Positions 1-64,000 of a stretch of 64,000 bases of DNA are shown one piece after another. This DNA comes from a candidate division FCPU426 bacterium (GTDB taxonomy: Bacteria; Oederibacteriota; PGYV01; Palsa-1178), in assembly GCA_963840035.1 (NCBI GenBank), contig CAWIXE010000002.1, positions 352,001 to 416,000 on the forward strand, given 5' to 3'. Position 1 is the stretch's first letter, and every line of letters begins with the position of its first letter. The notes beneath the pieces were generated by a model. The model was not told where the DNA came from. It worked only from the letters and a program-made list of their open reading frames with translations, and ran no database searches. Made by a program: the position numbers and the translations under genes.

Positions 1-1372
1 GGAGATGAACAAGAAAGAATTATACCTTCTGGATAATACATGGCCGCTTTCAGGCGCGAAACTGCAGACCATAGCCGAACTTTTTAACACCATCGATGTT
101 GACGTGATGTTAATGGGGGCCAGGCTCGGGGAAAATAACAAGAATAATTACCTTCTATATGATATAGCTTCAGGTGTATTTATACCGTTCACATACCAGC
201 ACGACCAGTACTTAATGGCAGGCAGGATAGCTTCAGGCATACCTGAAACCCTGACCATCGGCATTAACATGTCGGAGATAGTTGATTCAAAAGACACCGG
301 CACAAACCCGAACGCGCCGTCCATGGACAATTACGTTTATTCGGCTGATGCCGAAGGCAAGCTTAAATTCGGGGAAGGCATGGAACTGAAGGTTGACGCG
401 GAGTACGCCATGTCAAACTACACTAATAATAAGTTCTTTCAGAATTACATATCGGATTCCGCTTTAAAGGCTGAAGGAGTGTTCAAATTTGACATAGCGG
501 GAATCGGAAGTTCGTCAATCGGCGCGGCATACAGCGCGGTAGGGCTTTCATACACCGCGTACGCGGCACAGTCCAGGATAAATGACGAGAGGACAAACCC
601 GCCATACCTTACGCAAAACAGTACATGGAACATAGCAAACAAACCGCCTTCGTACATACTCGGCGGGAGGGTATATCCTTTCACAAGGTACAGCCCGACT
701 ATCAATGTAAATTACGGTAACGCGTCAGGTGCAAGCTCAACCGGTATCGCGGCCGGAATGGGAAACCTGTTGTTCTATCCTATTTATGAAAATAACACAC
801 TTCCTTACGGAGATTCCACGCCGAACAGGCAGTGCATACAGGTGAAGTACTCCGGCAACTACGCGGACGGGATTTTACAACCGTCTTTAAATTATGTAAT
901 GGCAAATGAAATAGTATCCCCGCTTCCTGTTACATATACAATCAAGCCCAGGGCTTACACGGTCATAGAAGCGGGGGTAAAGAGCGAGTTTAACCTTTTT
1001 GTACCGCTTGCCCTGACAGTCGGGTTCAAGTCTGAGGACACGAATAACAGCCAGGCGAAATCCATAGCGTTTTCCTCGGCGACAATTGACGCAGGGCTGG
1101 AAGCCACCATCATAAAGAAAAAGTTCAAGGTATATACTGGCTACAAATCCACGGCTTTTAACGGATCTGAGTACATGCTCGAAAGCGGCTCCGTGGGCCT
1201 CATGCAGTTTAACCATGAGATCTCCAGCATAGGCATCGGCATGGAATACTTCATAGCAAAACCAGCGGTTGTGGGAATGTCGTTTACAACGACAAAAGTG
1301 GCTGACCTTGAGACAGAGGCTTTAAGCTACAGCGTGCAGGAACTCGACATAAAGGTATCAATAGCATTCTAA
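1..1372 (+). CDS. Probable outer-membrane beta-barrel protein, likely 5'-truncated by the window edge
   Basis: No signal peptide at the first ATG. Alternating amphipathic strands rich in G/Y/F; ends in aromatic IKVSIAF (BAM-type C-terminus). Confidence 0.6.
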   Translation, partial: EMNKKELYLLDNTWPLSGAKLQTIAELFNTIDVDVMLMGARLGENNKNNYLLYDIASGVFIPFTYQHDQYLMAGRIASGIPETLTIGINMSEIVDSKDTGTNPNAPSMDNYVYSADAEGKLKFGEGMELKVDAEYAMSNYTNNKFFQNYISDSALKAEGVFKFDIAGIGSSSIGAAYSAVGLSYTAYAAQSRINDERTNPPYLTQNSTWNIANKPPSYILGGRVYPFTRYSPTINVNYGNASGASSTGIAAGMGNLLFYPIYENNTLPYGDSTPNRQCIQVKYSGNYADGILQPSLNYVMANEIVSPLPVTYTIKPRAYTVIEAGVKSEFNLFVPLALTVGFKSEDTNNSQAKSIAFSSATIDAGLEATIIKKKFKVYTGYKSTAFNGSEYMLESGSVGLMQFNHEISSIGIGMEYFIAKPAVVGMSFTTTKVADLETEALSYSVQELDIKVSIAF

Positions 1373-1440
1373 GGCAGAAAAATGCAGCCGCACCCTCTGC
1401 GTTTCATCGGGGTGCGCAAACGGTGATAGGTTTAAGATGG

Positions 1441-1468
1441 TAAACAAAGGCAGGGCTTGCGGCGTCTA
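1441..1468 (+). promoter_or_regulatory. Candidate ECF-type promoter TAAAC-N17-CGTCTA
   Basis: Same spacing and -10 as GGAAC-N17-CGTCTA upstream of the ECF sigma gene (58391-58418). Confidence 0.35.
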
Positions 1469-1539
1469 ATTAGTAACATCGGGCCGCGGGCTTGATTGAA
1501 AAATATAAGAACTATAAATTAACTCGAGGAGGAAATATT

Positions 1540-2283
1540 ATGAAAAAAGCACTTGTGTTGGTCCTGGCTTTAGTTGTGATGTCGTTCTCGGTACTTCTGG
1601 CGGAAAAGCCCACGGCGGCGTTGTCGGTAATTTCCGGAGCTATGACAGTTGACGGTTCAACAGCGGACTGGAAAGCATGCGGAATAAAACCGCTTACCAT
1701 CAATACCAAGGCGCAGGTAGCCATTGGCGGGCCATATTGGACAGGCGCGGCAACAGAGTCGGCGGAAGTTTATGTGGCTTTTACAGCCGAAGCTTTATAC
1801 CTCGCAGCAGAAGTAAAAAGCCCGAAAGGCATTAAGAATAAGAACGCTGAAGGCAAGATATATGACGGCAACTGCGTAGAGGTGTTCATTGGTTTTGACA
1901 ACTCAGACCCGAGCAGGGAGCTTTACACGGAGACGGATTATCAGATAGGTTTCTCAACAGGCGAGTATTCAAAGGCAAATAAGAAATTCACTGTAAAGCC
2001 GTCGGTGTTCTGCTTTAACATGCAGAAACCGGTTGATGGCGCTAAGATTGTTGTAAAACCCGCTACAGGCGGATACGTGCTTGAGGCAATGGTTCCGGCT
2101 GAATTTTTATCAGGCTGGGATGTAAGGGAAGGAATGGACCTCGGATTTGATATCGGCATAGATGATGTAGGCGAAAAAGGGGTCGGCAGGAAGATACAGA
2201 TGACATGGTCAGGAGATAAAGACGGATGGAAGAACCCCAAAGGCTGGGGCAAGGCAAGCTTAAAAGAAAAGACCTGCAAGTAA
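1540..2283 (+). CDS. Secreted CBM9-like/DOMON sugar-binding protein
   Basis: GGAGG RBS before ATG 1540 and a signal peptide. Motifs TVDGSTADW, LYLAAEV, DGNCVEVFI, GYVLEAMVP, GFDIGIDD are typical of CBM9-like domains. Confidence 0.75.
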   Translation: MKKALVLVLALVVMSFSVLLAEKPTAALSVISGAMTVDGSTADWKACGIKPLTINTKAQVAIGGPYWTGAATESAEVYVAFTAEALYLAAEVKSPKGIKNKNAEGKIYDGNCVEVFIGFDNSDPSRELYTETDYQIGFSTGEYSKANKKFTVKPSVFCFNMQKPVDGAKIVVKPATGGYVLEAMVPAEFLSGWDVREGMDLGFDIGIDDVGEKGVGRKIQMTWSGDKDGWKNPKGWGKASLKEKTCK

Positions 2284-2295
2284 ATATATAACCTG

Positions 2296-2322
2296 TCAGG
2301 GCGGGCTTTAAAGCCCGCCCTG
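2296..2322 (+). terminator. GC-rich hairpin (CAGGGCGGGCTT-TAAAGCCCGCCCTG)
   Basis: Inverted repeat just after the stop codon; no U-tract. Confidence 0.5.
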
Positions 2323-2370
2323 AACGGGCAAATAGGTGAGGGAAAAACCTATTTAAAAGGAGTAACGGAC

Positions 2371-3135
2371 ATGAAAAAAACAGTGCTGATAATTGCGGCA
2401 ATCGCCGCGCTTTTTGCGTTTTCATTCACGGGGTGCAAAAGAAATCCGGTCATAGCGCCGGCTGATTTGCCTGCGCCCATTGCCGCCCCTGTTTATCCGA
2501 TGAATGTTATTATAGATGACTGTGACGACAATGATAATGTGACGGCCTGGGGTGGATATTGGTTTACATACGACGATAATAAACCGCCCAATTTCGGCAC
2601 GTCGACCATTGAGCCCAAAAACGGGGCGCTTTTTACAATGACTTTTGTAGGGCCTGACTGGAACAGCCTGGTTAACGGGCCCAATGTATATTGCGCGAGG
2701 TTTACCGGCGATGTAAAAAGGGGCGGCCCGACATCGTTTGCGTATCCGCTCATAGGCGTCGGCATAGGTTTATCGCCGATGGATGACAAGCAGAATTTCT
2801 ACACATATAGCGGCATCAGGTTCTGGGTTAAAAGGGGGCTTACGGATCAGATTATCAGTTACAGGTTAGCCCTTAAAAGCGCCAACAATCCTGATCCGGC
2901 ATTATATGATTTTTGGGGCATGACATTTTCCGCTCCTGCGGGAGTCTGGACGCAGATTAACATACCGTTTTCTTCCCCGTCATTCATGCAGAATTTCGGG
3001 CTGCCGCTTGATAAACAAACTTCGCTCAGCCAGGTAACAGGCATACAGATACAGACCAAAAACAGCCCGGATCCGGCGCCATACGTAACGCTTCACGCGG
3101 ACCTTTCCATAGACAAGATAGAACTGTACAGATAA
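2371..3135 (+). CDS. Lipoprotein with CBM11/CIA30-like carbohydrate-binding domain
   Basis: Lipobox FTGC; IIDDCDD...GYWFTYDD, YSGIRFWVK, WTQINIPFS, IDKIELY motifs. Confidence 0.7.
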   Translation: MKKTVLIIAAIAALFAFSFTGCKRNPVIAPADLPAPIAAPVYPMNVIIDDCDDNDNVTAWGGYWFTYDDNKPPNFGTSTIEPKNGALFTMTFVGPDWNSLVNGPNVYCARFTGDVKRGGPTSFAYPLIGVGIGLSPMDDKQNFYTYSGIRFWVKRGLTDQIISYRLALKSANNPDPALYDFWGMTFSAPAGVWTQINIPFSSPSFMQNFGLPLDKQTSLSQVTGIQIQTKNSPDPAPYVTLHADLSIDKIELYR

Positions 3136-3186
3136 AAAGGTGAGTAAAATATAATCTACACACTTATTTCAGGAGGTGGAAGGCAA

Positions 3187-4074
3187 ATGAAAAGATTTTT
3201 AAAGGAAGTAATGGTAATGGCTACGATTATGCTTTTAGTAACAGCTCTGATGGTGATAGGCTGCAGCAAGAAAAAAGCTATAGACCTGACTGCCGCTGAT
3301 ATCGGGCCCGCAGGTACAGCTACGAATTCGCCAATAGTAATTCCAAGCGCTACGCCTACTTGGACATACTCAGCCCCGAGAGTGTGGCTGGACAGGTGTG
3401 AAGACGGAAATAACCAGATAGAATTTACCGTTCCGTCAAGCCCGGGATACTGGTTTACATATGACGATAACGCACCGCCGGATAACGGAACGACCCTTGT
3501 AGTACCGTGGGGAGACCCGAAATTCATGACCGCCGGTCTTACGCCTACTCCTTTTTACATGCAGGCGCCGGGTGTCGGTATTGACGGAACTGGAACAAGT
3601 GCATACGCCGCAAGGATGACCGGTTATGTAAGGAATAACAATTCAACTCCTCCAGGCATGGCGTATGGTTTTGCGGGGATGGGATTTAACCTGACCGACC
3701 CTAAAGGCGCTTTCAGTGTAACATCAACGGCCGGAGTAGGCGGATATGTGGGTATTAAATTCTGGTACAGGGGAGCAGTAACAGGCGCAAGCGCACAGGC
3801 AGTTTACAGGCTCAAACTTGATGCTCCGGGGACTTACACTACCGCCGATGTGTATGGTTATCAGTTCAATGTCCCTGTGGATGATTCATGGACGCAGTTT
3901 GTTCATCCGTTCTCTGATTTTACCCAGGAAGGCTGGGGAGCTACGCCGCCCGTAACGCTTTTTAGCGTTTTGTCAAATCTTGTTGCTTTACAATGGCAGA
4001 CGGCGACAAAGGGAAGTTCGTCATCCACAGAAGGTTATTTTGAACTCTGGGTTGACAATATAGAACTGTACTAA
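3187..4074 (+). CDS. Lipoprotein with CBM11/CIA30-like domain (paralog of 2371..3135)
   Basis: Lipobox VIGC; GYWFTYDD, GIKFWYRG, WTQFVHPFSDFTQEGWG, WVDNIELY. Confidence 0.7.
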   Translation: MKRFLKEVMVMATIMLLVTALMVIGCSKKKAIDLTAADIGPAGTATNSPIVIPSATPTWTYSAPRVWLDRCEDGNNQIEFTVPSSPGYWFTYDDNAPPDNGTTLVVPWGDPKFMTAGLTPTPFYMQAPGVGIDGTGTSAYAARMTGYVRNNNSTPPGMAYGFAGMGFNLTDPKGAFSVTSTAGVGGYVGIKFWYRGAVTGASAQAVYRLKLDAPGTYTTADVYGYQFNVPVDDSWTQFVHPFSDFTQEGWGATPPVTLFSVLSNLVALQWQTATKGSSSSTEGYFELWVDNIELY

Positions 4075-4090
4075 AGTATTATTACGATAT

Positions 4091-4120
4091 CGCTGGGGGC
4101 GGATTCAACCGCCCCCAGCG
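4091..4120 (+). terminator. Strong hairpin CGCTGGGGGCGG-ATTCAA-CCGCCCCCAGCG
   Basis: Perfect 12-bp inverted repeat downstream of the stop codon. Confidence 0.6.
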
Positions 4121-4164
4121 GATTAAATGTACTAAGGACCATAAACTTTATGAGGTGATTTCTG

Positions 4165-4830
4165 GTGAGGAAAATTATTTCCATAACACTTTCAGCCATC
4201 ATATTAACAATATTTACTTCATGCGCGGGAGTTTTCGCGCTTAAAAACCCCAAATTAACGGGCGGAAAGATAGAAACCAATGCTTATAAGCCTACAAAAC
4301 CGCCGGTTATTTTTGATGATTTTGAAGCGGGTGTGGTTGTCGGCGCGTATTCGTACGCCAACGGCGCGGGCGGCGCGTCTGCCAAGTTAATGATAAGCGA
4401 CCCGGCAACGGATGTTCCTCACGGCGGTAAATACGCCGCCAAGTCGGTATTTGATTCAGGGACAAGCGCTGACTGGGGCTGCGGATTCGGGTGCCAGTCC
4501 ACATACGGCGGCGGGTTCATAGACGCTACCGGCAGGGAATACGTAAGCCTCTGGATAAAAGCGCCTGAAGGCGTGCCATATTATGTCTTTGTAAATGAAG
4601 CGGCCGCGAACGGCGCTGACGGGGAATTCTACAACGGCCCGCTGCGCAACGGAACGGGAAAGTGGACGTTGTATGAAGTGGCCATGGAAGATTTTATTAG
4701 GAATATTTATTCGGGAAACCAGACAGGAAACGGCTCCATAGACATGTGCGGGCTTGGTACCGTCGGAGTGCAGATAACAGGGGCTTCAGGCAAGGGCGAC
4801 TTTTTTATGGATGATATCTGGTTTAAGTAG
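4165..4830 (+). CDS. Lipoprotein with CBM11-like domain
   Basis: GTG start after GAGGTG; lipobox FTSC; FDDFE...WGCGFG...LWIKAP...MDDIWFK. Confidence 0.65.
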   Translation: MRKIISITLSAIILTIFTSCAGVFALKNPKLTGGKIETNAYKPTKPPVIFDDFEAGVVVGAYSYANGAGGASAKLMISDPATDVPHGGKYAAKSVFDSGTSADWGCGFGCQSTYGGGFIDATGREYVSLWIKAPEGVPYYVFVNEAAANGADGEFYNGPLRNGTGKWTLYEVAMEDFIRNIYSGNQTGNGSIDMCGLGTVGVQITGASGKGDFFMDDIWFK

Positions 4831-4834
4831 GGCA

Positions 4835-4923
4835 AATTTTCGATTTTCAATTTTGAATTTTCAATTAAGATCAAACGGGGTGTGGTGATTTAATTGAAAA
4901 TTGAAAATATAAAATTTCAAATT
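4835..4923. repeat. Inverted heptamer-array hairpin, (AATTTTC)n ... (GAAAATT)n
   Basis: 4-5 degenerate 7-mers per arm with a ~21-nt spacer, filling the space from stop codon to RBS. Confidence 0.85.
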
Positions 4924-4938
4924 AAGTTGGAGGTTTTT

Positions 4939-5598
4939 GTGAAAAAAATATCAATAATAACAGCAATAATCGCCGCGCTTGTATTTACGTCATGCGCGGG
5001 CGTTATTTCTTTCAGGAATCCAAAGGCTGCTAAGGCCGCAAAAACATCGGGCGAAGTTAAAAAACTCGCGCCTGTAAAGTTTGAGGATTTTGAGAACGGC
5101 ACAATGGTCGGCGGCTACGGCTACGCAAATACCGCGGGCGGCGCTTCAGTGAAATATATTATCGGGGACCCGTCGGCGGATAAGGCGCATGGCGGACAGT
5201 ATTGCGCCAAGGCAAATTATGACACGGGCACAAACGGAGACTGGGGCTGCGGTTTCGGATGCCAGAGCTCATACGGCGCCGGTTATATAGACGCGTCAGA
5301 CAGGGAATACATATCGTTCTGGGCAAAACTTCCCGAGGGCGTGACTTTTTACGCATTTGTTAATGAAGCGGCTGCAAACGGAGGGGACGGCGAGTTTTAC
5401 AACGGGCCGTCACAGACAGGCGCCGGCAAATGGTACGAGTACCTCATACCGCTCGATGAATTTTTTAAGAACATATATTCCGGAAGCCAGATGGGCAATA
5501 ACCAGATGGATAAATCAGGCATCGGCACAGTAGGTTTCCAGGTAGGCGGAAACCAGGGCAAAGCCGCGTTTTTAGTTGACGATATCTGGTTTAAATAA
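4939..5598 (+). CDS. Lipoprotein with CBM11-like domain (tandem paralog of 4165..4830)
   Basis: GGAGG then GTG at 4939; lipobox FTSC; long shared blocks (DWGCGFGCQS, FVNEAAANG.DGEFYNGP, DDIWFK). Confidence 0.7.
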   Translation: MKKISIITAIIAALVFTSCAGVISFRNPKAAKAAKTSGEVKKLAPVKFEDFENGTMVGGYGYANTAGGASVKYIIGDPSADKAHGGQYCAKANYDTGTNGDWGCGFGCQSSYGAGYIDASDREYISFWAKLPEGVTFYAFVNEAAANGGDGEFYNGPSQTGAGKWYEYLIPLDEFFKNIYSGSQMGNNQMDKSGIGTVGFQVGGNQGKAAFLVDDIWFK

Positions 5599-5640
5599 CA
5601 GGTAATAACTAATAGGTAATAAGTCAGAAGTGGTACATAT

Positions 5641-5666
5641 AAAGGCGGGCGAAATGCCCGCCTTTT
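5641..5666 (+). terminator. Rho-independent terminator
   Basis: AAAGGCGGGC-GAAAT-GCCCGCCTTTT. Confidence 0.75.
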
Positions 5667-5700
5667 CTATTATATTGGCACGGCTTTCTGTCCTGTATTT

Positions 5701-5723
5701 CGCAGCCTGAAGGCTGCAGCTGC
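5701..5723 (-). repeat. REP-like palindrome (reverse complement of GTAGCCGCAGCCTTCAGGCTGCG, 21/23)
   Basis: Matches the interrupted copy at 35489-35542. Confidence 0.55.
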
Positions 5724-5746
5724 CAAACCATTATTACAGTATGTGT

Positions 5747-5775
5747 TTGACAGGGGTTTTTATATTGGTTATAAT
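5747..5775 (+). promoter_or_regulatory. Sigma70 promoter, perfect consensus
   Basis: TTGACA-N17-TATAAT, 30 nt upstream of the GH9 start. Confidence 0.8.
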
Positions 5776-5804
5776 TAATGCAGGTGAGGACACCTGGAGG
5801 AAGC

Positions 5805-8800
5805 ATGTACCGCAGACTCAAATTCGCAGCTTTATTCTTGTTTATCAGCAGCGCGGTTATTTCCGCCCCTGCCCCGATATCCGAACAAATCATAGTGGAC
5901 CAGATAGGCTACAGGCCTACAGCCGATAAGTGGCTGATGATTGCAGACCCCCAGACCGGCCAAAACAGCGCCATTACATACGTCCCCGGCGCAAATGTCC
6001 AGTTAAGGCGGGCTTCTGATGATGTCAGCGTCATGACAATTCCGCTCACAGCGTGGAACTCGGGCGCTACGCACACTCAGTCGGGAGATAAGGTGTGGCA
6101 GGGCGATTTTTCATCTTACACAACACCGGGCACTTACTATATTTACGACCCCACAAACGTTTATAAATCCTATAACTTTGATATTAAAGACGATGTGTAT
6201 AATTCCATTCTTCAGGCCTCTGTAAAATCATATCTTTATCAGCGCTGCGGCGTTGCGGTTAGCAGCGGCGTGTGGACGCACGCGGCCTGTCATGTGGCGA
6301 CACAAAGCGCAGCCCATCTTTACGACTCCGGCCTCGGTGGGGATCAGGGTGCCGGGACTGCCAGGGATATAACCGGCGGTTGGCACGACGCGGGAGATTA
6401 CAGAAAATACACTTCCTGGATGGCGCATGTTATCTGGGATATGGCTTATATGTGGGAGTGGAACCCTGCGGCTTTTTCCGACGCTGCCGTAATCCCGGAA
6501 TCAGGCAACGGGGTACCTGACATACTTGATGAAATGAAGCAGGAAATAGAATGGATGTATAAAATGCAGAGGCCTGACGGAGCGCTGTATTCCGGGGCAT
6601 TTGTTGTAAAAGGTGTAAATGGCACAAACGGAGGCGACGGAAATCCCGCGCTTGAGGACAGGCCATATTTTTACGCGAACTATTCTACGGCAGCTACAGC
6701 GTCAGGCGCGGTTGCGCTTGCGATAGGAGCCAGATTACTTTCATCATATCCCGGAGTATACGCCGCTGAGGCGGCGAAGTATGAGACAGCGGCAAAAAAT
6801 GCCTGGAATTTTCTCATGGCCAATACTGCAAACATAACTTATAACGCCACCGATATTGATAACGCCGACGCAAATATGGATGCGGGAGCGGACAACAGGC
6901 TGCGTTTCATGGCTGCGGTCGAGCTTTACAGGCTGACCGGAGGCGCAGCGTACAAGACATATATTGATGATAATTATACTAACGCCAATTTGAATGACGG
7001 TACGTATCATCCCATCAACAATGGAAGCTATTTACCGGGGGCCGCATCAGATTTTCAGAGGGCGCTGGTGGCGTATTGCCTTGCGCCGGGAGCCACCGCT
7101 TCAATTGTAACGACGATTAAGACATGCATAAACGCCGGGATAAACAATTACCAGTACGCCATGCGCAATGATGACCCTTATAAATGCGCCATGTGGGACG
7201 GTCATTACTGCTGGGGGTCCAACTCCCAGAAAAGCAGCGTGGGCGAACATCCTGCTTTGGGGAGTTAAGCTGAATGTTAACGCGGGTATGACAGTTACTT
7301 ATAATAAGCTTGCCGAGGAATACCTGCACTATTACCACGGAAGAAACCCTTTATCCTGGTGCTACCTTACCCAGTCGCAGTTATCAGGCGCGGACAAATC
7401 AATAACTGAAATTTTTCACGGGTGGTTCATGGACGGTACGGCGTTTGATACAAACCCGGCGCCGGGTATTTTAGCGGGAGGGCCAAACAGGGATTTTGCT
7501 CCAACGAGGTATACCGGGACAGCGGCATGCCCGGTTTACACTGTGGCCCCACCCCAGGGTGAGCCCCCTATGAAAGCGTATAAAAACTGGAACTCAGGCT
7601 GGGTCGGGGAACAGCCTGCCGGCTCAGGCTGCGGTTGGAGCGATGACTCATGGGAAGTAACTGAAAATTCCACCGGCTACCAGTCCCTTTATTGTTTTCT
7701 TGCGGCGGCTTTTGCGGGAAGTACCGGGCCTACGCCGACAGTAACAGTTTCACCTACTTACGCGGGGAGCCCTACAATCACGCCGACTATTACGCCAACT
7801 TTCACGCTTACACCGGTACCGCCATATTTGCTTATTTACGACGGAGATACCGCGCCGCACAGACTTGCCGACGGAACGGTAAACCATGACGCGGATACCA
7901 CAATGACGGAAGTTACAGGGGGAACAATCGGAAACGCCATGCTCAATACTTATCCGGCATCGGTTGATTACTGGGCACAGAGTGAATGGGTCCCGCCTTC
8001 GAAGGTTCCCATAGGCTCTAACACATACCTGGTGTTTGACATAAAGGAAAATTCAGGCACGGTTTCAGCGCTGCTGGCAAGGCTCCTTTGGTACTACGAC
8101 CCTGTTGACATTGCGGGCTATGTGCCGGGAGGGATAATAGATAATACCTGGAGGACCGCCAGAATACCCATTGTGGACATGCAGGCAAACACATTTACGA
8201 CAATTGATAGCATAATATTTATAAGCAATGCAAATGTGGCATACAGCGTATTAATAGATAACATCAGGCTTGAAGGCGCCGCGGCAACAGCCACTAATAC
8301 GCCGTCGAATACACCGGCTGCAAGCCAGACATATACGCGGACAATTTCATCGACACCCACAGGGACTTATACTCCCACTATTTCTGCTACAGCGACACAT
8401 ACAAGGACGGCTACGGGGACATCATCAGCCACGCCTGTAATTACATTTACTGATACACCATCATGGACTGCCACGGCGACCCGCACTATGACCATGACAG
8501 GGACATTTTCACCGACTCAGCCATTAACTTCCACTTGGACTCATACGCCGTCATGGACCGGGACGCCTACATTCACGCTGACTCTTACGGACACAGGCAC
8601 CCCGACCTCCACCGGCACCATCACCCCCACAATGACCGTTACGCAGACGCATTCGGCTTCACCGACTGTAACGGATTACGCGGGTACTCCCACGGATACT
8701 TACACGCCCACGAACTCGCCCACGGTCACGGTGTCGCCGACCATCACGATTACAAAGACACCCTGCGCCTGTTCGTCGTATTTTGGAAATACGGTCGTCG

Positions 8801-10383
8801 GCCTTGTCGCTTCCATGGACGAGTCGCCTTATTTTGATTCCAATAAGTTTACGCTGGCCCAGGATTCGGTGGTGCATTCGTTATCCGCCTATGTAGCGTC
8901 GACAACCGGCGGAAATATAAGGATGGCGCTGTACGCAAATTCAGGATGGGCTCCGCATGTTCCCACGAGCCTGCTTGTGGAATCACAGGAGCAGCCGTCG
9001 GTTGCGGGCTGGAATACCGTGCCCATACCGGAGATATTTCTTGCCGCCGGTGATTACTGGATAGCATGGGAAGTGCAGCCCGGGACCGTGATGCCATATA
9101 ATTTATATAGCATGTCGGGCATAGAAGCATGGAAGGACATTATATACGGGCCATTCCCGTCGAACGCACCGAGCGCAAACGTTGATAACTATATATTTAC
9201 GGTCAAGGCTGATTATTGCCCGGTCACATGCCCGCTCCCGCAGGCGACCGCTACCATAACACCGACTTATGTCCCGGCGTGCGCCTGTGCCGGGGATTTA
9301 GGAATATTTACGCCGGGCGCTTCATTATTGAGCCCGGTGGGGTTCATATCCTCGGTATTTTATCCGCTGAGCCAGGATGTAGCGGCACAGGCCATATCCT
9401 TATATGTGGCTTCCGGGAACGGGACCGCGCAGGCCGCGATATATTCCAACAGCCTGCCCGGCATGACAAAGGGAACGCCCAAAGACCTGATAATCGAATC
9501 TGCCCCGGCCGCAATCGCGCCCGGGTGGAACAGGATAGCGGTGCCCGAGGTATTGCTTACAGGCAATAATATTTATTGGCTTACATTCCAAATAACAGGC
9601 GGGGTTATATCATATGATGCGGGGCCGGCGGGATGCATGTATTATCTCGGCAACCCGTTCGGGACGTTCCCGGCAGACGTGTCATCCGGAACAGCCGCAA
9701 ATTATGATTTTTCCGTGCAGCTTAATTACTGCCCGCTGACATGCCCGGCAAGCCCTACAAATACGCCGACAGCGACTGCCGTGCTTTCTGATACGCAAAC
9801 CCCAATTGCAACTGAAACAAGCACGGCTGATTTGTCGCCGACGCAGACATCAACGCAGACCACGGCTGTTGAATCGCCGACAGTGACTATTACACAGACA
9901 ATACTTCCGTCATCAACAAATACGCCGCTGCCTTCGTCAACTAATACCCCGATTCCAACCGCGACATTTACTTTGACGGGGACTCCGACAAAAACCATAT
10001 CTCTGACTAACACGCCGGTAATTACAGCTACAAATACACCAACACAGACACCTGCGGCGGTTCCAACAAGTGATAACCTGGTCATAGACAGCATAAAACC
10101 ATATCCTAATCCTGGAAGCGCAGGGATAACTGATATTACGGTTGGATTTAACATATCGCGCGACTGTAAAAGGATTGAATTCATGATGTACACACAGTCT
10201 GCCAGGTTAATCAGGCAGTATAAAAGTGAATTGGGGTATCCTGCAGGGAACAGGGCTGTAATGATAAGCAGGTCAAATTTTGCCGGGTTGGCTTCAGGCA
10301 CCTATTATTTTTGCATTGAAGCCACCGACACTACCGGAAAAACAGCCAAGTCAAAAATAGACAAAATAATCCTTTTAAAGTAG
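5805..10383 (+). CDS. Modular GH9 glucanase (CelD-N Ig + GH9 + CBM-like + Thr/Pro linkers + 2 Cys-flanked modules + CTD-like sorting domain); split by a +1 frameshift at ~7230
   Basis: IVDQIGYRP, GGWHDAGDY, SGNGVPDILDE, YLHYYHGRNPLS, DSWEVTENSTGYQ. Removing one A from AAAA at 7230-7233 joins the two ORFs (WGSNSQKAAW). C-terminal YPNP...SGTYYF...KIILLK. Confidence 0.85.
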
Positions 10384-10611
10384 GGCTTTCGTAATTTATT
10401 TCCTAAAAATAAAAACCTAATAAAATAAGGGCTTTTATTTGTTGAACCGGTTTTCATTATACAAAACGCAGTTGACAATGTTCTGAAAATACTATATATA
10501 TTAAGCAGAAAGAACGAAACTATTTTAAACTAAAGTTGTCGAAAGCATAGAAGTTTTTTTTTGCCTACAAATTTAAATGTTTAAACAAACTCTAATTAAC
10601 AGGTGAATTTG

Positions 10612-13059
10612 ATGAAAAAAGTATTTTTAACGCTGATGCTGACAACAATAGCTTCGATAATACTTGGCTACGGCGGAACAGTGCCTACAGGGCTGCCAAA
10701 CGTATTTGGTTTCGGTTCCATAGACAAGCAGGATCCGTATGCGTCTGACATGCCAAACAGGTGGAAGGATACTTCCGGATGCTGGGATTACACATATGTT
10801 TACTTAACGCCGGGATGGCATAATTGCTGGACATACTGCGCAAACGGCCAGTTCGCGAAGGATGAAATGACATACTGGCAGGCAAAGAACATGATAGAGG
10901 TTTTTACTTTCTATTATCAGCCTTCAGGCGACGGCGCTACCATATGCAACTGGTATAATAATGCAACTAACATGAAGAAGTGGTTTGATGAGCTCACCAT
11001 ACTGTTTCAGGCCATAGCAACAACAGCCAATCCCGTGGCAATAGTGCACATAGAACCGGACCTTCTCGGGTTCATGCAGTCAACGGGGAAATCAGCTGTT
11101 TCCGTGGGGTCGTGCGGAAACGCCGATGTGGCGGGGCTGTCCAATAATCTCGCCGGCTGGCACGCAGGCATAATGAAGCTGCGCGATAAGTACGCGCCCG
11201 GAAAAGCCCTCATTGCGCATCATTACACGCACTGGGCCGCGGTGGATGATGTGTTCTCAAATAACGTCTCTGATGGGCAGATAGCAAACCACGTAACAGT
11301 TGTGGGGGATTTCATACTTAGCATGGAAGGCACCAGCCCGAAAGCCGACCTTATATTTTCAGACCCTTCAGACCGTGACGCGGACTGGTTTAGAAAAGTA
11401 AAGGGGACTTCGACCCGCTGGGCTGCGATGAATTTTACGGCAACATCCGGCGCCAGGAGCTGGGGTAAGGTGGCAAATGTCATCAACCTGATGTCAACAA
11501 AACTTAACAGGCGCTTCATGTTCTGGCAGATGCCCATAGGCAATACTTTTTATAAGACATGCGACAATACCAACGGCCACTTCAGGGATAACAGTGCCCA
11601 GGCCATGATACCTTCCAGCACATATGACGGTTCCTTGGGCGCTACTCCCGGCGACGCATACAGCGCTTCTGATACATCCAAAGGGCCGAAGTACTGGGCA
11701 AGTAAGGGTGTCATCGGGTGCCTTTTTGGCGAGGGCGGATACAACTGGGACCCGGACAGCGTGCCGGTAACGCATTTGAGGGACTATCATCCGACAGACA
11801 CCACTTATAACGGATCAAGTGACGCTTTTGGCGGGGGACCTGCTGAAAGCGTGTGGGGGACAGCAACTTCAAATTCGGCTGATAACGACGGCGGTTACAT
11901 AAGAAAAGCCGTGGCCAAATATTGCCTGACAGGGAAGACATCATTATCCGGAAGCGTATCTTCACCCACATTTACAAAGACAAACACGCCTGTGCCGCCG
12001 ACAGCCACATTTACAAAGACAAACACGCCGGTACCGCCGACAGCCACATTCACAAAGACAAACACGCCTGTGCCGCCGACAGCCACATTCACAAAGACAA
12101 ACACGCCGGTACCGCCGACTTCGACTTTCACATATACAATTACAGCTGTGCCGCCGACTGCCACATTTACAAAAACAAATACCCCTGTGGCGCCGACAGC
12201 CACAAAAACAGATACTACGCTGCCTACGGAAACATGGACACCTCAGCCGCCGGCCGCGACGAAGACCTTTACAGCCACTAAAACTAACAGCCCGCTGCCT
12301 ACGGAAACATGGACGCCGCAGCCGCCAACTTCCACAAGCACGTCGACCAGGACGCGGACCGCCACTGTAACAATGACGGTCACGGCCCCTCCGACCGCCA
12401 CCTTTACTTTCACTCCGGTATATTCCATAACTGCATCGCCGACAAATCCGCCGGCAGGTTCTACGTTTACATTTACCGCGACCAGGACAAATACGCCGCT
12501 TCCGACAAATACCATGACGCCGACCCGCACCTGGACTGCGTCGCCGCTGCCTACGGCCACATTTACAATTACCTTCTCGCCCACAAACCCTCCGGCAGGG
12601 TCAAGCCCGACATTTACCCGGACAATCCCGCCGACGCCCGCAAATACGGCAACATCTACGCGTACGGCGGTGATTCCATCGGCAACAGCAACGCCGACCA
12701 CTTATATTCCGGCCGCGACGGCGACATTTACAGCAACTTCTGATGCGGGGCATGGGGAACTTCTCATTGATAAAATATCGTCATCACCGTGCACGGGTGA
12801 TTATTTAAATATTAATTTTAATATTAACAAACGCTGTACCGCCATTACTGTCCGGGTTTATACGATGTCTTACAGGCTGGCAAGAAAAGTCGAATTTTCC
12901 GGCACATACGCCGCCGGGCGAAATACCGTGCAGCTGACAAGGAAATACCTGAAAGGACTTGGAAGGGGATCGTATTATTTTGTGATAGACGCGGTAGATT
13001 TTGAGAGAAAAGTAAAGTCTTCGAAAATAAGCGCTTTTATAATGGTCAATCAATACTGA
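10612..13059 (+). CDS. Secreted glycoside-hydrolase-like protein with long Thr/Pro linker and CTD-like C-terminal domain
   Basis: Signal peptide; aromatic-rich ~430 aa domain with IVHIEPD and FWQMPIGN; ~260 aa T/P linker; C-terminal domain similar to that of the GH9 (VYTMSYRL, GRGSYYFVI). Confidence 0.65.
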   Translation: MKKVFLTLMLTTIASIILGYGGTVPTGLPNVFGFGSIDKQDPYASDMPNRWKDTSGCWDYTYVYLTPGWHNCWTYCANGQFAKDEMTYWQAKNMIEVFTFYYQPSGDGATICNWYNNATNMKKWFDELTILFQAIATTANPVAIVHIEPDLLGFMQSTGKSAVSVGSCGNADVAGLSNNLAGWHAGIMKLRDKYAPGKALIAHHYTHWAAVDDVFSNNVSDGQIANHVTVVGDFILSMEGTSPKADLIFSDPSDRDADWFRKVKGTSTRWAAMNFTATSGARSWGKVANVINLMSTKLNRRFMFWQMPIGNTFYKTCDNTNGHFRDNSAQAMIPSSTYDGSLGATPGDAYSASDTSKGPKYWASKGVIGCLFGEGGYNWDPDSVPVTHLRDYHPTDTTYNGSSDAFGGGPAESVWGTATSNSADNDGGYIRKAVAKYCLTGKTSLSGSVSSPTFTKTNTPVPPTATFTKTNTPVPPTATFTKTNTPVPPTATFTKTNTPVPPTSTFTYTITAVPPTATFTKTNTPVAPTATKTDTTLPTETWTPQPPAATKTFTATKTNSPLPTETWTPQPPTSTSTSTRTRTATVTMTVTAPPTATFTFTPVYSITASPTNPPAGSTFTFTATRTNTPLPTNTMTPTRTWTASPLPTATFTITFSPTNPPAGSSPTFTRTIPPTPANTATSTRTAVIPSATATPTTYIPAATATFTATSDAGHGELLIDKISSSPCTGDYLNINFNINKRCTAITVRVYTMSYRLARKVEFSGTYAAGRNTVQLTRKYLKGLGRGSYYFVIDAVDFERKVKSSKISAFIMVNQY
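11966..12202 (+). repeat. 39-bp coding tandem repeat (TFTKTNTPVPPTA), about 6 copies
   Basis: Four near-identical units and two degenerate units, in register. Confidence 0.9.
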
Positions 13060-13074
13060 TCGTTTTTAATGATA

Positions 13075-13108
13075 AAAAGGCCTGGCATTTAGCCCGGCCT
13101 TTTTTTTT
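13075..13108. terminator. Bidirectional terminator between convergent genes
   Basis: AAAAGGCCTGGC-ATTTA-GCCCGGCCTTTTTTTT. Confidence 0.75.
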
Positions 13109-13277
13109 ACTGGTTTTTTCCGCACCTTAAGCAGATAAATTTTTCTTTTCCCGCTGAAGGAATCACAACTTCTATCTTTCCGCCACAGCCGCAAACAAGC
13201 CTGCGCGGGCCTTTTCTTCTGTCCGCTTTGACCGATGATTTCTTTTTCCTTCTGTCTTTTTCCCTGTTGTCCTTCAT
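13107..13277 (-). CDS. Small basic protein (56 aa) with DRR repeats and a CxC...CxxC zinc-ribbon-like motif
   Basis: GGAGG RBS 5 nt before ATG 13277; MKDNREKDRR...ADRRKGPRRLVCGCGG...CLRCGKNQ; stop lies in the shared terminator. Confidence 0.65.
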   Translation of the reverse strand: MKDNREKDRRKKKSSVKADRRKGPRRLVCGCGGKIEVVIPSAGKEKFICLRCGKNQ

Positions 13278-13450
13278 GGAAACCTCCGGGTATGTAAGTT
13301 TACTTAATTTAGCATAAGATTTAAAAAATGACAATTATAAAATCGCCGGCAGTACCTAAAGTCAGTTTTTACGAAAAACAAACTAAAACGTATATACGAA
13401 AAGCTTCGAAAATACGGGTAAAATTAGGAAACCCCTTTTTAAAAAACGAT

Positions 13451-13468
13451 TTTGCAACAAGTTGCAAA
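13451..13468. promoter_or_regulatory. Palindromic operator candidate TTTGCAAC-AA-GTTGCAAA
   Basis: Perfect 8-bp arms, 24 nt upstream of a -35 box in a divergent intergenic region. Confidence 0.5.
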
Positions 13469-13492
13469 GGTTACAATATACCTACAATCACC

Positions 13493-13521
13493 TTGACTAT
13501 TGCCATATTTAGTGGTAAAAT
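13493..13521 (+). promoter_or_regulatory. Sigma70 promoter
   Basis: TTGACT-N17-TAAAAT. Confidence 0.65.
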
Positions 13522-13570
13522 CTCAAAAGGGTGTATTATATATAGAAAAAACCGAAGCGTGAGGAAACTG

Positions 13571-15643
13571 ATGCAATCAGGCAAAATGCCTATTAGAAAT
13601 GCCGATAACCCTATAGTAAAAACCACACTATTTATAATCAATATCATGTTTATTTGTATTTTTATTTTTACGAAACCGTTGTTTTCGTCAAATTTCGGTA
13701 CAAATACCGCGGAATTTTTGAAAATAAATCCGGAAGCAGCTCCCGCAGGCATGGGAGAGGCATATATTGCCGTTGCTGAAGGCACTAACGCGCTTCAGTA
13801 TAATGCCGCAGGACTGGCCTTTCTCGATAAAAGCGAAATAACCGCGACTCAGCTCCTTTGGTTTAATAACATAAACATGACCCATGTTGCATATGGCCAG
13901 CCGCTTGCTTATGGATTTGGCCTGGGCGCGAGCATACTATGGATAAATTTCGGAAGTTTTGATTCCACCGGAGGCGTGGCCTCGCCGATAGATATCCAGA
14001 ACGGAGTTTTTAACATCGGCGCGGGCAAAAGCATCGGCGATAATATCCACCTCGGAGTGAACCTGAGGGGGCTCTACGAGAATTTTATGAGCAGTTCGTC
14101 TTTTGGCTTCTCAGCAGACGCCGGCGCGCTTTTTTACCTCGGTTCAAGAAATTTTACGCTGGGATTATCCGCGAAGAACATGGGTTTTTTAACAGGCACA
14201 AATGATTCGCTTCCCGTGGAAGCCGGTATCGGGCTTGGTTTCAGGCTCTTTAACGGTTCTTTCGATTTTTTAAATGTGGATATCGATTACAGGAAAATTT
14301 TAAATACTGACAACCAGTACCTGGGCGCCGGGCTTGAGTATTATATCGCGCAGGTAGCAGCGCTCCGGCTGGGCTTCAGGTATAATAACGCGATGGAAGC
14401 AACAAAAATATCATTCTCGGACCTTTCCAGGCTGGTGCTTTTTTCCGCGGGCGCCGGCATAAATATTAATGATTTTATTTCCGCCGACTATTCCTTCACC
14501 CCCATGGGAGACCTGGGCTATGTGCACAGGGTCACGCTCAAGATGAAGTTCGGCGAATCAATTTATGAAAGAAGGCTCTCGGAGAAAAATGTGAAGGTCG
14601 AGCCGAAAGCCATAGAAGTGCCGCAGGTAACTGTCCAGGATGGAAATATAAAAAGTGTTTCTTTTAAGCCCAATGTCCCGGACCAGAACGTAAAGGAATG
14701 GACACTCGCTATCAAGACCTCTGACGGAAAGATAGTCAAGTCATTCTCCGGTATCGGTGAAGTGCCAAAGACACTGAATTGGGACGGCACGGACGCGTTT
14801 GGCAGGATATCAAAGGCTGATACCAATTTCATATTTGACTTTAAAGCCAAGAATGATGAAGGCCAGATAATAAAGACCATAGGACACATAGTCCAGCCGA
14901 AAAAGTTTGATTTCTTGAAGGACGAGGACAGGCGTTTTGTCCCGCTTAAAGGCGAGGAAATGCTTGTGGCTCCCGTGACGCTGCTGGTGTCGCCCAACGC
15001 CGAGGAAAGAAAACAGGTTCCGTTCCTGATGGTAAATAAAAAGATTAAGAAGGTAAAGGACTGGGAGTTCGCGGTATATGACACAAACAAGGCGCTGCTT
15101 AAAAAATTCACGGGGCAGGACATGATCCCGTCATACCTCGTATGGGACGGAAAGGATACATACGGCAATTATGTAAATGACCTTAAGACCTGCCAGTATG
15201 TGCTTTCAATAAACGGTACAGACGGTAAGAAAGCGGAGATCAGGGACAGACAGGTGGTAAGGGACGCGTTTGTAATATCGGCTAAAACAAGAAAATTGAA
15301 AATGGCAAAGAGGATATATTTTGAGCCGAATACCGTGGATATTGATCCGGAGATGCTGCCGAAGCTTGACGAACTTGCCGCGGAAATTTCGCAGTATAAG
15401 AATGTTCAGATATACATACAGGGCCACTCGAGCAGGGAAGGGGAAAACGACTATAATATCAAGCTCTCACAGGAAAGGGCAAAGACAGTCCTGCGATACC
15501 TTGTGGAAAAGTATAAAATTTCGCCGCTGTCGGTCACGACCGTAGGATACGGTTCTGCTATCCCTATAGACCAAAGCGATACCGAAGAGGCAAAAATGAG
15601 GAACAGAAGGGTTGAAATAATAATGATCGGTGAAAAACAATGA
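13571..15643 (+). CDS. PorV/PorQ-family barrel fused to two FlgD-Ig-like domains and an OmpA-like peptidoglycan-binding domain
   Basis: AEFLKINPEAAPAGMGEAYIAVAEGTNALQYNAAGLA (PorV-like N-terminus); DYSFTPMGDLGYVHRVTL; two W..DG.D..G modules; IQGHSS...NIKLSQERA...GYGS..P...NRRVEI (OmpA C-terminal). Start uncertain (13571 or later). Confidence 0.8.
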   Translation: MQSGKMPIRNADNPIVKTTLFIINIMFICIFIFTKPLFSSNFGTNTAEFLKINPEAAPAGMGEAYIAVAEGTNALQYNAAGLAFLDKSEITATQLLWFNNINMTHVAYGQPLAYGFGLGASILWINFGSFDSTGGVASPIDIQNGVFNIGAGKSIGDNIHLGVNLRGLYENFMSSSSFGFSADAGALFYLGSRNFTLGLSAKNMGFLTGTNDSLPVEAGIGLGFRLFNGSFDFLNVDIDYRKILNTDNQYLGAGLEYYIAQVAALRLGFRYNNAMEATKISFSDLSRLVLFSAGAGININDFISADYSFTPMGDLGYVHRVTLKMKFGESIYERRLSEKNVKVEPKAIEVPQVTVQDGNIKSVSFKPNVPDQNVKEWTLAIKTSDGKIVKSFSGIGEVPKTLNWDGTDAFGRISKADTNFIFDFKAKNDEGQIIKTIGHIVQPKKFDFLKDEDRRFVPLKGEEMLVAPVTLLVSPNAEERKQVPFLMVNKKIKKVKDWEFAVYDTNKALLKKFTGQDMIPSYLVWDGKDTYGNYVNDLKTCQYVLSINGTDGKKAEIRDRQVVRDAFVISAKTRKLKMAKRIYFEPNTVDIDPEMLPKLDELAAEISQYKNVQIYIQGHSSREGENDYNIKLSQERAKTVLRYLVEKYKISPLSVTTVGYGSAIPIDQSDTEEAKMRNRRVEIIMIGEKQ

Positions 15644-16731
15644 TGAGACAGTATAAAATAGCCGTGGCCGCGCTGTTTGCGCTTTTACTTATGTCGGCAT
15701 GCACCCAGATGAAAGAGGCAGGCGGTGATACGGCCGAGCATATTTTTAACATGGCAAATGAGGCCATCGCGCGCGGGGATGAAGCCGTAGCCATAGATTT
15801 GTTTTACAAACTTAATCAGGATTACGGGGCTTTTAAGAAGTACCGTGCGGATGTGTTATACAGGCTGGGTACGCTTTTATACAAGACTGAGCGTTACGAT
15901 GAATCCGAGAAAGTGCTATCCATGTTTGTTTCCAAGTTCCAGCAGGATGCGAGGCTGAAAAAAGCCTACGAAATGCTCCTTTACATTTATATGCAGGAGA
16001 CACATGACGAAGCTAAGGCTCAGAAAGTCCGCGACCAGTATGCCGGGAAATTTGGCAATAACCCCACATTAAAGCAGATAGACAAGACCATGACAGTACT
16101 CTCGGGCGAGACGCAGGAAGCTTCAGCCCTGCTGGCGCTTGACGCGGTAAACATCGGCATCATCGGTTCTGCCGCGGTTAACGGTTATGACAGGGAATTC
16201 TACCCGGTCAGGAATTATATACTTAAAAGCGTCAGGTCGCCGGACGGCAAATTCACGGTTGAAAAAAAGAAAAAGGCCGGCAATTATTATCTGTATATAG
16301 ACCAGCTGCCTGCCAAAGGCCAGCCCATACGCATCGATAAAAGTTCAGGCGGATACGCGCCGCAGTGGTCGTGGGATTCAAAATATGTGGTTTTCACATC
16401 CATGGACTGGGCGACTGACGAGCGCAGGGTCAGAATATATGACGTCAAAAAGAAAGTGGCCAGGGACCTCTTCAGCGCGCCGGGGCTTGAGCCGCTGCTT
16501 TGCATCTCGCCGGATTCTTCAAAGATAATTTTTACATATAACGGAAAGCTGTGGATTATGAACAGCAACGGCAACGGAGTATCGCTGCTTTCAAAGTCGA
16601 TGTCCGCTAAAAAAATGTGGATGATTGCCTGGGCAAGGGAAGGCGGCAGGATTATTTATTCAAATAAATCCGATAAGTCGCTTTATTATGAGTGCAGGCT
16701 TGGACGCAGGGAAATAGAGGCTATAAAATAA
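15640..16731 (+). CDS. Lipoprotein with TPR and TolB/PD40-like propeller repeats
   Basis: Lipobox MSAC; ADVLYRLG TPR; SPDGK, PQWSWDSKYVVF, SPDSSKIIF. Confidence 0.7.
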   Translation: MMRQYKIAVAALFALLLMSACTQMKEAGGDTAEHIFNMANEAIARGDEAVAIDLFYKLNQDYGAFKKYRADVLYRLGTLLYKTERYDESEKVLSMFVSKFQQDARLKKAYEMLLYIYMQETHDEAKAQKVRDQYAGKFGNNPTLKQIDKTMTVLSGETQEASALLALDAVNIGIIGSAAVNGYDREFYPVRNYILKSVRSPDGKFTVEKKKKAGNYYLYIDQLPAKGQPIRIDKSSGGYAPQWSWDSKYVVFTSMDWATDERRVRIYDVKKKVARDLFSAPGLEPLLCISPDSSKIIFTYNGKLWIMNSNGNGVSLLSKSMSAKKMWMIAWAREGGRIIYSNKSDKSLYYECRLGRREIEAIK

Positions 16732-16832
16732 GGATGTTTTTATACGGCCGGATTATGATTCCGGCGCGTCTAATAGGCAGCGGGAAAACTAAGCCTTAAC
16801 CCGAGGTATTACATCACAACACGGAGGTTTTT

Positions 16833-18686
16833 ATGAAAAAGATATTTGGATTAATGCTGGCCATGCTGGCGCTTGTAACACTGAATCCCGGTGTGTTTGC
16901 GTCTGTCGATGAGTATTCCAAAGCCGTCCAGCTGGACGGGAATAACGTGGTTGCCAGGTTTAATCTGGGGTTGGCGTACTATCAGGAGCAGAAATATGAT
17001 GACGCGGTAGAGCCTCTGCGCAAGTCGCTTGAAATAAACAGGGAAGACAAGTCCAGCCACGCGAAAGTTGATTTTCAGGCGGCGCAGCTGCTGGGAATAA
17101 TATTTTTTGAAAAGAACAATATTGATGAGGCCATAAACTTTTTTAAAAAAGCGGGGGAGATAAATCCTGCGGAAGGAAATAATTACTACTATATGGGGCT
17201 TGCCTATAAAAAATCCGGCAGAACGGATGACGCACTGAAATCATTCATTAAGGCCCTTGAAAACGGGGCGGACGATACCGCGGAGAATAATTTCCGTATA
17301 GGGCAGATATACTATGAAAAAAAGGAATATGGCAGCGCGATCGAATACTTTGAGAAAGTTACCGCGAAAAAACCTGACTTCGCCGACGCCAGGGAATACC
17401 TGGGCGATATATACGACAGGCGGGGTATGGCTGATAAGGCCGTGGAAAATTACACGCGCGTTGTCAGGGTCAACCCGGATAATATCCACGCGCAGTACCA
17501 GCTGGGGCTGAATTATTTCAAACAGAAAGAATATGACAAGATGATCGCGGCGTATAAAAAAACCATAAGCATAGACCCGAATTTCGCGGACGCCCATTAT
17601 AACCTGGGCATGGCATATTATTACAGAAACATGTATGAGGACGCCATTGCCGAGTTCCAGACGGCCATTAAACTTAACCCGAACGACGCTTCCTCTTACT
17701 CGCTTCTCGCGCAGACAAAGACCACGGCTTATGAGTTTCATAAGAATAAAGGGTCCACATTTTTAACGGAAGAAGATTATTTGCAGGCAAGGGATGAATT
17801 TCAGATGGCCCTCAATGTAAAACCGGGGGATTCCGACACACAGAAGTTCCTTGACAGGACAAATGAGTCGATAAGGTCGCTGATACCGGTGAAGCTTAAG
17901 GCGGCAAAAGACAACTTTGAGTCAAAAGATTACAGCAACGCGTACAATAACTGGGATTTTGTGCTTAAGGCCCAGCCGGATAACGGCGAGGCAAAAGAAG
18001 GGATGAGTAAAATTGAAAAGAATCTGTCGGAGTTGATAGCGGCAAGGGCTGAAAAAGCCGAGAAATTCGCATCTGAGGGCAAGCTTGCCGAATCAGTGGC
18101 GGAGTACGCTGATATTTTAAAGTTAGCCCCCAAGTCAAAGCAGGCGGCCTTAACCGCAAGAATGTCCGCTTTAATGACGAAGCTGCGCACGAAGGTAACC
18201 GCGCTGCTGACGGACGCGGACGCGGCATACGCGAAAAAATCCTACGCCAAGGCCTTAAACAAATATACTGAAATACTCCGTTACGAAGCAAATAACAGCC
18301 GGGCATTAAACGGCATTACTAAAGTAAACGCAAAAATTGACGCGGATAAGGAAAAGTACCTGGCTATAGCCAAGCAGAACAAGGCAAGCAACAGCGCAAA
18401 AGCCGTGGAGTATTATAAAAAGGTTGTACAGATGGACCCGAACAACGAAGAGGCGAACAAGGCCATCGTGAACATAACGGGAAAGCAGTCTTCCGTGTCG
18501 CTGGACGCGCAGAAGATAAAGTCCCTTTACTATGAGGGCGTGGACAAATATGTCAACGGCGAGGTAGAAACGGCGATTAAGGTTTGGAAAAAAGTCCTTG
18601 AAATGGACCCGAACCACGTGGAAGCAAGGAAGAACATTAAAAGGGCCGAAGAAAAACTATTGGCAATCAAAAGCCTGAGCAGGTGA
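16833..18686 (+). CDS. Periplasmic multi-TPR protein
   Basis: Signal peptide; many TPR motifs (ARFNLGLAYY, AHYNLGMAYY, DPNHVEA). Confidence 0.85.
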   Translation: MKKIFGLMLAMLALVTLNPGVFASVDEYSKAVQLDGNNVVARFNLGLAYYQEQKYDDAVEPLRKSLEINREDKSSHAKVDFQAAQLLGIIFFEKNNIDEAINFFKKAGEINPAEGNNYYYMGLAYKKSGRTDDALKSFIKALENGADDTAENNFRIGQIYYEKKEYGSAIEYFEKVTAKKPDFADAREYLGDIYDRRGMADKAVENYTRVVRVNPDNIHAQYQLGLNYFKQKEYDKMIAAYKKTISIDPNFADAHYNLGMAYYYRNMYEDAIAEFQTAIKLNPNDASSYSLLAQTKTTAYEFHKNKGSTFLTEEDYLQARDEFQMALNVKPGDSDTQKFLDRTNESIRSLIPVKLKAAKDNFESKDYSNAYNNWDFVLKAQPDNGEAKEGMSKIEKNLSELIAARAEKAEKFASEGKLAESVAEYADILKLAPKSKQAALTARMSALMTKLRTKVTALLTDADAAYAKKSYAKALNKYTEILRYEANNSRALNGITKVNAKIDADKEKYLAIAKQNKASNSAKAVEYYKKVVQMDPNNEEANKAIVNITGKQSSVSLDAQKIKSLYYEGVDKYVNGEVETAIKVWKKVLEMDPNHVEARKNIKRAEEKLLAIKSLSR

Positions 18687-18689
18687 CGG

Positions 18690-19706
18690 ATGAAAGTAAC
18701 TATTTATGATGTGGCAAAAAAAGCCGGGGTTTCCATATCTACGGCTTCAAAAGCGTTAAATGACAGGAAAGACGTGGGTGATGCCACGAAAGACAGGATA
18801 CGTATTATCGCTAAGGAACTAAGCTATGAGCCTTCGCATTTCGCGCGGGCCCTGGCCATGCGTAAGACCGGAAATATTGGCGTTATTTCAGTGAGGTATT
18901 ACCAGGCTCCGGTTATAACAAACCCTTTTTATTCAAAGATAATTGAAGGCATAGAAGAACAGCTGGTTAACGCGAACTTAAATCTGGTTACAAATGTCTT
19001 AAGGAAAGACCAGGTTGAGGCGCTTGAGCTGCCAAAGATGGTTAAGGATAAATCGGTTGACGGAATGATCCTTCTGGGACACATGCCGGAGAATTTTGTG
19101 AAAATGGTAATGGACAAATCACTGCCGGCCGTGATGGTGGATAATTTCATAAAGGGCGCGCCGGTAAGCTCCATGATAATTGATAATTTTGACGGCGCGT
19201 ATAAGGCTGTGACATACCTTCTGGAGACGGGCCATAAAAGGATAGCTTACCTTTCAGGGCCGCGTGAACGTTACAGCTTCAGCCAGAGGGCTGAAGGTTA
19301 CAGGAAGGCGCTTACGGACAAAGGCGTGAAAGTGGATGAGAAACTCATGGTGTTTGACGACGCCGAGAGCGAAGGGTACGCCTGGATGAGAACCGTCATG
19401 GAAGGGCCGAACAGGCCCGATGCGATATTCGCGTGCAATGACGTTAACGCCATCCTGGCCATCAATATGCTGAAGGAAAAAGGCTTAAGGGTTCCCGAAG
19501 ATGTAAGCGTGATTGGATTTGACAATCTGGAGCTGACGGAGCATTTTATTCCGTCCATTTCCACAGTTGATATTAATAAAGAGGCCATGGGCATAAAATC
19601 CGCGGACCTTCTTATAGATATAATTAATACCAAGAAAAACAGGATCGAAAATGTGGTTTTTCCCACAAGCCTTGTAATCAGGAATTCCGTGGCAAAACGG
19701 TCCTGA
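18690..19706 (+). CDS. LacI-family transcriptional regulator
   Basis: TIYDVAKKAGVSISTASKALN HTH; VPEDVSVIGFD. Confidence 0.95.
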   Translation: MKVTIYDVAKKAGVSISTASKALNDRKDVGDATKDRIRIIAKELSYEPSHFARALAMRKTGNIGVISVRYYQAPVITNPFYSKIIEGIEEQLVNANLNLVTNVLRKDQVEALELPKMVKDKSVDGMILLGHMPENFVKMVMDKSLPAVMVDNFIKGAPVSSMIIDNFDGAYKAVTYLLETGHKRIAYLSGPRERYSFSQRAEGYRKALTDKGVKVDEKLMVFDDAESEGYAWMRTVMEGPNRPDAIFACNDVNAILAINMLKEKGLRVPEDVSVIGFDNLELTEHFIPSISTVDINKEAMGIKSADLLIDIINTKKNRIENVVFPTSLVIRNSVAKRS

Positions 19707-19751
19707 TAAACCAATTTTATGAGCCGGCGTATGCCGGCAACCCGAGGAAAT

Positions 19752-20975
19752 ATGAAAATTAAAAACCAGGAATTAACAGTATGCCTGCTTTTTTTGTATG
19801 CTGTATCATGCATAGCTTCAATTACAATCGGCGAGATATTTTTTATTGCGGCGCTAATATCATGGGTTTACGGCGCGGTTGCGCGTAAGTCCGGTTTTGG
19901 CGGGTTTTTTACCTCCCCGCTGGCTTTTCCAATGGGCGTATTTGCGTTGTTACACCTGGTGTCGGCTGTTTTTGGAGTGGACGCCATAAATGGCATTAAG
20001 GATTTCAGGAAAATTTACCTGCTGCTCATGTTCTTCCTTGCAATGAACGCGATTGCCTCTGAGGAAGGAATAAAAAAATGCGCCGGCCTGTTCTCGGCAG
20101 GCAGCGGGCTTATAGGGCTGTATGCGATAACAAATACGGTAATTCACCGGTATTTAAATCATGAACAAAACTTCAGGGCTTCCTCGTTTTCAGGGACATA
20201 CATGATGGCCGGAGGAATGCTCATGATGGGCGTAATTGTCACGGCGGGCATCCTGGCGTACCTTTTCATTAATGAAAGGAAAAAAATGGGCCTGATCGCT
20301 ATTTTTTCAGCCATGTTTGTACTTGCTGCGGGCGGGCTTATATTTACATTCACGCGGGGTTCGTGGATAGCGGCATTTGCCGGTATTGTAATAATAGCCG
20401 CTGTTGCCGATAAAAGGATTGTGGCAGTATTTATCATCGCGCTCTTTGCGGCCGGGTTCCTTGCGAGGGATACTGATGTCGCCAAACGCGTTTTAAATAC
20501 CTTCCAGATGAAAGGCAGGACCTCGGAAATGGAGCGGGTACACATGTGGAAGGCTGGGTTGAATATAATTAAGGACCATCCGGTCATAGGTATCGGCACC
20601 GGAAACCTTGAAAAGGTTTACCCGAAATACAGGATGCCTGAAGCTGTTGAATCAAACGCGGGGCATCTGCATAACAATCTTATACAGGTGGCTGTAATCG
20701 ACGGCCTGCCCGGGCTTGCCGCGTACCTTTGGATATTCGCCGCTTTCTGGATAAGCCTTTACAAAGCTTTTCAAAAAGAGGATAATAAATTATTAAAGTC
20801 GGCTATTATTACGGGTTTTTCCGTAAATATAGCCTTCTTTTTGAACGGCTTTTTTGAATATAACCTGTTTTCATCGCAGGTTGCCCTGATTTTCTGGTTC
20901 CTGATGGGCATAACTTACGCTGCTATAAGGATGAAGAGGGTTGAGAAGGCAGAAAAACCAGAAAAGGCAGTTTGA
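19752..20975 (+). CDS. O-antigen ligase (WaaL/Wzy_C)-like membrane protein
   Basis: Many TM segments; TFTRGSW, R..MWKAG...HPVIGIG, HLHNNLIQ...GLPGL. Confidence 0.85.
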   Translation: MKIKNQELTVCLLFLYAVSCIASITIGEIFFIAALISWVYGAVARKSGFGGFFTSPLAFPMGVFALLHLVSAVFGVDAINGIKDFRKIYLLLMFFLAMNAIASEEGIKKCAGLFSAGSGLIGLYAITNTVIHRYLNHEQNFRASSFSGTYMMAGGMLMMGVIVTAGILAYLFINERKKMGLIAIFSAMFVLAAGGLIFTFTRGSWIAAFAGIVIIAAVADKRIVAVFIIALFAAGFLARDTDVAKRVLNTFQMKGRTSEMERVHMWKAGLNIIKDHPVIGIGTGNLEKVYPKYRMPEAVESNAGHLHNNLIQVAVIDGLPGLAAYLWIFAAFWISLYKAFQKEDNKLLKSAIITGFSVNIAFFLNGFFEYNLFSSQVALIFWFLMGITYAAIRMKRVEKAEKPEKAV

Positions 20976-21050
20976 AGCTTTAAGTTTTAAGATGACTGAG
21001 GGTTTTGTATATCTTAAAACTTCAAACTAAAAACTAAAAACTAAAAACTG
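20968..21050. repeat. Inverted heptamer-array hairpin, (AAGTTTT)n ... (AAAACTA)n
   Basis: 3-4 and 5-6 heptamers in inverted orientation around a ~17-nt spacer. Confidence 0.75.
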
Positions 21051-21075
21051 GACATCTCGGTTTTCAAAGGCATAT

Positions 21076-22175
21076 ATGAAAAAAGTGGACCTATCCCAGG
21101 TAAAGAGGGTACTTATAATCAGGCACAAAGCCATTGGTGATATTATACTTGTCACTCCCTTTATCAGGGCCATTAAAAAAGCCCTCCCGGACGCTGAAAT
21201 TGACATGCTGGTGGAGCCCATGGGAATAGAAATACTTAAGGGCAATCCGTACCTTGCCAATGTCGTTGTTTACGAAAAAAACAGATTGAAAAAAGCCAAT
21301 CCTTTTGTGAAAATAGTAGAAACAGTGCGTTTTTATATGAAGCTGTTTGGGCGCAGATATGACCTTGTATTTGACCTCTGGGGCAACCTGCGGACAGCCC
21401 TTATGAGTTTTTTGACAGGCGCGAAATACAGGGTGGGATTTCATTTCCGCATCAGGAAATACCTGTATAACATTATAGTTGTCCCGGACGAGCCCCCGAA
21501 ATACAACGCATATTTTCACATGGACCAGCTTAAGGCCCTTGGGATACCGGATGACGGCGAGAAAGCGGATTTTTACATTTTTCCCGGAGATATTGCTTTC
21601 GCTGATGATTTCTACAGGGGCATCGGAGTAAAGGCGGGGGACACGGTATTCGGTTTAAACGGCGCGGGCACATGGAAGACAAAGCGCTGGCCGGAGCATA
21701 AATTCGCGGAACTCGCGGATATTCTCATTAAAAAACACAGCGGGTGTAAAATAGTCATCATATGGGGGCCGTCAGAAAAACCAATGGCCGAAAAGATATA
21801 CTCCATGATTAAAGGAGACAGGTCCGGGGTGTTTTTAACTCCGCCGACTACCTTAAAACAGCTGGGAGCGGTTCAGAAAAGGATGGATGCGTTTATTTCA
21901 AATGACGGGCGCCCAACCACCTGGCAATCGCGCTTGACGTCCCTTCGGTTACGGTTTTTGGGCCGACAAATTACATATCCTGGGTGCCTGCCGGCAATAA
22001 ACGGCACCTGGAAGTTCACAGCGCGCTTGCCTGCGCGCCGTGCGATAAGATGCAGTGCCCCACGGAAACCGAATGCATGGAAGGTATCATGCCGGATGCA
22101 GTCTTTGACAGGGTCGGGCAATTACTGGAAAACATAAAATATGCTAAAATTCCGACTAAAAAAACGGAGGTGTAA
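21076..22175 (+). CDS. GT9 heptosyltransferase-like glycosyltransferase; -1 frameshift at ~21908
   Basis: LIIRHKAIGDIIL, KRWPEHKFAELA. Adding one G at GGG 21907-09 restores NDGAPNHLAIAL...FGPT and the C-terminal CAPC...CME. Confidence 0.85.
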
Positions 22176-22176
22176 C

Positions 22177-22839
22177 ATGGTTGAAGTTGACATTGACAAG
22201 ATGCTCGCGAAAACTGAGGAGAAGGAAAAAAAGGAAAAGCAAAAGAAAGCGATCGTACTGTATTCCGCCATTGCCGCCGCTGTTGTCATAGCGGGTGCCA
22301 TAGCTTTTATCGCCACGGGAATAGTAATAGGCGACAAATCGGAAAGTTATTTCCCGCTGGAGCCGGGCAGGAAAATGATCTATAACCAGAAGGGCAAGAG
22401 CCCGGAAGAGTGGCAGATACAGGAAAAGTCTGAGAATGTTTACGGGTATGAATGTTCTGTTATGAATAAAATAGACAAAGGCAACCTGCTTTTAAAGCAG
22501 GAGTTTTATACTGTGGATGATAAACAGGGCATTGCCAGGCTCGCGTATTCTGAGAATTACGGCCAGAAAGTAAAAGATGTATTTAAAATACTGCCGTACA
22601 GGGTAAAGTCAGGCATGTCTTTTGACGCGGGTACAATAAAGGGCAATGTGATCAAGGCTGTCGTGCTTGATAAGGAAATAATGTCAACCCCGGTAGGCGA
22701 GATTGACGCATACAGGGTTGAATATAAGGCGCCGCCGTATTATGATACGACGGTATGGTATGCCAAAGGGGTCGGCGTTGTAAGGGAGATCAATAACAGG
22801 ACAGCAGAAGAAATAAGCCTGATCAGCGCCGGGGAATGA
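22177..22839 (+). CDS. Membrane-anchored hypothetical protein
   Basis: GGAGG RBS; one TM helix; YFPL..G, TPVGEIDAYRV and WYAKGVGVVRE motifs of an uncharacterised beta-rich family. Confidence 0.7.
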   Translation: MVEVDIDKMLAKTEEKEKKEKQKKAIVLYSAIAAAVVIAGAIAFIATGIVIGDKSESYFPLEPGRKMIYNQKGKSPEEWQIQEKSENVYGYECSVMNKIDKGNLLLKQEFYTVDDKQGIARLAYSENYGQKVKDVFKILPYRVKSGMSFDAGTIKGNVIKAVVLDKEIMSTPVGEIDAYRVEYKAPPYYDTTVWYAKGVGVVREINNRTAEEISLISAGE

Positions 22840-22963
22840 CAACCCGTTTAAAAGAGGGATGGATGGAAAATGTAAGGCGGGAAAAAGGAACCAGAGGATA
22901 TTTCGTCAGGCAGACCGCATGTTGCGGTGCGTGCCTTTATGCCATGTCACGGAAAAAAACCTA

Positions 22964-25900
22964 ATGAAAAAAATCCGCCGGTCACTCACTTTATCCTTTA
23001 TTGCGGTTATTTATACGATTATACTGCCGCTGTTATACGCGGAACCGGCAGTTGTTCCTGCAGTGACCGCGGAAGCCACCGCCGGTGTTACAGCCAATAC
23101 GACTCCGGCAGTGACCGCGGAAGCCACCGCCGGTGTAACAGCCAATACGCCTCCGGCAGTGACCGCGGAAGCCACCGCCGGTGTAACAGCCAATACGCCT
23201 CCGGCAGTGACCGCGGAAGCCACCGCCGGCGTAACAGCCAATACGCCTCCGGCAGTGACCGTACCTGTAATTGCCAACATGGTTGCGGTTGAAAAAGGGC
23301 CGGAAAACCTCAAGGCGCAGGTGTTTGGCATGAGGGTTAACCTGACATGGGAGCCGGTCCCAAAATCCGATTCGGCTGTAACATACACCATATACAGGGC
23401 AACCGGGCCGGACGAGGATTTTATCAGGGTTAATAAGGATGACATAATCACGAACGCTTTTGTCGACTCAAAGGAAACCAGCATCATTTCCTTGATGAGC
23501 GGGATTACTTATTTTTATAAAGTGGCTGCCATAATAAACGGAAGGGAATCCGCGGATTCGAACCTGGCTTCAGCCATACCCGAAGGAATTCTGGCGCCGC
23601 CGGATGAGGTCACGGCTGTTTCGAAAGTGTCCGCTATATTGTTAAAATGGGCTGAGCCTGAATCCTCAGGAAAGCTTGGCCTGTCCGGGTTTAATATTTT
23701 CCGGGCAACGGAAGGCGTCATGGAGAGGATAAATCAGGCCGTAGTAAACGCTTTTGAGTATCCGGACAACAATCTTACCAACGGTGTTAAATATTATTAT
23801 TCGGTCCAGTCCGTGGATTCCGCCGGAAATACTTCTGAGATGTCTTCGCCTGTCTTCGCGATGCCGTTTTCCATAATATCGGAACCGGCAAACGTTTCTT
23901 TTACCGCAGCTTCGTCCGAATCAATAAGGGTCATGTGGGAATCGCCGTCAAACCAGGGGACTTTCGGGATTGCCGGTTACAACATATACAGAAGCACGGT
24001 GCCGGGATATTTTCCCGATAAGCCTTTAAACATAAAACTTTGGAAGGAAATAAAAGGCGAGGATGGCAGGGTTTTTTATCACGACAATGTGGTAAACAGC
24101 GAGAATCCGCCGGCGCCGGGTTTTAATTATTTTTACAAAGTTACCGCTATGGACTCGGCAGGCAACACTGGCGCGTCGAGCGCGGTTGCGTCATTTACCA
24201 TTCCCGTGCTTGAAATTAAACAGTCAGGCACCCTTTCGCAGGACATATCAGAATACGGGCTGCCGCCTGATTCCAGGCTGACACTGGCAGGAAAAAAATC
24301 ACTGGGTATGAGCTATGAATACTTCTGGTATAACAATCCGGAAAACAAGTCGGCCCCCGGGAAATTTGATATCACCCAGAAGCTGAAACTAAAACTCAAC
24401 GGCAACATCGGCAAAAGGATAAATGTTGACGTCAACTATGACGAAGAACTTGCCATGCAGACGGATGAATACACCAAAATAGCCATAAGCTATGCGGGCG
24501 AAAAGGAAGAGGCCCTTCAGGAAGTTTCTTTCGGAGACATGTCCCTGGATTTCCCGGCCACCAGGTATGTCAGTTATTCGCAGACGCTCTTTGGCATAAA
24601 GGGAAAAGTTAAGATCGGTGACAAACTGTCGATCACTGGGATCGGCGCGCAGATAAAAGGCATAACTGAAATCCAGAGTTTTAAGGGAAACATGCGCGAA
24701 AAGGAAGTAAATGGCAAGCGCGGGGTGGATATTTCAGACGTGTCATACAGCCCAAGGGTCTATTATTATATAACAAAGGAACCCGGCGTCAGGATAAGGC
24801 CGGGTTCACTTGTGATATACACGGATGACCAGAATGCCAATACTTTTGACGGGAATACCGTAAAAATGCCGAATAACGGGGGCGATTTTGACCCGAAATA
24901 TTCAGGTATTGATTATATCGTTGATTATGAGGAACGTGTCGTGAAATTCAATATAGCAATCTCCTCAAGCACTGTGATTGCCGCCGGATACATCCAGGAA
25001 GACGGCACTTACGTCGGGTTAAACCCCGACGGGTCATTTGATTTTGTAAACGGCCTTACTTCCGAGTCGCGTGGCTATACAAATTCTTCGGCGCACCTTC
25101 TGCAAAATGGCGTAAGCGCGAGCAATAATCTTGGGGATTTGTCCCACATGGTAGTCAGCTATTATTATATGAGTGATCCGCTTATATACAACCCGAAGCT
25201 TGACCCTGATTTTGTCATCAGGATAGAATCCATTGACGGGTCGAAAATAATCAACATACTCCGGCCGCAGGACCCCGGCGTGGAAGACCAGTATGAAATT
25301 GACACGGACTTCGGAATACTGAAATTCAAGAGCCCGTTCCCGTTTGCCGCCGGACAGCCCGTGGTAACACCGCCTTATTACAACACAAACGGCAATGAGG
25401 CGGATTGTTATAACGTCCTGGACGCGAACAGGCGTTCCAATTACAGGATACATCTGGAATATAAATACTATGTTTCGTCATATAGGCTTGACCATTCGCC
25501 GGTTGTTTTCGGGAGTGAAAGGGTTGAACTAAACGGCGCAATCCTGAAAAAAGATGTGGATTATTTTATCGCGTATGAGACTGGCGATATAAGTTTTTCG
25601 GAGAACAGGAAGAAAGAAATTACATCAAGCTCTGATGTGCGCATTATTTATGAATATTTCCCGTATATGCAGTCCTTTTCATCGAACTTAATAGGCGGAA
25701 GGGTAGATTACCAGCTGCTTGACAACCTCAAGCTGGGTTTAACAGGGTTATATAAGGCTGTGAATGCCGGCTCAACCCTGCCTGACGCGCGTTCCACCGA
25801 GACTTCGCTTGCCACACCGTATAGTTCCATGGTCTTTGACGGGGACATAAAGTTCAATGTAAACAAGGAAACTATGAGCGCTATCATTAATTCGCTTCCC

Positions 25901-28900
25901 GGCATAGACAATGCCCTTGTGCCGGTGGATTACAGCCTCGACGCTGAAATGGCTTACAGCAACTATAACATAAATGTGTTTGACAGGCTTCTGCGCAATG
26001 GCAAGACGGAAAAAGGCGTCGCCATGATAGATTCCATGGAAGGCGCGGACAATGAGTTCTCGGCGTCCATGTCAAAGAACATGTGGTTCCCGGCAAGCCC
26101 ATCTTACGGGATAATACCCACTTCTACAAACAGGGTTTATTTTTCAAGAAAAGACATTACCGAGAAAAGCCATGAATATCAGACAGGGCAGGACGTCTTA
26201 AGCACGGATACCGTAAATATGCTTCAGTTTGATTTTTCCGGGGCAAGCGCGATTAACCAGGATAAATGGGAAGCCTTCAGGTATGTGCTTTCGCAGAACG
26301 GGGAGAGTTTAAAGCAATATAATTACATAGATATGTGGGTTTACGTAAAAGTAAGCCAGCCGGTGAACATGTTCCTCGACATGGGAATAATAAGCGAGGA
26401 TTCGAACGGCTCGGGTAAATTTGACTATAACATTAAGAACAGCAACGGCACAATTACACTCAATGAAAGCGAAGATTATGACCAGAACGGAAGGCTTGCT
26501 TACGCGGATGAGGATTCTGGCATCAGCAACGGGATATACCCGCCCAACCCGGAGTACTGGGGCAAAGGAAATACCGTCCTGGATACCGAGGACATGAATA
26601 ACAACGGCAGGCTTGATAATGTGGAGGCATATTATCAGTATACGCACGTAAACGACAAGCATAAAGCCATGACCCTGACAGGGAACGGGACGTGGGTAAA
26701 TATAAAGATTCCGCTTAAAGATTTTACGGGTGTGGTGGGCAGCGTGGAGGGAAATCCTGCGGCGGCAAACTTCATGTCCAACATAAAGCAGCTGCGCTTA
26801 AGTTTCAGGGGAGCCACTCCGTCCATGTCAAGCGGCACAATAAAGGTGGAATCAATAAAGTTTGTGGGGAATTCATGGCAGCTGCAGTACCTGACAAATA
26901 CCACGGACATGGCGGGGAACGTGATAAACGCGCCTGATACAAATAAATTCAACCTGGTTACCATAAACAGGAACGTGGATAAATCATATGTCCCGAATAC
27001 TGACTTCTTCGATTACCAGGCGGAGACGGACAAGGATTTTGAAGAGGCCCTTGACGCAAAATTCACCATATCAAACCTTGACCAAAATGCAGCGGGCCAG
27101 CCCATATACTACGCCACAAAATCTCTTAACAATACCGGTTCGGGATATGATTACCACGATTATAAATACGTAAAAATGGACATTTTCTATAAAAAATGGG
27201 ACCCGGGAGCCGGCCCGGGAAAGACGTTCTTTATAAGGCTGGGAAGCGGGCCTGACCCCGAGCATAATTATTACCAGTATAACCAGATACTCGGCCAGGA
27301 ATTGAATAACGGCGGCTGGCATACGCTTGTATTTGCCATAGACGGAAGCGACGACAAGCGCAGCCCGGCGCTTGATACGCCGAACCTTCGCTCGGTTCAG
27401 TATATCACCATAGGCTATTTAAACCCCAACAGCATTGAGGCTGATGAGGAAATATACGTAAATAATATTAGGTTGACCGACCCGGCCCAGAAGACGGGCG
27501 GCGCAAGGTACATCAGCCACTCACTGAATTACACGGGATTTGCCAATGTGACACATACATATGAGGAAAGGGATTCTGATTTTTATACGCTTGCGGACGC
27601 CGGCAGGTCGGATATAAAACAGCATAACAGGACAAACAGGGTCGATGTTAATTATAACCAGCTGCCGTTCCTGTCGGAGACCAACAGTTACTCCAAAACG
27701 GAATTGTTTACGGATGAAAAATACGCGCACGACCCGACTTATACCAAGAATGACACTTTAAGCAACACGTTTGTCGAGGCATACAACAATAATACGGGTT
27801 TTAACCTCATACCTGACCTGCCGATTTCATTTAACGCGTCTGTTGAAAATGCCAATTATGTGTATGGGGGCGCGAACGCGTACCTTGCGAACAAGAGGAA
27901 TAAACTGACTTTAAGGCCGAGTTTTACATACAGGGCGCCGCAGGACCTTTTTTCCGTGATACCGCTTGGTTCAAATAATTTTGAGGGAAGCATAACATGG
28001 GAAAATTTAAAAACGGAATATTACAACGGTCAAAGCAGCGGTTATTATAATAACTGGAGGACGGACAGAAAGCAGGACTATAAATGGACCGGGAGCTATA
28101 CTTTTGGCTTTTTAACCCTTCAGCCTTCATATCAGCAGAGGCTTTTTGAGGCCCTGGGGAACCAGTCGGCGCAGTTTGTTTATTATAAGGACATCCTTAA
28201 GGCGGATGATTTTTTCTATGACAGAGATTACCTGGTACTGACCAGGGAAATACTGCCGGTATTGAACATTAATACCGGGGATCTCTGGATATTCAACCCT
28301 ACGGCCGGTTTTTCCAGCAGGTTCTTTACGGACTATACCCAGAGCGTTTTAAACACCACGGGCGGGCTGTGGGCTCAGACCGCGGTAAAATTCAGCTCGC
28401 TTTTGCCTTTCATCCCTGATATTACCAGTTACAGGGTATCGGTGGATACCACCAGCCAGTATAATGATTACGCGTACCCGGGGTCGTTTAAAAGTTTTGA
28501 GGGGATGCCTTTTGAGCGCAAATGGAATGCCTTCATGTGGCGTTATCTTTACAGCGAAGATGAGGTCCGCCGGATTGAAAGTCTTGCGCAGAACGGCACT
28601 TTTGTTTTAAACCACGGGCTGCAGTTCTCGGAGATAAACTTTTTTGGCGTAACGGGATTCCAGCCGGGAGGGTCATACTCGCTTAACAGGACATTTTCAA
28701 GCCGAGGCGCTGTAAGGTCGTTTTCCGAGGTGTATGCGCTTTCGGCCAACAATTTCCATATAGAAAATGTCACCATCCCGCTGCCGTTCATATCTGATTT
28801 TGTTACCAAGGAAAGAATTACCGCGAATTATTATTACAGGCGTACCGTGACCAGGGATTCAAACAAGACGGTTACAAATGACAGCATAGAAAACACTCTC

Positions 28901-29356
28901 GACAACATAGCGCTGACTTACAAGAATCAGGACGGGTTAAACGGCGTGCTTGCGGTTACCCTAAACTGGAAAAATACCCTTGCGGGAAAAGTCCGTTCCT
29001 GGAACAATACGGTTACCCCGAGGTTTACCATGGGCTATAATTACCGCCAGTCAAACCCGTTTACAATCCCGGGATGGGTGCCGTTTGTAGGCGATAAAAC
29101 GATAAAATTTGAACAGGTAATCAATTTTAACCTTAACCTTAACGCCAGCTATACAAGGGGCGGGGACGACAGCGGCAGGCAGACCCTGCCAGTGGATGTC
29201 AATTATTATAACGCCGTACTCTCGGCCAGTTACAATGTGCTTCAGAACCTGAAAGTTATAACGGATTTAAGCTATTCGCAGAGGGATGACAATCTTCTGC
29301 CCATTAATTCACAGAAGTCGCTGCGGTTCGGCGTCAACGGCGAGATAGAGTTCTAA
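22964..29356 (+). CDS. SprA/Sov-like giant outer-membrane barrel with N-terminal FN3 domains
   Basis: Signal peptide at ATG 22964; three FN3-like domains; SprA-like motifs DITQKLKLKLNGNIGKRINVDVNYD, GSERVELNG..L....DY.I.YETG.I, DMGIISED, LDTEDMNNNGRLD, W..IKIPL..F; ends GEIEF. Confidence 0.7.
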   Translation: MKKIRRSLTLSFIAVIYTIILPLLYAEPAVVPAVTAEATAGVTANTTPAVTAEATAGVTANTPPAVTAEATAGVTANTPPAVTAEATAGVTANTPPAVTVPVIANMVAVEKGPENLKAQVFGMRVNLTWEPVPKSDSAVTYTIYRATGPDEDFIRVNKDDIITNAFVDSKETSIISLMSGITYFYKVAAIINGRESADSNLASAIPEGILAPPDEVTAVSKVSAILLKWAEPESSGKLGLSGFNIFRATEGVMERINQAVVNAFEYPDNNLTNGVKYYYSVQSVDSAGNTSEMSSPVFAMPFSIISEPANVSFTAASSESIRVMWESPSNQGTFGIAGYNIYRSTVPGYFPDKPLNIKLWKEIKGEDGRVFYHDNVVNSENPPAPGFNYFYKVTAMDSAGNTGASSAVASFTIPVLEIKQSGTLSQDISEYGLPPDSRLTLAGKKSLGMSYEYFWYNNPENKSAPGKFDITQKLKLKLNGNIGKRINVDVNYDEELAMQTDEYTKIAISYAGEKEEALQEVSFGDMSLDFPATRYVSYSQTLFGIKGKVKIGDKLSITGIGAQIKGITEIQSFKGNMREKEVNGKRGVDISDVSYSPRVYYYITKEPGVRIRPGSLVIYTDDQNANTFDGNTVKMPNNGGDFDPKYSGIDYIVDYEERVVKFNIAISSSTVIAAGYIQEDGTYVGLNPDGSFDFVNGLTSESRGYTNSSAHLLQNGVSASNNLGDLSHMVVSYYYMSDPLIYNPKLDPDFVIRIESIDGSKIINILRPQDPGVEDQYEIDTDFGILKFKSPFPFAAGQPVVTPPYYNTNGNEADCYNVLDANRRSNYRIHLEYKYYVSSYRLDHSPVVFGSERVELNGAILKKDVDYFIAYETGDISFSENRKKEITSSSDVRIIYEYFPYMQSFSSNLIGGRVDYQLLDNLKLGLTGLYKAVNAGSTLPDARSTETSLATPYSSMVFDGDIKFNVNKETMSAIINSLPGIDNALVPVDYSLDAEMAYSNYNINVFDRLLRNGKTEKGVAMIDSMEGADNEFSASMSKNMWFPASPSYGIIPTSTNRVYFSRKDITEKSHEYQTGQDVLSTDTVNMLQFDFSGASAINQDKWEAFRYVLSQNGESLKQYNYIDMWVYVKVSQPVNMFLDMGIISEDSNGSGKFDYNIKNSNGTITLNESEDYDQNGRLAYADEDSGISNGIYPPNPEYWGKGNTVLDTEDMNNNGRLDNVEAYYQYTHVNDKHKAMTLTGNGTWVNIKIPLKDFTGVVGSVEGNPAAANFMSNIKQLRLSFRGATPSMSSGTIKVESIKFVGNSWQLQYLTNTTDMAGNVINAPDTNKFNLVTINRNVDKSYVPNTDFFDYQAETDKDFEEALDAKFTISNLDQNAAGQPIYYATKSLNNTGSGYDYHDYKYVKMDIFYKKWDPGAGPGKTFFIRLGSGPDPEHNYYQYNQILGQELNNGGWHTLVFAIDGSDDKRSPALDTPNLRSVQYITIGYLNPNSIEADEEIYVNNIRLTDPAQKTGGARYISHSLNYTGFANVTHTYEERDSDFYTLADAGRSDIKQHNRTNRVDVNYNQLPFLSETNSYSKTELFTDEKYAHDPTYTKNDTLSNTFVEAYNNNTGFNLIPDLPISFNASVENANYVYGGANAYLANKRNKLTLRPSFTYRAPQDLFSVIPLGSNNFEGSITWENLKTEYYNGQSSGYYNNWRTDRKQDYKWTGSYTFGFLTLQPSYQQRLFEALGNQSAQFVYYKDILKADDFFYDRDYLVLTREILPVLNINTGDLWIFNPTAGFSSRFFTDYTQSVLNTTGGLWAQTAVKFSSLLPFIPDITSYRVSVDTTSQYNDYAYPGSFKSFEGMPFERKWNAFMWRYLYSEDEVRRIESLAQNGTFVLNHGLQFSEINFFGVTGFQPGGSYSLNRTFSSRGAVRSFSEVYALSANNFHIENVTIPLPFISDFVTKERITANYYYRRTVTRDSNKTVTNDSIENTLDNIALTYKNQDGLNGVLAVTLNWKNTLAGKVRSWNNTVTPRFTMGYNYRQSNPFTIPGWVPFVGDKTIKFEQVINFNLNLNASYTRGGDDSGRQTLPVDVNYYNAVLSASYNVLQNLKVITDLSYSQRDDNLLPINSQKSLRFGVNGEIEF
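23057..23260 (+). repeat. 48-bp coding tandem repeat (PAVTAEATAGVTANT[T/P]) x4 plus a partial copy
   Basis: Near-identical nucleotide copies directly after the signal peptide. Confidence 0.9.
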
Positions 29357-29377
29357 GAATAACTGGAGGGTTTTATT

Positions 29378-32300
29378 ATGAAAAGGTTTATGATTATGGC
29401 AGCGGTTTTACTGGCGGCCGCGGACATGGCGCTTGCGTTAAACGCGCCAAGCAATATTGCGATATCCTCGTCGGGGACTGATATTACGCTGCAGTGGTAC
29501 ATGCCCGTAACCAAGACAGGCGATAAGGCCATACAGTCTTATAAGGTTTACCGCGCCACATACGCCAATGTAAATGACATAAACTGGAACATCATAGGGT
29601 CAGAAGGAAAGTCAGCGGATGTGGATACATATACACTTACACTCAACACATACGTTGACGCCGGGGCCAATACCTCCGCGGGTTACTACTACAGGGTCCA
29701 GGCAGTCGATAGTGACTCTATAGGCGGAACTCTTACGTCTGCTATTGTGTCATACCCATACGGCCCGCAGTCATTGACTGTCACGGCGTATAACGCAAAG
29801 ACGGCGCTGGAATGGGACACGGGATATGACGCGCAGATAACCGGATACAATATTTACAGGTCCACATCTCCGGCAATTCCCGACCTCGTGAAAATAGCAA
29901 GTTCTGCATCAGGAAAATACACTGACCCGTCAGTTTATAACGGCAGGCAGTATTTTTATTCTGTCAGGCCTTATCTGGGTACTGTTGAAGGCTCCATGTC
30001 GTTAACAAAAAGCGTGGTGCCGTTCGCACCGCCCTATTCTCCCGTGCATGTTTCATCCATTGTTTCAGTAGGAGGACAGGTAACCCTAAACTGGGCAGGC
30101 CAGACACTGGCCGGGACTTTTCCTGTGTCATGCTATAACATATACAGGACAGGCGGAGGCGGGCCCGCATTCTCAGATGTGACTTTTACCGCCGGATACA
30201 CGGAGGCATTGACCGCAGGAGAAATATACACATATTCGGTATCGGTGTCAGATTCAATGGCAAATACATCGCTTCCGTATACTTTAAAGGTGTACGTACC
30301 GGGGCTGCCGTCAAAACCACAGGGATTTATCATATCTGATTACCGGTCGTTCGGGGCGTCCCTGACATGGGCCGCGAATGACCCACTTGAAGGGGTAACT
30401 TTTTACAGAATATTCAGGGATTCCTTACAGGTGCAGATGAACGCGCTTAATTACGCCAGCGACACGGGCCTGACTGAAGGAAATACATATACATATTATG
30501 TAGTGGCTAATAACGCAGCTGGTGACAGCGTGGCCTCAGACAGCGCTGTGATTACGGCAAAAGCGTCACCGCCAACAGATGTTACAGTGGTTAAAGGGCA
30601 GCCCGGGGAACTGGCGGTTACGTGGGCGGGCGTCCCATTCACGGAAAATGTGACAGGGTATAATGTCTACAGGGCTGAACTGCCCGGGGCTATTAATTAC
30701 TCGTCGCCATGGGCGGTTACGGAGACTTCTTCATTCATTGATTCCGGATTAAACACGGCCGCGTCATATGTCTACGCGGTGTCCGGTTTTACGTCGATGG
30801 AAGGGCAGTTTTCTTCTGAAGTTTCCGGAAAGGCAGTCACGCTTCCCGCCGACGTTACCGGGCTTTCGCTCCAGCCAAACACTAATTATATAAACCTAGC
30901 CTGGGATTTGCCGGACGTGTCATACGAGACAAGCGCTTATAATATTTACAGGGCTACCGACAGCGGCGCGGAATACTCAAAGATGGGCACGACTGTTTCC
31001 GCATTTTATCAGGATAGAAACCTTTTAAATACAATTGATTACTATTATAAAATAACGTCGCTGAATTATTACGGCGAAAGCACTCTGACCGCTGCCGCGG
31101 CGCAGCACGCCATGACATCACCGGCAGCGGCGCCTGATGCGCCGCGTAACCCTGTTTTAGTTTCAACCGGGGACGGAAAAATAAGCATTAACTGGAGCGC
31201 GGCGCCGCCGGGCAGTCTGGTTACAGCTTACAATGTATACAGGAGCATGGCGCCGGGAGTATATGCTGATGCGCCGGTCGGAGTAACCCTTACAACCGCT
31301 TCATTTACCGACACACCGCCGCTGGCTGACACGGTTTATTATTATACCGTTAAGGCGGTAAGCACAGGCGAAAGCCCGGCTTCCGCTGAGGTTTCCGGCA
31401 AAGCGTACATAAAACCGGGCAGCCCCAGGAACCTTCAGCTTGATTATTTGAACAGCCAGGTAATGCTTACGTGGGAAAAGCCGGTTTCTGATGGCACGTA
31501 TCCATATCAGTATAAGATATACAGGGGAACTTCTGTCCTTACGATTGCGGCGGCGGGAATCACAACGACAAGCCTTAAAGTATTTGACGGGGCTGTAAAT
31601 ACCATGACAGCGTCATATTATTACAGGGTCAGGTCTATTGACACGCAGGGCCATGAGGATTCAGGGACGGATTATACCGTCATTACGATTTCATCACCCG
31701 TATTTCCGCCTTCGGTACTTGTGGCAAAACCGGGTCCCGGCAGGGTAATGCTTGTATGGAGAAAAGTAAGCCCGGATTATTATAATATATACAGGAGGAC
31801 CGTGGGCAGCCTTACGGAGCGCCTCATGCGGTAAATGTGGATTTTGGCGCAAGCGTATTTACGGATACTGACGTGATAACAGGTACTGAATATTTTTACT
31901 GCATTGCGGCCTCTAATTTTGCCGGGGAAGGGCCAAAGTCAAACGAAGCTTCAGCAGTGCCGTATATCGCGGCTAAATTGCCGGTGCAGTCAAACATAAC
32001 CGCATCGGTTGTGAATAAAAAAGATGTGCAGCTTGGCTGGAAACCGGCGGTTGCGGGAGATTACGCGCTGAATTCGTATGTTGTTTTCAGGAGTTCGGAC
32101 GGCGGCGGCCTGTACACCAGGCTTGATGAGATAGCGCACAATCCTTTAACCACGGATTACAGCTACCTTGACACGGCCACATCGTGGGGCAATGATTATA
32201 TTTACATGGTTAAAGTATCGGATGTCATGGGAAATACCGATACAGCCTACGGGATTGCAAGCGTCAGCCTGCAGAAACCTGAAAATAAGCTCAGGGTATT

Positions 32301-32589
32301 TAAAAATATGATCAATACCGGCAATTCCGAAAAGGTCGTAATAAGGTATTTTGTCGTGCAAAAGGGCATGGCCCGCGTGAGGATATACAGCTTAAGCGGC
32401 GAATTTATAAATGAGCTTGCCAATGACCGCTTAAGCGTTAATTACAGCGTTGACAACCCCTATGAGAGCCCGGATATTTCCTGGGACGGAAAAAACAGGA
32501 GCGGGCAGAGGGTGGCTTCAGGAGTCTACCTAATCACCCTTGAAACGGACGCGGGACGCGTGACAGAGAGGGTTGCGGTTATAAAATAA
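29378..32589 (+). CDS. Secreted multi-FN3 protein with C-terminal FlgD-Ig/CTD-like domain; frameshift at ~31805
   Basis: About 10 FN3-like repeats (W...YNIYR...YYY.V). Adding one G at 31804-06 joins the two ORFs. C-terminus IYSLSGE...WDGKN..G..VASGVYLI...RVAVIK. Confidence 0.8.
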
Positions 32590-32593
32590 ACGG

Positions 32594-32688
32594 TATTTTA
32601 CATTTTATATTTTCAATTTTCAATTAGTGAGACATAAGGAGCGCTTTGTTTTTTATAATTGAAAATTGAAAATTTAGAATTGAAAATT
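32594..32688. repeat. Inverted heptamer-array hairpin, AATTTTC/GAAAATT type
   Basis: Same unit as 4835-4923, with a ~29-nt spacer. Confidence 0.85.
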
Positions 32689-32700
32689 CAACGGAGACGT

Positions 32701-34446
32701 ATGGCTAAGATAAATGTGCTGCCCGAGAACGTTGCGAACCAGATAGCGGCCGGTGAAGTTATCGCCAGGCCGTCTTCGTGTGTGAAAGAACTCCTTGAAA
32801 ATTCCATTGACTCAGGCGCTTTAAATATAATTATAAATATTGAGGACGCGGGCAAGAAACTTATTGAGGTAAAAGACGACGGATGCGGCATGCCCGCGGA
32901 AGACCTGAAAAATTCCTTTCTGAGGCACGCAACCAGCAAAATAAAGTCCATTGAGGATTTAAATTATATAGAAACCCTTGGCTTCAGGGGAGAAGCGCTT
33001 GCGTCGATAGCTTCGGTGGCCAGGGTTAAGGCGGTATCTTCCGACAATGCGTCAGGACAGGGAAGCCTTATAGTCATTGAAGGCGGTAAAATAAAAAAGG
33101 AAACTCCTGAAGCGTCAAACAAAGGCACGGTCATAACCGTAAAAGACCTCTTCTATAATACGCCGGCCAGGCTTAAATTTCTGAAATCCAACCATACTGA
33201 GGAATCACACATTATCGAAACGGTTACCTATGAAGGCCTTTCAAGGGAAGGCATTTCCATAAAGCTTGTTATCGACGGAAAAGACGTCTTGTTCTTCCCC
33301 AAAGCCAGCACACTTAAAGACAGGATAAGGATAATAAACGGCAGGGAAGTATCTGATGCGCTTGTGGATATAAGCTGCTTTAATGACAATATCAAAGTGT
33401 TCGGCATGATTGCGAAACCCTCGGTTAATAAAAGCAGCAGGGCTTCGCAGTATTTCTTTGTCAACAACAGAAACATACAAAGCAGGTCGTTAGCCTACGC
33501 GGTTTATGAAGGCTATGGCACCCTGCTCATGAAGGGGAAATACCCGTTTACATATATATTCCTTGATATTAATCCTTCCCTGGTGGACGTCAATGTACAC
33601 CCGACAAAGACCGAGGTTAAATTCAGGGAGGAACGGTTTGTTTATAATGCCGTTAAAAAGGCGGTTGAGGACTCTTTAAGGCTGAATGAACTGACCCCTG
33701 AGGCTGCGGCGCAGGATACGAAGATAAGCGCCGATACAATAAAAGAGGCTGTGAAAGATTCGATCACGCAGTATTTTGCCAGTGAAACGACAGAACTTTT
33801 CGGCGGGCCGCGTCTTGAGATGAAAAGGTCAAATATTGATACCCCGCGCGCTCCGGCGTCGAGGGAATACCTTAACCTTAAAGCCATGGGCCAGGTCCAT
33901 AAAACTTATATAGTCGGCGAGGATAACGACAACCTTGTGGTGATTGACCAGCACGCCGCCCATGAAAAGGCGCTGTATGAGGAAATAATGGATGAAATTG
34001 AGAACGGGGAAATGAACATACAGGAAATGCTTATTCCGGAGGTTATTGAAGTGGCCCCTTCGGAAAAACCGCTTATAGAATCAAATAAAGAACTCTTTAA
34101 TAAACTCGGATTTTACCTCGATGAATTCGGGGTTAATGAATATAAGATATCAGCCCATCCGGTTATAATACGCCATAAGGCGGCAGCCCCCTTTGTCAAG
34201 GAAATGATAAGCATTATCAGGGAAAAAGGTACTGCCGGAGAAAAGGACGTTTTAAAGCATTTAACCGCGACTATGGCGTGCAGGGCCGCGGTAAAAGCCG
34301 GGGATGAATTAAAGGATGCGGAGATAGAGGAACTTTTAAGGAAGTATTTTATCCTTAAAGACCCGCACAGCTGTCCGCACGGCAGGCCGCCTGTCATAAA
34401 GATACCGTTCATCGAGATAGAGAAGATGTTTAAGAGGAAGTTATAA
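32701..34446 (+). CDS. mutL: DNA mismatch repair protein MutL
   Basis: NQIAAGEVI, KELLENSID, LGFRGEAL, DVNVHPTK, DQHAAHE, CPHGRP. Confidence 0.97.
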   Translation: MAKINVLPENVANQIAAGEVIARPSSCVKELLENSIDSGALNIIINIEDAGKKLIEVKDDGCGMPAEDLKNSFLRHATSKIKSIEDLNYIETLGFRGEALASIASVARVKAVSSDNASGQGSLIVIEGGKIKKETPEASNKGTVITVKDLFYNTPARLKFLKSNHTEESHIIETVTYEGLSREGISIKLVIDGKDVLFFPKASTLKDRIRIINGREVSDALVDISCFNDNIKVFGMIAKPSVNKSSRASQYFFVNNRNIQSRSLAYAVYEGYGTLLMKGKYPFTYIFLDINPSLVDVNVHPTKTEVKFREERFVYNAVKKAVEDSLRLNELTPEAAAQDTKISADTIKEAVKDSITQYFASETTELFGGPRLEMKRSNIDTPRAPASREYLNLKAMGQVHKTYIVGEDNDNLVVIDQHAAHEKALYEEIMDEIENGEMNIQEMLIPEVIEVAPSEKPLIESNKELFNKLGFYLDEFGVNEYKISAHPVIIRHKAAAPFVKEMISIIREKGTAGEKDVLKHLTATMACRAAVKAGDELKDAEIEELLRKYFILKDPHSCPHGRPPVIKIPFIEIEKMFKRKL

Positions 34447-34471
34447 TGAGGTCTTAAGGAATAAAGTCATT

Positions 34472-34547
34472 GTCCCAAGCCCCAAGACTCAGGACCCAAG
34501 TTGGATCTTTGTTTAATACTTGGGTCATGGGTCCTGAGACTTGGGTC
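34472..34547. repeat. Inverted heptamer-array hairpin, (GACCCAA)n ... (TTGGGTC)n
   Basis: gtcccaa gccccaa gactcag gacccaa / ttgggtc atgggtc ctgagac ttgggtc. Confidence 0.8.
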
Positions 34548-34583
34548 GAAAAACTTTGGTCCTGCGACACAAAGGGGTTTTTT

Positions 34584-35492
34584 ATGTTTTACATCATAGG
34601 AGGGGCGACCGGTACGGGAAAGTCCTCGGTTGCCATTGAACTTGCAAAAAAGATAAACGGGGAAATAATATCGGCGGATTCAATGCAGATATATGAGGGC
34701 ATGGACATCGGCACTTATAAAACGCCTGTTAAAGACCGCGGCGGAATACCGCACCATTTGATAGACATAGTTAAGCCCGGCGAAAATTTTTCGGCAAGCG
34801 CCTATAAGCGGGATGCTGAAATAATAATGGACGGCATAAAAAAACGAGGCAGGATTCCAATAATAGCCGGCGGGACAGGGCTTTACATAACCGCCATTAT
34901 AAAAGGGCTGATGCCTTCCGCTGAACCTGACGGGAATTTAAGGGCTGAACTCAGGGGGAAGTTTGAGAAACAGGGGCTCGGTCCGCTGGTAAAGCTGCTG
35001 GAAGAAAAAGACCCTGAAGCCGCGAAAGAAACAGACCTAAAAAACAGCAGGCGCGTCATAAGGGCCCTGGAGCTGATAATATCCAATGGCATGAAACTTT
35101 CTGATATAAAGAAAAAAACGGCAGGGACGGCATACCCCGATGATTATAAGTTCTTTGTTCTGAGCATTAATAAGGAAAAACTTTACCCCGCGCTTGATAC
35201 GCGGGTTGATAACATGATAAAGCAGGGGCTTTTTGCCGAGGTTGAAGCTCTTCTAAAGTCAGGACTGCCTGTTGATTCCACGGCCTTTCAGGCTATAGGT
35301 TATAAGGAAAGCGTTGAATACCTTAATAAAAAGGCGGGCCTTCCGGAAACCGTTGAAAAGATAAAAAACGCCACAAGGCATTATGCAAAGAGGCAGGTAA
35401 CGTGGTTTAAAAAGTACGGCGAGGCAATGTGTTTAGACGCGTATGATGCAACACCCGCGTCACTTGCAGCGCAGATTCTTAATAACAGGTAG
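34584..35492 (+). CDS. miaA: tRNA dimethylallyltransferase
   Basis: GATGTGKS, ADSMQIY.GMDIGT, GGTGLY, QAIGYKE, YAKRQVTWF; follows mutL. Confidence 0.96.
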   Translation: MFYIIGGATGTGKSSVAIELAKKINGEIISADSMQIYEGMDIGTYKTPVKDRGGIPHHLIDIVKPGENFSASAYKRDAEIIMDGIKKRGRIPIIAGGTGLYITAIIKGLMPSAEPDGNLRAELRGKFEKQGLGPLVKLLEEKDPEAAKETDLKNSRRVIRALELIISNGMKLSDIKKKTAGTAYPDDYKFFVLSINKEKLYPALDTRVDNMIKQGLFAEVEALLKSGLPVDSTAFQAIGYKESVEYLNKKAGLPETVEKIKNATRHYAKRQVTWFKKYGEAMCLDAYDATPASLAAQILNNR

Positions 35493-35542
35493 CCGCAGCC
35501 TCCATGTCCGTCGAAGCTTCAGCGGAGACGGATCAGGCTGCG
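35489..35542 (+). repeat. REP-like palindrome with a 31-bp palindromic insert in its loop
   Basis: GTAGCCGCAGCCT[CCATGTCCGTCGAAGCTTCAGCGGAGACGGA]TCAGGCTGCG. Confidence 0.6.
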
Positions 35543-35556
35543 CAAGGATGGAAATA

Positions 35557-36081
35557 ATGGGAGTGCTAAGGGAACCAAAGCAGGAGAAGCTTATTATAGG
35601 CTTGATATATTCGTCTGTCGACGACCTGAAAAGAGTCGTTACAGCGCTTATGGAACGGTTCGGAGCCATGGATTATGAAAGCCCGGAGTTTGCGTTCGCG
35701 CATACTGATTACTACAAGGGCGAGATGGGGCCGGGGCTGAAAAGAAAGTTCCTTTCTTTTGAAAAACTTGTGAACGTGGAGTCGCTCGCGGAGTTTAAGC
35801 TTTTTACAAATAACCTCGAAGATACCATGCTCTTTGACGGCACGGATAAAAGGCGGATAAACATAGACCCGGGACTTATTTCCGAGCCAAAACTTATCCT
35901 CGCGTCCACAAAGAACTTTACCCACCGCATCTACATTGGCAAGGGCATATGGGCTGAAGTGACGCTCCGTTACATAGGCAATACCTACACAACCCTCGAA
36001 TGGACCTACCCCGATTATGCCAACCCTGAACATATTAGGATATTTAATATGATAAGGGAGAAGTATAGAAAACAGTTGTAA
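35557..36081 (+). CDS. DUF4416-family protein
   Basis: TDYY..EMG..L.R, R.INIDPG, LILASTKNFTHRIY.G.GI.AE, WTYPDY. Confidence 0.85.
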   Translation: MGVLREPKQEKLIIGLIYSSVDDLKRVVTALMERFGAMDYESPEFAFAHTDYYKGEMGPGLKRKFLSFEKLVNVESLAEFKLFTNNLEDTMLFDGTDKRRINIDPGLISEPKLILASTKNFTHRIYIGKGIWAEVTLRYIGNTYTTLEWTYPDYANPEHIRIFNMIREKYRKQL

Positions 36082-36103
36082 TTGCGATTCTAAATTCTAG
36101 ATT

Positions 36104-37161
36104 CTTGAATTCAAGGTAAAAGTGCAACACTTCTGTTAAAATCTTTATGTCGAGTAAAGAATACAGAAGGAGGTTGCACCAATGAAATTATACAAGCATT
36201 TAGGCATAGAAGAAAGAGCAAAAATTGTTATTTTACAGGACCAAGGGTTCACAGTTGGTGAAATAGCAGCTGAGCTTGGAAGACACAGATCCACGATACA
36301 CAGAGAAATAACTAGGAACAGCAACATAGAAACCGGAGAATATGTTGCTAGAGATGCAAACACATCATACAGACGAAGATTAAGTGTCCCCCAGGGCAGA
36401 ATAAGGGATACAGCAATAAAGTCGTATGTGATAGATAAACTTAAAAACGGTTGGTCTCCTGAAAGAATTTCAGGAAGGATAGCGGAAGAACTACCGGGGA
36501 AAAGTATTAGTACTGAAACAATATACATGTTTGTATATAAAGAAGAGCCGGGATTTAGAGGATGTTTAACTAGGCACCACATGAAAAGGCACTTAAAAGG
36601 TCAGAGAAAGACGCATACAAAAGGTCGTATACCCAATAAAATATCAATAGAATTAAGGCCTAAACAAATAGACGAACGTAAACAGGTCGGGCATTGGGAA
36701 AGCGACACAATGGCTGGATTACAAAAGAAAAATTCAGGACTAACCTTTACAGTGGAAAGAAAAACACGGTTAACGAAGATATATAAGTTAAGAGTAATAA
36801 CCGCAAGGCATAACAGAAGAAACATAATGAAATCATTACGAAGTGTGCCTGAAGGCGTTCGGTTAAGCATAACTTATGACAACTGAAAAGAAAATGTTGA
36901 GCACGAAAAGATTAATAAACAGATAGGGTGTAAATCATACTTTTGCCATGAAAAAAGTCCCTATGAAAAAGGCACGGTTGAGAACACAATAGGATTGGCG
37001 AGAAGGATATACCCAAAAGGCACAGACTTTGATATGATAAGCTCCGGCAGGATAAAAGAACTTGAAAATTGGCTGAATAATTTACCAAGGAAATGTTTGG
37101 GCTGGAAAACTCCAAACGAAGCATTTAACAAGATGTGTTGCACTTAAACATTGAATGTAGC
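36104..37161 (+). mobile_element. IS30-family insertion sequence (1058 bp), 3-bp target duplication ATT
   Basis: Imperfect terminal IRs (ATTCAAGGTAAAAGTGCAACAC / GTGTTGCACTTAAACATTGAAT); ATT at 36101-03 and 37162-64; A-rich composition. Confidence 0.85.
36182..37147 (+). pseudogene. IS30 transposase with an in-frame TGA at 36884-36886
   Basis: HTH IAAELGRHRSTIHREI, WSPERI, GHWESDT, TYDN*KE (conserved DNGKE); same frame continues EKGTVEN...LNNLPRKCLGWKTP to TAA at 37147. Confidence 0.9.
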
Positions 37162-37232
37162 ATTCCAGATTTTAGATTAAAACTACAATCCAGAATCTAG
37201 AATCCGGAATTTAGAATCCCACCTGAAAACCC

Positions 37233-37261
37233 TTGACTTTAAAACATACATATCGTATACT
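37233..37261 (+). promoter_or_regulatory. Sigma70 promoter
   Basis: TTGACT-N17-TATACT, 39 nt upstream of ATG 37300. Confidence 0.7.
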
Positions 37262-37299
37262 TTCATTGCGGCGCAGTATACACCAAAAAGGAAGGTATT

Positions 37300-38593
37300 A
37301 TGGAACTCTCTGAAAAGCTCATCATTTTAGGGGAAGGGGCAAAATATGATGTTTCATGCTCATCTTCGGGAAGTTACAGAAAAAATAAGGCCGGAGGCAT
37401 GGGCGATGCCATGCCCGCGGGTTGCCTGCCATACATTTACCTCTGACGGCAGGTGCATTTCACTTCTTAAGATACTCCTTACTAATATGTGCATATATGA
37501 CTGCGCTTACTGTGTTAACAGAAGATCAAATGATATAAAGCGCGCTGTTTTGACGCCTGAAGAGCTCGCCGGGCTGGCAGTTAATTTTTACAAGCGTAAT
37601 TACATTGAAGGGCTGTTCATCAGTTCAGGCGTAATAAACAGCCCTGATTACACAATGGAACTGATGATTAAGGCGGTCAGGTTATTGCGGGAGGTTCATC
37701 TTTTTAACGGGTATATTCATTTTAAGGCCATACCAGGCGCGTCGCCTGAATTGATAGAAGCGGCGGGCCGGCTGGTAGACCGTATGAGCGTGAATATGGA
37801 GCTTGCAAACGAAAGCGGACTTAAGCTGCTTGCCCCTGACAAGAACCACAGGGACATACTTACCCCTATGAAACAAATCAGCGATGGAATAATTGCATAT
37901 AAAAAGGAAAGCGCTGTGATACGCTCAACCCCGCGGTTTGTGCCTGCCGGGCAGTCGACGCAGCTAATCGTGGGAGCGACGGATGAAACAGACTTAAGCC
38001 TTGTAAAACTTTCCGCGAATCTATATGAGTCCATGAAATTAAAAAGGGTATATTATTCCGCGTATGTTCATGTGAATACCGATTCAAGGCTGCCTCTGCT
38101 GAATGAAACACCGCTCCTGCGCGAGAACAGGTTATACCAGGCTGACTGGCTTATGCGTTTTTACGGATTTAAGGCGGATGAAATACTTGATGAGTCAAAC
38201 CCGTTTTTTGACCCGTCACTTGACCCTAAAGCCGCATGGGCGCTGCGAAATCTGGACAGGTTTCCGATGGAAGCAAATACCGCGGAATACGAGGAATTAT
38301 TGCGTGTTCCGGGTATAGGCGTACGTTCGGCGCAGAGGATAATAAGGGCGCGGCGGGTAAAATCTCTGCAAACTGATGATATGAAAAAACTCGGAGTTGT
38401 TATGAAACGCGCGAAGTATTTCCTGACAGTAAGCGGAAAATACGCGGCAGAGGCTGTAATGAAGGAAAAGATGATACGGTATAAAATGCTTGAAAAACCT
38501 AAAAAGAACTATGAGCAGCTGAACCTGTTCGCGGGACAGCAGGCATTAAACGCGGTTGAAGACGCGCATAAAGCGATAACGGGGGAGCTGTAA
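37300..38593 (+). CDS. Putative DNA modification/repair radical SAM protein (TIGR03916-like); frameshift at ~37420
   Basis: True N-terminus MELSEKLIILGEGAKYDVSCSSSG is in another frame from ATG 37300; CIYDCAYC; PAGQSTQ; RE.RLYQADWL.RFYGF; HhH LLRVPGIG. Confidence 0.9.
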
Positions 38594-38598
38594 CGTTG

Positions 38599-38639
38599 TC
38601 CCCCTCCCCCTCGAAGGGGGAGGGCCGGGGAGAGGGTGT
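38599..38639 (+). repeat. Left copy of a 41-bp inverted repeat with internal hairpin
   Basis: 35/41 identical to the reverse complement of 39096-39136. Confidence 0.85.
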
Positions 38640-38684
38640 AGTAGGGACAATTTATATGTAACTACCTCAACGGAGGAATCAAAA

Positions 38685-39161
38685 TTGGTTGATTTAAAAG
38701 TTTTTGCGCGCAAGCTTCGTAAAGACTCAACAGACGCAGAGAAGAAACTGTGGCAGCATATAAGGGCAAAACAACTATGCGGATTTAAATTTAGAAGGCA
38801 ACAGCAATTGGGGCCATATATAGCGGATTTTTATTGTTCTGAGAAAAGGCTGGTTGTGGAATTGGATGGGGGACAACATGCGGACAATAGAAATGATGCA
38901 GAAAGGGATACTTATTTAGAAAGTAAAGGTATAAGGGTAGTAAGGATTTGGAATAATGATATATTTGCTAACGTGGAAGGTGTGCTGGAATATATAAACA
39001 TTCTGCTTGAAGAAAGGGTTGATAGTTATAGGTATTTTAAGAAACGGTGTGTTAGGCGCAAGGGTGGGGTTGGTATTAAGTTTTCAGCCGCTGCAACACC
39101 CCCATCCCGGCCTTCCCCCTTGGAGGGGGAAGGGGAAGAACCGCACAAGGGCCGAAAATGA
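38685..39161 (+). CDS. DUF559 (Vsr-like) endonuclease
   Basis: ARKLRK.ST.AE..LW, FRRQ...GPYIADFYC....LVVELDGGQH, RD.YL...G..V.R.WN. Confidence 0.9.
   Translation: MVDLKVFARKLRKDSTDAEKKLWQHIRAKQLCGFKFRRQQQLGPYIADFYCSEKRLVVELDGGQHADNRNDAERDTYLESKGIRVVRIWNNDIFANVEGVLEYINILLEERVDSYRYFKKRCVRRKGGVGIKFSAAATPPSRPSPLEGEGEEPHKGRK
39096..39136 (-). repeat. Right copy of the 41-bp inverted repeat
   Basis: Translated within the DUF559 C-terminus as TPPSRPSPLEGEG. Confidence 0.85.
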
Positions 39162-39910
39162 ATTCCAAAACATACTTATATGACGGCACTTTTTTCGGGC
39201 TGCTTTCACTTATATATCGTCTTATTTCCTTAAATGAGGCGCCTGAAGATATCGTGAGCGAAGCAATGGAAAAGAAACAGGAATCGCTTTTCGGCGTTAA
39301 GCTGTTTGTTGAGACATCGCGTGATAATTATGAACTGATAAAAAAGATGATAATCGAAAAGATCGGAAAACCGTCTTTTGACGTGATAGCGTGGGCCTAT
39401 CTTTCTGAACTGCGGGGTATTGAGATGGCTGTTTACAAATATGTTTTATTCAGCCTTGAAAAGGGCGGGGATACTGACAGGTTTTTATCCGACAGCAGGG
39501 TTATGGAAATACACGGGGCATACAGAAAAATCTGCATGGAGTCGCACAGGTTCAAGGGGTTCCTGAGGTTTGAGGAGATAAAGCCGGGAGTGCTGTACGC
39601 AAAACTTGAGCCGGACTATAATATTATAATGATGCTGGCGTCCCACTTCAAAAGGCGGCTCTCCGGTTATAACTGGATCATACATGACAAAAAAAGGGGA
39701 ACCGCTGTTTTTTATGACAGGCACAAGTGCGTGCTAAAGGAGGCTGTGTCATTTGTGCTTCCTGATACGGCAGGAAATGAAGCGGCTTTCAGGAAAATGT
39801 GGGCAGGGTATTTTGGAGCCATGGGAATAAAAGAACGGAAAAATTACAGGCTTCAGCGCCAGCTCGTGCCTAAAAAATACAGAAAGAACATGGTGGAATT
39901 CAATAGCTGA
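39158..39910 (+). CDS. TIGR03915/DUF4130 putative DNA metabolism protein
   Basis: YLYDGTF.GLL, E.HRFKGFLRF, HF..R....WII.D..R, IKER.N..LQ...P.KY; usual partner of the radical SAM gene. Confidence 0.9.
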   Translation: MNSKTYLYDGTFFGLLSLIYRLISLNEAPEDIVSEAMEKKQESLFGVKLFVETSRDNYELIKKMIIEKIGKPSFDVIAWAYLSELRGIEMAVYKYVLFSLEKGGDTDRFLSDSRVMEIHGAYRKICMESHRFKGFLRFEEIKPGVLYAKLEPDYNIIMMLASHFKRRLSGYNWIIHDKKRGTAVFYDRHKCVLKEAVSFVLPDTAGNEAAFRKMWAGYFGAMGIKERKNYRLQRQLVPKKYRKNMVEFNS

Positions 39911-39961
39911 ACCGGGAATACCAGCCAATAACCAATAACCGGATAGACATTAAATAATGCG

Positions 39962-39983
39962 GGCGGGATGAATCCCGCCTTTT
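39962..39983 (+). terminator. Rho-independent terminator
   Basis: GGCGGGAT-GA-ATCCCGCC-TTTT. Confidence 0.7.
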
Positions 39984-40244
39984 ATGATAAAAGTCGCAAA
40001 GCGACACATTATTTATTGGCTAAATGTTAATTGGCTATTGGTTAAAAACAGATTTTGGTCTCACCTGTATATAAACGTTTTAATAGAAAACAGGTTTTCC
40101 CGGTTTGTGTTTATTTATTTGCCAAAATCGGTTATTTTAGCGAAAGATGTAGTATTTTGTAAGAAATTTTACCCTTTTTTTATCGTTTTTTACCCCTGTT
40201 TTTGCCACTTTTAGCCATATTTTAAAGGCATAAGAAAAAATAAA

Positions 40245-40273
40245 TTGACATAAAAAATGTAATATGTTATCTT
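40245..40273 (+). promoter_or_regulatory. Sigma70 promoter with extended -10
   Basis: TTGACA-N17-TATCTT, with TG preceding the -10. Confidence 0.7.
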
Positions 40274-40347
40274 AAATCACTTGCACAGAATTCAGAGTTG
40301 CAACGTGTTTTTACATATTGGAATAGCATACTTATCAGGAGGCTATT

Positions 40348-42462
40348 GTGCGTAAAAGTGTATTCCTGTTTATTTGTCTGTCTATATTTATTTGTGGCAT
40401 TAATTCCACAGGGTATTCGGCGCCGTTAGATGACGCTATGGCAATAACATGGGAAACTGTGCAGGAGCCATTTTTTAATAAGTGGAATCCTTACGGAGTA
40501 GGGGCCAGGGCCATGGGCATGGGAGAGGCTTTTGCCGCCATTGCGGACGATGCCGCGGCTGTTTATTACAACCCGGCGGGTTTAGCGCAGATGGACCATA
40601 ATGAGGTTCATTGGACAGGTGGCAGTTTATATAAAGGTGTTCCGTATACGAATTTTGCATCATTTAACATGTCGTTAGGCGGCCAGTATTTTGCCGTTTC
40701 ATACCTGAAACTTTACCATCCCGTCGGAAGGTTTCCGGATAAAATTTCGATACCGACAGGAGGCGCTGGATCAGGCGGTGCAATTTTTACCGCATGGCCG
40801 ATGCTTGTGCCTGGTAATGCAACGTACGCCAACTGGTATGGGGACCTTGATCGTACATGGCAGGTATATCTCGGGGAGGCTTACAGAAGCTACATAAACC
40901 TTCCTTTCCAGGAAAATCAGATAGTGCTTACATATTCAACGCCGCTTACTGCTGATAAATCATTTGATTTCGGTTTGAACGTAAAATACCAGTTCACGGA
41001 CGCGGACGCCAAGAAAGCGCTTGGAACACCTTATGATGCATGGGCATGGGCCATTGACCTGGGCTTCCTTTACAAGCTGCGCATCATTGAATTTCTGAAG
41101 GATTTTAACATCGGCATAATGCTGCGTGACGTATCCGGAAGGGTCAAGTACTTTACCGGCATGGAAAAGCCTATTTATTTTACATCAACTGTAGCGCTCT
41201 CCATGAGGACTACGGAACTTATAGAAAAAGAAGTTACCAGTTTTTCAGCCGACTGGGACGCGGTCAATGATAACGGTGTATTCCAGGCAGAGAAAAACAG
41301 GGTGAAATTCGGTTTTGAACAGTGGTTTATGGACAGCCACTTTGCGGTACGCGGCGGGTTGATATGGCCCATGAACCAGGCGCCGTGGAGGCTGAGCATG
41401 GGTATTTCCGCAAGGTACCTGCTCGGCATAGACTACGCTTATGTGCGCGGCATTCCTTTCGATAAGAATGGAACGGATGGCGCCGACGGCGAAGGGGACA
41501 GCCACTGGGTGTCGCTATACTGGATGTGGGGGAAAGTACAGAGAAAGCTTCCTACACCGGATGTGTTTGCGGCTGTTGAGCCCATATCTTTCGCCCCGAA
41601 AAACGGCGAAACAGTCATATTCAAGCTTAACGCTTCTTCGCCTGCGGGCATAGACAGGTGGGCGTTAAACATACTTGATAAAAACAATAACCTTGTAAAA
41701 ACATATGTGGACATCGGAATGCCGCCTTCACAGATAGTCTGGAACGGCACGGACAATAAGTACCAGCTTTTAAATGACGGCGAGTATACCTTTATATTTG
41801 AAGCCACAGACAAACTTGGCAGCACTTCGTCAACGCCGGTACAGACAGTAAAGATATATACGCCGGTTATCGAGGCTGTTAATAATGAGGCGCTGAAGAA
41901 ATTAAGGCAGCTCTTAAATGAAATTAAGGACAGGGACTTAAGGGAAGATAACGCTGAAATGGCAAACGCCAAGACGCAGTTAGAGGCTTTAAAAAAGTCA
42001 AAGGAAAAACCGACGCCGGTACCGCCTCCGGTCGCAGGAACAATACCGGGATATGATAATATCGCGGCGGCGGGCACGCAGCCAAAGCCATCAACGGCTA
42101 CGGCAAGCCCTATATCCATAGTGGGATTCCCAAACATAGATTCAGGCGCTATTAGGTCTGCATACATTTCAACGCTTGCCGACGGGCAGAGGGAATTCTC
42201 CATGGACTACATGACCGATAACACGATACCGAAATATGTCATGAAGGAAATGGGGCTTATGGTCAAGTCCATCGCTGAAAGCCTCGGGATGTCAGTCGAC
42301 CGTATCGGAGTAAACGCGGTTTACGGGGACAATCAGAACCTGAACCTTTCAGTACCGATAGCACAGGCACAAAATTATATGCGCGGCACAATCACGGTTG
42401 AGCAGATGCTCCGCGGCGCGAATATAATGTTAAATAATGAAGCAATTTATCCTAATTTCTAG
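40348..42462 (+). CDS. PorV/FadL-like barrel fused to an FlgD-Ig-like domain and an unknown C-terminal domain
   Basis: GVGARAMGMGEAFAAIADDAAAVYYNPAGLA; IDYAY...SHWVSL; SFAPKNG...W.L.I.D....V......WNGTD.....DGEY. Confidence 0.75.
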   Translation: MRKSVFLFICLSIFICGINSTGYSAPLDDAMAITWETVQEPFFNKWNPYGVGARAMGMGEAFAAIADDAAAVYYNPAGLAQMDHNEVHWTGGSLYKGVPYTNFASFNMSLGGQYFAVSYLKLYHPVGRFPDKISIPTGGAGSGGAIFTAWPMLVPGNATYANWYGDLDRTWQVYLGEAYRSYINLPFQENQIVLTYSTPLTADKSFDFGLNVKYQFTDADAKKALGTPYDAWAWAIDLGFLYKLRIIEFLKDFNIGIMLRDVSGRVKYFTGMEKPIYFTSTVALSMRTTELIEKEVTSFSADWDAVNDNGVFQAEKNRVKFGFEQWFMDSHFAVRGGLIWPMNQAPWRLSMGISARYLLGIDYAYVRGIPFDKNGTDGADGEGDSHWVSLYWMWGKVQRKLPTPDVFAAVEPISFAPKNGETVIFKLNASSPAGIDRWALNILDKNNNLVKTYVDIGMPPSQIVWNGTDNKYQLLNDGEYTFIFEATDKLGSTSSTPVQTVKIYTPVIEAVNNEALKKLRQLLNEIKDRDLREDNAEMANAKTQLEALKKSKEKPTPVPPPVAGTIPGYDNIAAAGTQPKPSTATASPISIVGFPNIDSGAIRSAYISTLADGQREFSMDYMTDNTIPKYVMKEMGLMVKSIAESLGMSVDRIGVNAVYGDNQNLNLSVPIAQAQNYMRGTITVEQMLRGANIMLNNEAIYPNF

Positions 42463-42471
42463 GAGTGTTAT

Positions 42472-44151
42472 ATGAAAAAAAGGGTTAGCATCTTACTTGC
42501 GGCAGTATTACTGTCCGCGGCAACAGCTTTTGGGGGAGCTTTTGATAAAGGCGGAGTCCTGGGTATTGGCGGAAGGGCTACCGGCATGGGAGACGCATTC
42601 GGCGCCATAGCCGATGACGGCAGCGCTGTTTACTGGAATGCCGCGGGACTAACGCAGCTTGACAGGTCTGAACTGAACATATTTCTTGGCCCGCTTTTAA
42701 ACGGCAAGGAGTATTATACATTCCTTTCGTTTGGCGCGCCGTTTTTTCAGGATACGGCATGGCAGCTTTCTGTAATGTCGCTGATCCACAATGACAGCAA
42801 TAACACCAAGGAATTTACCGTGTATGGAAGTTTTGCCACAAACCTTAATCTCGAGAGGACTTTCTCAGTAGGAATAAATGTAAAATACCTTAATTACAAC
42901 TCCGCGGCGTCATTCCCGTCTTCTTCAGGAAACCTGCAGGGCCTGGCACACGGTCTCGGTATTGATATGGGAGTTCTTTACCAGATACCGCTCCCTCAGT
43001 GGGGAAAGAAACTGAACTTCGGATTATTCATACAGGATCTTGATACGAACCTTTACTGGTCTGGCGGATCCAGCACAGAGCAGATCCCGACAGTATTTAA
43101 AGTGGCATCAGCGTATTACCTCGAGGATAATCTCGTGGTATCCGCTGACTTTGATTTTTTTAAAGATTTGAATATAAGCGGACAGCCGCTTGAAACACCC
43201 ATATACGATTCGGTTAATAATGTTACAATAACGGCATTGACCCCGCAGGAAGACAGGATCCATGTGGGAGTAGAGGGCTGGTTCTTCAAAAAACACCTCG
43301 GACTGCGCGGCGGTTATACGGCGTTTGCGACCATGCAGGGAAGGTTCACCGGCGGTGTTACATATAAGGAAGATACATGGCAGGTCGATTACGCTTACAT
43401 AGGCCACGCAGAGCATCTTGGCGACTCACACAGAATAAACGTCGGGCTAAGATTCGGACAGCCGAGGGATCAGATTAGAGCTGTCAGCATCGTGCGTCCG
43501 CCAAAGGAACTCAAAGCATATCCGGCGAACACGGCTATTAATCTTACCTGGGAACCAAATGACGACCCTAACATAACGGGATATGCCATATACATGAGCA
43601 AATCGCCGGGGACCAGATATATACCCGTGGCAAAAAGAATAAAGGAAAATTACGTCACAATTGACGGGCTTCAGAACGGTACGCGCTATTATTTTGTGGT
43701 TGCGGCAATCAATAACACCTATCCGGCTGTTGAAAGCGCCTATTCAAATGAAGCCTCCGCTGTTCCGGCGCCTGTCGTACCCGGCACGCCCGAGGTATTC
43801 CCGATAGCGCAGACCAAGCCAATTGAGAAAAACGGCGTAGTGGACATCCCGTGGGGTTCCATGCCGCCGCCGAGGATAGCCGGCTACAATATTTATATTT
43901 CCGAGACATCAGGTAAGGGTTATGTAAAAGCAAACCCTGCTCCGATAAAAGATACGCACTATACGGTAAAGGGCCTTGAGGTCGGAAAGAAATACTACTT
44001 TGTCATGACATCAGTTACAAACGATACTCCGCCAATAGAGTCAAAGTTCTCAAGGGAAGTTGTTAATATAGCGAAACCCGAGAGCGCGCTTGGCGCGGAT
44101 GCAGCGCAGCCTGCGGCAGGCAATCAGAATAAGCCGGCAGGACAGCGGTAA
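42472..44151 (+). CDS. PorV-like barrel fused to two FN3 domains
   Basis: GIGGRATGMGDAFGAIADDGSAVYWNAAGL; VDYAY.....LGDSHRINV; two FN3 repeats (GY.IY.S...G..Y, GL..G..Y.FV). Confidence 0.8.
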   Translation: MKKRVSILLAAVLLSAATAFGGAFDKGGVLGIGGRATGMGDAFGAIADDGSAVYWNAAGLTQLDRSELNIFLGPLLNGKEYYTFLSFGAPFFQDTAWQLSVMSLIHNDSNNTKEFTVYGSFATNLNLERTFSVGINVKYLNYNSAASFPSSSGNLQGLAHGLGIDMGVLYQIPLPQWGKKLNFGLFIQDLDTNLYWSGGSSTEQIPTVFKVASAYYLEDNLVVSADFDFFKDLNISGQPLETPIYDSVNNVTITALTPQEDRIHVGVEGWFFKKHLGLRGGYTAFATMQGRFTGGVTYKEDTWQVDYAYIGHAEHLGDSHRINVGLRFGQPRDQIRAVSIVRPPKELKAYPANTAINLTWEPNDDPNITGYAIYMSKSPGTRYIPVAKRIKENYVTIDGLQNGTRYYFVVAAINNTYPAVESAYSNEASAVPAPVVPGTPEVFPIAQTKPIEKNGVVDIPWGSMPPPRIAGYNIYISETSGKGYVKANPAPIKDTHYTVKGLEVGKKYYFVMTSVTNDTPPIESKFSREVVNIAKPESALGADAAQPAAGNQNKPAGQR

Positions 44152-44166
44152 AAAAAGGAGAAACAT

Positions 44167-44967
44167 ATGATAAGCGGATTATACACGGCAGCGTCAGGTT
44201 TGATAGCCCAGGAACAGCAGCAGGAAGTAACATCCAACAACCTGGCAAACGTCAATACCAAGGGCTTTAAAAAAGATACCGCACTTTATGTGCCGTTTCC
44301 CACTGTGTTCCTCCACAGGATAAATGATGACAAGGTAAAGATACCCGGAGGAGTTACTGACACAATGTCACCCATAGGCTACATGGGAAGGGGGGTACAG
44401 CTGCGATATGACGGCATCAAGCCGAACCTTACGGAAGAAGGGTCCTACATACAGACGGACAACAAGCTCGATCTTTCCGTAAAAGGCAACGGTATGTTTG
44501 TGATTATGACGCCAAACGGCGTCAGGTATACACGCGACGGTAATTTTACCCTTGATTCGGACGGGGTGCTAGTCACGCAGTCAGGAAACCCGGTAATGGG
44601 CCATTCAGGGCAGATAGTGATGAATTCACACGACAACATAAACATCGACGAGGGCGGCAGGGTTTTTGACGGCAAAGAAGAGATTGACACGCTGCGCGTC
44701 GGGATATTCACAAAGGATGAGAACTTAAGGAAAGAAGGGGATAACCTTTTTTATAAACTGGACGGCGGTATGCTTCCGGAAGATGATTACGTTGAGGAAG
44801 TTTTCATAAAGCAGGGATACCTTGAAGGCTCCAATGTCAATGTGGTAAAGGAAATGGTCGGCATGATAACCGGTTACAGGGCTTATGAGGCGTCCCAGAA
44901 GGCGATAGCTGCGCAGGACCAGACGTTGAGCAAGGCTGTAAATGACGTAGGCGATATCAGGATTTAA
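44167..44967 (+). CDS. flgF: Flagellar basal-body rod protein FlgF
   Basis: NNLANVNT.GFK, YTRDGNF, LEGSNVNVV.EM; first of an F/G pair. Confidence 0.85.
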   Translation: MISGLYTAASGLIAQEQQQEVTSNNLANVNTKGFKKDTALYVPFPTVFLHRINDDKVKIPGGVTDTMSPIGYMGRGVQLRYDGIKPNLTEEGSYIQTDNKLDLSVKGNGMFVIMTPNGVRYTRDGNFTLDSDGVLVTQSGNPVMGHSGQIVMNSHDNINIDEGGRVFDGKEEIDTLRVGIFTKDENLRKEGDNLFYKLDGGMLPEDDYVEEVFIKQGYLEGSNVNVVKEMVGMITGYRAYEASQKAIAAQDQTLSKAVNDVGDIRI

Positions 44968-45012
44968 CTTTAAAACAGAAACTTTAAACTTATTCTATAT
45001 GGAGGTGTAAGG

Positions 45013-45801
45013 ATGTTAAGGTCACTTTGGACGGCGGCAACGGGAATGACGGCACAGCAGTATAACATAGATACCATTTCGAATAACTTATCCAATGTTA
45101 ACACAACGGCTTTTAAGAAAAACAGGGCTGAGTTTCAGGACCTGCTTTATCAGACGATAAGGCCGGCCGGCGTGACCAATAATATGGGAATGCAATATCC
45201 CACTCCCATTGAAATCGGACACGGTGTGAAGCTGTCTTCCACGCAGAAGTCCTTCATACAGGGCAACCTTGTGGAAACAGGAAACCAGCTTGACGTGGCC
45301 ATACAGGGCGAGGGCTTTTTTGAAGTCCAGCAGCCCAACGGGGAGATGGCCTATACGCGCGATGGTTCTTTTAAAATAGACGGTCAGGGTAACGTTGTAA
45401 ATTCAAACGGTTACTACCTCATGCCGGAAATATCGCTGCCGGTGGACACCACCAGCGTGGTCATAAGGGAGAACGGCGATGTAATAATCTCGACACCGGG
45501 AAATACGGATACGAACATAGTAGGGCAGATAAAGCTTCATAAGTTCATAAATCCGGCCGGTCTTGAATCCCTCGGCGGCAATAATTACAAGGAAACAGAG
45601 GCCTCTGGCGAAGCGGTAGACGGCCTTCCGGGGCTTGAAGGGTTCGGATCGCTCGCGCAGAAATACCTCGAAGCTTCAAATGTGAAAGTTGTCGAGGAAA
45701 TGGTAAACTTAATCACATCGCAGAGGGCATATGAAATAAACGCGAAGGCCATCACAACCTCGGATCAGATGCTCGGCATAGCCAATAACCTTAAAAGCTA
45801 A
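45013..45801 (+). CDS. flgG: Flagellar distal rod protein FlgG
   Basis: MLRSLWTAATGM.AQQ, FQDLLYQ, YTRDGSF, QRAYEINAKAI..SDQML. Confidence 0.95.
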   Translation: MLRSLWTAATGMTAQQYNIDTISNNLSNVNTTAFKKNRAEFQDLLYQTIRPAGVTNNMGMQYPTPIEIGHGVKLSSTQKSFIQGNLVETGNQLDVAIQGEGFFEVQQPNGEMAYTRDGSFKIDGQGNVVNSNGYYLMPEISLPVDTTSVVIRENGDVIISTPGNTDTNIVGQIKLHKFINPAGLESLGGNNYKETEASGEAVDGLPGLEGFGSLAQKYLEASNVKVVEEMVNLITSQRAYEINAKAITTSDQMLGIANNLKS

Positions 45802-45815
45802 GCAGTAACATATAA

Positions 45816-46766
45816 ATGAAATCAGGAATACGCGTTCTTCTTATGGCTGTTTTGTTTTTACCGAGTTTCGCAAAGGCTGATTCAGCAGCTGCGGTAATCC
45901 GGTCAAAGGATGTTTACCTGGCCAGTGATAAAATATACCTGCGAGATATTGCGGACTTCGTTAATGTGGCGGATTCGGACAGGGAAAAGCTTGACGCGTT
46001 ATATATTAAAAAAGCGGCAGCGCCCGGTTTTAAAACGGTAGTCACAAAAGTATATGTGAAAAACAAAGTCAACAAGCAGATAAGTTACCTGGAAATACAG
46101 GGGCCTGAATACATTAATGTTTATACTTCAGAAGCCTCTGTCCCGAGGGCCGATATTGAAAAGGCGGCCAGGGATTATATAGAAGCCAATATACCCTGGA
46201 AAAACGGGGAAGTTGATATAAATGTGAAGCATTCCGACGGGAATGTCTCGGTAATAGAAGGAACGGTTCTTTTAAAGGTAAAGGATAACGGGTTAAGATA
46301 CAAAGGAAACCTGACGGTCCCTGTAGAGATTATGGTAGACGGGAGATTTTATAAGACTGAAACAGTCTCCATGTCAGTGAAGGTATCGGCGTCATGCGCC
46401 CATGCCGCGGGTGAAATAAACAGGCGTGAAACAATTACCCCCGCCATGATATCCATGGAAAAGGATGATATTACTTTCATGCCGGAAGATGTCATTACAG
46501 ATGAAACATGGCTTAATAACAAGTCCGCGAAGCGCGTCATCATGCGCGGGTCCATTCTTACAAAAGATATGTTTGAAAGCCTTCCTGTTTTCAGGAGGGG
46601 CGCGAATGTCACTGTGATAGTGCGGATAAAGGGAATATCGATAAGTACGGAAGGCATAGCCGCAAATGACGCGAGGGAAGGCGATGCCGTAAAAGTTAAA
46701 CTTGCCACGGGTAAGACGGTGGACGGAAAAGCAGACGCTTCAGGAAGCGTAATCATAGAAAAATAA
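45816..46766 (+). CDS. flgA: Flagellar P-ring chaperone FlgA
   Basis: Signal peptide; SAF-like C-terminus (RG..V.V......I...G.A...A..GD.V.V); lies between flgG and flgH. Confidence 0.8.
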   Translation: MKSGIRVLLMAVLFLPSFAKADSAAAVIRSKDVYLASDKIYLRDIADFVNVADSDREKLDALYIKKAAAPGFKTVVTKVYVKNKVNKQISYLEIQGPEYINVYTSEASVPRADIEKAARDYIEANIPWKNGEVDINVKHSDGNVSVIEGTVLLKVKDNGLRYKGNLTVPVEIMVDGRFYKTETVSMSVKVSASCAHAAGEINRRETITPAMISMEKDDITFMPEDVITDETWLNNKSAKRVIMRGSILTKDMFESLPVFRRGANVTVIVRIKGISISTEGIAANDAREGDAVKVKLATGKTVDGKADASGSVIIEK

Positions 46767-46781
46767 CCAAGGAGAGTACAG

Positions 46782-47395
46782 ATGATAAACAGGAGATTGG
46801 CTGCGGCGGCAATGTTGTTCGCGGTGGTTTTTCTATCAGCGGCGCTTTTTGCTGACGACATAGCCAGGGAAGACGAAATTCAGTCAATGTACACAGACCA
46901 TAAGGCGTATAAGGTCGGAGACATTGTGACAGTGGTGGTCATAGAATCAACCGAAGGCTCACAGAGCGCTTCGCTTTCCACAAATAAGACTGCGAAAATG
47001 CAGGGCGGCATGGGCATGAGCTCATGGGGCGGCGGCAATGAAGCCCATTCCCATATGTACCGTCATGGGGGGCAGCCGGTTCCGAATATCAGGACGGCGG
47101 CGGCAAATCCATCAGAAAAGGCAGCCTTGTAGCCAAGATAGCGGCCAGAGTGGAAAAAGTTCTCTCTAACGGCAACCTGACCATAAAAGGCACAAAAGTG
47201 ATAAAGATTAACGATGAAGACCAGAACCTTGTCATTACAGGGGTAATAAGGCCCGAGGATATAAGCGCGGATAATACTGTGATTTCCATGAACGTGGCGG
47301 ATGCCATAATTCAATACGAAGGCAAGGGGCCAATCGGCGAAAAGACATCACCCGGAATTTTAACGAGAATACTTGACTGGCTCGGCATATTCTAA
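46782..47395 (+). CDS. flgH: Flagellar L-ring protein FlgH; frameshift at ~47045
   Basis: YTDHKAYKVGDIVTV..IE; alternative frame gives GSLVAKIAARVEKVLSNGNL.I.G.K, G.IRPEDI..DNTV.S..VADA. Confidence 0.88.
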
Positions 47396-47410
47396 TAAGG
47401 CGAGGTAAAC

Positions 47411-48556
47411 ATGAAGAATAAAAAATTATTTTTGATAACGGCCGCCATTCTTTTAACGGCGATTACGGCCACCGCGCTCTTTGCCGTTGAGTTAAGGGTC
47501 CGTAATGTGGCCAGATTCAAAGGCGTCAGGGATAACCAGCTGACGGGATTCGGACTTGTTGTGGGATTAAAAGGGACCGGCGACAGGAATTCCACCGTGT
47601 TCACAACGCAGGCTATGGTAAACATGCTGAAAAGATTCGGCATAGCCGACGCCCCCAGCCAGATAAAAGTCAGGAACGTCGCAGCGGTCATGGTTACGGC
47701 AAACCTTCCGGCGTTCACAAAAAAAGGCGACAAGATTGATGTTGTGGTTTCTTCCGTAGGGGACGCTAAGAGTGTGGACGGGGGAGTGCTTCTTTTAACT
47801 ACATTAAAAGGACTTGATGACAGCGTATATGTGGCGGCTCAGGGGCCTGTATCCACCGGTGAAGGCTCGTCAGGAATGAGCAATATCTCGTCGATGAGAA
47901 GCAGGATGACCACCGGAAGGGTTCCGGGCGGAGGCATGGTTGAAAAAGAAGTGCCGGTAACGTTTGTCGATGATAAGAACAATATGTTCCTGCTGTTGAA
48001 CATACCTGATTTCACTTCAGTTGACAGGATTACATACGCCATTAATTCGCAGTTCTGGGCAAAGGACGCTGATGGCAATGAGAAACCGATAGCTAACGCG
48101 GTTGACGCCTCCACCATCAGGATACACGTCCCATTTGATTTTCAGAATAATTATGTTGAATTCGCGGCCGCGGTTGAAGGACTTTATGTGGAGACGGAAG
48201 AACGTTCCAATAAAGTGGTGGTAAACGAGAGGACCGGTACGGTTGTTATGGGCGCGGATGTTTCCATAGACACATGCGCGGTTGCGCATGGTAATTTCAA
48301 TGTGAACATAAATGTAACCAAGCAGATATCACAGCCCAATCCGTTCATGCCGGGCGGGTCCGCCATGGTATATGAGGATTCGAATATTAAGGTTGAAGGC
48401 GGAGGCAAACAGTTTGTGAACCTTCCGCAGGGAGTAAATGTGCAGGACCTGGTTAATGCGCTGAATGTCTTAGGCGCATCGCCAAAAGATGTCATAAGTA
48501 TACTTCAGGCATTAAGGGCGGCTAACGCGCTGCACGCAGACCTGGAGATAATGTAA
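47411..48556 (+). CDS. flgI: Flagellar P-ring protein FlgI
   Basis: GVRDNQL.GFGLVVGL.GTGD, NVAAVMVTA.LP.F, VVNERTGTVV.G, LV.ALN.LG..P.D.I.ILQ. Confidence 0.95.
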   Translation: MKNKKLFLITAAILLTAITATALFAVELRVRNVARFKGVRDNQLTGFGLVVGLKGTGDRNSTVFTTQAMVNMLKRFGIADAPSQIKVRNVAAVMVTANLPAFTKKGDKIDVVVSSVGDAKSVDGGVLLLTTLKGLDDSVYVAAQGPVSTGEGSSGMSNISSMRSRMTTGRVPGGGMVEKEVPVTFVDDKNNMFLLLNIPDFTSVDRITYAINSQFWAKDADGNEKPIANAVDASTIRIHVPFDFQNNYVEFAAAVEGLYVETEERSNKVVVNERTGTVVMGADVSIDTCAVAHGNFNVNINVTKQISQPNPFMPGGSAMVYEDSNIKVEGGGKQFVNLPQGVNVQDLVNALNVLGASPKDVISILQALRAANALHADLEIM

Positions 48557-48559
48557 GGC

Positions 48560-48629
48560 AAGTGGGTAGTGGGTGGTTGGTAGTGGATAGCAGGACTAAT
48601 TGAAAATTGAAAATATAAAATTGAAAATT
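48560..48629. repeat. Two unpaired heptamer arrays: (TAGTGGG)-like x4, then (GAAAATT) x4
   Basis: aagtggg tagtggg tggttgg tagtgga; taatt gaaaatt gaaaata taaaatt gaaaatt directly before the RBS. Confidence 0.7.
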
Positions 48630-48640
48630 CAGGAGTTTAA

Positions 48641-49033
48641 ATGGCTGATTTTTTAGGAAGTTCAGAGATAGCGGCGAGAGCGGATATGCTGGGGATGACA
48701 AATAAGCTTCAGCAGGCTGAAATGCAGGCTCAGAAGACGGAAAAAGTCCATGACGCAAAGTATCTTGCTTCCATTAAAAAGGTATCTGAGGAGTTTGAAT
48801 CTATTTTTCTTGGGTACATGCTCAAACAGATGAGAAAAACCGTGCCGGACGATCCTTTATTCGGCAATTCAACGGCGAAGGACATATTTCTTGACATGCA
48901 TGACGAAGCCATGTCAAAGGATCTTGCAAAGGCCGGGGGCATCGGGCTTGCGGCGATACTTTATAAGCAGCTTGCCGGAGAGGGCATAAAACACCCCTTG
49001 CCGGTGCAGCCAAGCACAGACATAAAATTGTAA
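48641..49033 (+). CDS. flgJ: FlgJ, rod-binding domain only
   Basis: EFESIF...MLKQMRKT, M.D......LA..GGIGLA..LY.QL. Confidence 0.85.
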   Translation: MADFLGSSEIAARADMLGMTNKLQQAEMQAQKTEKVHDAKYLASIKKVSEEFESIFLGYMLKQMRKTVPDDPLFGNSTAKDIFLDMHDEAMSKDLAKAGGIGLAAILYKQLAGEGIKHPLPVQPSTDIKL

Positions 49034-49108
49034 TGTTATATTAGAATATCAGGCCGGAGAAATCCGGCCTTTATTATTACCGCTCAAATATGATAAACCG
49101 GAGATAAC

Positions 49109-49462
49109 ATGTCCCTTACTAACTGTGCCAGGTGCGGAAAAGTGTTTAATTCTGACAAAGGTCAGACGGTTTGCGCGGACTGCGGAATGGCTGAGAATCA
49201 TGACATGAAAAAGGTGGTTGACTACCTGCGAAAAAATCCCCTGGCAAGCGTTATGGAGGTACATGAGAAAACAGGCGTATCGCAGACGCAGATATTCAGG
49301 TTCATAAACAACGGAAGTTTTAAGATAACAAAGAGCGCCTCGCAGTTTAAGTGCCGCCTATGCGGGAAGGATATTAGCAAGGGGACGGTATGCCACGATT
49401 GCGATGCAAAGATAAAAGACGGGCTTATAAAGAAGCAGAGCCATAAAAAGCCTGTAAAATAA
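49109..49462 (+). CDS. Flagellar operon zinc-finger protein (YvyF/TIGR03826-like)
   Basis: NC.RCGK.F, C..C, YLR.NP, C..CG..I..G..C..C; upstream of flgM. Confidence 0.8.
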   Translation: MSLTNCARCGKVFNSDKGQTVCADCGMAENHDMKKVVDYLRKNPLASVMEVHEKTGVSQTQIFRFINNGSFKITKSASQFKCRLCGKDISKGTVCHDCDAKIKDGLIKKQSHKKPVK

Positions 49463-49496
49463 GGAAAATATAAGTTCTAAAAACCCAAAAAACAGC

Positions 49497-49523
49497 TAAA
49501 GTTTAAGTCGTTATATACGATAT
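49497..49523 (+). promoter_or_regulatory. Sigma28 (FliA) promoter
   Basis: TAAAGTTT-N11-TACGATAT versus consensus TAAAGTTT-N11-GCCGATAA, upstream of flgM. Confidence 0.7.
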
Positions 49524-49566
49524 ATTATTTGTAAGAGGAACAAATATATAAAAGGAGGAGATTAAA

Positions 49567-49869
49567 ATGGCAGCCATAAATAACATGGGAAACATCAATC
49601 CCATACTTCCCCAGAATCTCGGGGATGTACAACCGGGAAAAAACGCGGCACCAAAACCTGATGAGGCGGCAAGCCAGGGTGTAAGCGACAGGGTGGTTAT
49701 ATCAAAACAGGCAAAAGCCATAAGCAAGGCTGTTATTGCCATGAATGAATTGCCGGACGTCAGGGCGGACTTGGTCGAACAGGCAAAACAGCAGAGGCTT
49801 GTGGAAGGCGTCAGGGTGCCTGCAGGGCAGATTGCGGCAAAACTTTTGATTGAAGATAATTTGAAGTAA
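49567..49869 (+). CDS. flgM: Anti-sigma28 factor FlgM
   Basis: DRVVISKQA, PDVRADLV...K, IAAKLL; gene order. Confidence 0.8.
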   Translation: MAAINNMGNINPILPQNLGDVQPGKNAAPKPDEAASQGVSDRVVISKQAKAISKAVIAMNELPDVRADLVEQAKQQRLVEGVRVPAGQIAAKLLIEDNLK

Positions 49870-49875
49870 CGGCCA

Positions 49876-50391
49876 ATGATAAAAAACGGCTTGATAGGTG
49901 AATTTGTTGCGAGGATAAATGATCAAACGGGTTATTATAAAGCCCTTTTAGTGTTGCTCAATGACCAGCAGAAACTGTTGGCTTCGGGAAAAACAGACGC
50001 GAGAATGGAAGCCACGGCTAAAAAACAGGAAGAGATGATTGAAAAGATATCCGCCGTGGAAAAGGAAAAACAGGCTTTGTTGCTTGAGTTTGCGAAAGAG
50101 ACAGGACTGGAAGCCGGCACGGATATGACGATAGGCCCTATCCTTGAAAAAATGGAAAAAAAGGAAGCTGAAGAGATATGGAAAGCGCTGACGCCGCTGA
50201 TGTCGGCAATGAATGAAGCGGCCGCGGTAAATTCAAAAATTTCGCGCATGATGAAAAATTACGTTGATTTCTCGGAATTTTCCGAAAACATGAAAAAAAA
50301 GTTAAATGACAAAAGCCAGGTAACATATACCGTGGACGGCGAGAAAAAGGTGTTTGAAGAAAAGAAAAAGGGTTTTGATTCAAAAATATAA
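49876..50391 (+). CDS. flgN: Flagellar export chaperone FlgN
   Basis: Helical protein between flgM and flgK; C-terminal TY...G and FDSKI. Confidence 0.75.
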   Translation: MIKNGLIGEFVARINDQTGYYKALLVLLNDQQKLLASGKTDARMEATAKKQEEMIEKISAVEKEKQALLLEFAKETGLEAGTDMTIGPILEKMEKKEAEEIWKALTPLMSAMNEAAAVNSKISRMMKNYVDFSEFSENMKKKLNDKSQVTYTVDGEKKVFEEKKKGFDSKI

Positions 50392-50414
50392 TAAATGACC
50401 GAAGGGAGAAAAAA

Positions 50415-52577
50415 ATGTCTTCACTAATGATGGGTATTGAAACGGCTATGAGGTCTTTAAGGACGCACACAACCGCGATAAATACAGTGGGCCATAATAT
50501 TGCAAACATGAATAACGCGGACTATTCGAGGCAGCTTACCGGCATAGCGGCTACGATGCCTTTTTCACCGTCGGGATATGTCGGACAGATAGGCACCGGA
50601 TCGCAGGCGAACATGATTGAAAGGATCAGGAATACGTACCTCGACAAACAGATCAGGCTGTATGAGGAATACCTTGGCAAATGGTCGGTTATTGACCGTG
50701 TTAGTAATAATTTAAAGGCTGTTTTTCCTGAGGTGGACGGCGTCGTATCAGTCGGGCTTGAAAAAGATATCGAGGCTTTTTTTACTGCCTGGGATGATGT
50801 GGCTGCTCAGGCAAAACTTGCCGCCGCAGGGAGCCCCAATACCCTGAACGCTGCGAAAAGCAATGTTTATGAAGTTGCGGACAGCATGGCACAGTTATTA
50901 AATTCAAAAGCGCGAGACCTGACCAATATGCAGATTGACTTGAACAGCCAGGTAAGGCTGACCGTGCAGGACATAAACTCCCAGTTTAAGCAGATATATG
51001 AGCTTAACAAGCAGATAGTTCAAATCAGCGCGCTTAAACAGCAGCCAAACGACCTCCTCGACAAGAGGGACGCGGCGCTTGCGAAATTATCTGGCCTCGT
51101 GAATGTGAATATTGCTAACAGGAACGATGGTTCTGTGGTCGTGACCCTGGCAGGCTTTACGGTTGTCAATGGCGCTGATAATTACAGCGAACTGACAACG
51201 AAAGGCGGGGTTAAAGATTCAAAGCTTGAACAGATTGCCATAATGAACGCTGGCACCAAAAGCGTGGTAATTGAAAACAAATCCATAACCGGAGGCGAAC
51301 TTGCCGGGTTAATCCAGTCAAGGGATGAGACAATACAGGATTATATGATACAGCTGGATAATATAGCCAATACCATGATTACAGTGGTCAATACCTTTCA
51401 CAGGTCAGGCCAGGTCGGCGGAGTTTACAGGGATTTTTTTACAGGAAAAGACGCTTCAAGCATCGCGGTAAATAACCAGCTTGCTAACGGACAAAACGTG
51501 GCTCACTCAAGGTATGAAACATCTCCGTATTCTGGAGCCATACTTGATCCGGGTGATATCGCCGCTAGCCTGGGCGCGCTGGACAATAAATTAATCAACA
51601 ATTGGCTCGCGTCAACAAAACTGCAGGACTGGAATGGCCCATTTCCTCCGCCTCCGGCGACAAAGCCGCTTACATCAGGCAGTAAACTGGGGTTAACAGG
51701 AACGCTTACTATAAATAATAAAAATATTTTTTTTAACAGCAGCGATACCATAGCGGATCTTGTCCGGAAATTAAATGCCGACCCCAGTTCTTTTTCCGCT
51801 GTTTTTGACGAAACTACCTCCAGGCTGTATATAGTCGGTAATTCATTGATGACCGTGACTGACTCTACCTCCGGCGGACTTCTACTGAACCGTTTGAATT
51901 TGTACCAGGAGACTTTTAGCGCGTCAGAGGTACAATACACCGGTTCTATCAGGACTAACTTGCTTGTCTATACGAAGACATGGGACCAGCAGGCTAACGG
52001 CATGGATGTGGAAGCTACGGATAAAGGCACGGTAACGGTTACGTATAACGGAATTAGCAAAGATATTGATTGGAAAAACACGGAAAATTTCATTGATACT
52101 TATTATAAAATTGGCCAATTTAACGGGGCTTCAAATCCAAAACTTACAGAATACAGTTTTGATTCCGAGCCTATCTCGCTGCATCAAAAATTTGTATTCG
52201 GCACAAGCAATAACAGCGGCGCCGGCTCAAATACCATAGTTCCGTTCACCATAGCTGATAAGACAGGCAACCTGACCAGGTCCATGAAACTTGTAAGCAA
52301 CATGAGGTTCGGGGATTACTATAAAACCATCCTCGGAGGACTTTCAGGCGAAATCGCAAGTTCTGATACGATACTTGCCGAATACAAGGCCGCTCTGGAC
52401 CAGGTAAAAGGCATGCAGGAGGAAATTACAAAGGTGGACGAAAAGCAGGAACTTGCCCTGGCCAAACAGTATCAGAGGGCGTATGACGCCTCGGTAAGGC
52501 TCATGGCGGTAATAGACGAGATGTTAAATATGCTTATAAACAGGACAGCCACATCGTCCTCCAGCACAGCTGACTAA
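50415..52577 (+). CDS. flgK: Hook-associated protein FlgK
   Basis: GHNIAN....YSRQ, G.IGTG, NDLLDKRD, GGELAGL...RD, YQRAY.AS.R.M.VIDEML..LIN. Confidence 0.92.
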   Translation: MSSLMMGIETAMRSLRTHTTAINTVGHNIANMNNADYSRQLTGIAATMPFSPSGYVGQIGTGSQANMIERIRNTYLDKQIRLYEEYLGKWSVIDRVSNNLKAVFPEVDGVVSVGLEKDIEAFFTAWDDVAAQAKLAAAGSPNTLNAAKSNVYEVADSMAQLLNSKARDLTNMQIDLNSQVRLTVQDINSQFKQIYELNKQIVQISALKQQPNDLLDKRDAALAKLSGLVNVNIANRNDGSVVVTLAGFTVVNGADNYSELTTKGGVKDSKLEQIAIMNAGTKSVVIENKSITGGELAGLIQSRDETIQDYMIQLDNIANTMITVVNTFHRSGQVGGVYRDFFTGKDASSIAVNNQLANGQNVAHSRYETSPYSGAILDPGDIAASLGALDNKLINNWLASTKLQDWNGPFPPPPATKPLTSGSKLGLTGTLTINNKNIFFNSSDTIADLVRKLNADPSSFSAVFDETTSRLYIVGNSLMTVTDSTSGGLLLNRLNLYQETFSASEVQYTGSIRTNLLVYTKTWDQQANGMDVEATDKGTVTVTYNGISKDIDWKNTENFIDTYYKIGQFNGASNPKLTEYSFDSEPISLHQKFVFGTSNNSGAGSNTIVPFTIADKTGNLTRSMKLVSNMRFGDYYKTILGGLSGEIASSDTILAEYKAALDQVKGMQEEITKVDEKQELALAKQYQRAYDASVRLMAVIDEMLNMLINRTATSSSSTAD

Positions 52578-52593
52578 TTATCACTGAATTTGA

Positions 52594-52623
52594 AGGCCGG
52601 GCAGGATTTATGCCCGGCCTTTT
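52594..52623 (+). terminator. Rho-independent terminator after flgK
   Basis: AGGCCGGGCA-GGATTTA-TGCCCGGCCT-TTTT. Confidence 0.8.
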
Positions 52624-52727
52624 ATATTTAATGGCCGCTTATTAAATGCATTTACTTCAGGGATAAAAAATGATATAAGAAATTGAAGGCGGTAATATGG
52701 TGAAAAAACCTATCCAGCGGGGTATTA

Positions 52728-53732
52728 ATGACAAAAGATGATTCAGCTCGTGAAAACGGCGCGGATGGCATTTTAGACGCGTATTCAAAAGCGGTTATTT
52801 CCGTAAATAACAAGGTGGGGCCGACGGTGGTGCATATAATGGCCCGGTACGGCGAGGGCCGAGCAGGAATACCGAATAACGCGGCCGGAAAATGGGGCGA
52901 AGGCAGCGGCTCAGGCTTCATATTTACTCCTGACGGCTTTATCATGACCAATAGCCACGTAGTGCATATGGCGCAAAAGCTTGAGGTGATTCTTTCTGAC
53001 GGAAGAATTTATGAGGCGGAGATTACCGGAGACGATCCTGATACGGATATTGCCGTTATCAGGATCGCGGAATCCGGGCTGCCTGCCGCGAAAATGGGCG
53101 ATTCATCAAGGCTTAAAGTCGGCCAGCTCGTTGTGGCCATAGGAAACCCTTTCGGTTTCCATAGTTCGGTAACGTCAGGGGTCATCAGCGCTTTAGGCCG
53201 GTCTTTTCCATCCTATGGGGGAAGGGTGATGAGCAGCATGATACAAACTGACGCGGCTTTGAATCCGGGAAACTCAGGCGGGCCGCTGGTGGATTCAAAT
53301 GGCGAGGTGATCGGAGTAAACACAGCAATGATATTATACGCGCAGGGACTTTGCTTTGCGATTCCAAGCAATACGGCTTCATCGGCTGCGTATCTGCTTA
53401 TAAAAGAAGGGAAGATACGCAGGGCATACCTTGGCATAGGCGGACAGAATGTGCCGGTTCACCGCAGGGTGGTGAGGTTTTTTAACCTCCAGCATGAAAA
53501 TGGGGTTATGATCATATGGCTCGCTGACGGCAGCCCCGCAAAAAAAGCAGGGCTGTTGGAAGGCGACATAATAATATCCTTTAACGGTAATACTGTTAAT
53601 TCAATGGAAGACCTGTACGCGTACCTTACAGAGTCAGCAATCGGCCGTGATTCGGTACTGACGGTATTAAGGCGTACGGAAAAAATAGATATAATTGTGG
53701 TCCCTGATGAAGTATCCGGGGAACAAAAATAG
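52728..53732 (+). CDS. HtrA/DegP-like trypsin serine protease with one PDZ domain
   Basis: GSGSGFI, TNSHVV, DIAVI, IQTDAALNPGNSGGPL; no signal peptide seen. Confidence 0.93.
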   Translation: MTKDDSARENGADGILDAYSKAVISVNNKVGPTVVHIMARYGEGRAGIPNNAAGKWGEGSGSGFIFTPDGFIMTNSHVVHMAQKLEVILSDGRIYEAEITGDDPDTDIAVIRIAESGLPAAKMGDSSRLKVGQLVVAIGNPFGFHSSVTSGVISALGRSFPSYGGRVMSSMIQTDAALNPGNSGGPLVDSNGEVIGVNTAMILYAQGLCFAIPSNTASSAAYLLIKEGKIRRAYLGIGGQNVPVHRRVVRFFNLQHENGVMIIWLADGSPAKKAGLLEGDIIISFNGNTVNSMEDLYAYLTESAIGRDSVLTVLRRTEKIDIIVVPDEVSGEQK

Positions 53733-53874
53733 TACTGGTTAACACCTGATTGTCCGGCGGGTTTTATCCCTCAAATCCGCGGGGCTGCCCGTTCCATAAA
53801 TCCTTTTATAATTTTTAATTGTAAAAAGCGCGATTATGTATTATCATCATTAAAATAAATGACGGAAGGTTTAT

Positions 53875-55404
53875 ATGAATATAACAGGGGTTTTACTCAG
53901 TTTGTTTTCGGGAATACTGCTTTGTTTCAGTTTCCCCAATTTTATCGAGAACACGACCTCGGTTCATACATCGTTTTTTATGTGGTTTGCGTTTGTGCCT
54001 GTTTTTTATCTTGTATATAATACGAAAAGAATAATTGATGTATTAGCATACAGCCTGATAACAGGGCTTGTTTTTTACCTCGCGGGGTTATACTGGTTCT
54101 GTTATGTCGGGCCAATGGGCGTGTTTGCCTATGTGGCGTGGGCGGCGCTTTGCGTGTATTTCGCAGTGCTTTTCGCGGGTACAGCCGGGGCCGCTTTTAT
54201 ACTGAAACAGAAATTTGACCTGCCTTACCTGCTGACATTGCCGTCTCTTTTTACCTTTTCAGAGTTTGTAAGGGAATGGCTGTTTACCGGCTTCCCGAAC
54301 TTAACGCCTGCGCAGAGCCAGCACCAGTTCACTTTTATTTTACAGCTGTTAAAGATAACCGGCGTATACGGCCTGAATTTTATCATATACTTTATTAACG
54401 CGGCTATTGCTGCAGCCATTATCAGGGAAAGGGAAGAATTAAAGAAAGCCGGGACCGTATTATCTGCGGCAGTATTCATGATCCTGATAGTTTTGACTGT
54501 TGCCGTAAATATGAAAAAGGACACATTCAGCGGAGGCGTTTTAAAATGCGCCATATTGCAGGCAAATATTGACCAGAATGTAAAATGGGACGCGGCTTTC
54601 AGGATTAACACCTTAAGGGAATTCAGGCAGATGACACAGGAAGCCTCTGTCGTGAAACCAGACCTATATGTCTGGCCGGAAACGGGTTTCCCCGGGCAGA
54701 TAGGCGCAGATGAAAGGGCGCGTCTTGAAGTGTCGGGATGGTCAAAAGGAGCTTATAACCTTATGGGTTCTGACAGGGCTGATTTCTCGTCCGGCCATCC
54801 TAAATACTATAACAGCGTTTATTTAATATCGGGAAAGGATATACTGGGAATCTATTCAAAATACCACCTTGTGCCGTTCGGGGAATATATCCCATTTCAG
54901 GATGCAATACCTTTTGTAAACAAGGTTGTCCAGCGCTATGGATATATCGGTTTTTCCAGGGGCGTTGAGATAAAGCCAATAATGATGAATGCGTCTTACG
55001 GTTTCGGAAGCCTTATATGCTACGACAGTTTCTTCCCGGAAATATCAAGGGAATTTGCCAGAAAAGGCGCCGGATTCCTGACTAACCTTTCATATGAAAC
55101 ATGGTACGGCGTCTCACCGGCTTCAGCCCAGATATTTACCAACGCGCTGCTGCGGGCGGTTGAAAATGACCTGTATTTTGTGCGGTGTGTGGCGTCAGGT
55201 ATTTCAGGTGTGGCTGATAACAGGGGCAGGATACTTAAAACTACAAAACTTTTTACCAAGGATATACTTATCTGCGATATCAGGGTAAAAAACAGCAATG
55301 ACGCGTCCGGTTCCATGACTTTATACACGAAATACGGGGATTGGTTTCCATGGGCGGCTATATTCCTGCCGGCGGCCGTGTTAGCCATCCGGAGGAAGAA
55401 GTGA
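53875..55404 (+). CDS. lnt: Apolipoprotein N-acyltransferase
   Basis: TM N-terminus; QANIDQ..KW, WPET, K.HLVPFGEYIP, ICYD, RAVE, GD..W. Confidence 0.93.
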   Translation: MNITGVLLSLFSGILLCFSFPNFIENTTSVHTSFFMWFAFVPVFYLVYNTKRIIDVLAYSLITGLVFYLAGLYWFCYVGPMGVFAYVAWAALCVYFAVLFAGTAGAAFILKQKFDLPYLLTLPSLFTFSEFVREWLFTGFPNLTPAQSQHQFTFILQLLKITGVYGLNFIIYFINAAIAAAIIREREELKKAGTVLSAAVFMILIVLTVAVNMKKDTFSGGVLKCAILQANIDQNVKWDAAFRINTLREFRQMTQEASVVKPDLYVWPETGFPGQIGADERARLEVSGWSKGAYNLMGSDRADFSSGHPKYYNSVYLISGKDILGIYSKYHLVPFGEYIPFQDAIPFVNKVVQRYGYIGFSRGVEIKPIMMNASYGFGSLICYDSFFPEISREFARKGAGFLTNLSYETWYGVSPASAQIFTNALLRAVENDLYFVRCVASGISGVADNRGRILKTTKLFTKDILICDIRVKNSNDASGSMTLYTKYGDWFPWAAIFLPAAVLAIRRKK

Positions 55405-56141
55405 TTACGCTGATTGCCGACATAGACGGCACAATGCTGGGGGATTCTTCCGGGTTAGCGGCGCTGAATAAATACCTTAAAACAATAAAAGAACAATTGC
55501 AGCTTGTTTACGCTACAGGCAGGAATATAATTGAGTTTAATGACGCCATTACAAGGGAGGGGCTGCTTTATCCTGATGCGGCAGTCCTGTGCACCGGCGC
55601 TGAAATTTACATGAAAAAAGATGGAAAGCTGGTAAAAGATTCAAAATGGCCGGAGATCATAGGCGCTTTAAGCTGGGAGCCTGAAAAGATACGCGGGCTT
55701 CTTTCCGCGGTTCAGGGATTAAGTCCGCAGGCCGGGTTAAGCGAGTATAAGATATCATATTTTATAAGCATGGCAGGGCAGGATGAAATACGCAGCCGCG
55801 TTGCCTCATTATTCAGTGATAACGGGGTAAAGGCGAAGATAATAGCCAGCCACGGTTTTTACCTTGATATACTGCCGGAAAAATGCGATAAAGGCGAGGC
55901 TGCCGCCTATCTAATGGAAAAACTTGGCAATGAAAAGGCAGACTGCGTTGTGGCCGGTGACAGCGAAAATGACGCGGATCTGTTCCATAAGTTCGCGAAT
56001 GGGATTGTGGTTGGCAACGCGCATCAGGGTTTAAAGGATATGATAGACGGCATGGGCCATTATCAGGCTCGCGCTGGCTGCGCTGACGGGGTCCTTGAAG
56101 GGCTGAAATACTATATTGACAAAGGAGTGCTGAAATTTTGA
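55401..56141 (+). CDS. HAD-IIB hydrolase, sucrose-phosphatase-like
   Basis: ADIDGT, YATGR, LDILP...DKG.A, AGDSEND, VVGNA; GGAGG before GTG 55401. Confidence 0.85.
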   Translation: MITLIADIDGTMLGDSSGLAALNKYLKTIKEQLQLVYATGRNIIEFNDAITREGLLYPDAAVLCTGAEIYMKKDGKLVKDSKWPEIIGALSWEPEKIRGLLSAVQGLSPQAGLSEYKISYFISMAGQDEIRSRVASLFSDNGVKAKIIASHGFYLDILPEKCDKGEAAAYLMEKLGNEKADCVVAGDSENDADLFHKFANGIVVGNAHQGLKDMIDGMGHYQARAGCADGVLEGLKYYIDKGVLKF

Positions 56142-56917
56142 AAAAGAAATATTACATTCTTATATCAAATGACGACGGGTTAAGGTCCTCGGGGATTAAA
56201 GCGCTGTATGACGCTGTAAAGGATATAGCTGATGTCATAATTGCCGCGCCTGACAGGGAAAGAAGCGGGGCGGCCCACTCAATATCTGTTGTTAAACCGG
56301 TCAAGGTAAAAAAGGCGGTTTTTCACGGAGCACATGCTTTTGCTGTGTCCGGCACGCCGGCAGATTGCGCGAAAATCGGCATTTTAAACCTGGCTGTAAG
56401 AAAACCTGACCTTGTGCTCTCAGGTATAAACCATGGCCCGAATATGGCTCAGTTTATACTCTATTCCGGTACAATTGGCGCCGCGGCCGAAGCTGCCATG
56501 ATGGGGATACCGGCAATAGCTTTTTCAATAGATTCCTATAAACCGCAGGATTTTTCATTTGCCGTTAAGTATATAAGGCAGGTTGCCTTAAGCGCGCTGC
56601 AGGGAAAAATAAGGATGAAAAGCCACACGCTGCTTAATATAAACCTTCCGGACAAGCCCGAAGAAGTAATTTCCGGAGTTAAGATACTTCCCAGGGGGCT
56701 GATGGAGTATGAAGAAAAGTATATAAGGAAGTCCGGCAGTGAAAAAAATGGCTGGTATTACTGGCACATAATAGGAAAGAAAGAATCCAGGAAAAAGGAC
56801 AGGACAGACGCGGACGCATTGGAAAACGGTTTTATAACGGTGACCCCGCTTAATTTTGATTTAAATGACAGAAAGGCCATAAAAGGTTTAAACAGGCTGC
56901 ATTTCGGAAAAAAATAA
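56138..56917 (+). CDS. surE: 5'/3'-nucleotidase SurE
   Basis: ISNDDG, APDRERSG, GTPADC, SGINHGPN, YSGT..AA.E. Confidence 0.95.
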   Translation: MKKKYYILISNDDGLRSSGIKALYDAVKDIADVIIAAPDRERSGAAHSISVVKPVKVKKAVFHGAHAFAVSGTPADCAKIGILNLAVRKPDLVLSGINHGPNMAQFILYSGTIGAAAEAAMMGIPAIAFSIDSYKPQDFSFAVKYIRQVALSALQGKIRMKSHTLLNINLPDKPEEVISGVKILPRGLMEYEEKYIRKSGSEKNGWYYWHIIGKKESRKKDRTDADALENGFITVTPLNFDLNDRKAIKGLNRLHFGKK

Positions 56918-56941
56918 GGGGGCGTTTGCCGCCCCCGGTTT
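56918..56941. terminator. Terminator between convergent genes
   Basis: GGGGGCG-TTTGC-CGCCCCC hairpin. Confidence 0.6.
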
Positions 56942-56951
56942 ATTCGATTGA

Positions 56952-57431
56952 TTATTTTTCTTTTGTGTTTTTCATAATCTTTTTTCCGAGCTTGCGTTTG
57001 TGTTTCTCAAGTTCGGTCAAAAGTTTTTTGAACTGTTCGGGGGTTAGAATTTCCTTTACCTTGAACATCTCTTCAGTCCGTAATTTCATGAGTTTCTTCT
57101 GATCATCCGAGATTTTATCGGTCAATGAGTTGATTTTTGACCTATCCGATGTGTCTTTCTTAATCTCGTCCTGAATGTCCCACAGACTTGTTTTGATTTC
57201 GTTCCTTAAGGCGAAAATTTCCCTTTTGGAGGCGTCTCGCATCTGTGTGAGTTTCTGTTCCTCTTCGGTGGTAAGTTTAAGTTCGTCTATTACTTTAAAG
57301 ATGCCTTCGCCCATGGCAGGGCCGAAACCTTCGTCGCCGTCCGGTCCGGCTGGGCCGGGCTGCGGTTCTGCCAGCACAAAAGCCGAGGCGGTAAGCATGA
57401 GTACAATTGCGAAAACTAATGCTTTTTTCAT
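56952..57431 (-). CDS. Spy/CpxP-family periplasmic protein
   Basis: AGGAGG RBS; signal peptide; LKLTTEEEQKL and ILTPEQ (LTxxQ) motifs. Confidence 0.85.
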   Translation of the reverse strand: MKKALVFAIVLMLTASAFVLAEPQPGPAGPDGDEGFGPAMGEGIFKVIDELKLTTEEEQKLTQMRDASKREIFALRNEIKTSLWDIQDEIKKDTSDRSKINSLTDKISDDQKKLMKLRTEEMFKVKEILTPEQFKKLLTELEKHKRKLGKKIMKNTKEK

Positions 57432-57444
57432 AAAGTCTCCTCCT

Positions 57445-57891
57445 TTATAATTCGTTTTGTGTAATATCCGCTTCTTCATCATTTACAAGATAAACAGGGT
57501 AATCCTGCTCCTGAATTTCATAAGAGTCGCTGTCCATAACGCTGTATGAGTCGTATATGTGGCGCCCCATGTTATGGTGCGCGTCGGTTATTGTAATGAA
57601 GTTATAGGTAAAAATACCGGCAATCAGCATAAAGCCGGCGGCAAAGGCAAGTACAGGCCTTAAATTTTTCAAAAAAACCGGCCTGTAAAGCCCGCGAAGG
57701 TTATTAATAACCCTGGACGGCGTGTTGATTAGGCCTGCAGAAAACAGTTTTTTTATATCTTTTATGGAGTCAAATTCAGAGTTGCATACTTCACAGCCGC
57801 TAAGGTGGGATTCAAGTCCGGCCTTTTCAGAAGGGGATACTTCACCTTTTGTATAGTCATAGAACAAGGGTCTTGCTGTTTTACAGTTCAT
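57445..57891 (-). CDS. Zinc-finger (zf-HC2) anti-sigma factor
   Basis: MNC...HLSGCEVC followed by one TM helix. Confidence 0.85.
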   Translation of the reverse strand: MNCKTARPLFYDYTKGEVSPSEKAGLESHLSGCEVCNSEFDSIKDIKKLFSAGLINTPSRVINNLRGLYRPVFLKNLRPVLAFAAGFMLIAGIFTYNFITITDAHHNMGRHIYDSYSVMDSDSYEIQEQDYPVYLVNDEEADITQNEL

Positions 57892-58361
57892 GTTTTAGCC
57901 TCCTTTGCGGCAATTTCTTTGAGTTTTGTCATGGCCCGGTTTATCCGCGATTTTACCGTGCCGATATTTATTTCTAGTATTTCTGATATTTCCTTGTATG
58001 AAAAACCGCCGATTTCAGAGAGCATTACCGGGACCTTTAAGTCCGTGTTGATCCTGTCTAAAAGCGAGTGCAGCAGGGAGTGATCCTTATTTTCCACTGA
58101 TTCTTCGGGTTTTATCTCATCAAGCTTCCTGCTGTGCAGGGACTGGGAACGCATGTAGTCAATGGACCTGTTTACTGCCATCCTGTACAGGTAGGTCCTT
58201 ATGTCTGACCGGCCTTTAAAAGAGTCGATACTGTCGAAAAGCTTAATGAATACGTTCTGCATGACATCTTCGGCTTCGGGCCTGCTGCGCAATATCCCTA
58301 AGGCCACATTATATACGTATTTTGAGTGTTCCCTATAGAGCTTTTCAAACCTTGAATCCAT
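57888..58361 (-). CDS. ECF RNA polymerase sigma factor
   Basis: EAEDVMQNVF, TYLYRMAVN, SYKEISEIL...GTVKSRINRA. Confidence 0.93.
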   Translation of the reverse strand: MDSRFEKLYREHSKYVYNVALGILRSRPEAEDVMQNVFIKLFDSIDSFKGRSDIRTYLYRMAVNRSIDYMRSQSLHSRKLDEIKPEESVENKDHSLLHSLLDRINTDLKVPVMLSEIGGFSYKEISEILEINIGTVKSRINRAMTKLKEIAAKEAKT

Positions 58362-58390
58362 CGCGCATTGTCTCCTTGGTTTTCAATGAT

Positions 58391-58418
58391 TAGACGAGCG
58401 TAACCTTTAAGTTGTTCC
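58391..58418 (-). promoter_or_regulatory. Probable autoregulatory ECF promoter GGAAC-N17-CGTCTA
   Basis: Canonical AAC/CGT ECF motifs 30 nt upstream of the sigma start. Confidence 0.65.
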
Positions 58419-58613
58419 ATAAGTATAGCATGAAAAACAGCGGGGAATATAGCATTAGTTATAAACAATAAGCCGGAAGTAGCGCGCGAAATAAGCGTCA
58501 TATATGCATGTTCATATTGTGTTTCTGGCAGGATATTTGCTGTTTGACGGCAGCCCTAATATTTCCTGAGTATATCAATTGTCAATTGGTTGTTTATGTG
58601 ATAAAATTTTATC

Positions 58614-58979
58614 ATGATAAAAGGCATAGGAATAGATATATGCGACATTAAAAGGCTTAAAAACGCCATTACGGGCAATAAAAGGTTTTTGAAGCGCGTT
58701 TACAGCGAGAGGGAAATAAAATACTGTTCCGCGAAAAAGCATTCGATACTTAACTACGCCGGCAGGTTTGCGGTAAAAGAGGCTTTTATTAAAGCGGTGT
58801 CGTTTGATAAGACGATAAGTTTAAACGAAATTGAGGTCTTAAATAACAGCCACGGAAAGCCTGAGATCGTGCTTAATGCGAAAGTCAGGTCGCTGATGAA
58901 AAAGAAAAAAGGCACAGGGCTGAACATAAGCATCTCACATACCCATGACGCGGCGGCGGCGGTGTGTGTAATAACATAG
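58614..58979 (+). CDS. acpS: Holo-ACP synthase
   Basis: GIGIDI, AGRFAVKEAFIKA, GKP, SISHT. Confidence 0.95.
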   Translation: MIKGIGIDICDIKRLKNAITGNKRFLKRVYSEREIKYCSAKKHSILNYAGRFAVKEAFIKAVSFDKTISLNEIEVLNNSHGKPEIVLNAKVRSLMKKKKGTGLNISISHTHDAAAAVCVIT

Positions 58980-58982
58980 AAC

Positions 58983-59082
58983 AATTTTAAATTTTCGATT
59001 TTCAATTTTCGATTACATGTATGCCGGGACGGTATTATGGCATGGTTTTTAATTGAAAATTCAGAATTGAAAATTGAAAATT
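58983..59082. repeat. Inverted heptamer-array hairpin, AATTTTC/GAAAATT type
   Basis: 4-5 units per arm with a ~34-nt spacer; spans stop codon to RBS. Confidence 0.85.
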
Positions 59083-59098
59083 TATTGGAGGTTTTATA

Positions 59099-60646
59099 AT
59101 GTACCTTGTCACCGCTTCTGAAATGAAGGAGATCGAAAAAACCACAATAGACCGCTATAAGGTGCCTTCGCTGCTTCTTATGGAAAGCGCGGGTATGAAC
59201 GTAGTTACGGCTTTAAAGCAGGAATTCGGGGCGTTATACATGCGTACTATAAATGTTTTCTGCGGCGGGGGGAACAACGGCGGCGACGGCTTCGTTATAG
59301 CCAGGCATTTAAAAGGCGAAGGCGCCAATGTCAGGATATTTTTTACGGGCGAATTCGGGGGGCTTACACCAGAGTCAAAAGTGAATTATGAATCGGCCCT
59401 GCGTTACGGCGTGGAAATAATACACATGAAAGCTGTAGAAGAGCTCCGTAAATATGAGGGGATTGTAAACAACTGCGATATCGTAATTGACGCTCTTATA
59501 GGGACAGGATTAAAACGCGACATTGACGGTTTTCTCGCCAGGCTTATTGTATACATAAACATGATGGGGAAATACGCCGTAGCCGTGGATTCTCCGTCAG
59601 GCGTTGATATCGATACCGGAGATATAAAAGGTGTAGCCATATACGCAAACCTGACAGTTACATTCGGGCTGCCAAAACTTGGATTATCTATTTATCCGGG
59701 GCTTGAGTATACGGGAAAACTTGTCGTAGCGGATATTAACTTTCCGCAGGAACTCCTCGTAAAACCGAGGCAGCATGTCTTAATTACCCGTGAAATAGCC
59801 GCAGGCATGCTTCCATACAGGAATCCGAACGCCAACAAAGGCAGTTTTGGCCCGGTGCTTATTATCGGAGGGTCAATAGGCATGACCGGCGCTGTGTCGC
59901 TTGCCGCTAAAGCCGCTTTGAAAACTGGGGCGGGAATAGTGATTGCGGCGGTGCCTGAAAGCCTATCCGCGACAATTAAAGCCGGGTCGGACGAGGTTAT
60001 TACCGCGGGGTTAAAGGAGAATAAAGAAGGATTTATAAGCGAAGGGGCCTTCAGCCAGATTATGGAAATAGCTGAGAGGGCAAAAGTTGTGGCCATTGGG
60101 CCGGGAATAGGGCGTAATAAAGATACTCAGGCACTTATACGGAAGCTGATAAAAGAGATAAAAAAGCCCTTGGTTATCGATGCGGACGCCATAAACGCGC
60201 TTTCGGATGATAAAACATGCTTGAAAAATATGGACAAAGATGTTATACTCACTCCACATATCGGTGAGATGTCCCGATTGACAGGAATAAAGATTGAGGA
60301 TATAATTAAGGACAAAATCGGCGTATTAAAGGGTTTTGCCGGTGAATATAAAGTAAATGTGCTCTTAAAAGACGGCAGGTCCGTTTTAATGGACACCGAC
60401 AGGAATATTTACGTGAATACCACCGGAAACAACGGCATGGCCACACCCGGGACCGGAGATGTGCTTACAGGCATGACTGCGGCAATAATCGCGCACAGCG
60501 TGCCTTCGGCTCAGGCCGGAATAATTTCAGCGTACATACACGGCCTTGCCGGGGACATGCTCCTGGATGAAATGAGCGAAGAAGGAATTACGGCAGGCGA
60601 TGTTGTGTTAAACGTGCCAAAAGCCATAAAGGCACTTAAAAAATAG
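59099..60646 (+). CDS. nnr: Bifunctional NAD(P)HX epimerase/dehydratase
   Basis: LMESAG, GNNGGDG, DAL.GTG, AVD.PSG, NKG.FG, IGPGIG, DADA, LTPH.GEM, GTGDVL.G. Confidence 0.93.
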   Translation: MYLVTASEMKEIEKTTIDRYKVPSLLLMESAGMNVVTALKQEFGALYMRTINVFCGGGNNGGDGFVIARHLKGEGANVRIFFTGEFGGLTPESKVNYESALRYGVEIIHMKAVEELRKYEGIVNNCDIVIDALIGTGLKRDIDGFLARLIVYINMMGKYAVAVDSPSGVDIDTGDIKGVAIYANLTVTFGLPKLGLSIYPGLEYTGKLVVADINFPQELLVKPRQHVLITREIAAGMLPYRNPNANKGSFGPVLIIGGSIGMTGAVSLAAKAALKTGAGIVIAAVPESLSATIKAGSDEVITAGLKENKEGFISEGAFSQIMEIAERAKVVAIGPGIGRNKDTQALIRKLIKEIKKPLVIDADAINALSDDKTCLKNMDKDVILTPHIGEMSRLTGIKIEDIIKDKIGVLKGFAGEYKVNVLLKDGRSVLMDTDRNIYVNTTGNNGMATPGTGDVLTGMTAAIIAHSVPSAQAGIISAYIHGLAGDMLLDEMSEEGITAGDVVLNVPKAIKALKK

Positions 60647-60655
60647 GAGGCTCAA

Positions 60656-61120
60656 ATGATAGTACCGATATTTCTAATTCTGATTTCTCTCCTGTTCCTC
60701 ATCATGTGGGGATGGATAATAATGATATTCATGGACAATTTCAGGATAAAACGCAAGATAGAGGAACTCATAAACCAGCCGCTTACAGTTGAGCAGAAGG
60801 AAGAACTCGACAACCTTCAGCTGGACCTTGATACAAACGCGTACAGGGCTAGGAACTCAAAGAGGGTGGTACTGTTTTTTGGATTCCTTTACGTGGTATG
60901 CGCCGTGGGGCTTATCTGGCTGAACAGCAAATATAATTTCTTTACATATGACGGGCTGCTTTCAAACCTTAAATTGACCATGCTTATTACGGTTCTTTTC
61001 TTTACGCCCGGTTATATCGGGCTGGAAGTTATCAGCAATACCGAGGGCGCATCAGGGGACATTTCCGCAAGGCTGAAATTCAGCGAAGAGTTAAAACCTG
61101 GAGAAGAAGTTGAAGTTTAG
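60656..61120 (+). CDS. Hypothetical membrane protein (3 TM)
   Basis: AGGAGG RBS; hydrophobic segments. Confidence 0.7.
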   Translation: MIVPIFLILISLLFLIMWGWIIMIFMDNFRIKRKIEELINQPLTVEQKEELDNLQLDLDTNAYRARNSKRVVLFFGFLYVVCAVGLIWLNSKYNFFTYDGLLSNLKLTMLITVLFFTPGYIGLEVISNTEGASGDISARLKFSEELKPGEEVEV

Positions 61121-61478
61121 GCATTTTCTTCCGGTATTTATAATAATTACGTTCTTTTTATCAGGCTGCGCCGGCGTTCAGCTGGCAAAAAATATATTTG
61201 AATTCAGCGTTGACCCTGATAAAGGCTTAAAGGCGGGCACCATAGTAACGGTAACTGTCAAGGCGGCTGAAGACACATCGCGGGTAAATGTTTTTATCGA
61301 CATGTTTCCTGATTACAAAATGGCGCTAAAATATGACGCATCGGCAAAGACATGGAAACGCAGGGAAATGATACCAATGATGCCGGCCATACCGGCGGGC
61401 CAGTATACGGCAAAAGTGGAAGTAATAACCAAGTCAGGAGAAAAATCGTACGCTGAAAAAGTTATCGCCACATATTAA
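61110..61478 (+). CDS. Hypothetical lipoprotein, Ig-like
   Basis: Lipobox LSGC; beta-rich with PAGQY. Confidence 0.65.
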   Translation: MKFRHFLPVFIIITFFLSGCAGVQLAKNIFEFSVDPDKGLKAGTIVTVTVKAAEDTSRVNVFIDMFPDYKMALKYDASAKTWKRREMIPMMPAIPAGQYTAKVEVITKSGEKSYAEKVIATY

Positions 61479-61511
61479 AAACGCCTCACAATGATTCCGG
61501 GAGAAAACCTA

Positions 61512-62342
61512 ATGGATAAAATAAAAAAAAGCAAAAAGGCATCAAAAAAAGCGGTTATAGAAACGTTAGACCAGGCTCCGCAGCCGAAGGTAATTGCGGC
61601 GGAAAAAAAACCCGGATTTAACACATGGCATTTTGTCGTCGTTTTACTTGCCGCGGTGCTGCTCTTTGGCGGTTACCAGGCGGTAGATTATTTCACGGGC
61701 TGGGGTAATTACGGAAAAGTCATCAAAAGGATACTTGATTCTGCGGAAAAAAACGCCATATATAAGAAATATGACAGCTCCATAGATAAATACAGGTACG
61801 TCATCAAAAAGTGGGGAGGGGACGCGAAATACGCGGAGGAAATAAAGCAGGCAAGGCTGAACCTCGCCAAGTCGCTTAAAGATTCGGAAAACTACCTTGA
61901 TGCCATAGAAATGTACAAACAGCTCTCTTCTGAATATAAGGAAACCAATAAGGATATGTACGCGTGGCTGCTGCTGGAGCTTGCGGATTCATACAGCCTG
62001 ATCCTTAATTCCGACCAGGCCATAAAGACGTACTCTTCAATAGTGGATGAATTTGCAGGCACAGACTGGTCAGCAGAGGCGCTTTTCGGCATGGCTGAAT
62101 CATACAAATCAAAAAAAGACTTTAAAAACGCCATTAAGTACTATGATATCATTGTCGCAAAATACCAAAAAGGGTTCTTAAGCGCTGAAGCCCTGACAAA
62201 TAAGGCTAAAATACTCGAGGAACTCGGAAAGATAAAGGACGCGGTTAAGCTCTACGACAGGGTGGTGTCTGATTTTCCGGATATCGTCACGGAATACGCG
62301 AGGGTCAGGCTCAACCTGCTTTCCGGAAAAACGGTTAAATGA
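61512..62342 (+). CDS. Membrane-anchored TPR protein
   Basis: One TM helix; TPR motifs (EALFGMAESY). Confidence 0.8.
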   Translation: MDKIKKSKKASKKAVIETLDQAPQPKVIAAEKKPGFNTWHFVVVLLAAVLLFGGYQAVDYFTGWGNYGKVIKRILDSAEKNAIYKKYDSSIDKYRYVIKKWGGDAKYAEEIKQARLNLAKSLKDSENYLDAIEMYKQLSSEYKETNKDMYAWLLLELADSYSLILNSDQAIKTYSSIVDEFAGTDWSAEALFGMAESYKSKKDFKNAIKYYDIIVAKYQKGFLSAEALTNKAKILEELGKIKDAVKLYDRVVSDFPDIVTEYARVRLNLLSGKTVK

Positions 62343-63322
62343 AAGAATTTGATTTTATAAACCGCATAAAAACCTCTGTTAAGTTAAAAAAATCAGGCGC
62401 AATCAGGTCCATAGGCGATGACTGCGCCATTCTTCCTTACACATCAACCCACGACCTTCTGGCCACGACGGATTCGCTTTACGAAGGGGTCCACTTTTCA
62501 AAAAAATACTTTACCCCATGGGAAATCGGAGCAAGGGCTATGGCTGTCAATATTTCCGACATTTGCGCCATGGGAGGCAGGCCGCTTTATGCCCTGGTTA
62601 ATATCGGGTGTCCGGCTGCTGTAAAGCAGGGCTATATGGAAAAAATTTATAATGGAATTTCTGACTACGCGCGTAATTACGGGGCGGAAATAATAGGCGG
62701 GGATACCATAACTTCCTCAAAAATATTTATTTCTGTCACCCTCCTTGGTGAAGTGGAAGCGGGCAGGGCAATGAGGAGGGATAAGGCAAAGCCCGGAGAT
62801 GTGATTTTCACTACGGGTTTTCTCGGGGATTCATACGCGGGTTTGAAAGTCCTGTCGCGGAAACACCCTGGTAAACTAAAGGACCATGAATACCTGCCGG
62901 TGAAAAGGCATAAACTTCCGGTCCCGTGCTACTTGGAGGGACGGCAGCTTTTATTGAGCGGCTGCGTAGGGGCCTGTATGGATATTTCAGACGGTATAAT
63001 GAATGATATTACAAGGATATGCGAAGAATCGGCTGTGGGGGCGGTCATTAACGCCGATATGCTGCCGGTTTCATATTCGTGTTCGAAGGTAGCCGGGTCT
63101 TTCGGGGAAGATCCGGCGGATTACGCGCTATACGGCGGTGAGGATTTTGAGCTGCTTTTTACGGTGAGGCGCAATAAAATGGAAAAATTCATGAAATATG
63201 TTTCAGGCAACAGCATTAACGTTTTTGAAGCCGGGGTAATAACCGGCCCCGGCAGTGTTTTTGTTTTGAAAAACGGGAAAAAATACAAGGAAAATTATAA
63301 AAAAGCATGGAAGCATTTCTAA
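62339..63322 (+). CDS. thiL: Thiamine-monophosphate kinase
   Basis: EFDFI, IGDDCA, NISDI.AMGG.P, GGDT, MDISDG, GGEDFELLFT. Confidence 0.95.
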   Translation: MKEFDFINRIKTSVKLKKSGAIRSIGDDCAILPYTSTHDLLATTDSLYEGVHFSKKYFTPWEIGARAMAVNISDICAMGGRPLYALVNIGCPAAVKQGYMEKIYNGISDYARNYGAEIIGGDTITSSKIFISVTLLGEVEAGRAMRRDKAKPGDVIFTTGFLGDSYAGLKVLSRKHPGKLKDHEYLPVKRHKLPVPCYLEGRQLLLSGCVGACMDISDGIMNDITRICEESAVGAVINADMLPVSYSCSKVAGSFGEDPADYALYGGEDFELLFTVRRNKMEKFMKYVSGNSINVFEAGVITGPGSVFVLKNGKKYKENYKKAWKHF

Positions 63323-63768
63323 AAAAGCATTTTAATAAAAAGGCCGTATTTACGACAACCAGCGAGGCTGAGACTATTAATGCAGCAGAATTATTCGCGG
63401 AGATGATACTTCCGGGGGATGCCGTGGCATTAACCGGAAACCTGGGCGCGGGAAAGACCCACTTCGTAAAAGGCATCGCGGTTTACCTCGGCATGAAGAA
63501 AAAGTCGGTCGTAAGCCCGACATTTAACCTTTTAAGGCATTATAAGGCAAAGAAGATGACGGTTTATCATTTTGATTTTTATAGGCTCGATAATTTTGAC
63601 GCGCTTGACAGGATAGGATACAGGGAGTACATTACAGACAGCGGCGCGATAGTGGTGGCCGAATGGCCTGAAAAAGTCAGGGATACATGGAAAGATTTCA
63701 ACTGGTTTGTAAAGATTGCCCACATGGGGGCTGATAAAAGAAAGATAACGGTTTATAAGAAGAGATAG
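63307..63768 (+). CDS. tsaE: t6A biosynthesis ATPase TsaE
   Basis: GNLGAGKT, VSPTF, YHFDFYRL, EWPE. Confidence 0.95.
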   Translation: MEAFLKKHFNKKAVFTTTSEAETINAAELFAEMILPGDAVALTGNLGAGKTHFVKGIAVYLGMKKKSVVSPTFNLLRHYKAKKMTVYHFDFYRLDNFDALDRIGYREYITDSGAIVVAEWPEKVRDTWKDFNWFVKIAHMGADKRKITVYKKR

Positions 63769-63856
63769 TTTGTGGTTTACAGTTTAAAGTTTATAGTTTA
63801 AGATTTATAGTTTCAAACCGTAAACTCTAAACCCTAAACTGTAAACTGTAAACTGT
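63766..63856. repeat. Inverted heptamer-array hairpin, (TAGTTTA) x7 ... (TAAACTG) x6
   Basis: Arms abut with essentially no spacer. Confidence 0.85.
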
Positions 63857-63879
63857 TTTCAAACGTCCAAAGGAGCAGG

Positions 63880-64000
63880 ATGAAGATACTGTGCATAGAT
63901 ACCAGCAGCAAAGAGATTGCCATTGGCTTATTTGACGGCGGAAGGACGCTGTCTGAATCATATATTAACGCGGACAGGAATTATAACGCGGTTATTATGG
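63880..64000 (+). CDS. tsaB: t6A biosynthesis protein TsaB (N-terminus, truncated by the window)
   Basis: MKILCIDTSS after AGGAG, directly following tsaE. Confidence 0.85.
   Translation, partial: MKILCIDTSSKEIAIGLFDGGRTLSESYINADRNYNAVIM

Follow-up and report, generated by a model that had tools for sequence, protein, structure and literature searches.

Whether a type IX secretion system (T9SS)-like apparatus can operate in a bacterium outside the Bacteroidota, and by what energy supply, is the question raised by the stretch of DNA analysed here (64,000 nucleotides, hereafter the window). It can be considered likely (probability of roughly 0.68) that an SprA pore together with PorV-family barrels exports about 100 CTD proteins and keeps many of them anchored, with a Ton/Tol-type motor being probable rather than GldKLMN. 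The variant T9SS-like system put forward in the original prediction stood on all three points on which it was open to refutation, namely the fold of the large protein, the family of the barrels and the ancestry of the host.

The sprA locus and its host

The genes of interest in the window, all on the forward strand, are the following.

5778..10383, +, GH9 glycanase with a Thr/Pro stalk and a C-terminal CTD (Pfam GH9 and CelD_N; CTD profile E 1e-24)
10603..13059, +, secreted protein with an unnamed N-terminal domain, a PT/T-rich stalk and a CTD (CTD profile E 7e-23)
13571..15643, +, PorV barrel with two FlgD/CTD-like Ig domains and an OmpA/Pal peptidoglycan-binding domain (NF033709 107.9 bits; OmpA E 5e-20)
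15640..16731, +, lipoprotein with TPR and a partial TolB-type propeller (lipobox LMSA-C; TPR and PD40)
16833..18686, +, periplasmic TPR protein of 617 aa, candidate scaffold (TPR repeats)
22141..22839, +, single-TM protein directly upstream of sprA (orthologue in 7/8 same-order loci)
22964..29356, +, SprA/Sov-like translocon of 2130 aa (a signal peptide and low-complexity linker, then three FN3 domains and a predicted 36-strand barrel bearing extracellular inserts)
29378..32589, +, FN3-repeat protein with a CTD (FN3; TIGR04183 21.3 bits; frameshifted near 31790)
40348..42462, +, PorV-like barrel with a FlgD/CTD-like Ig domain and an unknown C-terminal domain (NF033709 68.1 bits, below cut-off)
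42472..44151, +, PorV barrel with two FN3 domains (NF033709 93.0 bits; fn3)

Judged from profile searches and predicted models, the product of 22964-29356 is a true SprA homologue. Its profile matched Flavobacterium johnsoniae SprA (PDB 6h3i) at E 7e-94, and on TIGR04189 SprA it scored 188.2 bits over four stretches (cut-off 200), being the sole locus of this type in the genome. A single-sequence search against the PDB returned FN3 proteins only, the SprA match coming with the profile. Both AF2-predicted halves gave structure matches to SprA only (Foldseek/VIA), which speaks against a large protein lacking an SprA-like fold. Long barrel strands, counted by eye on the two overlapping AF2 fragments (pTM 0.48-0.49, the closed barrel and lateral gate lying outside the models), amounted to 7+4+25 = 36, as was expected of the ~2130 aa SprA-like barrel originally proposed. 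The C-terminal residue is a barrel-type Phe, and three extra FN3 domains are located at the N-terminus.

The TPR and TPR/PD40 proteins described earlier were both recovered. Of 20 relatives, 11 have a counterpart of the former (16833-18686) no more than 20 kb from sprA, and five of these 11 are not members of the order. The latter (15640-16731) overlaps the 13571 barrel gene by 4 nt and is present in 7/8 same-order loci; its profile matched TPR chains and then TolB chains, and it resembles the first two domains of PorE. PorE is one lipoprotein comprising TPR, propeller, carboxypeptidase-regulatory-like and OmpA domains (PMC9143113). Taken together, the PorV-Ig-Ig-OmpA gene and this lipoprotein resemble, by domain content, a PorE in rearranged form, unlike the original in that TPR and a partial propeller reside in 15640, OmpA is on the upstream barrel and an FlgD-type Ig replaces the third domain. 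The protein of 22141-22839 had no informative Pfam or PDB match. Genes for lacI, an O-antigen-ligase-like protein, GT9, mutL and miaA, an IS30 remnant and a radical SAM pair are regarded as neighbours and not as parts, several of them being syntenic in the order.

Marker-gene taxonomy based on RpoB placed the genome (98% complete) in Ca. Goldbacteria, and by this placement the host is an uncultured Goldbacteria-type bacterium outside the FCB group. The suspected non-Bacteroidota origin was thereby confirmed, and this placement, together with GldL/M/N and PorU being undetected, speaks against a Bacteroidota-related genome with a complete canonical T9SS. The description of the organism as flagellated holds for the basal-body and hook genes flgF-flgK (flgF starts 15 nt past the end of 42472-44151) but not for the filament: the 98%-complete genome contained no flagellin/FlgL domain, and searches started from the fliC, fliD, flgL, fliS and fliW-like ORFs of a relative were negative. 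Across the phylum, SprA was detected in 58 of 61 genomes and PorV in all 61, in 8 to at least 41 copies each. A search of plasmids gave no SprA match, and a pattern scan of named genomes returned one weak locus, labelled Riflebacteria.

PorV-family carriers and CTD-tagged cargo

All three barrels of the window group with PorV, as predicted, and not with FadL. The PorV-family profile found its best PDB match in 6h3i_F (PorV; E 9.6e-34 over the full profile), whereas the same profile matched the best FadL chain at E 2e-8, more than 20 orders of magnitude worse, and CymD at E 7e-11. Assignment as FadL transporters was rejected on this ranking and on PF03349 (Toluene_X) scores of 18-19 bits against a cut-off of 29.7. 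NF033709 (PorV family; cut-off 90 bits) was exceeded by 27 of the 38 PorV-family ORFs in the genome, 40348-42462 falling below it, and none of those scanned reached the strict PorV or PorQ equivalog cut-offs. Orthologues of 13571-15643 occur in 6/8 same-order loci (53-71% identical), of 40348-42462 in 6 same-order relatives (63-75%) and of 42472-44151 in 5 (75-85%); the FN3 part of the last is 30% identical to the N-terminal FN3 region of SprA (E 4e-10), and this conserved PorV-FN3 protein may, as a guess, be a resident partner of SprA. Tails of more than 80 aa follow 22/38 carriers at the C-terminus, with TPR, FN3, Ig and OmpA domains.

The window does hold three secreted proteins with terminal CTDs, as had been reported, but 7168-10383 and 10603-13059 lie upstream of the region then assigned to the system and 31837-32589 is a gene fragment. 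The GH9 gene is frameshifted into 5778-7268 and 7168-10383, one relative carrying a single 1154-aa ORF across both frames. Likewise, 31837-32589 is the 3' piece of the frameshifted 29378..32589, where 8/8 same-order relatives carry one ORF of 954-1089 aa, and it is the only one of the three with a direct TIGR04183 match (21.3 bits; cut-off 23). Given the 21-nt gap from sprA, 29378..32589 is taken to be co-transcribed with it, and half of the SprA genomes (29/58) have its counterpart behind sprA on one and the same contig. The 10603 protein has orthologues in 6/8 same-order loci; no Pfam or PDB match was obtained for its N-terminal domain, and its Atlas neighbours are unnamed, GH26 (0.83) being a lead only.

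The genome-wide tally is one sprA, 38 PorV-family genes and about 100 CTD proteins (11% of the genome). The CTD profile was built from this genome's own CTDs and identified 100 such proteins (reversed tails matched: 0/5535), its domains being C-terminal in 102 of 111 cases; TIGR04183 gave 51 matches, 35 of them over cut-off. A profile of 31 CTD tails had the PorU CTD as its best PDB match (E 5e-10) and also matched PorZ and the CTDs of translocon structures 8glj/8glk. Since it strongly matched FlgD Ig domains too (E 2e-9), and such domains sit inside carrier tails, some of the CTDs may be ordinary Ig domains. A C-terminal Lys motif is found in 80/100 and is type A-like. Carbohydrate-active Pfam domains on 26/33 proteins of one CTD group lend genome-wide support to the glycanase cargo originally suggested, and the system likely exports sugar-degrading enzymes and surface proteins.

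Carrier and cargo genes are closely paired: 22/38 PorV genes lie directly behind a CTD gene versus 47/2861 other non-CTD genes (p 8e-28), leaving 16/38 PorV genes with no CTD gene directly upstream and 78/100 CTD genes with no adjacent carrier. This phylum-wide expansion of PorV carriers, many of them right behind a cargo gene, is the main feature of the system and was missing from the original prediction. In one starred 6-row CTD clade five members are PorV-paired, all five with PorV-TPR fusions. Glycanase-type CTDs tend to lack a cognate PorV: defined by motif, they make up 1/22 of the paired CTDs versus 22/78 of the orphans (p 0.02); for the 39-row glycanase group of the CTD tree, 1/39 members are paired versus 21/61 (p 1e-4), a weaker test as this group is a by-eye, paraphyletic slice of a quick tree with 63/97 branches open. 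Overall co-divergence of the 22 PorV-CTD pairs was not significant (Mantel rho 0.12, p 0.13).

Within the glycanase-type CTD group, 10603-13059 alone has a PorV gene immediately downstream, and the neighbouring 13571 PorV-Ig-Ig-OmpA protein is the best candidate for a carrier shared by glycanases. Co-folding of this barrel with the 10603 CTD scored 0.50 (best control 0.01), with contact agreement of at least 83% and partner pLDDT of at least 79. The mark was reached by 116/157 solved and 2/215 mismatched pairs, 18 solved pairs and both mismatches scoring 0.60 or under, and the co-fold is rated weak; it may reflect likeness, because similar complexes have already been solved.

Motor components, release energy and rival readings

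Canonical components were taken from the TXSScan model (PMC4793230). Among the 52 window ORFs scanned, none matched GldK/L/M/N or PorU, in line with what was first noticed, and the genome-wide search pointed the same way. GldL and GldM had no match in this genome or in the 61 phylum genomes, and GldN and GldL_N were found in 0/61, in searches that covered no genome known to hold them as positive control. GldK exceeded its cut-off of 350 in 0/61 (best 89 bits); the three FGE-domain lipoproteins matched in this genome (27-35 bits, FGE domain only, unrelated neighbours) were rejected as GldK. The PorU sortase search (peptidase C25) gave none in this genome and was positive in 7/61 relatives. On SprE/PorW (cut-off 250) TPR proteins reached 39 (16833-18686), 104 and 130 bits, with no clear SprE, and PorP/SprF (PF11751) matched neither this genome nor any control. 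A topology scan of 1970 adjacent pairs yielded 2 of GldL/GldM shape, neither convincing by eye. The genome carries one Skp gene.

One PorV-cargo pair resides in an operon with TPR-ExbB-ExbD-ExbD-TonB, to whose PorV-Ig and Ig-OmpA genes the 13571 barrel gene aligned in hhalign at 100% and 98.8%. This motor was dropped as the general, phylum-wide energiser because 35/58 SprA genomes lack a full-length orthologue of its TPR protein and the TonB-box-like motif is on the operon's own last gene product, an Ig-OmpA protein. A second locus, TPR-barrel-ExbB-ExbD-TonB, is more widespread but need not serve SprA, as look-alikes of its barrel are commonest in Bacteroidota. No motor gene was found near sprA in 21 loci.

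From the parts, folds, gene order and distribution described, we infer export, binding, anchoring and energy supply as follows. Cargo would cross the inner membrane via Sec (signal-like N-termini in 79/100 CTD proteins by a crude rule), and the CTD would enter SprA and bind, by analogy with F. johnsoniae, the loops of a PorV that sits at the lateral gate. Specialised carriers, 22 of them encoded directly behind a cargo gene, would take up mostly adhesin-like cargo, and the glycanases, nearly all orphans, would likely share few conserved carriers. As no PorU was found, cleavage of the tag and its replacement by LPS are improbable; carrier and cargo would stay complexed at the surface, held to peptidoglycan via an OmpA tail or a TPR/propeller lipoprotein, an arrangement that would reproduce type B logic (cargo, cognate shuttle, PorE) with type A tags and PorV barrels. 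Release energy is the weakest step. In F. johnsoniae, CTD loading onto the carrier is energy-independent, release requires both the Gld motor and SprE, and the Gld motor drives the sole energy-requiring step (PMC10994853). Here, a Ton/Tol-type motor acting on the periplasmic tails of the carriers is tentatively favoured, by a narrow margin, over the lack of any dedicated motor, an unrecognisably diverged Gld-like motor is unlikely and some other source more unlikely again.

Release could also be wholly motor-free, a possibility that we hold in some doubt: at SprA, cargo would load on a cognate PorV that has just been made, and both would then leave by diffusion and exchange with the next empty carrier, which is feasible because each carrier would be a single-use, permanent anchor with no recycling. 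Energy-independent loading in F. johnsoniae, the numerous carriers, the 21 sprA loci devoid of motor genes, the 35/58 genomes missing the PorV-linked motor and the report of Melioribacter and Ignavibacterium with SprA, PorV and Plug only (PMC11705866) would all accord with it. Against it, about 1850 square angstroms are buried by the F. johnsoniae CTD, which stays trapped if no energy is supplied (PMC10994853); 78/100 CTD genes have no adjacent carrier, and secreted glycanases would require turnover.

It is improbable that the system is a near-canonical T9SS with GldK/L/M/N, SprE and PorU too diverged for profiles to detect, since SprA, PorV and CTDs are still readily detected, the C25 search works in relatives and neither the GldK matches nor the GldL/GldM-shaped pairs hold up; in its favour are SprA itself lying slightly below the family cut-off, the uncontrolled Gld searches and the very existence of those weak GldK matches. 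More improbable still is a reading in which the PorV-family barrels mainly tether the envelope or act as channels for small molecules (FadL/Tol-Pal-like), with SprA serving only a few CTD proteins or another function. The OmpA/Pal, TPR and TolB-like parts do recall Tol-Pal, PorE has been interpreted as a CpoB-TolB-Pal fusion (PMC12204202), the FadL family was matched at E 1e-8 to 1e-11 and 16/38 PorV genes are unpaired, but the far better PorV match, the extreme CTD-PorV gene pairing and about 100 CTD proteins needing an exit, many of them polysaccharide hydrolases, speak for export through SprA and PorV-family carriers.

Comparison with known systems

With the Bacteroidota T9SS translocon (F. 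johnsoniae SprA/Sov, PorV and type A CTD; PDB 6h3i, 8gl6, 8gl8; PMC10994853) the system shares a colinear SprA homologue, for which 36 strands are predicted, as well as barrels of the PorV family, type A-like CTDs and one sprA per genome. It departs from it in the undetected GldK/L/M/N, PorU and PorP/SprF, in the N-terminal FN3 of SprA, in 38 PorV paralogues (22 with C-terminal tails) instead of one shared PorV, and in a host outside the FCB group. As in type B PorP/SprF and PorE systems (PMC12618676, PMC9143113), the carrier gene lies directly downstream of the cargo gene, orphan cargo must share a carrier, and a TPR/propeller lipoprotein and an OmpA domain adjoin the carrier; unlike them, the carriers are PorV-family and not PorP (no PF11751 match), the tags are type A-like and OmpA forms part of the barrel protein, not of the lipoprotein. 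Melioribacter and Ignavibacterium similarly possess translocon parts with other T9SS proteins not found, but they are FCB members known from a BLAST survey without mechanism, carrier count or cargo analysis (PMC11705866). The FadL/TodX/CymD channels for hydrophobic molecules are distant barrel homologues (about E 7e-11 to 2e-5), whereas the barrels here, of about 290 aa, align with PorV end to end and pair genetically with CTD proteins.

Goldbacteria cellulases were described, in the portion of that account consulted, without an export route (PMC7031533), and this system supplies a likely one, along with numerous carrier-tag pairs that are candidates for use in surface display. A review holds T9SS genes to be absent outside the FCB phyla (PMC11285876), which this lineage contradicts outright; it also appears to break the statements that one PorV serves all type A tags (PMC12618676) and that the Gld motor drives release. 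Overall, it is conceivable, at somewhat less than even odds, that a whole non-FCB phylum runs a simpler, possibly ancestral type IX system, with one SprA, dozens of PorVs each collecting its own cargo for permanent display, and TonB/Tol-type motors, or no motor, instead of the Gld rotary motor and PorU. If so, the Bacteroidota T9SS would be a later build in which GldKLMN and PorU were added to an older pore-plus-carrier core. For questions on the role of the motor and the origin of the T9SS, the lineage provides a naturally minimal system.

Source genome and the SprA-like pore

The source assembly has 3.46 Mb in 3 contigs (completeness 98.3%, contamination 0.5%), and the window occupies C2:352001–416000. 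The encoded RpoB reaches 75–76% identity with three Ca. Goldbacteria/Goldiibacteriota proteins, 58% with a pair carrying the FCPU426 label and 55% with a single Firestonebacteria one; a further match at 72% carries an Omnitrophica label. Its SprA homologues include one at 44% labelled Goldbacteria and another at 47% labelled Spirochaetia. On these sequences the organism is read as a member of Goldbacteria, and this marker-gene check bears out the original prediction of a host outside Bacteroidota. Doud et al. (PMC7031533) placed Goldbacteria next to Firestonebacteria and Elusimicrobia and described cellulolytic genomes rich in GH5/8/9/44 and CBM11; its main text does not mention "T9SS". Phylum-level counts below refer to 61 sampled genomes, 58 of them with SprA.

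The gene at 22964–29356 is the sole TIGR04189 locus of the genome, scoring 188 bits against a cut-off of 200. A profile built from 32 of 36 homologues retrieved matched, over positions 381–1754, residues 139–1896 of F. johnsoniae SprA with an E-value of 7e-94. The pore was folded as two overlapping pieces (residues counted from 22859), namely 425–1060 (pLDDT 71.3, pTM 0.49) and 1000–2165 (pLDDT 81.8, pTM 0.48). In Foldseek the top four matches of both were SprA chains, at 1e-23 (next match 1e-3) and 5e-36 (next match 4e-6) respectively. In the VIA comparison, model residues 1–1166 aligned with SprA 807–2401 over 984 residues (Z 16.5, rmsd 10.6); MtrB equalled SprA in Z, but across 459 residues only. 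Long strands counted by eye on the two fragments amount to 7+4+25 = 36, the number published for SprA (PMC10994853, in the part available). By its profile and fold matches the gene is the SprA homologue that had been proposed. Its N-terminus carries three FN3 domains where F. johnsoniae SprA has a periplasmic SkpA-binding segment, so that these domains would be periplasmic.

Extracellular inserts at about residues 1040–1545 (from 22859) contain jelly-rolls aligning to CBM11/CBM30 (Z 13–14, rmsd about 3). In relatives outside the order, an lptF/lptG-like divergent pair lies within a few genes of sprA at 10 of 12 loci (L049–L068), and in four such genomes sprA follows skp-like and lipid A synthesis-like genes, both identified by eye from sequence.

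Putative carriers, tether and cargo

The genome holds 38 PorV-family ORFs, 27 of which exceed the NF033709 cut-off. A barrel profile of 45 sequences (37 of the 38, seven from relatives and the query) matched PorV 6h3i_F end to end (E 9.6e-34), as against CymD at 7e-11 and FadL at 2e-8, which places the window barrels with PorV and not with FadL, as anticipated. C-terminal tails above 80 aa occur in 22 of the 38, the identified ones being TPR, FN3, FlgD-type Ig or OmpA. PorV matches were found in 61/61 genomes, from 8 to at least 41 per genome. A tail-less PorV directly after the ATP synthase genes (C2:65239–66183, locus L031) is a candidate housekeeping carrier; what appears to be its orthologue ranks first among the PorV matches of most same-order genomes. 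Elsewhere an ECF-sigma-like gene and a membrane protein with a CTD-like end directly follow a PorV gene (L032:8762–10421; C2:330761–332420).

Gene order is retained in the eight same-order relatives. In all eight, sprA is followed by a single FN3-CTD gene, and in six it is preceded by PorV-OmpA and the lipoprotein; of the two exceptions, one is a contig end and the other (G058) lacks a barrel at that place. The second PorV pair lies behind miaA in 5/8, continuing into flgF in all three loci that extend far enough. Phylum-wide, 29 of the 58 SprA genomes have FN3-CTD behind sprA on one contig, several others being split between contigs. According to the available text of PMC9143113, the carrier PorP is bound by PorE, a lipoprotein made up of TPR, propeller, CRD and OmpA domains. 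Here one lipoprotein (15640–16731) combines TPR with a partial propeller and OmpA is joined to the barrel (13571–15643) via two Ig domains; this pair is read as a rearranged PorE-type tether.

Compared with relatives, four genes of the window contain frameshifts, at sites within 48 kb that are probably assembly indels.

Frameshift sites in the window
7216–7262, GH9-CTD gene
21909–21996, GT9 gene
31786–31798, FN3-CTD gene
47003–47057, flgH

A truncated IS30 transposase and a DUF559 gene (36182–36886 and 38685–39161) are not at the same place in relatives.

TIGR04183 gave 51 matches, 35 above cut-off. A CTD profile seeded with 44 C-terminal matches, one 38-aa frame having been removed, gathered at convergence 102 members among the 5535 ORF tails, two of them PorV tails, and found none among the reversed ORF tails. 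CTD and PorV genes jointly constitute 11% of the genome. The best match of a 31-row CTD profile was the PorU CTD (5e-10), followed by FlgD (2e-9) and then the PorZ and 8glj/8glk CTDs. On a simple longest-frame ORF set, a same-strand CTD gene directly precedes 22 of 38 PorV genes; the corresponding count for other non-CTD genes is 47 of 2861. Among 18 paired cargo proteins scanned, domains comprised CARDB, Big_1, ice-binding, propellers, S8 and one CBM9/malectin, with no glycoside-hydrolase Pfam domain. The predicted glycanase cargo is found in a group of CTDs with Thr/Pro stalks, where domains of GH, lyase, esterase or CBM type occur in 26 of 33 scanned proteins. This group is nearly devoid of adjoining PorV genes (by motif, 1/22 paired versus 22/78 orphan, p 0.02), its lone paired member being the window gene at 10603–13059, upstream of the PorV-Ig-Ig-OmpA gene. 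Since orphan type B substrates of F. johnsoniae have one shuttle in common (PMC12618676, as far as its available text goes), we infer that PorV-Ig-Ig-OmpA may be a shared glycanase carrier. Co-folding of this barrel with the 10603 CTD gave a weak signal (0.50 versus 0.01 for the best control). Co-divergence of PorV-CTD pairs overall was not significant; for five paired CTDs of one starred clade, every partner is a PorV-TPR fusion.

A conserved domain of ~430 aa (10603–11960), without Pfam or PDB match and with Atlas neighbours in unnamed clusters, mostly of Actinomycetota, is a possible new glycoside hydrolase family. A run of secreted CBM9, CBM11 and CIA30-like proteins (1–5598) precedes the GH9 gene, and with C2:332569–348518, which lies immediately upstream, it makes up a glycanase cluster of ~30 kb that closes at the PorV-OmpA gene.

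Flagellar genes and candidate motors

Genes for the basal body, the hook, FlgK and MotAB were identified (window 44167–52577; C2:1051324–1064525), the window cluster beginning 15 nt downstream of a PorV-FN3 gene that is highly conserved. Flagellin, FlgL, FliD, FliS and FliW were not detected in the genome; the flagellin N-terminal domain matched four control genomes and 9 of 61 phylum genomes, and filament-region ORFs of relative G026 had no match in the source genome. The host is therefore putatively, not demonstrably, flagellated. Relative G026 has a second, divergent flagellar cluster with flagellin (FlgG 39% identical), and G006 (100% complete) shows the porV-porV-flgF order of the window with no flagellin match. 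The T9SS-like set is independent of flagellation.

As stated in the original prediction, no GldK/L/M/N or PorU was recognisable in the window. GldM, GldN and GldL_N matched 0/61 genomes, GldK gave FGE-domain matches only, none above cut-off, and neither peptidase C25 (present in 7/61) nor PorP/SprF was found in the source genome. The Gld blanks are not proof of absence, because no control genome matched the Gld families above cut-off. Of 1970 gene pairs screened by topology for a GldL/GldM-like arrangement, 2 were returned, neither convincing. Four MotA/ExbB genes occur in the source genome.

MotA/ExbB loci of the source genome
Flagellar motAB
Locus beside a TonB-dependent receptor-like gene
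C3:78759–85217 (L145), TPR-barrel-ExbB-ExbD-TonB/TolA
C2:1329528–1343156 (L096, L146), eight-gene operon

The eight-gene operon runs CTD cargo, PorV-Ig, TPR lipoprotein, ExbB, ExbD, ExbD, TonB-like and Ig-OmpA-like; of 21 loci examined, 15 have the complete stretch of seven genes that begins with PorV, and ExbB is 84–90% identical inside its family. By hhalign, the window barrel corresponds to a fusion of two operon products, PorV-Ig (100%) and the Ig-OmpA protein (98.8%). The latter retains an N-terminal motif, which we take to resemble a TonB box. In this lineage, then, a Ton-type motor is coupled to one PorV carrier, though probably by way of the tether that the operon itself encodes. A full-length orthologue of the operon TPR (E <1e-100) occurs in 26/61 genomes, and in 23/58 with SprA. 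Across the phylum the TPR-barrel-motor locus is more widespread than the operon: the barrel was present at 15 of the 16 loci retrieved, and in three genomes (G001, G009, G028) a PorV gene lies immediately upstream. Look-alikes of its barrel, however, are commonest in Bacteroidota. At L145 the TPR protein has 989 aa, the 566-aa barrel shows a TonB-box-like motif but matched no Pfam family, and the last gene is TonB/TolA-like.

In the available text of PMC12204202, PorE is read as a CpoB-TolB-Pal fusion on which a TolA/TonB-like protein may act; this would suit a part in release as well as one in envelope tethering alone. Release driven by a Ton/Tol-type motor is tentatively given a probability of about 0.35, slightly ahead of release without any dedicated motor; a hidden Gld-like motor ranks below both.

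Comparison with known type IX systems

PorV-family and type A CTD proteins are labelled by NCBI in many candidate phyla, and the single parts are therefore not unseen before. In the literature, mainly open-access and without supplements, no SprA/PorV/CTD export was found described for Goldbacteria, FCPU426, Firestonebacteria or Elusimicrobia; supplements could contain such annotations for Goldbacteria and neighbours. As far as their available texts go, T9SS was detected in Bacteroidetes only (PMC4793230), and its genes were stated absent outside FCB (PMC11285876). The window system very probably functions in the manner of a T9SS translocon plus carriers. It stands apart from the canonical family, whose motor and sortase were not detected, and is best classed as a variant, in agreement with the T9SS-like system of the original prediction. 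In the available part of PMC11705866, two Ignavibacteria genera have SprA, PorV and Plug but none of the remaining components, and this report is the nearest precedent.
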